Assembly: GCA_964016885.1 (NCBI GenBank)
Contig: OZ024740.1
Span: 144,522,001-144,586,000 of the forward strand
DNA: 64,000 nt
Direction: 5' to 3'
Source: Eledone cirrhosa
Taxonomy: Eukaryota
Shown in pieces: positions 1-64,000 of this stretch. The notes beneath the pieces were generated by a model. That model searched no databases, had not been told where the DNA came from, and saw nothing but the letters and a program-made list of their open reading frames with translations. The translations under genes were made by a program, and so were the position numbers. Positions within the stretch are counted from its first letter, which is position 1. The number at the start of each line of letters is the position of its first letter.

Positions 1-1257
1 AATTAAGCAAATTTATTGAGTACATACTTTTGATCTTATTTTGCCCTTTCAGTTTCACAGGCTCAATACCATTTGAAGGAAATCAGCCAAGCTTTTTATG
101 TTTCATTAAGTACAGATGATTATAAAATATTTGCTCAATAAAAAGGGCTCTCATCTAAATACAACAATAATCAATGAAGCAACTAATATGAAAAAGAAAT
201 ATTGAAAAAAAGAAAGAAAGAAATATTTTAAGGTGGTATCACAGAAGAAGAGAAATCAGGTTTTAACTTCCCACTACTAAAAGTAAGAGAACCTCAAATG
301 AGCAACTACTGAGAAGTTTCACTCATGAATCGAGTTGTAAAACTGTTCAACCAGATTTCATTAAACAATAATGATTCATAAGTGACTGACCTTTTTGCTC
401 TAACCATTCCAATGCTACTCAAAGAAAAATAAGTTAAAAGATGCATCTTTGAGAAAGAACTCAGAATGGTGTAGATCAATCATCATATTTGTTGATTTCA
501 TAAAAAGTATTTGTCAGTATTAACTGCAAAAATACGATTGAAAATCTAATATCCAAGAGCATAATGCAAAGTTTAGAGGGGAAAAAAATGATGGTAGTTA
601 GCAGGAAAACAAATCATCTTCTGGTTGATGTAATACTTTGGTACGGCAAAAAGCCTATTTTCTTTGTGATTTCATTGTTCATTTCTTTGTTAACTGATGG
701 ATTATAAAATATATCCCAGTTGAATGAAGAGCTATTTGTTATTTTAAACCAATGAATACGCACAATTCCCACTTTATTTGTGCAACATCAACAAAAATGA
801 TTAGATGACAGGATTTCAAAAATGTAGTGTCACTATAACTGACATATGATGATGAATCTTTTTTATGTGGACTGGGTTCTTCTTATTTATGAACTTAGTA
901 AAGCCTCTTCCTCATCCAGCAATGAAAAAAAAAACTTTACTTTTATGATACTTTTAAGTATCTGAAGAACATGTAAAAGACAAAAATGGCAGTTCATTTA
1001 GAAATTACCATAATCAACTGCAATAAGATGCTCATAATTACTGGTGGAGGCCAAAAGGGCCACATCAACAGCAGAGAATAAAGAAAAAGAGCCCTTCACT
1101 CCAGATGGAGTCATAGGGGCACCATCCTAAAATGCAGTGTGCCATGGGCATTTTAAACCTGGTAGAGCCCATCCCACTATTTCGAAACAATAATTACAAT
1201 GGCAAAATGGCCACTGAAGTAATTATGCCATTTAATGAAATCTTTTTATGGATTGGT

Positions 1258-1386
1258 CATATAGAAAAGAAAACATACCACTGTGAAATGTGTGATAAAA
1301 CATCAACTAATAGCATCTCACTTTATGTCAAAGAATTTATAGATAGATGCTATTGTGAAATTTGTGGGAAGATTTACATCATGTAA
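1258..1386 (+). pseudogene. Degenerate C2H2 zinc-finger fragment
   Basis: Translation HIEKKTYHCEMCDKT...CYCEICGK resembles the HTGEKPYxCxxCGK linker/finger, but the His pair is lost and a stop follows. Confidence 0.5.
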
Positions 1387-1399
1387 TTATCTATTTGAA

Positions 1400-2100
1400 T
1401 GTGTTCAGCATTGTTTTCTCTGCAGTGCTTCATGATGCCTTCAAGCACTGTGATAGAGTTATGATGACCCAATTATGCATGGATGGCAGTCTTTTTAATT
1501 GTGTATGATGCTGCTGACTGCTGCCTGGTTGCCCACTCTGGAAGATGCTTAGAGTATTGTAGAAGACTTTGCCAGGACTATTGTCTGGTATGAACTGACC
1601 ACATGTAGAAAGAAGACAGAGGTACTCTGCTCACCTTGTCACAGCACCCTTTCTGCCAATCCTTTTATTATCATCAACAAGGAACCACTCAAGGCCGCAG
1701 GCAAGCTCTGCTACCACAGTGGTGTGATTTTGCAGAATACCAAGATTGATGGTAAAGTGACGACATACATCAGCAAGGCCAGTGGGTCATTTCGACTAAG
1801 TACTAAGACTCAAGCCTACGATATGGTGATTCTGTTCACCATCCTATGTGGCTATGAGACATAGACCACATACCACTCCCATCATCATGTAAGCACAACT
1901 CTTCTGGACATGTGTCATGTATGGTTCTCTCCTATTTAGCCAGCAGGACAAGAGGCATTGGTCATGAGGTAGGCAGTATAAGCAGTACAAAGATCTCCTT
2001 GAAATTGTATTGGATCAGAAAATAAACCAGCAACTGGGCATAATGGCAGAAGATCTACCACAAAAGTACCACCCACGTTGAGAGGGATAACCGGGGTCAT
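1400..2100 (+). mobile_element. Highly decayed RTE-like LINE fragment
   Basis: Patchy residual RT C-terminal motifs (ILCGYET, TYISKASGSF) in broken frames. Confidence 0.45.
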
Positions 2101-2859
2101 AAACTGAATGTTTCCCTGATTGCTTAATATCTGTGCTCAAAATCAAATCATACACATGAACATCTATTTGTGAGAAACACCTTCACTTCAGGGGAACAGT
2201 ACAGTTCAGTGTGGTTTTAAAGAAGAGTGTGTTAAAAAAAAAAGGAGGGGGCGGGCTACAAAACAATGCATTTTGTGTTCATATAAAAATCTTTTTTTTA
2301 ACAACACATATACACAAGGATCCTTTTTTTCCAGAGTTCCTTTCTATAAGAATTTACATTCAGTAAGATTTGAAAAATCATAATCCAAAGTTCTTTCCAA
2401 CCACTCTTCTAAACAACCCCTTTTCTTGTGTTTTTTTTCTATGCTTGAAAAATCCATGACTTCTTTCAACATTTTCTTTCTTTTCATAACCATAAAAGTT
2501 AGATGGCATATTTGAATCTGTGAAAAAATAAATATGATAAAAAAAAATCAGAAAAATTGAAGACAATGTTGTAAATTATAAAAACCATTAAGATTTTCTG
2601 ACTGTATTCTGATGGTTTACATTTAAACCCAACCTTCTCATAACTGAATTTAAAAAAATATCTTAATTGAACCAGCTCTGATAATTTAAATTAACATTTT
2701 ATTTTTACGACACCTTTGTAATAGATGAATTACTGACTTTTAGCACATTGATTTCTCACTTCAACTAGGAGGGATATATAAGCAGAATCCTCCCTCAAAG
2801 AACAGCCCTGTCTGTAATATCAAAACTCACTTTACATCAACACACACAAATTTATTTTA

Positions 2860-4117
2860 TTGGGTCGTCAAGTATGAAATTTGTAGTGAAGCATATGGTC
2901 AACTTTGACAGCTTCTTATTTCATGTTAGTGTTACATTTTGACATTCTTTTGTTTTTGTTAGAAAGCTGCCACACATATTTCCTCTTTCTAAATCATTTT
3001 GCACTTTAAAAAATATTAAAAATCCTTTTTTCATTATTCTTGTTTGGAAACGGAGAAGTCAGAAATTTGTACAATTATGAAATATGAGTTCTTACGTAGA
3101 AATACAGCATCGCAAGCAGCTCGGAATATTAATGGTGTATTTTGCTCTAATATTACTACACAGCAGACAGTATCAAATTGGTTTGCAAAATTTCGTTCTG
3201 GTAACTTTGACCTCATGAATGAGCCACGCAATCGGCTAGAATCAAAGGTGGATAATGACAAACTGAAAGTCACCGTCGAGTCAGATCCATCTCAAAGTGC
3301 ACATGAATTATTGTTGATGTTTGGTGTTAGCAAACAATATTAACTCACATAGCTGAAGTCAGTAAAGTGAAAAAGTTGGATAAGTGGGTTCCTCATGAAC
3401 TGAATGAACAGCAGAAACGTTTGGAAGCTTGCTGATGTTGCCTTCTCGTCACAAAAATGATCCATTTTTTAATCAAATTGTAACGTGTGATGAGAAATGG
3501 ATCCAATATGATAACTATAAACATTCAGTAGAGTGGTTGGACAAGGACAAGCCACCAAAACACAATATTCATCAAAAGAAGAAGATGGTGAGTGTTTGGT
3601 GGTCTGGCGCAGGTGTGATCCATTATGATTTCATGAAACCTGGCTCATTGATCACAGCAGATGTATACTGCAACCAGCTGGACCAAATGATCCCAAAACT
3701 TGCAGAAAATCAGCCTAGATTGGTCAACCGATCGACTCCTATTCTATTGCACGACAACGCTAAACCACACACCGCACAAATGACAGTGGCAAAACTACAG
3801 GAGTTGGAGTTGGAAGTACTTCATCATCCACCATACTCACCAGATCTTGCCCCCACTGACTACTACAGATGGAATTTGGATAACGTTTTCATAGGAAAAC
3901 AATTTAATTCCGACAATACTGTAAAACAGGCCTTCCAAGATTTCATTGACTCTCGAAACCAAGCTTTTACACCACCGGACTGAACAAGCTACCGCTGAAA
4001 TGGCAAAAGTGTATTGACAATATGGGTGCATACTTTGATGAATAAAACTATTCCTTGTATTTATGAAACATTAACAAATTTTGTTTTTTTCTACAAATTT
4101 CATACTTGATGACCCAA
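2860..4117 (+). mobile_element. Full-length mariner DNA transposon, inactive
   Basis: 27-bp TIRs ttgggtc(g/a)tcaagtatgaaatttgtag at 2860-2886 and 4091-4117, flanked by TA at 2858 and 4118; 1258 bp long. Confidence 0.95.
3044..4030 (+). pseudogene. Mariner transposase, frameshifted
   Basis: HTH region in ORF 3044-3343, WVPHEL near 3385, and TCDEKW, HDNAKPH and YSPDLAPTD in ORF 3429-3983; stops and frameshifts between them. Confidence 0.93.
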
Positions 4118-5949
4118 TATTATCTGTAACTAACACAGATCATTACTGATTTTTATGTTACAATCAATTGTACAATACTTGTATTTATTTAATGAACCCA
4201 AGTGGCATTTGAACTAAGAGTCAAGAACATAGAACCTAAATTGTAGTGTTTAGCCCAATTCTGTATCATCTTTTAACATAGTTTTATATTACATTACCAT
4301 GACAAGAAATGGAATTAAGTATTAGGTGCTTACAGTATAATATAGCTATAACAGATACTTAGTAGAAGACTTGCAATAATCACCATCACTTTAATATGCA
4401 CTTTTCCATAATAGCTGTTATTGGATGGGTTTGCAGTGTTACATGTCAATATATTTTTGGGGGTCTTGCATCATCTCAACTATGTACTGAAATCCAGCTT
4501 CTTACTTTTTCTCTAGCTTTTTTTGCTGAAAGCATCTTCTATTGTCAGTATATATATAACTTTTTCACTAAGTAGATCTGGTCTATTTGAATTATATCTC
4601 AGCCCATCCTGTACAATTCTCACTTCCAGTTTACGTGAACTCTGTTATATTCAAATTGACTTTGCACATATAACAAATGATTTCTCTCCATCCTCAACAG
4701 ATCTTTGTTCAGTGACTATGTCTTACTATCATAGATCATATTTCTTACATAATTCATTATACAAGTAAACCAGGAGAGTAGCTAGACATTAACGGCGCCA
4801 ATTAATATATGCAAAAGAGACAACTTTTCTGATATGAACAGATAATGATCACTGAGTAAAAAGTCTCACAAATAGGTAGAGTTCTGTAAAGCAGACGTGC
4901 TCAATCCATGTCAGCTAAAAAATAATGAATGTTAAACTAGCAATGATAATGATAATAAGTGTGAATATTATTTGTTGTGCTTTCCATAATTTTGGCAGGG
5001 TTTTTTCTGGCTGGATGCCCTTCTTGTCACCAACTACTTTACAGCATAGACTGTGGACTGGGCGCATTATTCATGTCACCACCACTAGAGAAGTTGTTTT
5101 ACTGGACTTGAGAGAGAGTCCTAACCACCCTATATCAGTTTTTATTCAGTGTCTACTCTTCAAGATGGGTTCACTACAGCTTACGGAGTCCATGTAATGA
5201 TAATAATGATAATATAACTACAGCACCAAGGAGCTCATAATAGAACACAAAGTTTAACGATATATATATTACAGTACTAGATTAAAGGCATTGATTTAAA
5301 TGAGTTATTTTAGGCAGATGAAGAGCAACTATATCCCACTTCTCAATGTATAATAAAATCAAGGAAACTCACTGAAAATCAAGATTAGTTGATAAATATT
5401 CTGTTCACTTGTTTCATTCATGTCTTTTCTTTTTATATATGAGTGAAAAAGTATCATACTGCTGTCGAATTACACAAAGGAATCTGCAATAAAAAGAATA
5501 AAAAATAAAATTAAAAATATTGCCCAAAACATAGTTGTTTGGAGATGAATCTAGTCAGATATCATTGATCATGAATACTCAATAATTATTTATTTTAATT
5601 ATTCTGGCAACTGAATGCAGTTTGTAGTTTTCAACAATAAGCTGTACACCTTTCTTACAATAAAGTACCATGTTACTGAAATATGAACTCTGAGAAGCAA
5701 GCCACTGTATTAAATATTTCAAAATTTATTATAAATTATCACAATTTAGCTGTGTGATCAAGTTTCGTACATGATATCTATGCATGTCATAGAATAAAAG
5801 GGCTGGTGCAAGGAAGGGCACCTGACTGTAAAACACTGCTTTAGAAAAACTCAAGAATAGGGCCTGCAAGGCTAACCTCTACTTTAGCAGGGAAAATGTC
5901 CTTAACCAATTTGGTAGCGTGATTGTAATGAAATCCCCCCTCCCCCGTG

Positions 5950-6255
5950 TTTAAACCAATACACTGTAAAGTGGTTGGTGTTTGGAAGGCCATCAAGCGA
6001 TACAACCATGCCAAAAACGTGTTGAGCAGACTGTGTAAATGACATGACGATCTCTAGTGCAAGTGCCACAATAAAATGCACACAGTACACTCTGTAAAGT
6101 GGCAGGTGATAGAAAGGACATCTAGTCACAGAAACCATGCCAAGAACGTGAGCAATCGAGATAAAAGGACTAACTCCGATTAAGTATTGACTTGATCCGT
6201 GACCACCCATCCAACCTATGCCGGCATGGAAAAACGAACGTTAAATATTATGATT
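5950..6255 (+). mobile_element. RTE 3'-tail-derived SINE/LINE fragment
   Basis: ctgtaaagtggttggtg motif and ...ccaacctatgccggcatggaaaaacgaacgttaaa end match the 3' end of the RTE at 28110-28270. Confidence 0.65.
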
Positions 6256-6369
6256 TTATGTAATATCACTTTCATAATTAATTGAAATGCCTAATATTGT
6301 AATTTACAGTAAAAATAAACAATTAGGTTTAATATTTTAATGTACGCGTTAAAAACGTGTATTGTTTGT

Positions 6370-6660
6370 TTGTAACTTTTGATGGAGTCGCAGGGTCCTC
6401 GAGGTGTCATACAGCGTGTGTTGGGCGTTTTAAATCTGGCGGAGCTCATCTCTCCAGGTCTAAACACATACGATTTCTTCCAAAGGAGAAAGAGGTACAG
6501 AGGAACAATCGATCTCACTATCGTACTGGTACTTTTTTTTAACGACCTCGAAAGGATGAAAAGTAAAATTGACCAAAGCAGATTTTGAACTCTGAAAGCT
6601 GGAACGAAAACCGCAAAGTATTCTTTCCGACATTTTAAAGACTCTGCCAATTTGTCGCCT
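6370..6660 (-). mobile_element. Older tRNA-derived SINE
   Basis: Reverse strand has an A/B-box head and ttttcatcctttcgaggtcgttaaaaaaaagtaccag, the central motif shared with the other SINE copies. Confidence 0.75.
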
Positions 6661-6754
6661 ATATGCATGAATCAATAATACTTATATTTATACAAGTATA
6701 GTAACAATTTAATAAATGAGGTAACGTGTGATAAGTTGTATTTCTAAGCAGTTA

Positions 6755-6875
6755 TGTCCCTTGCATCTCCTTCCGGTATATCACAAGTAATGGCTGCCGA
6801 CGAAAAATGACTTAAATTAAAATATACTATCTGGATATTTTTTCGTCCTCTATTTATTAGGAATGTAGTCTCATT
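6755..6875. promoter_or_regulatory. Possible housekeeping-type core promoter
   Basis: Clustered cttccgg (ETS-like), aatggctgccg (YY1-like) and aggaatgtagtc (reverse ACTACAnnnCC, ZNF143-like) in CpG-retaining sequence. No linked exon was found. Confidence 0.3.
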
Positions 6876-7869
6876 TTTATTTAGAACTGCAGCTAACAGT
6901 CCTCTTAGTGTTGCAAATTCAACCAATCCCCAAATCCACAACTTTGGGTTTTGCAAATAGAGAGCACTCCACTTTTTATTTTTGTCATAGTTGCAGATTG
7001 ACGAAAGTGAAGCTCTAAATTCAAGGACCGTCTAGAGACTTATAGATGTCAGCAGAGCATCAACATTTTCACCACATAATTTAATTGAAAAGGCCATAAA
7101 ATATTGCAGTGTTTGTTGCCTTTCTTAAATAACCAATGTCTAATTAGTGACAAAAATGTCTATGATCATAAACAAATTAGCAAAATAATTGTTTACACAA
7201 AATGGAAGAAAGAAATTATTCCCTTTTGAGTGGGAAAAAGATAAGGGGCATGACAAGTTTTTTTTTTAGTTCTTCGTTTTAATAATATTGACTTTCAACG
7301 CTTTATGTTTTCTATCATACAAGCCTAATCACTTCGACATTACGTTGCTACATAAACAAACAGGTGATGTGACTACATCAAAACGAATTTGAATATGTCA
7401 ACTGTTGCAAAATACGTGTCTCATGTAGTACATTGCCCCAAATACCATGTGACATTTTATATGATGGCTATCTATCAAGGCTGCTTGCACTACCTTACAA
7501 GAAATATGCATCGCTATTAAGCCAATCGTTATTTAGAGTCAAATCTACGCCTTTTGATACCATTGAATTTAGAAACGCTGAAAATTATGAAAGTTATATT
7601 CAAAATCTTTAGAAACTACTATATATCATATTTTCACGCTGTAAAAAGAAGTCGAAAGCATCGGATATAATAGTAGCAACACGGCCAAATGTTGAGTAAA
7701 GATAACATAACCTTTCAACAAAACAAAAAATGTAAAAATACACGCTGATACAATATAATTCGGTGCGACCCCTCTCAAACAGACCAGACTAAACAGCCAT
7801 AGTGATCACGAAAAAGATTAACATATTCCTCCTATAAGGGATAATTTGATGTGAATGAAATTTGATTTG

Positions 7870-8058
7870 ATTTGTATGGAATTATAATACTAGAACACAA
7901 TCAAGTAGACATAATAATAATAATAATAATTATTATTATGTCTACTTGAAATAAAGTACCAGTAATGCACTGAGTAATTGCTGGCCTTGTGCCAAAAGTA
8001 GAAACAATTATTATTATGTCTACTTGATTGTGTTCTAGTATTATAATTCCATACAAAT
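7870..8058. repeat. About 50-bp-arm palindrome interrupted by a 5'-truncated SINE
   Basis: atttgtatggaattataatactagaacacaatcaagtagacataataataat and its reverse complement. The SINE tail at about 7950-8008 is flanked by duplicated aattattattatgtctacttga. Confidence 0.85.
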
Positions 8059-8059
8059 A

Positions 8060-9017
8060 TGTGGCTGACAGTAGGGAGCCAATGCTCAAAATTGTAATTG
8101 TACTGAAAAAGACAATAGACCAGGGGATGTCCAACGAGAAAATAACTACAAGGAAGAAGAGCAACTTTCATGAAAAATCCCTTCATAGCACCTTCTTTAA
8201 CAAAACGGAATTCAGAGATCCACAGACATAGAACTGGTTAAAAAGAGAAGACCTTAAAAAAGCTACAGAAGGAATGCTAATGGCTGCGCAAGAGCAAGCC
8301 CTCAGAACGAAGTGGATGGAACACCATATTGACAAAGAGGAGGCTAGCTCACTGTGTAGGATCTGTGGAGAGAGAGAGGAGACTGTGGCTCGCATTGTAT
8401 CTGAGTGTAAACACCTAGCCCAGACTCACTATAAAGGCTGGAGATATATGATAGGCAGCGTGATCTACTGGCATCTATGCAAAGTAAACAATTTACCACA
8501 TTCGGAGAAGTGGTATGAGCATAAGCCAGAGTAGGTGATAGAAAACGATCAGGTTGAAGGTGCTATGGGATTTTAGGATACAGACGGACAAGAAACTGGA
8601 ACACAATAGGCCTGATCTGGTGGTTTTGGACAAGGAAAAAAGATTGTGCCTGATAGTAGATGTAGCCTGCCCATTTGACATGAGAGTGCAAGAAAAGGAG
8701 AGGGAGAAAATTAACCAATACCAGGATTTAAAGTGGGAGTTAAAAAAGATTTGGAACTGCCATGAAGTCAAGGTCGTCCCGATTGTCATAGGCGCACTAG
8801 GTACTATCTTAAAGAGTTTCCAAGGATGGTTAAAGAAGATTGGTCCAGTCCCGTTTTTTGGAACACTTTAAAAGGCATGCTTGTTGGGAACAGCAAGAAC
8901 CCTCCAATACATTCTGAATGTCTGAGGGTGCAGGTAGTAGCTTGATATTCATTTCAACAAACTTTCCAGTTAAATAACATCAATGACTGAGACCCAAAGA
9001 ACAATAATAATAATAAT
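8060..9017 (+). mobile_element. 5'-truncated R4/Dong-like non-LTR element (RLE endonuclease)
   Basis: AAQEQALRT, CRICGEREETVARIVSEC zinc knuckle and NRPDLVVLD...IVDVACPFD PD-(D/E)xK motif; internal stop at 8532; ends in a (TAA)n tract. Confidence 0.9.
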
Positions 9018-9019
9018 GA

Positions 9020-9295
9020 AATTATTGTGTACAGTGCATAGGTGCCACTACAACTCATCAAAGGTACATGTATAGTACATAGAATAATGTCAGGAAAGTG
9101 AACAGTGTATGAGTCATGATATACACACAGATACACATGTGCGTGTGTATGGAGGGGGAATATCAGGTGTAGTGTCCTGGCAGCTAACAACTGACGCAGG
9201 TAGTTTGTTCCATGCTCGGAGTGTGAAAAAAATGTTTCCGAGAGTCATGGGAGCTGTACTGGTGTCGGTATAACATCTGCCAGAGGAGAAGTGTT
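9020..9295 (-). mobile_element. CR1-like LINE 3' end
   Basis: Clearly homologous to the 3' end of the LINE at 30540-30800. Confidence 0.8.
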
Positions 9296-9309
9296 ATAAG
9301 TAATAGGAC

Positions 9310-9585
9310 TGAATAACTGGAAAGCAATCTCTGCAAGAGATACAGAAAATAGTGCTGACTGGTACTATTCATATCCTAAGAAGAGCAGCTTTATCAATTT
9401 AAATACCTTCCAAAGAAGACATTTACTGTTGTTTGTGCCCTTCTTGTGGCATCATTTGTGTGACAATTGATTGTAAAATGTGTGTATTATCAAATTTTGC
9501 CTCCTCAGGTGTCAGGCTGACACTTGACATGATTTGGAAAGAAGCAGAACTCAAAGGAGGTTTCAAATAATAATAGTAATAATAG
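9310..9585 (+). mobile_element. Second R4/Dong-like 3' fragment
   Basis: ITGKQSLQEIQKIVLTGTIHILRRA C-terminal motif, 3' UTR, then a TAA-rich tail. Confidence 0.65.
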
Positions 9586-10762
9586 TAAAGTCCTGTAAAA
9601 ATGTCTTTGGTGTAATTACAAACACAAACTTCTCTGAAATTAAAGAATTGTATTTAAGATTGACAAAGGAAGCCATAGAAATTACAGAAACAATATTTAC
9701 ATCAATTATATATATACATGCTGGTTGATATATATAAACACACACACACATATATATATTATATATACACCTTAATATATTATATCAATATTCATACAGT
9801 ACAATTTCAATGTTGAATGTGTAGGCATATATATATATACGTAGTCCGTGAAGTTGTTAACATAAGTCCTGACAAATAAAAGAGTCTGATACATAGAAAT
9901 GAAACTTGAAATTGAAACCGTGTTGCAGGCTTCTCAGTTATAACAATAAATAATCCTAGAATAATCACAAATACAAAATAAACAAAGCTCAGGAATGTTG
10001 CTGCTGTGAAGTCCTCTAAGTCCTTGGAATGTGTGTGCTTTACATCAATATAATAGCCTTAGATGTTCTGACAAACAACATCAAAACCTGGTAACGTCAT
10101 CACTATTACACATTTGGTATGTACAACACAGTTGTCAGCTGAAACAAGAAAGCGTTTATGATATATATTCTGCCTTTAACTTCACTGATGGCACACCTCA
10201 TGTTATACGCCACTCCACTCCACCATAAATATTATCCAGCATTTGTTTGAAGGAGGTGGGGAGGAGAAAAAAAAATATATATATATATGTCCATATAAGG
10301 AGAAAAACATTTTAGAAGTCGATGGCTGTTTTATGTGATGTGATATCCCAGTGTCCACAGCTTCATGGAAACGGGTCAGTCCATTTTGTGGGGCTGCAGG
10401 TAGACTACACTAAAGATATTGGTCAGGGGTGAGTGGACACTTGCTTCAGACAACACAGTCAGATGTGGCGATGTGTGTGTGGTGAAGTGAAGAAATCCTT
10501 CATTAGCAACAATATACAATTAAGCTCGTTACATCAAGGTTCAATTTACAGTCAGTTCAATTCATCATAATCATAATTATTAACAATATTAGCAACAACT
10601 GGAGAGATTTGTACATTGAACAGGGATGGTCATGGCCGAGTAGTCAGCTGAAAGACAATGCAGTTCGTTTACACAATAATCAGGGCCAGGGAACATGTTT
10701 GGTCATGTGGTAGACACACAAACATTTAAAACTCACGAGAGATAAATAAATGTACAAAGATT

Positions 10763-11205
10763 ATTTCCCACATGTTCAGAATGAACACATTTTTCCCTAC
10801 GTGTCGAAAAACAAAACAAAACATTATTCGTTTCCTACATGTTGAAAAGGAAAACATATTTCCCACATGTCGAAGAGCAAAAACACATTGTCCTACATGC
10901 TGAGAAGTAAAGCATATTATTCCCTACATGTTGAGAAGCAAAACATTATTCTTTACATGTTAAAACAAACATTTTCTCCTACATGTCGAAAAGGCAAACA
11001 CATTTACTACATGCCCAGAAGTAAACATACATTTCCCTACATGTTTCCTAAACAAAACATTAATAATTCCTTACGTTAAACAAATATATATATTTCCCTA
11101 CATGTTGGAGAACAAACATTTACTACATGTTTTTTCGGAAGTAAAAACACACGTGTCTCTCCCACATGTTGAGAAATGTAACATTATTCTCTACATGTGG
11201 AGAGT
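10763..11205. repeat. About 30-bp minisatellite
   Basis: Roughly 14 diverged units of the form tttccctacatgttgaaaagcaaaacatt. Confidence 0.85.
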
Positions 11206-11379
11206 TAGAAAACCCCCAGCTTCAGACATTAAACAGAGGCCAGAGATAATTTGATAATATATAAAATATTCCACATAAAACAATTAACAAACGAATGTCT
11301 TTAACGAATTTGTGGTCGTATTTTTAATAAATTACAATTTATTTCATTGCATTTAAATTCTTATGGAAGACCTTATTTC

Positions 11380-11680
11380 TTTATAAAATTATGTTGGAAG
11401 ATTTTAATTTAAATAGGAACACTCTATTTCAATTAATTAATAAAGAATTTTGAGGTTTATTAAAATTATTAATTATTTCATTACTAAGTAACTTAATGTA
11501 AGGTTCTTATATAAAATTATATTGGAAGATTTTAATTTAAATAGGAACCCTGTATTTCAATTAATTAATGAGTTTTGAGGGATTTACTAAAATTATTAAT
11601 TATTTCATTACTAAGATAGTAACTTAATGTAAGGTTCTTATATAAAATTATGTTCGAAAGTTTTCATTTAAATAGTTACT
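11380..11680. repeat. AT-rich tandem repeat, about 128-bp unit, about 2.3 copies
   Basis: ataaaattat(g/a)ttggaagattttaatttaaatagg recurs near 11383, 11511 and 11642. Confidence 0.85.
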
Positions 11681-12011
11681 CTTTAAATGGGTGGTTTTAT
11701 TTCATAAAAGCAGAACTGGTTTTTGCCAGGTTCGAAATAAAAGGAGGGAAAATATTACAACTCTTTAATAAAATGTAGAATATTTTGTTATCAGCAGGTT
11801 TTAATTAATTAATTTTTAAAAATAAAATAAATAGGATATTTAAAATAAATAAATTTAAAAAAGTCTTAAAAACAAAATCAAGAACCGCAAAAAAGTGTGT
11901 AGTGGGTTTGATATGTAATGTGTTTAAATAAGTGTATAAAAATAAATATTTAGACATAGTATTTGTAGCTTAGACCAGGCTATAGAATAAGAGAAAGGAT
12001 GCAAGGTATGC

Positions 12012-12055
<44 letters not shown>

Positions 12056-12866
12056 TCGTTCTCAGTTACATGTGATCGATGCAACAACCCAAATATGCTG
12101 AAAATATTGATGGTTAGCGGGGGTGTTAGTGATACTTTCGACAGAGCTAATTCGTTCTTTGAGAGAAGCCATTTTTGTCTACCAACTCATATTCTTGGTG
12201 AAAGATTAGCCCAAGACAGACTATTTTTTTTATTAAAAATTAGTAAGACTAACGTAATTGATTGATGCAAATTCCTTAGAAATGTTAGCGAGCAGTTCCC
12301 GGGAGAAGCATCCACAACTATTCAATGGACTGGATGATGTAGGATACCCTGATAGTATAATTTATATGTATTTTATAACACACACACATATATATATATG
12401 TATAATTTTATTCACAGTTGTATAAATAACATTACAAATTGTTTATAATTAAGAATGAAAATATAAACACATATAATAAATACAATTAATTATTGCTAGG
12501 AACCTCACAAAAATATATGATCAAAGCGAGAGAAACAAAAACATTAGTTCACAACCAAATGCAACAATCGCCCAAACACCACAAGGGTCAACGGAAATGT
12601 TTAAGGCAAGCTAACACGCTCGCAGGTGATGGCGAGACTAAGGCGCTCAAACAACGAGCCACCTTCACTGTACTCAATACCGAAACAGTTTTAATATCCA
12701 CTTGTCATCAGACAATATTTAAACTCAAATTCGGTATTGAGTACTTTTCTCTCGTCCGTAAATATACGGATATATATTTATACTATAGTACAAATTTGGT
12801 ATAAATATCCAAGAGTTAGAGCACTCAGTCCATAGGACGAGTTAAGTATAATTAGTTACAACAGTG

Positions 12867-12925
12867 ACATGTACAGATACTTAAGTTTCGTTGGGTTATT
12901 CACCAACTCATCCAGCCTGATATAT
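12867..12925 (-). ncRNA. Predicted type-I minimal hammerhead ribozyme, variant core CUGGAUGA
   Basis: Minus strand: cagg-CTGGATGA-gttgg tgaataac ccaac-GAAA-cttaag-TA-tctg. Confidence 0.65.
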
Positions 12926-12944
12926 AATTTTAAAAAAGTTAATT

Positions 12945-13004
12945 ATATGACAGGCTGAATGAGTTGGGGGAATAACCCAACGAAACTTAAGTACCTGTAC
13001 ATGT
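12945..13004 (+). ncRNA. Predicted type-I minimal hammerhead ribozyme, variant core CUGAAUGA
   Basis: atatgacagg-CTGAATGA-gttggg ggaataa cccaac-GAAA-cttaag-TA-cctgt a catgt. Stem I is 10 bp with one bulge, stem II is 6 bp, stem III is the palindrome ACTTAAGT, and the site is GUA at 12991-12993. Confidence 0.75.
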
Positions 13005-14167
13005 CACTGTTGTAACTAATTATATATATAATTGGCAGTATATAATTTGTGTAAGCCACATGTGCGTATGTGTTTAGGTATTGCTTTTATTGCGGTTTTT
13101 TCTTTAAAAAAACAACGCAATGTTTTAATCCCCAGACTGCTCCACGGTAGTTGGCCAGATGTCAGAAATGATGGAACTACTACTAATCTCAATGTGGTCG
13201 CTTGACCGTTAGAAATAACAACCAAATCTCCCCCAGTACCATACTGTCTTGATGAAAAAAAAAGGAGATATTGGATATGTCCCAGATATCTGCAATGTCT
13301 AATAAAACAAAAGGAATAGTAACGACTGGAAGGCAGTGAAATAAGTACTATACTTATAAAATACTGCCTAAAAACAAGGGTTAATATATTATATGCGAAT
13401 GATTATCAAGAAATATGTATGGTGGTGCCACACACCGCTGGGTTCTGCAACAGTAGATTGTAAAATCCACCTAAGAACCCCTGACACGAAAGTGCTACAT
13501 CTTTATTAGGTGGTAAGATTTGTTTGGGTAGTGGTAATTTGAGAATGTATGCGCCATGATATCTTTCTTCCTACCTCCCTCTGTCACACAGTGTTGACAA
13601 AACATATTCACTCTCTAGTCTGTGGTAGAGCACCAGTTATCTATAGCTATTTACTTATACATATATGTGTGTATGTATAGATAAGGAGAAATATAATGTG
13701 TAACGACTATGTTTTTATGCATCTTCAGACAATAAATGCTTCTAGTTATCAATCTATTTACTTATCTGTCTGTCAGTTTATAGATCAATCTGTCTACTTG
13801 CACATCTATCTCTCTATCCACCTATTTATGTATATTTACCAATGTATCTATCTTCAGACAAAATCAAGAACTACAACAAAGCAGGAATCCCTATGGGAGT
13901 CTGAAGATAGATAGATATATACAAAGATAGAACAAAGCCATTGTAATTTAATGCAAAAAATATATCTATATATCTATAGAAGAAAATGATTGTAATTTAT
14001 TTAAATGAATGTAAAATTAAATAGAATAAAGGCTGGAGACACAATAGGGAGGTCAAGGATAATTGAGGATTCAAGCATCTTTACATAGAATATTGTAATT
14101 AGGGAATTATCAAACTAATATTTTTTCTACTGTAAACCCTGTCATTTTTTACAGGTATTGTTAGTCA

Positions 14168-14347
14168 TAATAATCGTTTCTACTTTTGGCACAGGCACGC
14201 AATTACCCAGTGCATTACTGGTACTTTATTTTATCGACCCCGTAAGGATGAAAGGCAAAGTTAACCTCGGCGGGATTTGAACTCAGAATGGCAAGGGACG
14301 TAACTAACTCTATGCGTCAAAGCATGGCGTCCGACCCTCTACCGATA
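14168..14347 (-). mobile_element. Young tRNA-derived SINE
   Basis: Near-identical to the copies at 16085, 23776, 43180 and 48450. Confidence 0.85.
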
Positions 14348-15446
14348 ATGATCATGGAAGTCAGTAGACCCATGATTTGATAAAACAAAAGTATAAAAAA
14401 TAAAATGGAGCTCTTGACATAACTTTCTCACTTTTTCACATTCATTTTAACATATCAATGTCTTGCGATAAGCAGTAAACATCGTTTTTGTTGTCAACAT
14501 ATATTAATATTTACATACATATATATATATATAATCATCAGGTAATAGCCCCCACCATTAATTTGCCTGTCTGTTTGTCTATCTCTTTATTTATCTACCT
14601 ACCAACCTACCTATTTTTTTGTATATTTGCTTATCAGTCTGTCTATCTATAGCTATCTATGTATATTTACCAATGTATCTATCTTCGGATAAGAACAACC
14701 ACAACAACAAAGCATGAACCCCAGCAGCCCAAATATAAATATATTGGTAGAACAAAATCATTGTAATTAATGGATATAGGTTTGATACTGATTACAGAAA
14801 ATCATCATTTAACACTTGTTTTCCCTGCTAACAAGGGTTCAATGAGTCTTCACAAACAGTCAGTATTCAAGTGGGGCTAGTGATCTCTCAGGAAAACCTG
14901 CATCTCACTTATATACAATCTTGTGCTCTACCGAGTGTATTTTATCATGACACCAGCACTAGGGGTGTTGTCATGCCTTTGACACGACAACACCCTGAAA
15001 GGTCCTCCCAACCCTTTGTTTGGCCAACTCTCTATGGCTGGATATTCTTATCACCAACCACTTTACCGGATGTACTAGCTACGTTTATCATGTAGACAAC
15101 CAACACTAGAGAGGCTGTCATAACTAAAGGATCTTCTTGATCTTGAACCTTTTCAGCATGGTTTCTACAATGAGGAGCCCTTCCTATCACCAACCAGCTT
15201 ACAGAGTGTAATGGGTTCATTTTTTGGCACTAGCACTACAGAGTTTGTTAGTTATTGTCCCAACTGAAAAACATTCTCTGCTGTGGGGGAGAGGTAAGGA
15301 AGATAAGTATGATGTTATGCATGTATGGTAGGTGTGATGAGTAGGGGGAACGGATGACCTTCAATAGCATGGGAGTAGTAGTCACTGGTGTCTCAGGATT
15401 TTTAGAGAGGAAATGCCATAACAGTGAGAATAGTTAAGGTGTGGTC

Positions 15447-15750
15447 ACAGGCATGGCTGTGTGGTTAAGAAGTTTGCTTCACAACCATGTGGTTTTGGGT
15501 TCAGTGCACACCACCTTGGGCATGTGTCTTTTACTATAGCGTCGGGTTGACCAATGCCTTGTGAGTGGAAGTTGATAGACAAAACCTGCAGAAGCCCATC
15601 CTATATATGTGTGTGTGTCAGAGTCTGTGTTTACATTTGTGTCTGGTGATGATCTGTCAGTTAGTGGTTTGACAAAAAGAGATTGATAAGATAAGTACCA
15701 AACTTGGAAAAATAGGTACTGATACAGCCTGGCTGCTGTCTAAAAACTGA
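15447..15750 (+). mobile_element. tRNA-derived SINE, second family
   Basis: A box tggctgtgtggtt and B box gggttcagt, followed by a ccttgggcatgtgtc core. Confidence 0.7.
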
Positions 15751-16084
15751 AACCAGTAAAAGACACATCCACATCGAGATATATATATGCATAGTAAGTG
15801 TCCACTCATTGCTGGGTATGACCAAAAGGGGAAGAGACAAACAGAGAGAATGTGTTGAAATGGCACATTGCGTAAGGGAAAGCTGAAAAAAGAAAAAAAT
15901 ACTTTGAATGATATTAAAGGATGTGGCAGTTGACAAACAGAAAACAAACAAGTTTGGTCTATTTCCAACAATATCGGAAGATATGACTGAATTGAATCAT
16001 TTAAAATATATATATGAGATTATTTCTTTCAATGTCCAAATATAGTTTGAAAAGTAAATCACGTGCCATTATCTATCCATCTCA

Positions 16085-16272
16085 GGCGGTAGATTGGCAG
16101 TATCGGTAGAGGGTCCGGACGCCATGCTTTCCAGCATAGTTACGTCCCTTTATGATCTGAGTTCAAATCCCGCCGAGGTTGACTTTGCCTTTCATCCTTA
16201 CGGGGTCGATAAAATAAAGTACCAGTAATGCACTGGGTATTTGCTGGCCTTGTGCCTAAAGTAAAAACAATT
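16085..16272 (+). mobile_element. Full-length young tRNA-derived SINE with TSD
   Basis: A box tggcagtatcgg, B box gagttcaaatcc; 15-bp TSD attatctatccatct at 16068-16082 and 16270-16284. Confidence 0.92.
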
Positions 16273-16850
16273 ATCTATCCATCTAATTATGTGACTTTCA
16301 ATCTATTTGACTAGTCAAGAACCCATCAATCTGTTCTTCTCAATTCTTTTCTTTTTGGCCTCTATATTTTTCATTAATCATTTTCTTTCTATCTTCCTTT
16401 ATATTTGATAACTTTCATAACTAGTCAAAACTAATCTTAAGTGAAGGGAGATAATTCTCCAGATAAAAATCTGGGTTATTTCCCCCTCTACAATTTACTG
16501 GCATATCCAGGATATACCAATATTTTCAATTATAACAGTACACGAAACAATATATATCCAATTGTATCCTAACAGCTGATCGCTTTATGTGTGTATATTT
16601 ATACATAGGTTGCAATCTAACAACTAAAACAAATAAAAAGAATATATATATTCATTTAATGGTTTCGGTCATTAGACTGCGGTCATGCTGGAGCATAGTT
16701 TCGGATAATACTTATTCTTTCAAGCTTGGCACTTTCTTTTGTCGAACCATTAGGTTACTGGACATAAAAACAAACTTAAACAGAGACACGCATACATATA
16801 TTTAGCAATCATATACTCTCTACATGCAAATAGTTATATTTTTACCTTTG

Positions 16851-16898
<48 letters not shown>

Positions 16899-19654
16899 CA
16901 TATATATATATGCAGTTTCTGTACTAAATCTCTGCGCTTATACACACACACACACACATATATATATAGCACAGGTAAAACTATATATACATAGATCAAA
17001 GGAAATTATATATGATAGTATATAATTGCCACGTCTTTTCAGAATTAGCTTTATATCGATGCCTAGATATTGATTATCCGAATTGTTTCATTACATTTTC
17101 GAAACACTGGATGTACAATTCCCCTGAAACATGTGTAAGGAATTAAATATGATTTAAAAGACAATTTTTCCATCTACATACTTGTTTATATATATATATA
17201 TATAAACATATAAGTGCAGCCATATGATGATACATATACGATTTCATCAAATCGGTCGCTAAATGTAACATATATTATTGAGGTCGTGATAGAGACACTA
17301 GATAATTAGTTCTTATCATTACAATATTAATCAAAGGTCCATTGTTATATTATCAAAACAAATAAGTAGACATATAGACCGATCTCTAACGCATTAAATG
17401 ATATATATATATATAGACACTAACTGCGGCTAGAACAAACGATTGTCATGAGGCAAAAAACAAAAGTCAAATATTTAAACAGGAAACCATTTTACGATTC
17501 GTTCATTGTAGGTTTTTCAAATTATAAATATCAAATAATTATGATCAAATAAATATAAAATTTACCAAAATGATCATATAGACATTAAAAATATAATAGA
17601 TTTTAAAAAAGTAATACATCTATGAAATCCTCGTTGAGGTCAAATTAGCCTTTCATCTTTCTGAGGTCTTTAAAATATAACACCAGTCAAATACTGGATC
17701 AATTTATATTTCTATAATGCATCCTTGATGCATATGGAATTATGATATAAGACGAAGTATTTTTAAAGGAAATTATAATCTGAGAGTAATTCTAAACCGC
17801 ATGCAAGCTTTTAAATCTGCTAAATTTTGTCAGTGTTCCCGATTAACAATCACTACGCTAAAATACAAACACGAGCACGTATTCGTTTAAGCGTAGGTTT
17901 TTAACCAACTCGACCTTTATTTAGTGTGCCTTTTGCCATTTATTTAAAAAAACAACGGTTTTATGATTTTTATATTTAGAACATCAGATATTCTGAATTT
18001 GCAATCATTCAAAAATTAGACACAAATTAAAGGATTTACAGTTATTTCCTGTTTTCGTTTTGAAATATGCCTTTACGAATATATATTATAGTACATTTTT
18101 GTACAAAAATATATTTTCATAAATTTTTGTTGTTGGCATTTGTAATTATATTAAAATCCAATTAAATTTTCAGAGAGAACCTACAATTTTCTTCATTGAA
18201 TACACATTACTATCATGCAGCTTAAGACATTCTTCTCATTTATCAATGTAATTAATATATAAATGCATTCACAAAACATTGGATTGAGATCCCTTATCTT
18301 TACTTTTTATGTCAATTAATTTTCTTTCCTTTTTTTTTAGATTCTGAACATCCGATGTTCAAATAAAATATCCGAAGACAATTTTTTTTTAAAACGGAAT
18401 AATAAAAAAAAGTTATAGGTGAGATTGAGAATCCACGTTTAAATTGTCCAAGCATGAAATAACATTGCTTACCTTCTTTTTTTCTTCTTTTTCTCATATT
18501 TTTTATGTAAATAACTAAATTTACGTGAACAACGACTCAGAAACCTCAGTTAAATCTTAGAGAAATGTCTCTATCGTGATCAGTCGAGATTGTTACCCTT
18601 AAATGTACATATGTTGGCGATCTTAGTTAGGTGTGATAGTACAAACTAACCGATACGTGGCAGTAGTTATGGCGTAATAACAAAGTGATAAATACAGATG
18701 TTCATTTCGCTATTTTCTCTTTAAGGAGTAACTGATAAGAGTTATCCACCTTTGACTAGATTAGGATCGATAGCAACCCTCTCTAGAGAAGAAGAAAAAG
18801 GTATTTACTGGTGTAAGGGTACTTGGCAGGAGAAGATCGAGATTTTATTATTTAGATGTAATTTAATGAAATAAACAGAAAAAAAAATTCAAAACACAGT
18901 AAAAGGAATTGTTGGAATCTTAACCATTAACAATTTGGCTATCGGAACGGAATTAGCCGCCCGCGTGGTGGACTGGCTGTTTCAGCGCGTCCTCCTCGCC
19001 GGCATACAGGATAATGCATTCTCCGCCTGTCAGTCGGGACCCAGAAGCGGAGAGTTAGTTAGTTGGTAGTGGAGTATACTCGTTCGGACGTTGCTTTCTC
19101 ACATGTTTTGATCCATTCATTTCATATAATAAACACAGAAATTCACAGACCCCCTCCCCATTAACTTATGAATATGGTAGAAAGGTAATCTATGTTGGAT
19201 AGAATGTAATTTATTTAGCACTACATGTGTTATTTATCTTGCTAATAACAACCAACTCTACTTTGCAATTAAAAATATATATATGCGACCTTTATACCAG
19301 GTAATAATCCTCCCCACCCTCGAGAATTTTTCACGTGCAGCACTCAGTTCAAGAATTCGTCCTTTCATTGAGGGGTCTCCTGAAAAGCCCATAGCCTCAT
19401 ATCCCTGGTGCAATTTAATTCCACTCTTGCCACATATCAGTCAGTGAAACTGTGCAGCCTGGACTTTGAAGAAAAAATTAGGTATATTTTGTCTATTTTC
19501 TCTTCACAATTATAATTGTTATATACATATACGCGCGCGTGTGTGTGTTGATCCCTAGTAGAATCGAGGGTAACCACAGTAAATAAGGTACTCAATACAT
19601 AAGTGAGGGCAACCACTATAAAACTTATAAATACCAATGACTTACTATATCAAC

Positions 19655-19707
19655 TGGCATTCCTGATGATTTCATATGAATGAAATACTTCTAGTCCCAA
19701 AGAAGCC
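19655..19707 (+). ncRNA. Degenerate hammerhead-like motif
   Basis: CTGATGA-t ttca ta tgaa t-GAAA is present, but stems I and III are poorly paired. Confidence 0.4.
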
Positions 19708-19875
19708 TTTTCTATATTAAATCTTCATTATATATATATATATAAGCAAAGAGATATTTAATTTGTTGGTTATTCAACAAATTTATTTATAACAGATTCG
19801 AAGCACTCTGCAAGTTTTCTGGAATATAATATCAATGATATTAATAAATGGAAACTATATTTATAAAACCATATT

Positions 19876-19936
19876 TATTTTATTATATATATTTCAAGGG
19901 TACCAAAATTTTGGTACGCACTCATCAGATAAAATA
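19876..19936 (-). ncRNA. Predicted type-I minimal hammerhead ribozyme
   Basis: Minus strand: tattttat-CTGATGA-gtgcgtaccaaaattttggtaccctt-GAAA-tatata-TA-ataaaata. Stem I is 8 bp and stem III is palindromic. Confidence 0.72.
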
Positions 19937-20077
19937 CATTTCTTTTATAAATGGTGACATACTCAGTTTGGATAGATTGTTACCCTTAAATGTACATATG
20001 TTGGCAATCTTACTGAACCTGAACCGATAAGGTCTGGTTTCTTGGGTATGTCATCACCATTTATAAAACAAATTTTG

Positions 20078-20138
20078 TATTTTATCTGATGAGAACATAC
20101 CAAAATTTTGGTACCCTTGAAATATATATAATAAAATA
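20078..20138 (+). ncRNA. Predicted type-I minimal hammerhead ribozyme
   Basis: tattttat-CTGATGA-gaacataccaaaattttggtaccctt-GAAA-tatata-TA-ataaaata. The base of stem II is mismatched. Confidence 0.65.
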
Positions 20139-20181
20139 AATATAGTTTCATTTATTAATATCATTGATATATATATATATA

Positions 20182-21038
20182 CGAGGAGTGTCAGAAAATG
20201 TCCAGGACTGATGTCACAAAAGATTTATTTCAAACCCAAACTTCACACTAAGAGTTTTCTCCTTCGAAGTAATCCCTCTGGAGTCTAATGCACTTTTCCA
20301 TCCTTTTCTTCCACGCTTGCATGCACTCCTGGAAGGATTCTTCCGGGATCCTCCGCAGTTCCGTCATCAAAACGGGTCCCCTCCGGGTCGTACTCGAAGA
20401 TCCATGACTCATCACCAATGATGACTGTCCCTAGCAAGTCTGGTTCGGTTTCAAGACGCTCGAGGATGTCGTGGCACACTTGCATGCGTCGACCCTTCTG
20501 GTCATCGTTCAGCAGTTTTGGCACCATCTTCACGCAGACTTTCCGCATATCCAAATCTTCAGTGAGAATCTTCCAGACGCTGTCCCGATTCATGCCCAGC
20601 TCATTTGCCATCAGTCGAACAGTCAGTCGACGATTGCTACGCACCATCTGCCTGACGCGCTCAACATTGACCTCAGTCCTGGTTGTTGAGGTCCTTCTTC
20701 TCCTGGGGTCATCTTGCACCACTCAAAAACACGTGAGCGTGACATCGTCTCATCTCCATACACTTGATGCAGCAATCCCAGTGCTTCTGACGGAGTTTTC
20801 TCCAACCGTACCAGAAACTTCAAGTTTGTTCGTTGCTCTGTGCTCATTGCTTGACGACCTGAAACAGAGGACATGTATATAAAATTACGAAGAAAAAGGT
20901 TTGATCGCTGCAGAGAGCTAAGATTACAGTTACATACTCCAGGGGGATTACTTTGAAGGAGAAAACTCTTAGTGTGAAGTTTGGGTTTGAAATAAATCTT
21001 TTGTGATATCAGTCCTGGAACTTTTCTGACACACCTCG
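20182..21038 (-). mobile_element. Internally deleted mariner with about 105-bp terminal inverted repeats
   Basis: TA-cgagg...cctcg-TA ends. Transposase remnants MSTEQRTNLKFLVRL, KMVPKLL and GDESWIFEYDPE, with the catalytic middle deleted. Confidence 0.92.
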
Positions 21039-21042
21039 TATG

Positions 21043-21238
21043 TAGTCAAAAGTAGAAGTTATATATGTGTGTGTATATATATATAGAGAGAGAGAGAAAG
21101 AACCATATATCCAGAGAAGGCACAGTATATTGTATATGTAATCTCCGTAATATGGATTTAGTATATATGCAATCTACTCTGTCATATATGGTTCTTTCTC
21201 TCTCTATATATATATACCTATATATTCTACTTTTGACT
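21043..21238. repeat. Imperfect inverted repeat among TA/GA tracts
   Basis: agtcaaaagtagaa...gagagaaagaaccatatat versus atatatggttctttctctc...ttctacttttgact. The left-arm segment recurs at 21540-21590. Confidence 0.75.
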
Positions 21239-21637
21239 TAATATTGCTCTGGATAATGTCTATTGAGCTAATTTATTGAGAAACTCATAATTTTGACATA
21301 TATATATATATACAAGTTAATATAAATTAATATATGATAAACACTAATATAAACATATAAGTGTTTGTATTGTAAATGACCAAGTTAGCTAGTCATTATT
21401 TCACTGCTCAGAAATGCTTCTTTCTTTGAGCTAATTAATTGTAAAGGACTGTTTGAGTTTATAACTCTAAATATAATATAGTATATATATATATATACAA
21501 ATGTAACATATACATATCAAAATTACAAGATATATATATAGAGAGAGAAAAAGGACCATACATCCAAGAGAATACACAATATATTGTATATATACAAAGT
21601 ACATATTTCAAAGAAAAATATGTACTCAAGATGGAAC

Positions 21638-21775
21638 CAATAAATTTCCTGATAGCGCTATTTCATGTCTTGTAGAGGCGCAACCTAAAACCGATTTACA
21701 TAATCGATTATCGATAACAAACTATCCATTTTAGTTAAGTTACAAGAGACACAAGACAATCATCAGAGGTTATTG
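21638..21775 (-). ncRNA. Predicted type-I hammerhead ribozyme with long stem-II loop
   Basis: Minus strand: caataacct-CTGATGA-t tgtcttgt (77 nt) acaagaca t-GAAA-tagcgcta-TC-agg aaat ttattg. Stem III is the perfect palindrome ATAGCGCTAT and the site is AUC. Confidence 0.72.
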
Positions 21776-22179
21776 TCTACTATACTAAATGGAACAAAAT
21801 ACAGTTGGAAAGTAGTATATGATATTATATACTTGCTTATATCCAGAGGGAAAATTCAATGAACTAGCGCCAAGCTATATAGGTGTGGATGGATGAATAA
21901 GTCATGTGTGTGGTTCAGGCTATGTATGAATACTTCAATAATTAATATAGTTCATGACCTCACAAGTTCACATGGCAAGAATTGAGGATGTTTAGCAAAA
22001 TATACGATGCCAACAAGAAAAACATTAGTTAATTTGATAGCGTTGTTGCTAAAGTTAGAACTCAATATGTAAAACAAAATAATGTTCCTATTAGGTGTGC
22101 CATTATAGTTTTAATACAACCAATTCTATTTTATGATAGTGGAACTTGGATACCTTATTATCAAACAACAAAAGAAACT

Positions 22180-22510
22180 TGATTGAGCATATACACCCTT
22201 GCTTTGTTGGGCTCAAAACATAAGCTGGAGGCTTAGAGAAATATATGATGGTCTCCCTCATATTTCTGATATTTTGCAAAAGAGGCACGTGAGATTTGTA
22301 GGTCATAGCACCTCAAATGAAGCTGTTTCTTCTACTGCTTTGGAAACCAATATCTGTCAAAAGTCAAAGAGGTTGCATGCTCTCCTATTCAGATGTCATA
22401 GCCCGAGACTTAGGTATTGATGTTTGGGATTTAGGCAATTCAATGAGCAACAGACCTATGTGGAGATATATCACTGAGTCTATTTTCGCTGAGACCACAG
22501 AATGATAATA
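22180..22510 (+). mobile_element. RTE/RTE-X LINE 3' fragment
   Basis: WAQNISWR..EIYDGLPHISDILQKRHVRFVGH and LLLWKP...MSNRPMWR in two frames. Confidence 0.7.
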
Positions 22511-23680
22511 AGTTTTAATACAGTAAATTATGAACCACAATGATTGCTGAATGAATAAACATGATAATACAGAATAAACATGATGTCCAGGTTCATACAT
22601 ATAAAATGGTACTCAATCCAAAGGTGTAGCAAAACAGGATACTGCAGACCCACATAATTCATATTAAGGAGGAAAACAATCATTTGAATTATGATAATAT
22701 TGTTGCTGTTTAAATTGGATTAACCATAATAATATGCCACATATGTTTGTATATTTATATGTCTCTGCCTATAACTTATTGCAGTTTACACACACACATG
22801 ATACATTTCCTATATAGTTATGTTGCTACAATAAGAAATTCACTTTTCAATCACAAGATCATTGTTCTAATCTTCGCTCTAACTCTTCTGTAAATAGTTA
22901 TTTCTCCATAGTCACTCATACATTTAATTCTCTATGTAATTTATACATAACTGCTGAACATTTACAGTACATGCTGCAAAGTGGTTGACATTAGAAAGTG
23001 CATCCAGCTGTAGAAACCAGGCTAAAATGAAGCATACAAGCAGGACCTGGTTTGGCCTTAGCATGCAGACAATCCATCTAATCCATGCAAACATGGAAAA
23101 TAGACATTTTTAGTCAGGGCACTAAAATGCATTGCACCCAACTTTACATCAGAGCAGATAAAAAAAGAGTGATTTGGTAGAGCAGTGTACTCAACTGAAA
23201 ACTATTTACTAAATGAATGCAGTAATAAATAAAAAATAGAGAATATCATTGGAGAACAAAGTAAATTATGAAAGATTTAAAATCTCTCTCCCAAAAGTTG
23301 ATAATGACAATGTAAATGCGAATTTTTCAAGGGGTGATGTGAACTTAACCAAATGGAAAGCTATTACAAAATAACTATCTTGTGTGAAAAGAAAAAAATA
23401 TGAAAAAGCAAGAAATTACAACACAAAGTGTAGAAATGTAAAGTGAGCTAATGGTAAAGACAAAACTCCAGTGAAAAAAGCAAAATAGATAACTATATTA
23501 AGACAAACCTTAGCCATAGCCACAGAAAGATGTCTCAAAACATCCTCTTCATGTTTAGACTAAACAAGATGGGGTAAGACAACAGATGTTCTTTGCAAAT
23601 TTAGTTTCTTGACCAAGATATGTTGTTCTTTCACAAAATTTGAGCATGATAATACTCCAGGCTGGTTTGACGTTTGATGA

Positions 23681-24150
23681 ATATTGAAATAATTGTTTCT
23701 ACTGTTGGCACAAGGCCAGCAAATATCCAGTGCATTACTGTTACTTTATTTTATCGACCCCATAAAATATTGAAATAATTGTTTCTACTTTAGGCACAAG
23801 GCCAGCAATTACCCAGTGCATTACTGGTACTTTATTTTATCGACCCCGTAAGGATGAAAGGCAAAGTCAACCTCGGCGGGATTTGAACTCAGATCGTAAA
23901 GGGACGTAACTATGCTGGAAAGCATGGCGTCCGACCCTCTACCGATACTGCCAATCCACCGCCCTCATTGAAATAATTGTTTCTACTTTAGACACAAGGC
24001 CAGCAATTACTCAGTGCATTACTGGTACTTTATTTTATCGACCCCGTAAGGATGAAAGGCAAAGTCAACCTCGGCGGGATTTGAACTCAGATCGTAAAGG
24101 GACGTAACTATGCTGGAAAGCATGGCGTCCGACTCTCTACTGATACTGCC
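23681..24150 (-). mobile_element. Tandem stack of three young SINE copies
   Basis: Each unit starts with attgaaataattgtttctact: a short truncated copy, a full copy and a near-full copy. Confidence 0.9.
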
Positions 24151-25729
24151 ATGAAGCAATCTAGCTATTCATCAACTTTTAGATCTATTCTGCAAGTACA
24201 AAAGGAGTTTAAGCAATTTAAGTACTATTAGATACTCCTGTATTCAATAAAATAAATTGAAGATTTTTAGTAGAAGTATATTTGTGGTTTCTGGTATCAC
24301 CTATAGAATCTGCTCCAAAATTCTTTTACATATTAATTTCTTTCAGTTAGGTTCAAGATCAGGTTTTGTTGAAGAGGAGCATTGTTAGTTGTTTGATAAG
24401 TGCCATACATTTTCCAAGATATCTGTATTATTCAACACCATCCGTCTCTATCCTAATTTAAGAATGATACTCATGTGAAAAAAATGTACCTTTTGCAGCA
24501 ATGGAGGTAAAACAGAGGAGCAATGACATGTGTAGTGTGCTACTTAACTAAACTTGATATTAAAAAGTATCAACATGAAACTATTCTCTGCTAGTAATAA
24601 GCAGATACTACCATATAATATATTTATACAAACATGACCAAAGCTAACTGCTCCCGTTACTTTTGACTAATTCACATTGACTTTCACCTGGCAATAACAT
24701 CTTAAACTTTGTATTTCTTCAGGATTTTCCATATATTATCAATGAATTAGATAGAATAGTTTAAATCCATGACCAAAATATCTACTTTTGAGGAGAGGGA
24801 AAACTTTTTAGTATGATCCTTTAGTCCTATTAAAATTCATGCAAACCTGAAATTATTAATGTTATATATATATTTTTTTCATCATCTAAACAGCATTTAA
24901 TAAGCTGTTGTATTACCAAGCAGCTGATATGAATTTTGGTCTCATGAAAAGTTTTTACAAACTACATTTACTTTCCTCATGAATCAGTGCTCTCTTGAAA
25001 CTGTTATGTCAACTTAGTGCATGTCTGCCTGAAATACCGCAATATCTTTGTACAACAAATAGTTACAACGTCTGCATAGTACTAACTTCTTACTCATGTA
25101 TAACATACTGAACAAGGCTACTTACTAATGACTAAGCTAGTAAAGATTATACTTAACATCTTCACATTTAACTTTAATCACAGTTCTACATTTCTTGTCA
25201 AATATTTTTTCCAGGTTTTAAAGAAATTTGCATAAAATATTAATTCTGTTATGATTTTATGAACTATAAATAAATACAAAATAAAGTTTTGTTGGAAATA
25301 ATTGAAATATATTTTCAGAAAAAAATGTTTTATACCATAAGGCAGAAGAGAATACACTTTATTTTCTGAAGAGCCACTAACAGTGATTCAGGCCTAGGTG
25401 TTATGGGGGAGTGTTTTCATGTGTGGGAGACCATATGCAAGCCACCTCGTGATCCCAGCAGACAGAATGAATACTATTCTTTCAGCTTACTAAACCTATC
25501 ACTTTTGCCTTCTCTCTCATACATTTATTTTGGAGTACTTATGAATTATTCATCCTTCTATTGCTTACAAAACTATTGATGTACTCCTAGAAATCTAACA
25601 AAAAGAATAATTGCAAATGTGGGGCTGGGGTGCCTTGCAAGAAGCAGAAAAGCAAGTGACATTACATAAGCCAGATTAGGGGTCAGCTTCTCACTTTCGG
25701 ACTGTCATGCACAGAGGATGTGTTTTTGA

Positions 25730-28274
25730 CATATAGAGGGAGAGTGGGAATTTCTGAAAGCAAACCTGCTGTTGGCGACAGACGAAGTCTGTGGCTGGAG
25801 CAGGCCTGTAGGCAGGAGGAGAGTAACATGGTGGTGGAACAGTAAGGTGGAGGGGTCAATTAAGGCCAAAAAGCAGGCTTGGAAAGTATGGCGGGATGGG
25901 GGAAGTAGAGAGGACTATCAAGTGGCCAGGAGGGAAGCTAGGAGACAAGTGTACTTAGCAAGAAGGGAAGCTGAGGAAAGAAAGTTCAAGCATGTTCTAC
26001 AACGCGATGACCAAAAACGTGAGGTGTTCAGGATTACTAGGCAATGCGTCAAGGAAAACCGTGATATTGTCGGGGAGAAGTGTGTACTAAACGACGATGG
26101 CACACTTGCCATCACCGACGCTGATAAGAAGGTAGCTTGGAAGTGTCACTATGAAAGGCTACTAAATGAGGAGAATAATTGGGAGAAAGGCAGTCTCCCC
26201 CATATCGACCCAATAGAGGGACCAGCAGTGTTAGTCGAGGGGAGTATAATAAGTAAGGCAATCAAGGATATGAAGACGGGTAAAGCGGCTGGGCCTTCGG
26301 AAATAGTTGCTGAGATGCTGAAGGCATCTGGCACGGTGGGACACACCATGGTCACCCGCATAGTTAACCAAGTCGTACAGAATGGGGTTGTTCCGAAGGA
26401 CTGGCATAGCAGCATCATCGTTAACTGTTATAAGGGTAAAGGAGACGCCCTAGATAGGAGTAACTATAGAGGCATTAAATTAATCGACCAGGTCATGAAG
26501 GTCACGGAAAAAGTAATAGCGCAACTAATCAGAGAGAGAATTGACCTAGATGAAATGCAGTTCGGGTTTGTGTCAGGCAAAAGTACCACAGACGCTCTTT
26601 TCATAGTACGACAACTACAGGAGAAGTACCTAGCTAAAGGTAAACCCCTCTACTTAGCTTTTGTCGACTTGGAGAAAGCCTTCGACAGAGTCCCCCGCTC
26701 CATTATCTGGTGGGCTCTTAGAAAACTAGGCGTTGACGAATGGCTTGTGAGGGCTATACAAGCCATGTATAAAGAAACAGTCAGCAAGGTTAGAATTAAC
26801 AACGAATATAGTGAAGAGTTTAGCGTAAAAGTTGGCGTCCATCAGGGCTCTGTTCTCAGCCCACTACTATTTATTATTGCCCTTCAGGCTATAACAGAGG
26901 AGTTCAAGACAGGCTGCCCATGGGAACTCCTATACGCAGACGACCTGACACTCATAGCGGAATCAATGGCCAAGCTAGAGAAGAAATTCCAAACATGGAA
27001 GCACGGCCTAGAGTCAAAAGGACTTAAAATTAACCTGGCTAAGACCAAAGTACTAGTTTGTAGGAAAGAAAACAAGGCGGCGGTCCCTTCTGGGAAATGG
27101 TCGTGCTCGGTGTGTAGGAAAGGCGTAGGTAGAAACTCCATTTTATGTCCTAAATGCAAAGTATGGGTGCATAAAAGATGTAGTGGGATCACAGGTAAGC
27201 TAACTAAGAACATAGATTTTACATGTGGCCGGTGCTCTGGTGCAATAAGTAGCAGCAAGTGCCCACAAACTACTAGCTCTTTCAATTGCGCAGAGGGTTC
27301 TATAGAAATAGTGGACAGCTTCCGTTACCTGGGCGATAAAATCAGCAGTGGGGGAGGGTGCTCTGAAAGTACTGTAGCTAGAGTCAGAACTGGTTGGAAA
27401 AAGTTCAGAGAGCTTATACCACTATTAGCTGCTAAAGGGTTCTCACTAAAAATGAAAGGCAGGTTGTACGATGCCTGCATACGAACAGCAATGCTGCATG
27501 GCAGCGAGACCTGGGCATTGTATGCAGAGGATATACGCAGACTAGAGAGGAACGAAGCTTGCATGCTCCGCTGGATGTGTAACAGTAATATACGTGAACG
27601 GCAAAGCATAAACGAACTAAGGAAAAAATTAGAGATAAGAGGGATCAGATGTTGTTTACTCGAGAGAAGGCTACGTTGGTATGGACACGTGATGCGCATG
27701 AAAGTCGATAGCTGTATAACAAAGTGCAGGGCAATAAAGATAGACGGTAGTCACGGAATAGGCAGACCTAGAAAAACCTGGGACGAGCTGATAAACTCCG
27801 ACATCACACACTTACACCTCTCCAAGACAATGTCACTGGACCGAGACCTTTGGCGGTACTCAGTAACAGAGAAGACCCGCCTTACCTAAATATATAGTAA
27901 AACCTACTCCAGCCAGTAGGCATCTCTAACAAAATACACCCCGTCCCACCACCACCACCCCATCCACACCACCCCGTTCTATGTAAAGTTATGTTGGTGC
28001 CGCGCCATCGAGGCCGAAACAAATGAGATCGTGTAGGTGTCACGACAAAAAACACACAGTCCACGCTGTAATGTGGCCGTGTAGGCAACACGGTAAAAAC
28101 CTCCCAGACCCACACTGTAAATGTGGTTGGTGTTAGGAAGGGCATCCAACTGTAGAAAACCTGCCAGACAGTCCTATGCGAGCAAGACAATCACTCTTGC
28201 CTCAAGTGGGACTACCCCCGTCCAAACCCATGCAAGCGTGGAACACGGACGTTAAACGTTGATGATGATGATGA
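25730..28274 (+). mobile_element. 5'-truncated RTE-clade LINE
   Basis: Long RT ORF, 3' UTR and (GAT)n tail at 28260-28274; the AP-endonuclease part is absent. Confidence 0.93.
25772..27889 (+). CDS. RTE reverse transcriptase (partial ORF) with inserted PHD-type finger
   Basis: 705 uninterrupted codons with NYRGIKL, QFGF, FVDLEKAFD, GVHQGSVLSPLLF and LYADD; C4HC3 pattern at 27104-27235. The frame is open from 25730 with no native start. Confidence 0.92.
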   Translation: MATDEVCGWSRPVGRRRVTWWWNSKVEGSIKAKKQAWKVWRDGGSREDYQVARREARRQVYLARREAEERKFKHVLQRDDQKREVFRITRQCVKENRDIVGEKCVLNDDGTLAITDADKKVAWKCHYERLLNEENNWEKGSLPHIDPIEGPAVLVEGSIISKAIKDMKTGKAAGPSEIVAEMLKASGTVGHTMVTRIVNQVVQNGVVPKDWHSSIIVNCYKGKGDALDRSNYRGIKLIDQVMKVTEKVIAQLIRERIDLDEMQFGFVSGKSTTDALFIVRQLQEKYLAKGKPLYLAFVDLEKAFDRVPRSIIWWALRKLGVDEWLVRAIQAMYKETVSKVRINNEYSEEFSVKVGVHQGSVLSPLLFIIALQAITEEFKTGCPWELLYADDLTLIAESMAKLEKKFQTWKHGLESKGLKINLAKTKVLVCRKENKAAVPSGKWSCSVCRKGVGRNSILCPKCKVWVHKRCSGITGKLTKNIDFTCGRCSGAISSSKCPQTTSSFNCAEGSIEIVDSFRYLGDKISSGGGCSESTVARVRTGWKKFRELIPLLAAKGFSLKMKGRLYDACIRTAMLHGSETWALYAEDIRRLERNEACMLRWMCNSNIRERQSINELRKKLEIRGIRCCLLERRLRWYGHVMRMKVDSCITKCRAIKIDGSHGIGRPRKTWDELINSDITHLHLSKTMSLDRDLWRYSVTEKTRLT

Positions 28275-30535
28275 AGCTTGGGATATATGCTTATAGGTTC
28301 TGGCCAGAGGTTAGGTAGGTAGGGAACACATGGATATACCCCAGCTGGACAAGATCAACTAGGGAGGCATCTCATGAGGTAGGTGAGCTATGCTCCCCCC
28401 ACTCCCTTTACAATAGCAAATATATTCTGCAGCTATTGTGAAAAAAATTTATAGCCATGTATCAAAATACAAACAATATTTTAATCACTTCATTTCACTT
28501 GCATTTTTAATAGCCATCTTTAAATTTTTGATTTCTTTGAATCAAACTGACAATTAACATACTGACATTTTACATCAAGCTGTAAAATATTTATTTCAAC
28601 AATTCATTTAAATAACCAACATTTTCACAACCATTTTAGTATAGAAAATGGACAGAGAGGTGAATTGTGAGTGATTAGAGCATCAAATAGAGTGCCTTGT
28701 AGTTGAAATCTCTCTGAGGTCAACTTTGCTTTTCATCTTTTGGGAGTCAATCAATAAAGTACTAGTGCAGCATTGGGAACTTTTTTTTCTTTCTCTTTCT
28801 CTCTGGAAGAAATCAGCTGTTGTCAGGCTTCAAGAGGAATGGGCTTCACCAGGTTTAAAATGAAATTTGGGAAAGTTTGTTAACTGCAGGAATAAATAAA
28901 GCCTTTCAACAGTGAAGATTTTTTTTCCTCAACGAAGGGTTTGGTTTTTAAATGTCACTATTTTCTTCTCACCATAGCATATCCAGATTTACAAAATTTA
29001 CCAAATAACGCAGACCTGCACTAATTTCTTCAGACTCTACACTTGTTTTCCTAACTTCTTTGCATAATCATATTTTTTACGATTTGAATAGTTAGCACAT
29101 ATTTTGGTAAAGTAAAATATATGTTAAATAGAACAAACCCATTCTGCTATCCTAAAACACTTCAAGCTATTATCAATTATCCTAATTTAAAGTATAGAAT
29201 ATAATCAAGATTGAAAAAATGGTTTCTTTATGCTGTGAAGGCAAAAGAAATTTGTACAATATTTTATATATATATAATATAACATGATTAAATTGAAATA
29301 GCCTCTACTGCAAGTAAAAAAAATGAAATAGGAACATTTATCTCAAAACAATAATGCTCTATGGTTAACTTTGAAATTAAGCCATATAGGAAATCAGAAT
29401 CTTATGAAATTTATTATTATTACTATAAAAAATTAAACTTAAGTAAAATTGGAAACAGCTTCATTAATACCCCAGCCCCTTGAAAAAAAAACCACAACAA
29501 AAAACATTGAACAAGAAAATTTGTGAAGAAACATAGCTAATTACAAAATTAAGAATCTCAATTCATAACATGGACCGCACAAATGCGATAAAGCTTATAA
29601 TTTCATAGGCTTCATACCAGATTCTTACTACTACTCTGATAAGTACATAAGCAAAAACTGTCAAACTTTGCATAAGGCACTCCTACTTTTAGTTTTTTTA
29701 AATTTAATCACAAGTTGTTTTTGTTTTGTTTTTGATAACCAGTAAGAATGGAAATAAAACCTTGGGAATTTCTATATTCGTTCTGTTATACATAGATTGC
29801 ATGTAATATACAACATATGAGTTATATAATCTACTTAATAGCAACATTAATGTAATTTAATAAAAAAAATATGGCGTGACAGTTTATGACCTCATTATTA
29901 AGGCTTGGTCTTATACCTTTCAGGATCTCTAATGTAATTAAGAATATCTTGTTTTTATTATATACAACCACAACTGTGGATAGCTAAGTCAGGCCCCCTG
30001 CTAATATACATTAAAATATTTTAGTATCATAAAACTCAGTGAATGCAGCAGTGAGTTTCATTGATATATGCATTAGACAACTCAGTGAATGTAGAAGTAT
30101 GTTTCATGTATTAGACAACTTACTGTTACACCCAACAATACCCATCATTTATTATTATTGTTTTCTGTAATTCAGTATTTTAAAAATAGTATTAACCAGG
30201 ATGCCCTTCACTATGGCTGCCACCCTCACTAACCAGCACTGTATACAACTATGCTCATGTCTGAGCAGTGTATACATAGCTGTGTCTGATTTAAAAGTTT
30301 CCATTATATTTGTAAAAGGAAGCAGTGAGTAGAAATAAATAAATGAAATTTAAAATTTTGTGTGGCTACATTAACACTGACATGCAGTTGACTCCCAGTT
30401 TATATAGTTCTAAAGTTAATTTTGAGTGGTTCTAAATTTAAATTTTGTGTAAAATATGTGCTTACATGGTAAATGGTGGTTAAAGGATTTGAAACATTCA
30501 TAAAATGTTTAAAAAATTCATTATAATAATAATAA

Positions 30536-31835
30536 GGCAAATTATTGTGTATAGTGTTCAGGTGCACTACAACTCATAAAAGGTGCATGTATAGTACTTA
30601 TAATAATGTACAAATGTCAGTATATGAGTCATGATACACACACATACGTGCATGTGTATAGAGGGGGAATATCAGGTGTGGTGTTAGCAAATTTCGGGAA
30701 GCTAACAACTGATGCAGGTAGTTTGTTCCATGCTTCAGCAACTCAAAGCATGAAAAAATGTTTCTGAAAGTCATGAAGCTGTGCTGTTTTCTGATTTTGT
30801 AAGCATGTCTATCGGTGTTAGACACATAGAATTCAAAAAAGTGCTCAGGGTTATAGTTGGCAAGATGATTAATAATTTTGTGGGTGTCTACCAAATCAGT
30901 TGCCAGATGTCGAAGCTTTAATGTATCCATGCCCAGGGAAGTAAGATAATCAGATGCCTGATGGAGGGTATTTGTTTGGTTGCATGTTTTTGAACAGTTT
31001 ACAGGAAGTCAATATTCTGCACAAGATCAGGGTTCCAGACTGGTGATGCAAATTCTCAGTGTGGATGTACTAAAGCTACATACAGCTGTAAATAAATAGC
31101 TGGAAAGTGGCTGACAAAGGTTTTACCAAGTGATACAAAGACACCCTTGGCCTTCTTTACAAGAGATGTGCTTTGTCCAACACAAATTGCTGTTGACAAT
31201 AATGCCCAGGTCATTTTCACAAGAAGACTTCTTGAGATTAGTGCGGTGGAGGGAGTATGTGAACGCTGGGTTTTTCCTCCTCAAATGTATAGTGGTACCA
31301 CTTGTCCACAGCCAGATTGAGTTGCCAGTCTGTAATCCATTGTTGCATTGTGTCCAGGTCTGATTGCAGGAAAGATCTATAGCATACAGAATCTGTCCTT
31401 TTTATCTCAAGGTACAGTTCATGTCATCTGCATATTTCAGCACAGTGGCATTCTTTAAGTTGGCATCTATATTAATATATGTAACAAACAAAAGGGGACC
31501 AAGAACAGATCCCTGTGGTGCAGCAGATGACATCTCTTAGGATGAAGAATGCTGTCCTAGAACTGTGACTCTTTGCAGAGAGTTTTGCCATAAGTCTTTT
31601 ATGTAGCACAGAATTAAAAGCTTTAGCAAAGTCAAGATAAACAACATTCACCCATGAACTGCCATCAGAGATTTGGGTAATGTCTTCAAGAAACTCGTTG
31701 AGTTGATCACAACAGCTGGATAAATCCAAATTGTGAGGGCCGGATAAGGCTGTGAGAATTCCAGAAGTTCCAGAGTGTTTCTCTGACACAGGATTCCATC
31801 AGTTTGGCGATGCAGCTAGTAAGACAGTGGATGAC
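30536..31835 (-). mobile_element. Decayed CR1-like LINE (RT and 3' end)
   Basis: VVYLDFAKAFNSV, PQGSVLGPLLF, KYADDM and HAYKIRKQHS; multiple frameshifts. Confidence 0.88.
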
Positions 31836-33155
31836 CGTTGACAGGCAACTCTAAGAGAATATCAAACTCTGGATCATGGTACCTACCTCAATTCTAAAAT
31901 TTCATTAAGATAAACCCTGGAAAAGTGTTATAAAGAAAATGACAAGATTGAATTATTTGATAATATTCTTTTATTAAAAATATACTGAACTCATATTCCC
32001 AAGAATATTAGTGCATTGGAAAAGTATTCATCATATATATTTATGAAAGTTAAGGACAATAGACCCACCATGGGCTCTTATTTCAAATAAGTTGGGAACA
32101 GAAGTTGTTGCTCTGGCAAGCTGCCTTCAGTTTTCTCTTTCTGAATTATTACTTCACAAGTGTTTTTAATTCCACTTTCTTTTTTTAAATGAAAGCAATA
32201 AAGTTTCTGTAGATAATTTAAAAACACATTTAGGATTTCCTTTTTATCTAATCATTGATGTAATCCAACAAATCTGACAATCTTATAGTACAGGCAGAGT
32301 CAATGTCATCACAGGTCGCCATGTTTGGAAAACTGTATATTGAAAAAAATTATCAGGAAGAAATAATTATTCCAAAATGAAAATTAAAGTTTTGTTATAT
32401 TCCTGCTCAGTATCAATAGTTGAAAATAGATACATTTAAAGTATAAACTTAAAATTAAAAACAAATTGCATTTGAAAAAAAAACAACAAAAAAAAAAACA
32501 ACATTGATATTAAAAATAAGGTCAATAGAAATATGATATTCATGACTTTCCTCAGAGTATTAGTGTGAAAGTGAACCAGTTTTAAAATCAGAGGGTAGAA
32601 TCATTTACAACTTCAATGATTTTTTTTTTGTTTTGTTTTTTTTACAAGAAAACTAAGGAAAATAATTACAATAAGATATCTTAGCTGGCATATACATAAA
32701 TTGTTAACCCAGTAAGGTTAGGTTTTAGAGCTAGTTATCTGGAATTACACCAAGGAGATTTGCCAAGAGTTATGAATAGATGATTCGTAAACATTTTTAA
32801 GGATCTGATCCCAAAAAGAAATTTAAAGAAGCATCTCAGAGATTAAGATCAATTCCAATGTTTTCTTTCTTTGAATGCATTTAGGTATAAATAATACTTG
32901 AACTATTAATAGAACAAGTCAATGAACCTTTTTTCATAGTCTTATCTTTATCTTTTGTCAAAGAACATTTAATAAACATAAAAAGATATATCAGCAAAAC
33001 ATAGCAGATACAAAGAATAGATATTTTCAGTTTCCTTCATTTTGGAGAAAGCAGCACAGTAAATCAAATTCTTAAATGATTTACATGGTTCTGTTTTCCT
33101 ATTATGGTACCTTTTCAGCATTTTTTAAAATGTTTAATTGTTTGTTTTTCTTTAA

Positions 33156-33408
33156 CCCTTTTGAGACCAAACCGTCTAAAACCACTCCTGGTGTTATGAT
33201 AATTAGTTATTTATTTTGAAGTGTTTATATTTATCTAAAAACCTTCCATCATAATCTTATGTATGAAACTTTGTTAAGTTATGTTCTAAACACCAGCTTA
33301 ATGAGAAAGTTAGTTATATCACTAAATCTTTTCAAATTCTTGGCTATTTTAAAAGTGATTTGAAAATCATAGGCAGTGTTTCTCATTAGAAATATAGCAA
33401 TGAAAGGA
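33156..33408. mobile_element. piggyBac-type MITE remnant
   Basis: TTAA-cccttt start and aaagga-TTAA end; similar sequence in reverse near 42985-43140. Confidence 0.5.
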
Positions 33409-33949
33409 TTAAAGGTCAATATTTCATTCATTGAGTGACAAACTGAAATTAGTTTTAATACTGGTTTTCCATACATGTTAACATATGTATGTACTGGTCA
33501 ACAAACTATCATAGTAAAATAATTAGTAATAAGGCAAGTAGCAAGTCTTATACCCAATATTTATGACAATCCTTCTCACCAACCAAAATGAACACATACT
33601 TAGAATAGTCATAAACTCTGGTAACAATATTTATCAGTTATTTTTACCAAGCAATTATCAGAAGAAGCAATATATCTTACACCAATAGCTGTAATTAGGT
33701 TAAGTCATAGGGTTAAATAAATTTAAAAAATAACTTGAAAATAAAACATTTTTGCAACAAATCCAGGGTAGGAAATAAAAGAATATTTTCCATTTGCTAA
33801 ATACCTTTTATAACAATGAACCATTGAAAATATATTAGGATTTGCATTTTCAAAAATAATTTCAATTTATTTATGGAAAAAATATTAATATATTAAAAAA
33901 AAAGAAAATAAAGAGATTAGGGAAAAAAAGAACAATTAAGGGTTATGTT

Positions 33950-34275
33950 CATCACAGCCCCATAACACCTGATGTAGCCGTAGGGGTGTTATTATAACAT
34001 CTGGCATGTCTTGGGCATTTAAATCTGACATAGCCCATCCCCTTTCCAGGTTTGAACACAGACGATTTCTTTCAGAGGAGAGAGAGAGAGAGATATATAT
34101 ATAAAGGAAGAATCAACCCCAGTACTGAACTGGTACTTAATTTATCAACCTCAAAAGGGTGAAATGCAAAGTTATCCTCAGTGTGATTTGAATTCAGAGT
34201 GCAAGGAACAGAAATGAGTACCATGAAGCATTCTATTCAACATCTTAATGAATCTACCAATTCGTTGCCTTATTT
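33950..34275 (-). mobile_element. Older tRNA-derived SINE
   Basis: Homologous to the copies at 6370-6660, 39050-39300 and 45070-45270. Confidence 0.7.
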
Positions 34276-34950
34276 GGGGAAAGAGGTTATGTTATAATAA
34301 GTAAAAATCAAAATCATGCTGGAGTGGGAACCAAATATATTTAGGTTTCAAAATATTGAAAAACAATAAATCAATTGTAGGGAGTGGAATGCTTATATGA
34401 GATTAGATTTTATAAAAAGTTAAGGTAGAAGGTGGCAATAACTCACTTCTCAGGTTACTAATAAATTTACCTGCATACTAATATGAACAGTACAACTATA
34501 CATTATTTGATGAAATGGAAATATACAATACACATATCCATAGAAAGTAAGAGTTATTTTTGAATGAGGATCATTGAAACTTTTATACTCTTTAGTTTTA
34601 CTGTTATACATTATCAATAGAGTTTGAGCAAAACATTAACAGATATGTTCAATTGGTTGATTTAAAAAATGGTTAGTGGAATTTTTTTTTCAATGTTTAT
34701 GTAATCTTCAAAATTTTTATATTCTAGTTTTAACAATCTCCTCGTTGTCGCTGTCAAGTTCTAAATGCAAATGTTCTTGTAATAAATATAGATTCTTTAA
34801 GACAAGAATATACAACTGTTATTAATATGGGAACTTGATAATATATGTAAACCTACAAAATTCATGGTTGGCTACAAGTTTGCATTATACTAAGAGAATT
34901 GTGAGGAGGTATTTATAACAAAATGGATGGACATTGTTTTTAAAGAAAAA

Positions 34951-34988
<38 letters not shown>

Positions 34989-36170
34989 TTAACTTTCGAC
35001 ATCTTATAGTGATTTAGTAGAAAATATTTAAAAACAGGTTTGTTAATTCAAACGTTTCTAATATTTTTACTAGACAGATTATTGTGAAAATTTGCAGTAT
35101 TGGAGTAAATAATTTAACTTTTAATGTCATGCAGTCATAGTGCTGTTTTATAATTGTCAAGAATGTCTTGCTAATGTGGTTCCAGGTGGTACAGTATGTT
35201 AAGAGTTATCATACTATTAAATGCAAATACAAATTCATATTTTTACTAGATATAGTACTTGAATTTATATTTTCTATGTGTATTGCATGTATAATGTGTG
35301 TGTGTGTGTGTGTATTTTATTTCATTGGTCAGACAGTGGAGGAAGGGCAGTGATCCTGGCCTTTTTGTAAGGTCTTTGAGACTGATGAAGAGAAGATTGA
35401 CAGAAATGTCAGTACATTGACTGCTGTTGTAGAAAGCCTGGTTCAAATGGTTGCAACAGAATAGACTCCAATAAAAGTGTCCAACAGTCAGATGTTCGTG
35501 GTGAACGTATGTTTTTACCTAAAAATTTGTTGTATTAGAGTAAAGACCAATTTTTCATGAGATGCAGTCATAGTGCTCTTTTAGACTTATCAAAAACGTT
35601 TTGCTAATGCAGTTTCATGTGTTAGAGGATGCTAAGTGTTAACATATGTTATTACCAGAAGTGTGACAGACACAAATAGATCCAGAAGCACAGTCTTTAT
35701 GGGGTAATGATACTAATATTAATTTTTTTTTTCTATACTGACAGGAGTTAGACATGTTAGCTTGTTCACCCCTCTCCATTACATTTAACCCTAAGCTAGG
35801 TTCTAAGTTTCGAAAAGGAAAATAAAAATTCTTTTTAATTTTCTTAAATAGAGTGCACTCACCATGCTAGTAAGAACCTACAAAAAGTATCATATAAAAT
35901 GAATTTTTACGTCATGAGAAATGATCTAAATAAATTGTTACAGAATAGTTGGCAAATGTAAAAATATAAAACAATGACAACAAAAATGTATTTTAAACAT
36001 AACAGGTCATATTTTGTCAAACACAACTACAGTATCTTTAGATTAACTTGACATTTATACCAATAAAATATATTTCTTTCCAAATTACAGCACACTTTCT
36101 TTCACATTAATTTTAATTTATTTATAATAAGCATAATTTCTTAACTATATATATCTATATAATATACACA

Positions 36171-36363
36171 CAGAGACCTGTCAACTCTCCCTGTCCGACG
36201 GGGAGATCTCCCACCCACTTTGGGGTGGGTGAGAGATGTATTCTCTTGTGAAAATAGGTATACTTTTTATTATGTAAAATCTCCCCATTTTACCTCATTT
36301 CTCTCCATTTTAGGGCAATTCTTTTCATGTTACTCCCCGTTTGGGTTTTTAGAGGTTGGCATA

Positions 36364-36367
<4 letters not shown>
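36171..36367. mobile_element. MITE with imperfect TIRs
   Basis: cagagacctgtcaactct versus agaggttggcatatctg; internal tctcccaccca/tgggtgaga hairpin. Confidence 0.55.
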
Positions 36368-36417
<50 letters not shown>

Positions 36418-38193
36418 GGTATTATGTTCACTATTAGATTGACAAGAAATGCCTTTTAAACTATTTTGTTTTTATTTTTAAGAAATACTAATGCAAAATG
36501 TTTTTTTTTTTATTTGCCTTTTAAGGAGGGGAAAAACAATTGTTCTTATTCCATTTTCTCAACTCAATTTCAAAACAAGCAGTTACAATTTTAGATTTTA
36601 GTGGTTAGCTGGTTAAAAAGCTTGGTATTAATATCTTTAAACTTAGAAAGAAATAAATTTGAAAGAGTTGATGCTAAATCATTTAATTATATATTTATGA
36701 TATATGTTATGAGGCAATAATAACGAAAAATTAATATATATTGCCAACAATATCTCTGATATCTTAGGTCTTATTTAAAATCAAATATACATACACCATC
36801 TATACAGAATAAAGTAGAAAAAAAAACATTCTTTACTTTCACAAGACATGTATTAAAACATAGTATTGAATGAGTATATAGGGTAAGAATAAAATATTTG
36901 AAAGATAGTTTACATTAATATAAAATAAAATTTACATAAAAAATGTTTTGAATATTAATTTCATTTGAATAAAATACACACACATAAAAATGTATTGATA
37001 GTTACACACCTGCATTATATATACATATATAGTTCAAGGAAACAACAAAACAGAGATATACATACACAGACAGAAAGAGAGAGTGGAAAGGTGAACTGAA
37101 GACTGCATATAATAAAAAATTACACAAAAATGTATATTAAAATGCAACAAAACATTTTATAAGTCCATCAAATAAACACTGTGTGTGTGTGTGTTTAATA
37201 GAAACACTTTGTAGGGATGGCTTATATTAATAATGAATTTTAGACAATAGTCAATATAGTGTACTGAGTTCCCATAAATATGTTGTATATATTGCACTGG
37301 CGGAGACATGACTTGCATAACTAATGCAAATTATAGACATCCAATTTCTGAAACTCAACCTAGTCAAGGTAAATTTGGTCATTCATCATTATTGACTTAA
37401 TAAGTAAGTAGAAGTAGAATACTAAACATTAACAGTAAAAAGTTTGAATGCTGGTCTAGTGGTAAGTATAAAACTTTTTACTTTACAATTGTCAGTTCAT
37501 GTACTTGTAAGGTCAACTTAACTTTCTTCAAGTATTATTGTCTAATCATTGAAAAACGTATTGTCTGTGAAGTTAGACAGAGTGATGATGTTCTGTAGTA
37601 ATCAGGTTGTATTATAAAAAATAAAATAAAGTCTGACAAATTGTATAAAAATCGTTTCGTGCCAGACTTTATGATGTATCTCATTTTATAGAATTTAGTA
37701 AATAATGTATATAAAGTAATACATTATAATATATAACTCACAACTTCATATAAAATAAAGAAACATTATGTATATGAAATTCTACAGGTTATTAAATCTC
37801 AGCATCATCATACATCCACATTCAATGATTCTATTGCAAAGATACACACACACACACATATACAGTTGATACTTTATATCATGCATTCTAATAAATGTTG
37901 CTTCATATCTCAAACATTAGGACAAACTTTTTTTTTGTAACTTTTTACAATATATTTTAATCAATAACAACTATATATATATATACATATATATTTTTTC
38001 CTTCATTGTAATTTGTTTAATATCTAACTGCCTTTTATAGAAATGATATGGAGCCAAAAAATACTAATTCAATATGAATGATTTTTGGGGGGAAGAGCCA
38101 GCAGAAAAATTACAAAGAATTTCTCTGCATTTGAAAAGGCAAACTAATAGTTGAACAATGCTTTTGATTTCATAATTTTTTGCAGCCCATTCT

Positions 38194-38446
38194 CTAGCCT
38201 TCCCACCATTCACTATCACCAATTAATTCAAAATCACTTCGATTTAGATTTAGAACTTCAAGGGAGGAATGAAAAGACTTCTTTCTTCTAGGTTTGCAAT
38301 GTTTTCGGCGATTTTGGTCTAAGGTTTCAATTCGCTGTAGTAAGGAATCTATTTCAAAGTAGTCAGCTTCTTCTTTCAACATTAGTAGTTCTCTGAAGCC
38401 ATTTGGAAGCAAAAGTTTAGAAGTCCGCATGAAGTTTAAAACATAC
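38194..38446 (-). CDS. Terminal coding exon of a BTB/POZ KCTD-family protein (KCTD1/KCTD15-like)
   Basis: Acceptor gtttctattttcag|G at 38447/38446, then YVLNFMRTSKLLLPNGFRELLMLKEEADYFEIDSLLQRIE, matching the C-terminal half of the KCTD BTB domain (RYILNFLRTSKLLIP...EEAKYF). Stop TAG at 38194. Confidence 0.88.
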
Positions 38447-38699
38447 CTGAAAATAGAAACAATATGTCATTTATTTCATTTCTTTGTTTTTTAAAGTTTT
38501 CAATCAAATGACTAGAATAAGCAATCAAAGAATCAATCATATTCAGAAAGAATTGAGCAAACTTTGAGAGTATGTTAGTTTAATGTAACCTGGGTATGGG
38601 TTAGAATGTTGTTCATTATGTTCCATATTTAGCATGATTTCTATGGCTGGCTGCCTTTCATAACAATAACCACCTTACAAGGTGTCTAAAAAAGTCTAA

Positions 38700-38978
38700 A
38701 GTCTGTCTCGAGCCTGGAGGCTCATCAAGACAGTGCTTATCTTGGTTTCCATGGCGTGAAGCGACTGAGAGTACAAGGTCCCCCTCTGGACAGGACACCA
38801 GTCCATTACGGGGTTAAACTCCCAACTATTGCTGGTATTCATTTTCAGCTGAGCATACTGGAGCAATATGAAATGAAGTATTTTGCTTAAGAACACAACA
38901 CACACCCCAGTCCAGGAATCAAACCCACAATATTATGATTGTAAGTCCAACACCCTCACCACTAGGCCATGCACTCCC
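38700..38978 (-). mobile_element. tRNA-derived SINE
   Basis: Reverse strand tggcctagtggt A box and ggtttgattcc B box, then ttcttaagcaaaatacttcatttc core; related copies at 39330-39720 and 56520-56680. Confidence 0.75.
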
Positions 38979-39329
38979 ACTTACAAGGTGTGCTGCATGC
39001 ATTTTTTGTGATGCCATCACATATTATAAATGTATGTATGCAAGCACTCATAACTCTTGATGGTGCTGTTATGGCATACAGTATGTCTTGGCATTTTAAA
39101 CCTGACAGAGCCCGTTTGCTCTCTTAGACTGAACACATGATTTGAGAAAAAGAATAGACCCTAGTACCAAGCTGGTACTTTTTCTTTATTGACCTTGATG
39201 AAAGGCAAAGTTGACCATAGTGAAATTTCAACTTAGAGAGTGCAGAGAGCTGGAACAAATACTGCAAAGTATTCTATCTGATATTCTAACAATTCACTGT
39301 TTTCATATCATTATTGAATGGTTAACGCC

Positions 39330-39722
39330 AGCCCTAGGTTGGCTATAGTGTGTTAAGTGTATTTTCTAAGGTTACAATGCACTACCAGTAAAAGAGTAAA
39401 GACCCCTTCGGTCACAAATGACCATGGGATTTGCACCTCGAATGTTCCCCTCCGAGGCACAAGACCAGGAAAGGTTGTTTGTGGAAGATCAGGAGTTGCC
39501 TATGTATACCAGTCTCCACTCTTCACACCACTGATATTATCCAAGGGAAAAGCAATGGCCAATACAGCTCGGCACCAGTGACGTCATTCATTTCGACAGC
39601 TGAGTCAACTGGAACAACATGAAATAAAGTGACTTGCTCAAGAACACAACGCAAAGCCTGGTTCAAGAATTGAACTCACAACCTCGCAATTGTAAGCTCG
39701 ATGCTCTAACCACTAAGCAAAC
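39330..39722 (-). mobile_element. tRNA-derived SINE
   Basis: Reverse strand gcttagtggttagagc...gagttcaattc head plus shared core. Confidence 0.75.
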
Positions 39723-40577
39723 CACTAACTTTTATATGTAAGCTTCTGCCTTGTCAATACATCTATTTATCAACTATGCAGTTCATTTTTTTGTATAAAA
39801 CGTGACAAAAAAATAAATTGCTCTAAACAAACAAAGAAAAACTACATTGAGTCTGAAAGATACAAACAAAATGACTGCTTCAAGTGAGCAACAGAACTCA
39901 AAAACAATCCTAGAACTTCTAGATAAAGACTCTTGTTTCTTTCTCTCTCTCCACACACACACAAAACATAAAAGGAAGCATGTAAAGTTGGGAAAGCACT
40001 AATGCCGACCTAGCATATGCTTGAAAGGAAGAATGGTTATATTGTAAAGATTGTGTTAGTCATTATTGGTAATCTAGGTTGAGGTATGAAAGAGTCTGAA
40101 TGACAATGAAAAGTACTTTCTGGTATTATTTAAACAGAAGCAGCAACACAATCTATTATCACACTGTGTATTGTAAGAGGCTAAACACATTTTTTCTGTG
40201 TTCTTTTGTTTTTGTTTCCTTTTGGCCTATTACAAACCTCTAATTCTAATGTGAAAAACAGAAGCCTGGCAATAATTACACCTTGAAATTAGTTAAGATC
40301 ACTAATCAAATTTCCTGTGCCCAGTAACTCAATGTAGTTTATTCTAAAAGATTTTCTATAGAATTTGAAAATGTAAATGTTATCATTCTATAGTAACAAA
40401 AGGATAACAATAATGATATATAAGAAATTTAACAACAATAGATATTTTTTCCAAAAACTAATACATAGAAGTGTTTTAAGAGAATAGTTAAAACCAGTGT
40501 CTTTTGACAAGTTCTTCTGCTAACTCTAATAATTAGTTACAAATGATTACGCAGGAATTCAGTTCAGTAGTAAGAAA

Positions 40578-40616
<39 letters not shown>

Positions 40617-40623
<7 letters not shown>

Positions 40624-41500
40624 TATATTTGGAGATGGTCATGTTGCCATATTACCAATAAAAAGAACACACATACCATATGATTTTCACTTTTTCACTT
40701 TGTCTTTAATACAGGAAGACTTGGGATGAGGTGATAAAAGCTGACCTTGCCCAACTGCACTTCTCAAAGGCGATGACACAGGACCGAGATTTCTGGCATT
40801 ACGCAGTAATACAGAAGACCCGACTTCCGATGGACATAGGTCGAAGCTGAAGCATATATATACAATATGCCCCACCCACCCTCCCACTCTAAAGTGGTTG
40901 TGTAAGTCTCACGATAAAAAGCATCCAATCACAAGTGGTCATGTAAGTGTCATGACAAAAGGCACCCAGTACTCACTGTAAATGAAGTTGGTGTGAGGAA
41001 GGGCATCCAGCTGTAAAGACCAAGCCCAAATCAGTTCTGTATGAGCAAGACATGGTCATCTGACCTAGTATTGCCCACAACAGGACAACTCGTTTAACCC
41101 ATGCTAGTGTGGAAAATGGACGTAAAACAGTGATAATGATGATTGGTTAGTTCATCAAAGTTCTTTCATCACACATTCTGTGACCTCCTCAATGACTATT
41201 TGTTCTCTTAATCTGTTACTCCATCGAGTCTCCTTTTTGTGGTATACAACAAAAAGGAGTAACAGATAAAGACCAGAAAGAAGGAGGTTTAGAAGAGAAC
41301 AAATAGTCATTGAGGAAGGACATCATGGAATGTGTGATGAAAGAAGTTTGATGAACTAACTAATAACTAGTAATAAAGGTAAAATGGAAAAGTGAAAATT
41401 ATGGCATGTGTGTTTTTTTATTGGCAATACTGGCAGCATGACCATCCCCAAATATAACAATATCTGTTTCAACACACGATTTCACATCAATAATCTTGCA
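40617..41500. mobile_element. Old fold-back element of the same family as 53544-54877, interrupted by an RTE-tail insertion (about 40715-41140)
   Basis: Termini tatatttggagatggtcat and atgaccatccccaaatataacaatatctgtttcaacacacgatttca match 53523-53569; inner arms at 41143-41222 and 41256-41362. Confidence 0.8.
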
Positions 41501-43155
41501 AAACATACATAAATGTATATATATATATTAAGAAATTGAAAATAAAATAAAAATATAGGAAAAACAACAGCAAAGAGTAAATTTACTCTCTGAAATATGA
41601 GGGACAGTATCTAATGTTTGTGCTTTTGGTAATAAGGCACCAGATATTTTCATAATGCTTTGTGATATATAGCATCTTATCCTAGAGGAAATTTATTCCC
41701 CATGCTCTAAATGCCCTAAGCTGTTGTGGCCAATCATGCCATCCAATATTATCATTATCATGCCAGCATATAATCTGCCCTTTACACTGAGAGAGAAGCC
41801 TTTTGTTGCCAGCAGAGGTAACAGCTCCCTAAATTTCTTACACTCTGGCTAGGACACTTTCAGTACATCCACTGCCACTGCTAATAAGATCCACTAAATA
41901 TCAAAAGCTATCTACTACTCCTAGTAAGCCTTTCAAGTATATGAGGGAGTTGATTTCACGAGTACTCTTATTGTTGACTACTTCTGTGCACCTATCACAC
42001 AAAGCTGACTGTCTCTCTCAATCTATCTGTGACCCCACTGCATTTCTTGTATGTCCACTGTCCACACCAGGTGCACCATGTAGAGTTTTTACCAACTCCT
42101 TTTTGGTACATTGAACATAGCCATTTGCCTGATGCTATCCAAGTCCCAGCATATTCTTACATTCATTTTCCATGCTGCCATGGGTTGGACAGGTCACTAT
42201 AATCAGAATTACTTCTTATTTGGAGTTACTGTGCTCCTAGATAGGCAGAACTAGGTCATGCTTATATATTCCAATTTTGGAATGATTTCTAAGGCTGGAT
42301 GCCCTTCCTAATGAACAATTTTACAAAGTGAACAGGATGCATTTTATGTTGGCCCCAACACTTAACAAAACTGAAGAGGCCTCTGTACTCTATGTTGTCT
42401 CTATTTGATCAATCACTTTACAGAGTGTGCTGAGTGCGTTTAATCATAGCACCAACACTAGAAAAGTTGTCTTGTCCACTGCAAGGCCAAAGTTCATGCA
42501 GTCTGTTCATTTAAGGCTAGATTGGGGGTGTGATTTGAAGGGAAATGTTGACCAAAACCTGAAAGGAGAAGGAAAGTGACAATAGTGGGTAGGAAGTTGA
42601 GTAAGGAAGCAACATGAGCAACATGATAAGACACCAATAGAGAGTGAGTGATGGATACCATGAAAGAGAGAGAATGTGTGATGGTATTGAATATGGAGTA
42701 GTAAATGTCAACAGGGAGTCTCATAAAAGAGAGAATGATGAGAATAGGGTCAGATTTAATGTCAAGGTAAATGATGGTGGGGAGAAAACAATGGTGAGTG
42801 TGTATGTGGGGGAGAGAGAGAGAGAGGGGGGGGATTGTGTACTGACTTATGATTAATTTTATAAAAAGCTGTAATAGCTGAAGAGAGAAGTTAATATACA
42901 GGATTGTTGGCTAAATGATTCTGAGTTCAAACATTATTACTTTGTTGTGCTACTGGATGTGTCCTACTTCTTCATAGCTAGCATTAATCCTTTCATTATT
43001 GTATTTCAAATGAATGACTGCCTAAGATTTTCAAACAATTTGGAGGGATTTAGTAATAGAACTAAACTTTCTAAATATTAAGTTGTTATTTGGAACATAA
43101 AGGTTCTTTAAAAAAAATTATCATGGAAGGTTATAAATAAATATAAATACTTTAA

Positions 43156-43531
43156 CCCTTTAGCATTTACATTACTCTATAGAGGGTCGGACGCCATGCT
43201 TTCCAGCATAGTTACGTCCCTTTACGATCTGAGTTCAAATCCCGCCGAGGTTGACTTTGCCTTTCATCCTTATGGGGTCGATAAAATAAAGTACCAGTAA
43301 TGCACTGGGTAATTGCTGGCCTTGTGCCTAAAGTAGAAACAATTATATTTTCTATTATCTCTTCACGGTAAAAGCTTTATCTCACATAATATCGAATCTA
43401 TGAGATTTTGATGTTATTTATTTTAAGAACAATACCTTAATATAAAATATGAGCAGCCGGTTATGGTCGGTTTGAACAGAAAGAGGTGAAAGAATTCTGG
43501 CCGAATATGGCCAGTTTAAATGCTAAAAGGG
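43156..43531. mobile_element. piggyBac-type MITE with a young SINE inserted (about 43180-43345)
   Basis: TTAA-ccctttagcattta and taaatgctaaaaggg-ttca termini. Confidence 0.7.
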
Positions 43532-46500
43532 TTCAGGTAAACAGTTTTGTATTGTAGAACCAGGGGTGTTTAGTATCAATAGGGTTGAGAAAGCAATTCA
43601 ACGTTAAAAACAACTGCTTCATTAATATAGAAAATGCCCATATTTCAAAACCCACCCCAACTTTTCTAGCATAGCAGAAATGACTATAATACTATGCTAG
43701 TATAGAAAAATAATTCCCATTATATTTAATTTAATCATTAGAGACGTTGTCCAGCACTCCTCACAATGCTGCTGTCTTTTGCTCTGATGGTGGCTTGGTT
43801 GTTCACCCCTTCCTTTATATTTTTTTTAATATTGCAACATTAAAGGAATATATCCTTCTGAAAGATTCGCAAGCAATTTATAATGTTATTTAAGCATTTG
43901 TAGGGTTATTCATGTATATATTTAAAACATATTTGTTATGTTATTCTACTGTAAATTTATTTATATCCTTTGTATATTAATTGTATTTATTTATATTTTC
44001 ATTCTGTGAAGTATATAGCATATATACAAATTAAAGTATTTTTATTGTCAATAAAATAAAGTACCAGTAGAGTACTGGAATAGATTTCTAAATTTGATCA
44101 ATGTCTCTCTGTTTTTCTCAAATTCATACAATATCTAAGGAATGGCATTTTTACTGTTTTCAATTTTTGTATATTTCCCTCCCAAAATTACAATTCTAAC
44201 AGGCTTTCCTTCATTGTCTACATAATTAATAAAAGGATTTCTAAATTCCTAGAAACATAACAGATTCCTGTCCCTTCTACTTATTATGCTCATGACATCT
44301 GATTAATTTTAAAATCATATTCTTTACATATGGAATTTATGTATTAACAGCTTTGTTGATACACTTAAAATGAGATGTGTAAGCACTCTGTAAAATCCTA
44401 TGAGAATGACACAGATTGTACAGCATAGTATTGAATGACTATTTAGTTTTGAATTACTGCCTACACATTTTATGCACACTGAGTACAGTCACACTCTTAT
44501 TTCATTTAGTCTGTAAATTTAATCTAATGTATTTAAATTTAATTTAATGAATTTAAAATTTTTACTTTCAGCACTTGTTTATATTTTTCTAAACTTTGGT
44601 CTACTTTACAGTAGAATTATTAAAAAGTGATTATTATTTATCTTTTATTATTTTTTGTTTTAGCTGAGATATACCACCTAGACTGAGGTGGGGAGTCTGC
44701 GGTGTACTCCCCTTCCCTTACTTTCGTTATTTAATTTTTTTCTTTCGTTTTTATTGCAAACATTACATAATCCAACTGAAATTTCTTGAATAAAATAAAT
44801 ATAATTTCAAAAGTTTTAAAATGTTTATTTATTTAAATAATACTACTAATTAGAAATTTAGAAAGGAAAAACAATATACAAAAATAATGCCAAAAACATA
44901 AGTACTTAGGTTAGTCAGTGGGTCTATACTACCAACACATTTTATGCACACAGAGTATGATCACTATTTCAGTCTGTGAATTTAGTCCAAGTTATTTTCT
45001 TATAATTACTGGTAGTTAACAAATATATCATTATTTAATTCATATTTTTATTGTTATTAAACATTTAATTGCTGGGGTCAACTTTGCCTTTCATCCTTTC
45101 TAAGTCGATAAATAAAGTACCAGTTCAGTACTGGGGTTAGCTCTCTCTCTTTCTCTGGAAGATATTGGCTGTGTTCAGATATGAAGAGGTTGTGGGCTAT
45201 GTTAGGTTTAAAGTGCCCAACACACGTTTCATGTCACAATGGTGCCACTACAACTCCATCAGGAGTTATGGGTCTACTTACACATACAAACATTTAATCA
45301 AAATATCAACAGAATAATATCAAGATATAAGAATAAAATAAGAAATAAAAATTAACACAAATAGAAAAATAATTCTTCATAATTAAACTGTGAATGCTGT
45401 ACTGTTTCTTAATTAGAAATTCTTAAATTAGCTTTAAAGTCAAGTGGTGCCATTTTTTTAATAGATAAAAACTTTCAAATGTAATCACTATGCATAATTC
45501 AATGTTGGGTCAATTAATTCAACATTGAAAATTATTAGCTATCATAATAGCCTGTTCATTACAATATGTCCTAATATGTTTCTTCAGTGCAGTCCAACCC
45601 TTGCTTGCAGGGAAAGTGCCTGTAAAGTGATGATGATGATGTGCTCTGAGGCAATAATTATTTTTATTCCAGTATTCCCTTTAAAACACCACCATGTTAA
45701 AAGTTTTATAGAACAGCATTGACAAGAAAATACCAATTCCTGTAAATAAAAAAAATAAAAAATCAAGAACTTTTCTTTCTACAACCTTCTATCACCATAC
45801 ACAAAAAGTGGGTCACATTATCAGCTGGTTTTTTTCTCACCATGCTATTACTAGTTCTAATAATATACAAGAAAAAAAATTATCAAAGCAATTTCCAGCA
45901 ACCCTTTGCATGTGACTAAATAGAGGAAAAAAGTCAAGCAGCTTCTATTTTTCTATTATACAGCCACTGACTAATCCAAGTGCTTGCTATTTCTGAAACT
46001 TACTTAACAGTAGCATTATCTAAATAAATAAATATAAAAACTGGACTGAAGCAATCTTCACCAATTTAATATTTCTACTTTATGTAACACAAATATCAGA
46101 GGTGAAAATTATTAATTTTATTATCATCCATTCTCCCTGCTAGCAAGGGTTGGCAAGGTCACAACCAACCACAGTAGTATTTAATCAGAGCCACAGACCT
46201 CTCAGACATGGCTTGAGAGGGGGACTGCATCTTGTTTACATACATTTCACTTCAGAGTGTAGTGGGTACATTCTATCATGGCACCAGTACCAGGGATGCT
46301 GTCATGTCTTTGATACAACTGAAGAGTCCTCTTTGTTTGGAAAGTTTTCTGTGGTTGGATGCTCTTCCTATTCTCAATCACTTTACAGATTAAAAAAAAA
46401 AGATATGCACTAATGGACTGAAAGAAAAGTTGAGTGTAAGATGAATTGAATGTAGCATGCAAGAGAGACGATTATGTTGGTATGAGGATGTAATATGTAA

Positions 46501-46729
46501 GAAGAGCAAGAGTTGATTTTTAAAATGCTGAGTATTTAAAGTGGATGGAACCTGTGGAAGAGAGAAACCAAGGAAGACATAGAAGTTGTGAAGAATGACC
46601 TAAACAAACAGAATCTCACAAGGAGATGACACAGTTTTGTTTTGGTGATGGTGTGTGTGAGGGGAGTAGAAATAACAGCAGAAAATGTATAGCAAAAGAT
46701 GCCATATTGGTGAATATTCTGAGTTTATA

Positions 46730-47232
46730 TTCTTTTAATAATTTAATATCATATTCCAGTCACAGAAAAGACCCATAGAAGTGGTTGATAGCTTCTGCTA
46801 TCTAGGCAATATAGTTAGCAATGGAGGAGCGTGCTATGAGAGCATAATAGCTAGAATAAGGATTGTATGGAAAAAGTTCAGAGGGAAATGAAGCAACCAT
46901 GCTCTGTTGGATGTGCAATGTGAAGGTGAGAGAAAGGCAGCGCTTGGATGAACTGAGGGAACAGCTGGGTTTAAGAGGGATGATAGATGGTGTGCAGGAG
47001 AAAAGACTGCATTGGATGAGGATCGATGAGTGAAGAAATGCTAGGAAATGCCAGTTGAAGAAAAACCTGGGCAGAGGTTGTGAGAGCTGACCTCAAATCA
47101 CTAAGACTCACAGCGGAGATGATGAAGTATCATGACGTGTGGAGAGATGCCGTACTGAGAAAGACCTGTCCAATCCATGCAAATGTGGAAAAGTGGACAT
47201 AAAAATGATGATGATAATGATGATGGTGATGA
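46730..47232 (+). mobile_element. Decayed RTE 3' fragment
   Basis: IEVVDSFCYLG...SIIARIRIVWKKFR and a (GAT)n tail, homologous to 27300-28270. Confidence 0.75.
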
Positions 47233-48449
47233 CTGAAGCAAGATATTGAACTGTATAGCATTATCCATTGAATAATGTTTTTGATAAACAGATCTCTTAT
47301 CATTACTTATTCTTTTATTGGTTTTCAGTCATTAGACTGCAGCCATGCTGGGGTACCACCTTCAAGGTATTTAGTTGATCATGTCAACCCAGTACTTATT
47401 TAATTGATTTCAGTATTTCGAACTGTTAAGTTACAGAACATAAACAACAAAAAAAAGACGCATACACATAAACACACTACCATAAAAATAATCTAAGTTC
47501 TTCAGTTGTTTCAAAAATATGACAACCTCCCTGATGCTGTTACCACGATAAAATGCACATGGTAGAGGACAGGAGTGTATATGAGCCAGATGTAGACCCC
47601 AGGCACATCTGAGAGGTCAGTAGTTCCACTTGAGTACTGACTCAGTCTGTGAAGACATGTCCAACCTTTTCTAGCAGGGAAAATGAACATTAAATGATGA
47701 TGATGATAATAATATGAAAGGCTTCTACACAATTTTCATCTACAAAACTTCCCTCAAAAGGCATTGGTCAAACTGAAGCTACAGTAGAAGACACTTGTTC
47801 AAAGGTCAGACCGTGAGAGTAAACTTGAAGTCACAAGGCTGTGAAGTAAACAAGCTGTGCTTGTACCTATATATACAGTACGCATAGATGCCTTTATCAA
47901 AAAGACTAAATTATTGGGACATATCATTATTTGTGATTTATTTCAGGTCACAGTTAATAGAGGAAGGGAAAATGTTTGGATGAACTGTTAATAGGAAGAG
48001 GTAAGTGCCTGGGTGAACAATAAAAAAGCCTTTCAATTGATGCAAGATAAGGGAAATTTCATTTATAAGAACACAGGAAATTGAAACAATTATCAGAAAA
48101 ATATTAACAAGTTAAAACAATTCAGATGATCATAAAATAAAATAAAACTATGAAGATATTCAGCAAAGTAATTATTAAAATACCGCCTGCACCCCCCCCC
48201 CCTCCTAAAAAAAAAAAACCGATTATTTCAGATCCCTGTAGTTAAATTCTGTAGGTTTAGGCAGGAGGCAGGAAATACACTCAAGGCTTACTGTTAATAG
48301 TCAAATTTTGTTACCATGATTATTTTTCCTGTGGTCTTCCTGTGTGACAAGTGTTGGGAATACAGCTTGATGAGGTTCTTTTTGCACAGTAAAATGGTAG
48401 GGGCTAGTGGGATTGATTTAGGATAGTAATGTACATTGGTAGAAATTGG

Positions 48450-48623
48450 AATTAGAGGGTCGAATGCCATGCTTTGACGCATAGAGTTACGGCCCTTGCC
48501 ATTCTGAGTTCAAATCCCGCTGAGGTTAATTTTGCCTTTCATCCTTACAGGGTCGATAAAATAAAGTACCAGTAATGCACTGGGTAATTGCTGGTCTTGT
48601 GCCAAAAGTAGAAACAATTATTA
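48450..48623 (+). mobile_element. Young tRNA-derived SINE
   Basis: Same family as 16085-16272. Confidence 0.85.
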
Positions 48624-49589
48624 TGGGGAAGAATTTATTTTGAGAATTGTAAGGAGGAAGGAAATAGGGAAGAAGTACCAAAATACAGAGATAGTTTTGT
48701 TTGAACTTAGAATATAAATTCTGAGGTTGAGTAGTATTTCCAATAAAGCTAGAAGAAAGAAATTAATCAACCGAAGAGAAAGAAACTAAAGCAGATTGGT
48801 GAAAGAAAAATCTTCTGTATTTATTTAATTTGGAACGGCAAAGGCTATAAAACAACTACAGCAATCAGGATATTGGAATAATGTTTCACAATAAAACAAC
48901 TTTAGACTTGATATTGATCCTTGTGATATAGATCCAGTGAAGGCGTGTGGCTGAGTAGTTAGAGAATTGAATTCGCAATTGTTAGGTTGTGAGTTTGATT
49001 CCTGGACTGGGAAATGTGTTATGTCCTTGAGCAACCTGAAGTTGCAACCGATAGATAGTATTAGCAATTGGAAAGACCAACAGAAACATTGTTTCCTCAG
49101 TCCGATTTGACGAAGGTCGATCAACTGTCGATAGATCCTTGTACATTCTAAATTGATAATAAATTTATAAGAACGTTTTCATTTCAGGGCGACCTACAGG
49201 ATAAAGTGGGAAGCATTGGTGGATAAGGAAGTCAGGACCAGGTATGCAGATACTATTGCATCCAAATTCAGAGAATTCCCTGAGCAAAGTGAGTATCTTG
49301 AGACAGAGTGGAGATGGTTCAGTGCAGTAGTTTCTGCTTCAGCTGTTAAATGTTGAGGGCGAAAGAGGCTTACAAAGCTTGGCTTGGAAATAAGTCCCCC
49401 TTCTTGCACTAGTGGTACAAGCAGGCGCGAAGAATCACAGCAGAGACAGGAAAGGCATCCAAAGTTCTTGGAACCTTCCAAAATTCTGCAGGAGTATGGG
49501 ATCGATGGTCAGCTCCTTGCTGCCCTGATGTCTCTACACAAAGCCTTCAGCAGTGAGGGGGGATGTTATCACCTGGATTAGAAAGATAA

Positions 49590-51390
49590 AAATTGGTCAC
49601 TACACTGCAAGGCATCAAAAATGTGTTTAGCTTCATGGCACTGTATCTTGATGGCAACATGTTAGCATTGTACTTCAAAATGGACCAGGCAGACCAATTG
49701 AACACAGAGAAGATAGAGCAGCGCCTTAAGGAAGTATTCACTGAGGGATCTTATGCTGCTTTCATCAAGCTAGGCATAGTGAGATGGACAGGAGAGCAGG
49801 TGGATGAATTTGTGGTGGAAATCCAGAGGTTGGCTATGCTAACTGAATTCACAGGAGTAAATCTTGAAAGGGCCATATGGATGATGTTTGTGAATGATTT
49901 CTTTGAATAAATTTTGGTGAGGCTCCAAAAGTTGCTGGGCAACAACAAAAGAGCCATGGGCAAGCTAATCACATAGGCCCACATAGTGACACAAGGCATT
50001 GAGCAGGATGTTGCAGCAATAAGAAACTGCAGGAAGCTGAAGCCTGAAATAATCTGCTACCGATGTAAGCAGACAGGCCACATCATCAGCATGGTTAAAG
50101 GGGAGTTACTGTGCCGGTAGCTACCCTTGGAAGCAAGTAAAGGCACTCATGTAGTCGCTGCCCATAGAGGAGGTTCTGGTGGTGGTGGGGAAGCTGTCAT
50201 GAGCCTTAGCGGATACAGGCTACATAACATTTGTGACCCAAGAGTGGGATGAGTAGTGTAAGGGAAGTTGATGGCAGGGAGATTAGATGCAAAGGTAGCA
50301 GTAAGGTGGAGATGGCAGTACCAGGAATGAAAATACGGTTGCAGGTGATCGTGATCGACCGTGCGGTGGATGGAAATGATGTGGTAAGGGGCATGGATGT
50401 GACTGGCTGCTCAGGAGGCATTATAGTGAGTGAAGACGGGGTAATGTTTGGTAGTGCAGGAACACCATGCACCATGAGTGTGCAACAGGGGAATAGGGAG
50501 ATCCATGAAGAAAAATGTGCTGTTCATACCATACAAAACAAGGATTTCAGGGCTGTGTTCAATGGTCAGCAGAGGAAAGTTGTGTGGTACTGGAAAGGGG
50601 AGCCCCAACATTGAAGAACAGAGTGAACTGCAATCTGCAAACTCTGGAAAGAGGAGATAAAGAGTGGAGTGTTGTCATTAATGACAGTAGTGCAACCAAC
50701 AAAGAACAAGGTCAGGCCGGTGCTGGACTTTCGTGAAATCGATGAACACGTGTTGTGCCATACAGGTGGGGAAGTCACAAATGTCTGCTTGGAAACCTCG
50801 CGTGAGTGGAGACAACTGTAGGGGCTTCTGCAATTGTCAACTTAAAGTCAGCATATCTGCAGCTACATGTAGCTGAGAAACAGTAGAAGTATCAGCTGGC
50901 CAGGTATAAGAGCCAGACATACTGCCTGACCAGGCTGAGGTTTCGGTTGAATTCGGCACCAAAGATCACGCCAGTAGTTCTCAAGGCTACTCTAAGGAAA
51001 GTGAACAAGGTAAAGAGGGCCACCAATTCCTACATCGATGATATCTTGGTAGATAAGACTGTGGTGTTGGCAGCAGAGGTCTCGAGGCACCTAGGAAGAT
51101 TCAGGTTAACCGTGAAACCATCAGAGGCAATGGAAGAAGGATTCACACTCTGGGAAGAGACAAGACGGGCACATTGGTGTTTCAGAGGGGAATTAAAGTC
51201 CCAGAACTGGGCACCAGCATAAACAGACGAGAACTTTTCTCAATTTGTGGGAAATTGGTGGGCCACTTTCCAATCACGGGACGTCTTCAAACAGCATGCA
51301 GCCATGGCAAGAGATGAGCAAACAGGGTGAGCTAGGAAGACAGAGTGAGAGAGATGATGGTGGTCATGTTGCGGGATATCATGATGCTGG
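49590..51390 (+). mobile_element. Decayed Ty3/Gypsy LTR retrotransposon internal region
   Basis: gag-like ORF 49593-49910, ICYRCKQTGH knuckle near 50050, protease-like ORF 50249-50614 and RT motif SYIDDIL at about 51030. Confidence 0.85.
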
Positions 51391-53543
51391 ATATCTAAAA
51401 ATTTAATTTTAAAGCTAACTACCTTTTAATGACTTTGTCGTGACTGCTTGTTGTAGGAAAGCATTTTGATACTTCGTCACAACATGGAGGTCCATAGTTT
51501 CAACTGAACCTCTAGATGGGCATTCGCCATTTATGATCTCAAAGGTATCTTGATTTTGGTTAGGTAGGAGAATGTAGATTCACAGCAATAAAAGGTTGAA
51601 AAGCAAGAGAGTTGCTGAAGGTTTGGGTATTTTATTGCATTTTTCCATATCTCAATTGGTTCTTTCTTAGCGTCAAATAAAGCCACACAGAATGGCATAA
51701 AAGGCTGCATGCAGCCTTAAGGCCGCAGGTTCCCCATCTCTATCTAAACCATTTTAAATCCTTATAAAGTTTAATCCAAGTAGAAATGATTCTATTAACA
51801 ATTATGTTACAAATAATTATTTGTAACAGTTTGATATAGGTTGAAGTTATGGAAGAGAATAACTGGACAAGCTTTTAAAAATATTAATGTATTGTGTCTC
51901 AATAATATGTAAATAATATAGATTTTAAGGCAGCAAATAGACATCAGAGAGAATGGTTTTCATTTCTGCTCCCTGCAGCTCTAATTTCAAATAATGCCAT
52001 AGTTAACTTTGCCTTTCATCCTTTTAAGATCAATAAATAAAGTACCAAGCCTCAGTCCACCACTGATGTCAATTCTAATTTCCTCTCTCTCAATTATGTG
52101 TGTGTGTGTGTCTCTCTCTCAATTATGTATCTGTCTGTCTCTCTCACATTTATGTGTCTGTCTGTCTCTCTCACATTTATGTGTCTGTCTCTCACTCTCT
52201 GTTCAGATCTGGAGAAAGGATGGGTTCTACCAGATTAAAGTATCATAAAGGTACCCCAACAACTTACTCAGGAGTTACAGGTCCATAGATTTTGTATTAG
52301 TATAATTTGTAAAATAAAAAGAAAAAAAAAAGACAACTATCCACATCCTTAAAAAAAAAAACATTCAGTATTTCTATTAATTAAAATAATTGTTTCTACT
52401 TTAGGCACAAGGCCAGCAATTACCCAGTGCATTACTGGTACTTTATTTTATCAACCCCGTAAGGATAAAAGGCAAAGTCAAATGATTAACTTTCTAACCT
52501 GCCTCTCTATCTCTCCTGCTGTTACTGGTAAGTGCTGTGGTGTCCTAGAACTTACAGTTCTTAATGCCCTAAAGAGAGTTGAGATACTTTTTCATTCAAC
52601 CCATGCAAGCATGAAAAACATGATGACTGATACATACTGAAAACATTTTCAGAAATTAAACTTTGAATATCTTTTTAACACCATATATACATGGTATAAA
52701 TGTGCAAACTATTTAAATAACCTAGAAAAAATAGATTGGTGCATGTTATAAAATTAAATACTTATCTAATGCCTTTCTCTTTTCCTTCCTATCTCACTCT
52801 CCTGAATATATATTAATGGAGACCTCAGCAGTTGGGCTGAGCCTGAGTACTGCAACTGTCATGTCTATCTATTTCGAACTAACAAGAAATGGCTTAGAAC
52901 ACTACATTCTATACTTGTTCAACCTAAAGGCATAACTCAAGACTTGTTCAAACCTGAAGGCATAACTCAAGCAGACAAATTTCCACCCAAACAATTAAGA
53001 ATTTAAAAAATCCTGACTGAATTTAATATATAATACATTTTTCAACTTTATAACTTAAAATGTTGACCTAAATAAATTTCATATAATAATGTCATTGTGG
53101 TTACTAGGGCTCAATTATACAGGGACAACAAAATGAACCAGCACCCTTTCGTTCATCCTTTTAATAACCTGACTTGGGCTAACAAATTTTCACCTAAATT
53201 ATAATGAATAGTCATTAAAATCTCAAATGATTTTAATTCCATACTTTCAAGGAATATGACTTTGTTACAACTTCATAATATGAAATGCCAGCTTATATCA
53301 ATTTTGCAGTTCATAATACTAGTTATATGAAGAAAATTTTATGAAGTGGATTAGGGGTTACAAAAGGATCAGAATGATTTGAAGAAGTGAAAACGTCTGA
53401 AAGAAAAAGGGGGAGAAGGCCAAGGAAAATTTGTGGATTTAAGTGTCTTCACATAGAAAATGAAGGAATTATTATTATATATATATATATATATATATAT
53501 TAGTTTTGCGAGGTTTTTTATATGAAATCGTGTGTCGAAACAG

Positions 53544-54877
53544 ATATTGTTATATTTGGGGAGGGTCATATTTGCGTAATATTGCCAGAATTAATAACAG
53601 AACACACTCACTGTTTGGTTGGTTTTCGCTTCTCGCTGTCTTTTATATATATAAATCTGCGATCTAACTTACTCGGTCCTCAATGTTGCCATTGACTGAC
53701 CGGCGGTCAAAAATAATACAGATACAATATAGACAAACACATATATATATAGTTTACATAAATCTTTCGTTGCACATCTGCAACATCGTCAGTGGTGTTA
53801 TATTCATTGTTCCTCCTGTTGTGTTGTATGTCTACGCCATTTTTTTTTGTTCAGTCTGTCTATATATTTATTTATTTATTTGCTTGTTTGTTTATCTTAT
53901 TTTATTTTGTCTTCTTTGCGCATGCGTTTGCGTGTGTGTATAGTGTTATGTGTGATGTGTGATGTGTGACTAGTGTGTATAGTGTTGTCTGCTGGGTGAC
54001 TAGTGTGTGTTTATGTGCTTGTGTATGTATTTATTTATCTTATTTTATTTAATTTAATTTACTTATTTATTTATACTTCTCTTAGGTCAGTGTTGTTTGT
54101 TTGGGTGTTGTTGTTGTTCCACTCATTCTTTCTGTTTAGCTTTGGTCTTCTAATTTCTATTTCACTGGCCTCTCTGATTTGCCTATCTGCTGGGTCATTC
54201 CTATGTTTATCTAAACATAGGAATGACCCAGCAGATAGGCAAATCAGAGAGGCCAGTGAAATAGAAATTAGAAGACCAAAGCTAAACAGAAAGAATGAGT
54301 GGAACAACAACAACACCCAAACAAACAACACTGACCTAAGAGAAGTATAAATAAATAAGTAAATTAAATTAAATAAAATAAGATAAATAAATACATACAC
54401 AAGCACATAAACACACACTAGTCACCCAGCAGACAACACTATACACACTAGTCACACATCACACATCACACATAACACTATACACACACGCAAACGCATG
54501 CGCAAAGAAGACAAAATAAAATAAGATAAACAAACAAGCAAATAAATAAATAAATATATAGACAGACTGAACAAAAAAAAATGGCGTAGACATACAACAC
54601 AACAGGAGGAACAATGAATATAACACCACTGACGATGTTGCAGATGTGCAACGAAAGATTTATGTAAACTATATATATATGTGTTTGTCTATATTGTATC
54701 TGTATTATTTTTGACCGCCGGTCAGTCAATGGCAACATTGAGGACCGAGTAAGTTAGATCGCAGATTTATATATATAAAAGACAGCGAGAAGCGAAAACC
54801 AACCAAACAGTGAGTGTGTTCTGTTATTAATTCTGGCAATATTACGCAAATATGACCCTCCCCAAATATAACAATAT
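53544..54877. mobile_element. 1334-bp palindrome made of a Penelope-like 3' end
   Basis: 666-bp arms with a 2-nt spacer (54210-54211); mirrored ORFs are identical outside the spacer. The centre encodes RQIREASEIEIRRPKLNRKNEW, like the C-terminal end of a PLE GIY-YIG domain. TA tracts on both sides. Confidence 0.85.
54629..54660 (+). ncRNA. Partial hammerhead-like core (mirrored on minus at 53761-53792)
   Basis: CTGACGA-t gttgca gatg tgcaac-GAAA; stems I and III are not evident. Confidence 0.4.
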
Positions 54878-54982
54878 ATATATATATATATACACATATA
54901 TATATATACATACACATATATATATACATACACCTATATATATACATACACCTATATATATACATACATACACCTATACACA

Positions 54983-55786
54983 CTGTACCTAACACTTGTA
55001 GATCTAGAGAAAGCCTTTGACTGTGTCCCACACTCTATAATCTGGTGGGCACTTTGGAAGCTAGGTGTAGACAAATGGCTTGTGAGGGCCGTACAGGCCA
55101 TGTATAGAGGAGCAACCAGCAGAGTGAGAGTTGGCAATGAGTACAGTGATGAATTTTTTAAGTGCAGGGATCAGTCATCAGTCCACTTCTAATATCATAG
55201 TACTTCAGGCCATCACTGAGGAGTTTAAAACTGTGGCTCCATGAGAGCTACATTATGCTGATGACCTAGTCCTCATAACTAAGTCCATAGGAAAGTTAGA
55301 AGCAAAATTTCAAGCATGGAAGAAGAACCTAGAGCTGAAAGGTCTAAAAGTAAATATAGTGAAGACGAAAGTCTTAATAAATAGGAAAAAAGACAAGAAA
55401 TTGATACCATCAGGAAAGTGGCCGTGTTCAATATGTCAGAAAGGGATGGGTAGAAATTCCATACGGGGCATACAATGTAATGTATGGATGCATAAAAGAT
55501 GTAGTGGAATTGCAGGTAGGCTAACAGAAAAGACAGACTTTATATGTGGTAGATGTTCAGGGGAAGTAAGCACAAAGAACACACATGAAATAGATTCCCT
55601 CAACTGCCAAGGAAGCTCTCTAGAAATTGTGGACAGCTTTTGCTACCTATGTAGCAAATTAGTAGTTGGGGAGGATACACAAGTGTGATAACTAGGATAA
55701 GAACAGGCTGGAAGACGTTTAGAGGTACCACTGCTAACAACAAAATGCTTTTCTCTCAGAGCGAAGGGAAGATTGTATGATGCCTG
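54983..55786 (+). mobile_element. Decayed RTE fragment with PHD finger
   Basis: VDLEKAFD, HYADD and WPCSICQKGMGRNSI...VWMHKRCSG...FICGRC; homologous to 26650-27475. Confidence 0.88.
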
Positions 55787-56689
55787 AACTTTGGAATTTT
55801 GGGGATTGCCACAAAGACAATACCTTCAATAGTCAACTTCCCTCTACTATTGAACAATCAAAAACAGGTATGAATTGCTACTATCCATATTCACTAAAAC
55901 ATGACATTTCCGTTTTTGGGTGCCAAAGTACAACTAATTTTGGTACCCAATCACATGATCATTTTCAGTCTATCAAATTATACTTTAAAATTGAACCACT
56001 TTTTCTGCATAAAACTGAAGGAACCATGACATTCCTGATTTTTGGTGCAAAATAACCAAAATTTTGATTCCTAATCACATGATCTTCTCTAACCTATTAA
56101 ATTGTACTTCAAACATATAGCAATCTGAGCTACATTTTTTGCATAAAACTGAAAGAAACCCCCAACATCAGTTAGATTACAAGTCAGCATAGCCACACAT
56201 CTCTCCATCTCTCTTAATGTTTCAAAATCGTGAAACTTGTGAAACTCGTAAATAAACCTTAAAAACTCCAATTGCATTTTCAATTTCCTTTTCTTATATT
56301 TTTACCCGTGTGGATTATATTAAAAAAAACCTTACTTCCGAATATATATATATATCATCATCATCATTTTACATCCACTTTTCCCTGGGTGGGACAGGAA
56401 CTAATTCTGGCTTGATTTCTACAGCTGGATGCCCTTCCTAACACCAACCTCATTTACAGTGAGTGCTGGGTGCTTTTTTGCCGTGGCACCTCCACGACCA
56501 CTTTGCAGTGGAATGATAGGGACCCCAGTCCCTATCATCTCATTTCTACAGCTGAGTAAACAGGAACAATGTGAAATAAAGTGTCTTGCTCAAGGAAACA
56601 ACACATCACCCGGTCTGAGAATTGAACTCACAACCTTTCGATTGCAAGGCCAATGCTCTAACCACTAAGCCATGTGCTTCCATTAGTAG

Positions 56690-57728
56690 TATACATGAGT
56701 GACAAAATATCAATGAGCTGAGAGAAAATCGGGGCATAGAAGCATCAGGTGAAGTGTACAGGAGTGACGACTGTGGTGGTATGGACAAGTGATATGTATA
56801 TAGGATGACAGCTGCAGGGCACTTGAAGTCAAAGGAACTTTTGGAAGAAGAAGACCCAGGAAAACCCGAGATGATGTGGTGAGGGCTAACGTCATACAGC
56901 TGAGCCTCACAAAGTAGATGACCCAAGACCAAGAAAACTGATCTTCTCATGCAAGTGGAATGAATGCAGCAGAAACACGATGGCTAACCAACTTACCTCC
57001 ATCCAGCCTAAACCTGAAGCAGCAACAATCAAATCCCATCTCCCACCTGCCAATTTACTCCTGAAATCCCTGAAAGCATGCCTCTGATCCCCTTCTCTAC
57101 CCTAAATCTGAAGATAGCATGGAAATCTAGGAAGCACCTTGATTGATTTCCTTCTAAACCCTCACACTCCCAACATTCTCCCAACTCAGGAAAGCCTGGC
57201 AACCCCACAAATGATGCACACCACCCACTCATCCAACGCCATACCCCAAGCAGTATATAAATGCACCCCTTTTAGGCCACCAAGGAAAGCCAGGTACCAT
57301 CATGACCACCCCCTCCAGCAATGAAATGCTAGAACTCAGTTTAAATTACCCCTCCAACACAACTATAATGAAATAGTGCTGGCACCACTACAAAAGCAAG
57401 ATGTAAGATGGTTGTGTCAAAGTCATCATAAAATGCTTTCAGTACACTCTGTAAAGTAATTGGTGTTAGGAAAGGCATCCAACCATAAAAACCATGCTCC
57501 CAGTACATGCAGTAAAGTGGTTAGTGTTAGGAAGGGTATCCAGCTACAGAAACCATACACCCAGTACACACTATAGTTGGCATTAGGAAGGGCATCCAGC
57601 ATTAAACTCTAGCCAAAACAAAGCATATAAGCAAGACCTAGTCACCTGACCAGTCTGGCCTCAGCACACAACAGTCATTTAACCCACGTAAGCATGAAAA
57701 ATAGACATTAAACAGTGATGATGATGAT
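56690..57728 (+). mobile_element. RTE 3' fragment with triplicated tail motif
   Basis: ERRLWWYGQV-like remnant, three copies of gttggtgttaggaagggcatccag at 57450-57600, and a (GAT)n tail. Confidence 0.7.
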
Positions 57729-58049
57729 ATATATATAACAATTGCATTATAAAAGAATTTTAGTTTTAAGCAATTAAAAACACAAAAACTTATATTCACT
57801 TTTTCATTATTTCTTAATACTACAAACTATTATTCATAATGTCAAAGAAATTTGTCTCACTTATATGACCTAGTCATTGACATAATTTCCCTGCATCTGT
57901 TAAAAATCAGTTACTTGTAAATCTTTTAAAGGTTTGGGACGGGCTTCTTTTCAGAATTACCTTCTATTTTAAGCAGGTTGTTTAGTTTTTGAGCTTTTAA
58001 TATGTACTTTAATAATCCTTCACAGAAGAGAGCATAAGACGTATGTTTT

Positions 58050-60765
58050 AGGAATTCAAAAAAGGCAACATTGCTGTAAATATTGTAAAAAATGTGTGAA
58101 ATGTGTGCTGTAGGTGTTATAAATGTTCATAAGTGCCAACAATGATTTAATAAATTTTGACATGGGTACTTTGACTTGAAAGTTGGTTACCACTCTGGGC
58201 ACCCTGTTTCTTTTGATAATGATACACTGAAAGCCACTATTGAAAATATCCACATGCAACAGTTAAAGACTTACCTTCATTCCGTGCTGTGAGTGCAACT
58301 GTGATCCTCTCAATTTTCTTGGCAGCTTATTAAAGAGTTGAGAGCCTTTGAATCCCAGGCTATTGTAATATCTGCTCCTTACTCTAGATGTGAAAGATGG
58401 GATCTTTGGCACCACACAGTGATGTCCTGTTTGAGGGTTGGTTCAGCTCTCAACGCCAAAGTTTGGTGCTAGTCCCTCCAGGATCTTCCATATGTATATT
58501 ACTGAATACTTCTCCCGCCTTTGTTCCAAGGAATAAAGTTTTAGTTCTTTCAGCCTCTCCCAGTGGCTTATCTCCTTCATCATGGCAATCCTGGTGTAGC
58601 TTCGTTGGATTGCTTCAAGCTCCGTGGTTAGTTTGACACTGTGTGGTGACCTCAGCTGGGAGCAATAGTCCAGTCGGCTTACGAAAAATGTCCTCCATAG
58701 TATCAACATAGTTTTTTGGTCTCTTGTCTTGAAAGTCCTCAAGATCCAGCCAGCGAGTCATCTGCATGTTGTCACCATTTTCATGATGTGTGAATAAAAC
58801 GATGCATTGTCACCATGCCTAGGTCTAGTATCAATTTTCGACACAGGGATTGAAATCCCTCATGGTCCAGTGTAGCTTTGTTTAGGAGGTTAATATCATA
58901 GGGCTTGAAATTTTCCATCATTAAATTGCATGTTGTAAAAGAGTAGCATCAGATGGGTTCTTGATTGCTTGTGCTACTTTTGTGTTATCAGCACAGCTAG
59001 TGAGGGATGTTGTATGTAATACAGAAGGCATGTCTGAAAGAGCCACCAAAAACAGTAATGGTCTCAAGACTGTGCCCTGGGGCACCCTGATTGTTATTGA
59101 TGTTTCCTTTGAGAGAGCCCCATTGACTGAAACTGTCTGGCTTCTGGCTTTCCAGTTATGCCAAATTTCTGTAGCTTGTGACATATCATTCCATGAAAGA
59201 TATACCACAACCACATTTGAGCTGTCCAGCAGTTGTTTCAGTACCCAGTTGTAGTGTTGTAAAAGCTGTGAAAGGCAGCTTCTTCCTGGGCAAAAGCCAT
59301 GCTGAGTGTTAGTTAGGCGTTCATTTTCCTCAAGGAATGTGATCAGTTTCTTTCTGATGAGTCATTCCATGACCTTACTAATGTGTGAAGTCAGTGAGAC
59401 TGGCCTGTAGTTTTTAGCCTCTGATCTGCTTCCTCCTTTATGGATAGAGGATATTATGCCTTCTTTTAGCTCTCTGGGTACTTTACCACTAGAGAACTTC
59501 TGAAGAGGATCTTCAGTGGTCTTGCTATGGCACACTTACATGTTTTTCGGAGAATTGCTGCAGGTCCATCAGGTCCAGCAGCTGAATTTGCTCTCATTTC
59601 TTCTATGGCTGATATTACATCTTCCTTCATTATATCTATGTGGTTGATGGTCACCATTTCTCCATGGAGTGCTGTGGTATTAAAGAATACCCCTGGCTTT
59701 GTTATTTGCATGTGCCTAATTTGGGGTGTGAAAACACTTTTGTACAGTTCATTCAGTATCTCACTTATCCCTTGAGGATCCTCTTGGTCAATGAGCCATT
59801 TTTATGGAAAAGTGGCCCAATCTTGCAGTGTACCAAGACAGTCTCCTGTGCAAATTTATAGAAGGCCTTAGGGTTTGTTTTAATATTTTCTATGGCCCTA
59901 ACTCTCTCTGCACTCTCTTTTTCATGGGAAAGTTTGAGTACAGTTTCAATTGCAAGCAGTGCCTGTTTCAAATGGGGTTCCTTCTTGTTCTTCTGTTGTG
60001 CATTTACCAGGTTTGAGATCTTTGTTCTTCGTCTCAAGGATTTTCTCATCTCTGGGAATAAATTTTTGTGTATGTTGGCCTTTTTGTCCAGGACAAACTT
60101 ATGGCGTATGGTTTGTAATGTTGTTGTGAAATATTGAAATTGCGCATTGAAGTTTTGTGTGGAGATGTCACTCCAGTTGTGCTTCAAGATCTCATTGTGG
60201 ATTCATTTTCAGTTAGCGTTGTGAAAGTTTAGGCTGGATAGATTCCCAGTGCTTCCTCTTGATTGTGTCTCTACTGACACCCTCAGACCATATATCATTA
60301 GTTCTACTATGTTATGATCTGAGAAAATTGTTGGTGTCACCTTTACATTGGGGATGAGCATTGCGTTATTTGTAAAGCAGAGATCCAGGACATTTTCACC
60401 CCTTGTTGAGTCAAGTACTATTTTCTCCATGAACAGCCAGTTTGTGAGGTCCAGCAGAGATTCTGTCTGTCTCTGTTCAAGTGCTGTTATTCCTGATAGC
60501 CTTCAGGTCATTTGACCTAGGGAACGTTAAAGTCCCCCAGCAGCTTTACATTGAGACTGATCCAGTTTGTTAAGGATTTCTTCCATTTTTCTGAGGCTAT
60601 CTTCAAACTCACTTCCAAGACTAGGGGCGCCTGGTGGCCTATATATGACACATTACCGTTTTGAGTTGCTTTACATGTACAATTAGTGCGTTGTAGAGCC
60701 AGTTGGAATGTGACAACAGAACTAATATTGTGACATCTTCACGGATGTACAATACAATATAGTAT
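58050..60765 (-). mobile_element. Decayed CR1/L2/Jockey-group LINE (APE and RT)
   Basis: TRGENVLDLCFTN and SDH (APE); NYRPVSLTS, VPQGTVLRPLLF, CADNTK and SRLDYCSQ (RT); many frameshifts. Confidence 0.9.
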
Positions 60766-60767
60766 AT

Positions 60768-60781
60768 GGATATATATGTAT

Positions 60782-60813
<32 letters not shown>

Positions 60814-61382
60814 GCATACATATGTATGTATGTGTGTATATACATATATATATATATGCATACATATATATATATACATACATATATATATATATATGCA
60901 TACATATATATATATATATGCATACATATATATATATATATGCATACATACATATATATATATATACATACATATATATATACATACATATATATATATA
61001 TACATACATATATATATACATACATATATATATATATACATACATATATATATATGCATACATATATATATATATACATACATATATATATATATACATA
61101 CATACATATATATATACATACATACATATATATATACATACATATATATATACATACATATATATATACATACACATATATATATATACATACATATATA
61201 TATATATATATACATACATACATACATATATACATACATACATACATACATACATATACATACATACATATATATATACATACATACATACATATATATA
61301 CATACATACATACATATACATACATACATATATATATATACATACATACATACATATATATACATACATACATACATATACA

Positions 61383-61418
<36 letters not shown>

Positions 61419-61815
61419 TACATACATACATATATATATATATACATACATATATATATATATACATACATATATATATATATATATACATACATACATA
61501 TATATATATATACATACATATATATATATATACATACATATATATATATATATATACATACATATATATATATATACATACATACATATATATATACATA
61601 CATACATATATATATATATACATACATATATATATATATACATACATACATATATATATACATACATACATATATATATACATACATACATATATATATA
61701 CATACATACATATATATATATATACATACATATATATATATATACATACATATATATATATATACATACATACATATATATATACATACATACATATATA
61801 TATACATACATACAT
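60768..61815. repeat. Compound (TA)n/(TACA)n microsatellite
   Basis: Directly visible; it generates the Y/I/M/C/V-rich spurious ORFs. Confidence 0.98.
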
Positions 61816-62420
61816 GGTGGCTGCCAACTCGTTTTCGAGTACGGCCACTACTTTATATCCATGTAGGAGAACCCCTACCGATGCGCTGAACGAGTGACTT
61901 TTTAGTCCAGCCAGCGACTTGAAAACTCTGGTACAAACACTACACTTGTGACAATTATTGACACATAGTGCTTTGCCTTTGGTACCATGTGACGACAAGT
62001 GCAGAGAGATCTCCAGATACAAAGCAATGCCTGTGCCGTGAAGCTTTTATAGTGAGCAAAGGCACTGCACAAAGCCAGTCCCACTCTCTTAACCAAGATG
62101 ATATTTACCAAAAAGAAGAACAAGTCAACATCATTGGATACCATCAGGGTTGCAGGTGTTATATCAGAGTTTTCCTTCTCCTAGAATTCTGCCTTGACAA
62201 AGGCTAAGGGGTCATCTCTCCCACTGATTTTGGATGGCCATTGACTCTTAAGAGCTCCTTTGCCCTTTGACAGGTTTTGTTTTTAGTCCTGCAGGATGTC
62301 CAAAGTCACCCTCCTCACCAAGAAACCTTGGTGGGGTTGCCAGTTTAGTCGCCAACGACCCGACCATGAGACAGGTTGTACTGGGATACATGTTACCAGT
62401 AGCACCAAGTGGTGACCTGA
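61816..62420 (-). mobile_element. Internally deleted RTE-like element (5' UTR-like part plus 3' end with C2H2 finger)
   Basis: [19 protein letters not shown] near the 3' end, running into the (TATG)n tract. Confidence 0.6.

Positions 62421-64000
<1,580 letters not shown>

Follow-up and report, generated by a model that had tools for sequence, protein, structure and literature searches.

A probable back-to-back 5'-truncated Penelope-like element end with A6a-type hammerhead motifs in Eledone cirrhosa

Organization of the locus

The window analyzed here is a 64,000-nt stretch of the Eledone cirrhosa genome, in which a relaxed type I hammerhead descriptor, applied to the whole 64 kb, recovered two motifs, one in each arm of an inverted repeat, and no others. 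The arms (12847-12929 and 12941-13024) match over 58 nt at 97% and over 27 nt at 89%, and they differ by five substitutions and one 1-nt gap over approximately 84 nt. Recovery of the repeat arms and of both hammerhead-like motifs established that the inverted hammerhead pair described in the first-pass annotation is real. Position 12847, which had been taken as the start of the feature, is indeed the start of the arm, but the element reaches further left, to approximately 12771. Homology to other family members spans approximately 12760-12775 to 13024-13030, and the summed contig depth, which is approximately 10 outside, rises to tens or more solely within 12769-13040. No ORF remnant of the element was found in 9001-17000. 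The features are as follows.

12771-13024, no strand: entire insertion, made up of two 5'-truncated ends of a Hydra-clade Penelope-like element placed back-to-back (delimited by homology and contig depth; no ORF remnant)
12771-12846, minus: family tail of approximately 75 nt past the short end, on one arm only; ends TA-rich; predicted hairpin
12867-12926, minus: left-arm hammerhead motif, decayed, with a G in its core, a G-U pair in stem I and no distal part of stem I
12930-12940, no strand: turn between the truncated arms, 11 nt, A/T-rich, off the ribozyme cut site
12945-13004, plus: hammerhead motif of the right arm, type I, A6a core; stem I in its extended form pairs 12945-54/12994-13004
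12950-54/12994-98, plus: right-arm stem I
12955-12962, plus: right-arm 8-nt core CUGAAUGA, read C3 U4 G5 A6 A6a U7 G8 A9; family consensus
12963-12981, plus: right-arm stem II and loop II (pairs 12963-68/12976-81, G10.1-C11.1 closing); differs between subfamilies
12985-12993, plus: palindromic stem III ACUUAAGU (palindrome 12985-92) and A17; predicted intermolecular pairing
12994-13024, plus: 31-nt stretch between the predicted cut and the short end of the element, which joins (TA)n at approximately 13024-13030; same end in many copies

Short-read contigs from three runs of one sample in one study, which may be the source sample itself, cover 12875-12968 with zero differing letters. As these contigs agree in every letter, neither the turn nor the A/G difference between the arms is an assembly error. 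A UUGUA(A)CUA-like stretch precedes both element ends (12770-12780 and 13010-13024), each time ending in UAUA, and is a candidate start signal for reverse transcription. The left side of the element is adjoined by a separate 75-nt inverted repeat (12670-12744) with 15-bp perfect arms and a folding energy of -29.8 kcal/mol, which has short matches at 43975-44005 and 29248-29275 and is probably a small MITE-like repeat. Elsewhere, the window contains a 719-aa reverse transcriptase (RT) frame (25730-27889, plus), RTE-like to judge by its motifs, and two transposase remnants (3408-3983, plus, and 20285-21045, minus), presumably mariner-like on the same basis.

The two hammerhead motifs

The right arm contains the complete type I hammerhead set, namely C3, U4, G5, A6, G8, A9, G12, A13, A14, A15.1-U16.1 and H17, arranged in a three-way junction of stems I, II and III with one extra base after A6. 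The G-C-closed stem II, the palindromic stem III and the GUA site noted at first are all present in this arm; GAA lies between stem II and the palindrome, and cleavage is predicted after 12993. The left-arm core is CUGGAUGA at 12915-12908 (minus), with its predicted cleavage site at 12878 and an A-to-G change at 12912; A6 is lost or shifted. The A/G difference between the arm cores is confirmed and is covered by contigs without a differing letter. Treating this position as a two-state [A/G] site was not borne out, as G occurs in 0 of the 100 matches listed (of 227 copies) and in 2 of 155 members of a second set, one of them the left arm itself; the left-arm G is a private mutation.

The fold had been called a clean type I hammerhead, which is correct for a dimer but not for a single RNA. 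Cofolding of the right arm gives an 8-bp intermolecular helix, with a gain in energy of 7.4 kcal/mol over separate monomers. When the right arm is folded alone, the pair probability of stem III is 0.01, and read-through RNA over both arms forms one long hairpin in which every hammerhead pair has a probability of 0.00. Because the two motifs are on opposite strands, they do not pair within one RNA and are not a working pair.

Identity of the element

The family was linked to Penelope-like elements through an intact 714-aa Hydra-type ORF of another family, which in tblastn matches the same strand upstream of 48 of 181 ribozyme copies at 28-51% identity; this set includes one copy belonging to the other family, and 11 further copies have opposite-strand matches only, from the inverted arm. 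The alignment reaches 596 of the 714 residues in longer family copies, in broken pieces, and in these copies the ribozyme lies 3' of an ORF for RT and a GIY-YIG endonuclease on the same strand. The family pieces carry DKT, RW(K/R), a CxCx5C linker, and CxxC and CxH around E/N residues, with no cysteines (no CCHH) between the GIY and YIG boxes; RWR and DKT were read in one decayed copy (L036), and RWK and DKT in the intact paralog. These motifs and the cysteine-free GIY-YIG interval, as in Craig et al. 2021, place the family in the Hydra clade. Two other assignments were rejected: an ORF starting just upstream on the opposite strand, as the ORF shares its strand with the ribozyme and terminates before it, and a Naiad, Neptune or Terminon identity, by domain order and motifs.

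A Pfam scan of four family fragments and the intact paralog found neither RT nor GIY-YIG, and the intact paralog has 1498 homologs. As no long ORF was found among 30 sampled family loci (maximum 205 aa), the family is likely extinct. A metagenome scan with its endonuclease piece yielded no relative, nor did a search with the 205-aa piece among longer proteins. The intact paralog comes from a young and very abundant Hydra-type family of the same genome (G000; for example L213:933-3074, plus, and L212, L214 and L215), for which there are 47,075 first-look candidates. Its 714-aa ORFs are intact and would be a source of active protein for tests; each is closely preceded by a canonical hammerhead whose stem II measures 12 bp.

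The 8-nt core across the family

A search of the 3.0-Gb genome with the arm gave 2440 first-look candidates. Exact patterns recovered 152 copies with an 8-nt core versus none with a 7-nt core, and looser patterns 451 exact matches to the 8-nt core CUGAAUGA versus five with 7 nt; reversed-pattern controls gave 0 matches. Two of the five 7-nt matches are unrelated motifs of other families, and three are duplicates of one copy. A sample of 30 loci, picked by the upstream endonuclease coding region instead of the ribozyme, had a readable core in 25, one of them the query locus; all 25 cores are 8 nt long, and 16 are exactly CUGAAUGA. These counts make the 8-nt core the consensus of the family and bear out the proposal that the extra base is older than the fold-back.

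Three copies on C8 (L063:1487-1568, plus), approximately 4.4-4.6 kb apart, combine a 7-nt core with G10.1-C11.1, a shortened loop II and a stem I mismatch, and represent the only instance of this core and pair combination observed in the family; they are located in a segmental duplication adjoining an intact 1129-aa RTE-like ORF (L105:995-4384).

The expectation that canonical descriptors miss the variant also held. The Rfam hammerhead model gives no match on the window at gathering score, and the 41 weak sub-threshold Rfam matches include no hammerhead family, only hairpin (miRNA-type) models; the published descriptors of PMC8557442 and PMC4209133 require cuganga. A search of the genome for other A6a families with a different stem II gave six matches versus six in the control, and viral contigs gave two pattern matches, neither of them accompanied by stems I and III. 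Of the 78 Hydra-type loci taken from metagenomes, 58 carry the canonical 7-nt motif, and a C3-type 8-nt core occurs in none; two weak antisense U3-type matches there are chance-like. Two Hydra-type metagenome loci have a U3-A8 swapped core (L222:2400 and L271:2103, plus). In the genome itself, locus L061 carries a pair of canonical hammerheads that belong to other families and share a strand, with 1.3 kb between them (L061:182 and L061:1501, plus).

Conservation and covariation

An alignment of 66 copies, drawn from 108 full-length ones, mostly one arm per locus and with few gaps, has 89.5% of its cells paired. Its covariation score exceeds 497 of 500 shuffles (3/500), a score that relatedness alone can give, and two-sided changes are not above the shuffles (4 pairs, 193/500). 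One distal stem I pair is G-U in 25, A-U in 24 and G-C in 10 of the 66 copies. Double changes at 10.2-11.2 do not exceed the control (six versus six).

Six lineage consensuses, two of which (F and G) rest on three and four copies, share CUGAAUGA. Their ribozymes without loop II are 90-100% alike, versus 41-86% over 72-94 aligned columns for the UTR beside the ribozyme, and loop II differs; upstream sequence was the main basis for delimiting the lineages, and some of the sampled copies had been selected with ribozyme patterns. The catalytic letters C3, U4, G5, A6, G8, A9, G12, A13, A14, A15.1-U16.1 and H17 are kept across lineages at 41-57% UTR identity. Conservation extends to the 25 nt 3' of the motif, in 17 of 25 columns, so protein binding could explain it, and part of it may reflect recognition by RT.

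A likely shift of register in the young subfamily

Within the family, the canonical hammerhead core CUGANGA occurs only in a young sister subfamily, most lineages being A6a. This seventh lineage has the core CUGAA(U/C/G)GA-A in 142 matches with an A10.1-C11.1 mismatch. Position 7 in the 100 CUGAANGA-A matches listed of these 142 is U in 78, C in 14, G in 6 and A in 2, thus 22 non-U. The same lineage holds CUGAAGA-AA in 144 matches, in which the core is canonical, the extra base stands after A9 and 10.1-11.1 is A-C. The sister cores within the family are CUGAAUGA-A, CUGAAGGA-A and CUGAAGA-AA, and because all seventh-lineage cores are of the same length, the shift needs substitutions alone and no indel.

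The seventh lineage has the shortest end branches (0.04-0.075 versus 0.07-0.16). In a tree rooted with eight outgroup proteins, which are unnamed homologs, and retaining 24 of 40 family rows for coverage, A6a copies are located on both sides of the root, and those with the canonical core are interspersed in the young star. Forcing the canonical-core copies to a basal position made the tree 23.5 log units worse (p-AU 0.081). With one distant DNA outgroup, for which rooting is uninformative, the canonical-basal tree was not rejected (p-AU 0.69). From these trees, A6a is likely the ancestral state, and the young subfamily likely slid back to the canonical core by a register shift.

Insertion footprint

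Two arms are present at 42 of 151 distinct family loci, all back-to-back. In 31 of these, one end meets (TA)n at a distance of 31 nt from the cut site and the other carries a tail; 11 have one end unclassified, and none has two alike ends. The query locus is of the form with one TA end and one tail (approximately 12771-12846). The spacers between the arms range from overlap to 2.2 kb, turn points vary between copies, and the copies form a continuum of 5' truncation that reaches into the endonuclease and RT regions. Three near-identical fold-backs (L123-L125), with the turn inside stem II, occupy separate sites within 0.6 Mb of C1, suggesting either duplication or a mobile fold-back subfamily.

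Craig et al. 2021 (PMC8557442) drew an inverted truncated copy with a one-sided tail. Pairs of motifs on opposite strands, separated by 100-700 bp, were already noted by Cervera and De la Pena 2014 (PMC4209133), and two internal RT start sites of the kind described by Frangieh et al. 2024 (PMC11167929) explain a short end versus a tail. The inverted pair of the first-pass annotation is what Penelope-like elements ordinarily leave on insertion, its two motifs lying on opposite strands.

Interpretation of the locus

We consider it probable that the locus is the back-to-back 5'-truncated end of an old Hydra-clade Penelope-like element, whose A6a 3' motif is likely a slow dimer- or protein-dependent ribozyme, this copy being likely inert. 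The slow, dependent mode is suggested by Cervera 2014, Frangieh 2024 and Perreault 2011 together with the conservation among lineages. In the proposed course of insertion, the endonuclease would nick both strands of a TA tract, reverse transcription would start at two internal RNA sites, 31 nt and approximately 105 nt past the cut site, and each cDNA copy would stop just past the ribozyme, leaving two arms joined at their 5' ends. In the active RNA, the extra A would bulge out, C3-G8 and G12-A9 would still form at some cost in rate, and the palindromic stem III would form between two RNA ends. The core of the youngest lineage may have stepped from CUGAAUGA-G through CUGAA(U/C/G)GA-A to CUGAAGA-AA; the extra base, which first followed A6, would then follow A9, where Penelope ribozymes usually have it. 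The mutations of the left arm would have arisen once the element was in place, and both motifs would be hidden in the long hairpin formed by any RNA that spans the locus.

The main rival, which is unlikely but carries appreciable weight, accepts the same Penelope-like stub and regards the 8-nt core as a dead ribozyme, either in a canonical register with G8U and A9G or with an intolerable bulge, the fold persisting solely as a signal at which RT binds or starts. A6a is expected to disturb the contact of the A6/N7 phosphate with U4 (Perreault et al. 2011, PMC3088659), and ribozyme mutants of the PAc element still inserted in vitro (Frangieh et al. 2024, PMC11167929), so spread is no proof of cutting. 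The weak covariation and the equally conserved downstream 25 nt also suit a dead core, as does the loss of G10.1-C11.1 in a successful lineage; the spread of this A10.1-C11.1 lineage (142 matches) would likewise fit weak selection on catalysis. A dead core is harder to reconcile with the retention of all catalytic letters at 41-57% UTR identity while loop II changes, with N7 being the position that varies, and with a young lineage that reaches exactly the canonical core.

That the inverted pair is a working device, with ribozymes trimming sense and antisense transcripts or with a hairpin RNA as the product, is very improbable: most of the motif is retained in both arms and a fold-back would give a long hairpin, but the same layout recurs at the 42 two-armed loci of the family, whose arms range from overlapping to 2.2 kb apart, the two motifs do not share a strand, the read-through fold hides them and the left arm has a private core mutation. 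A similarly slight chance is given to a non-autonomous retrozyme or MITE-like repeat in place of a truncated coding element. Most copies are short, the query copy is without an ORF, retrozymes derive from Penelope-like ends according to Li 2026, and the shared turn of L123-L125 is the sole hint from the copies themselves. The 48 of 181 same-strand upstream ORF matches largely refute this origin, and the truncation continuum into endonuclease and RT, the lack of a tandem monomer array and the differing turn points also oppose it.

The single locus is thus an ordinary fossil. A bolder claim about the family, which we hold only tentatively and with more doubt than belief, is that A6a is a working core in dimeric or protein-assisted Penelope ribozymes, selected through at least six lineages, with a stepwise, substitution-only path from A6 to A9 preserved; each step would then keep the full catalytic set in one register. 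If A6a is a working core, surveys requiring CUGANGA would have missed whole ribozyme-bearing retroelement families. For the role of the hammerhead in Penelope-like retrotransposition, the family offers a natural core series in one background (A6a with G-C, A6a with A-C and canonical with A-C), each with more than 100 copies. If all these cores cleave, core tolerance exceeds the descriptors and ribozymes have been undercounted; dead A6a forms would instead mean that the element can spread without cutting.

Comparison with known systems

The family shares with the Hydra clade, as presented in Craig et al. 2021 (PMC8557442), the RW(K/R), DKT, CxCx5C linker, CxxC and CxH motifs and the absence of CCHH, as well as (TA)n targets, a 3' hammerhead with palindromic stem III and an inverted 5'-truncated copy with a one-sided tail. 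It differs from this clade in its core, which is cuganga in 26 of 26 Hydra rows of File S2 and CUGAAUGA here, in its tail of approximately 75 nt versus 30-40, and in having no intact ORF in the sampled copies. With the minimal hammerheads of Penelope-like elements (PMC4209133), it shares the type I topology, a long stem II, a short stem I, a palindromic stem III, the predicted dimer and, probably, low activity. In those hammerheads, too, the 5' strand that precedes G10.1 is 8 nt long (consensus CUGANGAH); its extra base follows A9 in 56 rows of Fig. S3, whereas it stands after A6 here; the young sister subfamily CUGAAGAA equals the commonest strand of that set, but with A10.1-C11.1. The PAc Poseidon element (PMC11167929) resembles the family in its AT-rich targets, in a hammerhead near its ends and in two internal RT start sites, of the kind proposed here for the short end and the tail; it belongs to another clade and has a canonical core, and its cleavage was shown only with protein.

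The first-pass annotation had suggested that the 8-nt core might define a variant overlooked by canonical descriptors. A6a itself is not new: Perreault et al. 2011 (PMC3088659, Fig. 5), the sole relevant paper on A6a that the literature search returned, described and named a natural insertion after A6 that is active at a low rate. The available parts of Weinberg 2019, PMC11014351 and Li 2026 add nothing further on the core. The literature covered contains no report of A6a in Penelope-like elements, though Lunse et al. 2017, on hammerhead variants of such elements, may include one. The likeness to the variant of Perreault et al. consists of one extra nucleotide after A6, which as presented there is a rare variant, whereas here it is fixed in hundreds of retrotransposon copies within a dimer-type motif. 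On comparison of the family sequences, what appears to be new is an A6a core fixed family-wide, together with a young subfamily that arrived at the canonical CUGAAGA by substitutions alone, likely through a shift of register.

Follow-up and report, generated by a model that had tools for sequence, protein, structure and literature searches.

Fold-back units with opposite-strand hammerhead motifs are very probably head-to-head 3' ends of Penelope-like elements in (TA)n

Three of four inverted-repeat units (units 1, 2, and 4) in a 64,000-nucleotide stretch of DNA, which as a whole is called the window here, are very probably pairs of 5'-truncated, head-to-head 3' ends of endonuclease-bearing (EN+) Penelope-like elements (PLEs) lying in (TA)n. 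Unit 3 probably represents an older case of the same kind. The mirror layout itself likely arose during insertion. Such a layout is known from the PLE literature, as are hammerheads on opposite strands, and the finding itself is ordinary.

RESULTS

Four inverted-repeat units, each with a one-sided tail

A previous sequence-only reading had placed four inverted repeats in TA tracts of the window. All of them were confirmed at coordinates close to those claimed, and all four were flanked by (TA)n; because the flanks are (TA)n, a target-site duplication is unreadable. The arm identity of unit 1 was 88%. Unit 3 was composed of outer arms (40616–40712/41370–41463) and inner arms (41142–41364), with the left arm interrupted by an insert of ~430 bp, and unit 4 had 666-nt arms that were 100% identical (666/666) and separated by a 2-nt spacer. 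The units had been called sequence-distinct, which does not hold for units 3 and 4, as they share ends (41438–41528 vs 53477–53569, 87%). Each unit also carried a one-sided extension absent from the earlier reading, and all four were made up of an inverted 5'-truncated copy with a tail on one arm and none on the other. The units and related features are as follows:

12847–13024, both arms: unit 1, probable head-to-head 3' ends of PLE family F1 (Hydra-type by motifs)
12780–12846 (outer end approximate), minus strand: one-sided tail of unit 1, beginning with an ACTC...GAGT hairpin
19824–20176, both arms: unit 2, probable head-to-head 3' ends of PLE family F2 (Hydra-type by motifs)
19744–19823 (outer end approximate), minus strand: one-sided tail of unit 2
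19974–20012, plus strand: 39-bp insert at the junction of unit 2, 38/39 identical to window positions 18587–18625
40616–41463: unit 3, putative old head-to-head pair of family F3, with a left-arm insert at ~40713–41141 and without a canonical hammerhead
41464–41504, plus strand: one-sided 41-bp tail of unit 3, homologous to the tail of unit 4
53544–54877, both arms: unit 4, perfect palindrome of family F4, junction with 2-nt microhomology
53503–53543, minus strand: one-sided 41-bp tail of unit 4, continuing the frame that opens the ORF of a full-length-like copy (L050)
21530–21720, minus strand: solo end of another TA-associated repeat family, without a hammerhead core

The 39-bp insert of unit 2 was likely templated during joining. 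Copies of family F3 were ~80% identical to each other. For unit 4, the identity of 666 out of 666 bases would suit a fold-back artefact of long-read sequencing, as would the finding that no contig in four sequencing runs out of 24, whose contigs were all of unknown or DNA kind, spanned its junction. Such an artefact is nevertheless highly improbable, considering that the tail is one-sided, the flanks differ, and seven other loci have a like layout with different junctions.

Hammerhead motifs in the arms

Each arm had been described as holding a hammerhead or hammerhead-like core. An intact core was found in five of the eight arms, but unit 3 had none and that of the left arm of unit 1 was mutated. 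The motifs are as follows:

12950–12998, plus strand: right hammerhead of unit 1, core CTGAATGA, predicted cut after 12993
12873–12920, minus strand: left mirror hammerhead of unit 1, mutated core CTGGATGA
19876–19936, minus strand: left-arm hammerhead motif of unit 2
20078–20138, plus strand: right-arm hammerhead motif of unit 2
54627–54664, plus strand: right-arm hammerhead variant of unit 4
53757–53794, minus strand: left-arm mirror of unit 4, identical to the right-arm motif
19653–19697, plus strand: solo of a separate repeat family, with a core, short stems II/III, and no core-proximal stem I

The right arm of unit 1 showed a type I fold with a palindromic stem III and an 8-nt core. In unit 2, the core of both arms was CTGATGA; stem I was 8 bp long, stem III was palindromic, and the base of stem II held mismatches. 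In family F2, stem II paired at 7 of 9 positions in 57–64 of 66 distinct arms, with one fixed mismatch. Both arms of unit 4 contained CTGACGA and a single unpaired base; stem II measured 6 bp, stem III was wobble-palindromic, and stem I had just 2 bp. Judged by the CUGANGA/GAAA/UH core and stems I–III, units 2 and 4 carry predicted type I hammerheads as variants, and the right arm of unit 1 carries one with a single inserted base. At the corresponding site of the unit 3 family, CTGANGA occurred in 0 of 29 copies and TTGAYGA in 11 of 29.

Two solo motifs had also been listed. The one at 19655 was hammerhead-like, with a family-wide core (CTGANGA..TGAAA in 12 of 19 copies) and short stems, whereas the one at 21638 did not qualify as a hammerhead (core in 0 of 19 copies). 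A strict hammerhead scan of the window returned two motifs. A relaxed scan returned four, against a shuffle mean of 0.48, and none of 100 shuffles reached four; one of these, inside a LINE fragment, is probably due to chance. The Rfam scan matched no hammerhead family at E<=10; its sole hits were hairpin-type miRNA models that fell short of their cut-offs. The TGAGT-like motif noted 3' of several cores is in fact GAGT(G/A): three families carry in their tails an ACTC...GAGT hairpin of which this is the 3' strand. The instances at 54811 and 21621 are not part of it. Taken alone, the hairpins of the tail region were weak (z −0.3 to −2.1).

Links to autonomous PLEs

A Penelope origin had been proposed for the units, and reading frames with RT/GIY-YIG were indeed linked to units 1, 2, and 4. 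The arms of unit 4 matched copies L046–L048 at 99.8–100% and comprised the last ~47 codons (residues 731–777) of a 777-aa RT+EN frame together with the 3' end. F4 is a young PLE family that counts as RT+GIY-YIG by its deduced protein: the match to Pfam RVT_1 had an E value of 1.6e-4, under the curated cut-off, and the Atlas neighbours at 0.97 carried GIY-YIG/RVT_1/HTH_animal. As Pfam gave no GIY-YIG match in any of four proteins, the EN call rests on motifs and the Atlas neighbours. Copy L050 had a 5' pLTR, a start frame (MTLPKYNN..), and an ORF of 1111 aa with an Asn-rich insert. In this copy, the pLTR and tail overlapped the ORF start (tested for F4), indicating that the ends of the F4 arms are the first ORF codons, as in Pen2a_Av (PMC3846280). 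With a C-terminal GIY-YIG-type EN after a CX4CxxC linker and CCHH residues, F4 resembles the Neptune and Nematis clades and may be assigned to one or the other by these motifs, which are common to both and not diagnostic alone.

The F2 arm was linked, across 1.35 kb of AT-rich 3' UTR, with an RT/EN frame bearing the motifs DKT, CNCRDESNC (CxCX5C), and CHLC (CxxC). For F1, the unit 1 arm was present at 25 of 30 loci chosen by EN-end DNA; the linker CSCRRPETC, CQLC, and CPH were found, the frames were degenerate, and the DKT region was not recovered. The motif set (DKT in F2, CxCX5C, CxxC/CxH, and no CCHH) would place F1 and F2 in the Hydra clade. Protein P0001 gave no significant alignment with Hydra-type RT, consistent with separate clades. 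For unit 3, no contiguous RT link was found in 30 loci, and just the ORF-start terminus was homologous to F4. Interpretation of the units as DNA transposons (MITEs) was rejected on the basis of the asymmetric arms, the variable junctions, and the PLE ORF ends inside the arms.

Divergent pairs and their tails across the genome

The enrichment of divergent pairs was real. A 15-mer of F2 had 18,119 copies genome-wide, forming 2,379 divergent pairs, with ~7 (7.4) expected by chance, and 34 convergent pairs, the convergent control being limited to gaps up to 300 bp and under-counting tail-to-tail pairs. This enrichment is accounted for by the published insertion layout of PLEs (PMC3846280, PMC8557442) and their opposite-strand hammerhead pairs (PMC4209133).

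With a tail threshold of 45, exactly one tail was present in 43 of 50 sampled F2 pairs (24.8 expected under independence, p=1e-7). The same was true of 22 of 30 F1 pairs (p=0.006), for which the threshold was reset to 45 after the fact, since 32 scored TA runs as tails; under the initial threshold of 32, 18 of 30 pairs were one-tailed and the tail-less arm was the longer in 6 vs 11. The tail-less arm reached further 5' in 29 vs 10 F2 pairs (3 ties) and, by eye, in 6 vs 1 F4 pairs (1 tie), a bias not repeated in F1 (10 vs 9, 3 ties). Pair junctions held either small inserts or short stretches of microhomology. The two arms of a pair came from one subfamily; an arm matched its partner at a median of 0.96 and the median other arm at 0.84, and the partner equalled or surpassed the closest non-partner arm in only 21 of 49 pairs.

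A favoured 5' boundary of F2, ~70 nt before the core, was reached by 22 of 49 pairs, which suggests a short template RNA, and 26% of F2 motif copies sat in divergent pairs. Both observations would suit specialised non-autonomous elements, similar to retrozymes or MITEs, whose hairpins spread as a whole with the help of PLE enzymes. We consider this unlikely, for the junctions varied by locus (only L228 and L229 shared one, in a way that resembles local duplication), longer copies extended into the autonomous 3' UTR and ORF, and the units had no tandem arrays like those of animal retrozymes. The units had been regarded as non-autonomous derivatives, which is correct only in part: their arms are ends of autonomous families that have been cut short, and the junctions vary, though the 5' boundary of F2 keeps a short, trans-mobilised transcript possible. 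They resemble animal non-LTR retrozymes, as described in a preprint (bioRxiv 10.64898/2026.07.22.740005), in being non-coding and PLE-related and in carrying a type I hammerhead. Retrozymes are head-to-tail tandem repeats, whereas the units here are inverted pairs with variable junctions, or solos.

DISCUSSION

One-tailed divergent pairs are consistent with a process in which both target strands serve as primers and two start sites are used, and among the mechanisms of insertion we lean somewhat towards this one. The enzyme of the element would nick both target strands, and each target 3' end would prime reverse transcription on the sense RNA at one of two nearby internal sites, of which one would yield the tail and the other none. 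The two cDNAs would stop, often at a common 5' boundary, and be joined via microhomology or end-joining repair. The hammerheads would be copied passively, facing outwards, and the hairpin would mask them in a read-through transcript. In vitro, PAc nicked and extended both strands, with two internal starts bounding the tail (PMC11167929).

The same PLEs might instead insert through one cDNA, or an antisense RNA as proposed in PMC3846280, that folds back and primes itself, the tail being added or trimmed at resolution. We hold this to be possible but rather doubtful, a grading that concerns this step among the mechanisms and leaves the PLE identity unaffected. Self-priming would explain perfect palindromes with offsets of 0–5 nt (unit 4, L046, L049), the 36 derived variants common to both arms across 49 pairs, and the junction palindromes reported in PMC3846280. 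However, the shared variants may be subfamily variants, and a tail cannot arise by copying a tail-less first strand, yet of 39 decided F2 pairs, 29 had no tail on the spacer-holding arm, and the same held for 14 of 17 pairs with only one arm at the 5' boundary.

Near-equal arms, with offsets of 0–5 nt, were seen in 3 of 8 F4 pairs and in many F2 pairs; these fit snap-back self-priming as well.

In its full form, priming of both target strands on sense RNA is put forward tentatively. The fold-back stubs, in their thousands, may record the head-to-head inversion of PLEs through priming at two sites, where synthesis from the tail-less site usually comes first and extends to the RNA 5' end, and the adjacent ACTC...GAGT hairpin may mark the start in Hydra-type families.

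It had further been supposed that the paired ribozymes are a candidate RNA switch and ADAR substrate. In its strong form, this would be a selected switch, with the hairpin or ADAR editing controlling self-cleavage of host transcripts. It is established that a perfect hairpin such as that of 666 bp, if transcribed, is a strong dsRNA substrate. The switch itself found no support and is very unlikely: in a read-through transcript from either direction, the antisense arm is made before the ribozyme; the hairpins, with predicted folds of −119 to −1190 kcal/mol vs −8 to −14 for the ribozymes, are predicted to be 8- to 150-fold more stable; and cores or stems have decayed in units 1–3. At the DNA level, neither 49 pairs nor a comparison of the two arms within each of the four units showed a same-strand A>G excess, and in a search of sequencing runs no RNA run contained more than 0.06 of the words. 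Single minimal PLE hammerheads gave no cleavage as monomers (PMC4209133). The paired opposite-strand motifs, which have already been reported from other animals, probably arise incidentally during insertion.

Known PLE insertion units combine an inverted pLTR with a one-sided tail (Pen2a_Av, PMC3846280; PMC8557442). Like units of the Pen2a_Av type, those described here have a head-to-head inverted 5'-truncated copy, a tail at one end, AT-rich targets, junctions that are palindromic or show microhomology, first ORF codons that are overlapped by the pLTR and tail, and an Asn-rich ORF insert (L050). Unlike them, they are mostly ORF-less stubs with thousands of pairs per family, and the tails of the Hydra-type families measure 65–80 bp vs 30–40. 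F1 and F2 share DKT (recovered in F2), CxCX5C, CxxC, CxH, and (TA)n targets with the Hydra clade, including Hydra-1_Obim, as well as the type I hammerhead with a palindromic stem III (PMC8557442). Their hammerheads differ from the motif listed for Hydra-1_Obim in the same source; F1 has a fixed extra core base, and F2 a 1.35-kb AT-rich 3' UTR.

Dual opposite-strand hammerheads 100–700 bp apart have been ascribed to truncated PLEs (PMC4209133). The motifs here resemble the minimal PLE hammerheads of that study in the palindromic stem III and the unpaired base before stem II, and the F4 motif matches its D. virilis variant with a 6-bp helix II and a 2-bp helix I. The one-base insertion after A6 in F1, a low-activity variant in PMC3088659, is fixed across the family here.

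The value of this data set lies in the 2,379 inverted pairs of one family, with junctions and tails against which models of second-strand synthesis in PLEs can be tested, and in a young, near-identical family that offers base-exact junctions. If true, two-site priming on sense RNA would replace the published idea of antisense self-priming for the inversion, a step termed undefined in the literature. In what is likely a cephalopod genome, the hairpins would also be a plentiful potential source of dsRNA, with relevance to the sites at which RNA is edited.

Fold-back units and their hammerhead motifs

The sequence-only reading had described four inverted repeats in TA tracts, and all four were found close to where it had placed them, set in (TA)n.

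Fold-back units of the window and their hammerhead cores
12847-13024: unit 1; core intact in the right arm, mutated in the left arm
19824-20176: unit 2; core intact in both arms
40616-41463: unit 3; no canonical core
53544-54877: unit 4, a perfect palindrome (666 nt, spacer 2 nt); core intact in both arms

The set is not fully sequence-distinct as had been claimed, because units 3 and 4 have common termini (87% match). A tail, the extension beyond one arm, was one-sided in 4/4 units. The junction of unit 2 contains 39 bp (19974-20012) copied from 18587-18625, 1.4 kb upstream. Two further fold-backs, absent from the earlier reading, were seen at 21044-21238 and 7870-8058, the former having sequence in common with 21530-21594, which belongs to a family without a hammerhead core.

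A hammerhead or hammerhead-like core had been proposed for every arm, and an intact one was present in 5/8; a canonical core was found in 0/29 copies of the unit 3 family. For the two single motifs proposed outside the units, the one at 19655 has a core and short stems without the core-proximal stem I, whereas the one at 21638 has no core, nor does any copy of its family (0/19). A relaxed motif scan of the window returned 4 motifs versus 0.48 in shuffles (n=100); it missed unit 2, the right arm of which was picked up by a strict scan. In F1, the Penelope-like element (PLE) family of unit 1, the core (e.g., 12955-12962) had one extra base after A6 in 21/28 copies and was canonical in 0/28, and the canonical pattern was matched in 2/28 F1 loci picked by their GIY-YIG-type endonuclease (EN) end. 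The core with the extra base is a variant for which PMC3088659 reports low activity.

The TGAGT-like motif noted 3' of the cores forms the 3' strand of a hairpin, ACTC...GAGT, which lies near the start of the tail. Among GAGTR-bearing arms, this hairpin occurred in 35/38 of F2 (the unit 2 family), 13/20 of F1, 4/6 of the 19655 family and 0/10 of the 21638 family.

Other elements adjoin the units or lie elsewhere in the window.

Neighbouring elements in the window
3020-3983: broken transposase, which we take from its motifs to be mariner-type
20176-21044: element with 109-bp inverted ends (94%), inserted into the TA tract immediately next to unit 2, with a broken transposase (minus strand); presumably Tc1/mariner-type, judging by its motifs
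25730-27889, plus strand: open frame of 719 codons, LINE-type reverse transcriptase (RT)
54983-55786: degenerate relative of that LINE-type RT, adjoining unit 4

Links to Penelope-like elements

The suggested Penelope origin, with arms linked to RT/EN frames, was borne out for units 1, 2 and 4. A search of the 3.0 Gb genome with the unit 4 end gave 10 other loci, all retrieved for comparison; several match at 98.6-100% and 3 have long RT+EN frames. The unit 4 arms correspond to residues 731-777 of the RT+EN protein plus the 3' end. In a near-full-length copy of F4, the unit 4 family (locus L050, 4604-8843, on contig G000:C8), there is a 5' pLTR, and a start frame of 76 codons stops shortly before an ORF of 1111 aa that uses another frame and has an Asn-rich stretch resembling those of rotifer PLEs. 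The frame change may reflect an intron or a mutation. The tail-less end lies ~9 codons and the tailed end ~23 codons into this start frame. The F4 linker carries CX4CxxC and CCHH, as in Neptune and Nematis. Pfam matches of F4 were weak, with RVT_1 below the cut-off, and a second Pfam search of the PLE proteins matched no domain; Atlas neighbours of the F4 protein, at 0.97, bear GIY-YIG and RVT_1.

In F2, an AT-rich stretch of 1.35 kb connects the arm to an RT/EN frame bearing the motifs DKT, CxCX5C and CxxC. F1 likewise connects to an RT/EN frame (linker CxCX5C), and the unit 1 arm was present in 25/30 loci selected by EN-end DNA. According to PMC8557442, these motifs are Hydra-clade marks. 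SINE sequence and a resemblance to Hydra-1_Obim suggest that the host is an octopus or a relative. Unit 3 is an older family (~80% identity among copies); its end and that of unit 4 share one start peptide, and no RT link was found among the loci compared.

The fold-backs are new families of an already known PLE layout. PMC3846280 describes inverted pLTRs, a tail at one end only, an overlap with the start of the ORF and palindromes where copies meet head-to-head; PMC8557442 reports the same layout with (TA)n targeting in Hydra elements, lists an octopus Hydra family bearing a hammerhead, and terms the origin of inverted structures undefined. Dual minimal hammerheads on opposite strands, 100-700 bp apart, appear in PMC4209133. 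Published counts of tail pairing or arm polarity were not found in a literature search covering few subscription papers.

Hairpin formation versus self-cleavage

An RNA switch in which hairpin formation competes with self-cleavage had been proposed. The evidence does not support it: read-through of a divergent pair would yield the antisense arm first, whichever the direction, and the hairpin is predicted to be far more stable (-119, -155, -333 and -1190 kcal/mol versus -8 to -14 for ribozyme folds). A lone minimal PLE hammerhead reportedly gave no cleavage (PMC4209133), and the ribozyme of PAc, a PLE whose protein was assayed in vitro, required protein and could be dispensed with for insertion (PMC11167929). 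No same-strand A>G excess was seen in the DNA of 49 pairs or between the arms of the four units.

Pairing, tails and junctions across the genome

The unit 2 hammerhead 15-mer has 18,119 copies genome-wide. Divergent pairs, which the sequence-only reading had proposed testing for enrichment, numbered 2,379 at 30-300 bp spacing, against 7.4 expected by chance. Convergent pairs numbered 34, a control count that is too low, as the tails take up space. With a 16-mer of F1 that includes a CpG, 30 divergent pairs were obtained.

On contig C1, the 50 F2 pairs at the head of the listing comprised 43 with a single tail, 6 lacking a tail and 1 with a tail on both arms (p=1e-7 versus independent choice). 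Exactly one tail was found in 22/30 F1 pairs with the threshold reset to the F2 value and in 18/30 before the reset. In 45/49 F2 pairs, an arm was closer to its own partner than to the median other arm. The F2 junctions (n=49) comprised overlaps of 1-5 nt (16) or longer (7), one blunt join, inserts of 1-6 nt (16), and 9 longer or unresolved.

Loci L228 and L229 (G000:C1, 86.08 and 86.13 Mb) lie 51 kb from each other and contain the same fold-back within the same flanks, one copy reversed relative to the other, which probably reflects a local inverted duplication. Different PLE families often adjoin one another, or nest one within another, in shared TA tracts (L054, L113, L115, L190, L245 and L247).

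Arm polarity and the inversion step

According to PMC11167929, the PAc protein acts on both strands of its target, nicking and extending each, and starts at two internal sites bounding the tail; PMC3846280 proposes antisense-template self-priming. We infer both-strand priming and 3'-end joining for the fold-back pairs. One insertion event would prime both target strands, giving one tailed and one tail-less cDNA, both antisense, and joining of their 3' ends would produce a head-to-head pair with ribozymes facing outward.

Of 42 F2 pairs (1 duplicate and 7 not one-tailed being excluded), 29 had the tail-less arm extending further 5', 10 had the tailed arm doing so and 3 were tied (p=0.003). The F4 pairs, read by eye, gave 6, 1 and 1, respectively. 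This bias was not repeated in F1, which split 10 versus 9 with 3 ties, and the pooled count of 45 versus 20 (p=0.003) hides its absence there. A fixed 5' boundary was reached by at least one arm in 22/49 F2 pairs; in one-tailed pairs, the tail-less arm alone reached it in 14 and the tailed arm alone in 3. This boundary may be a transcription start. The thousands of junctions in this genome are a potential resource for settling the PLE inversion step.
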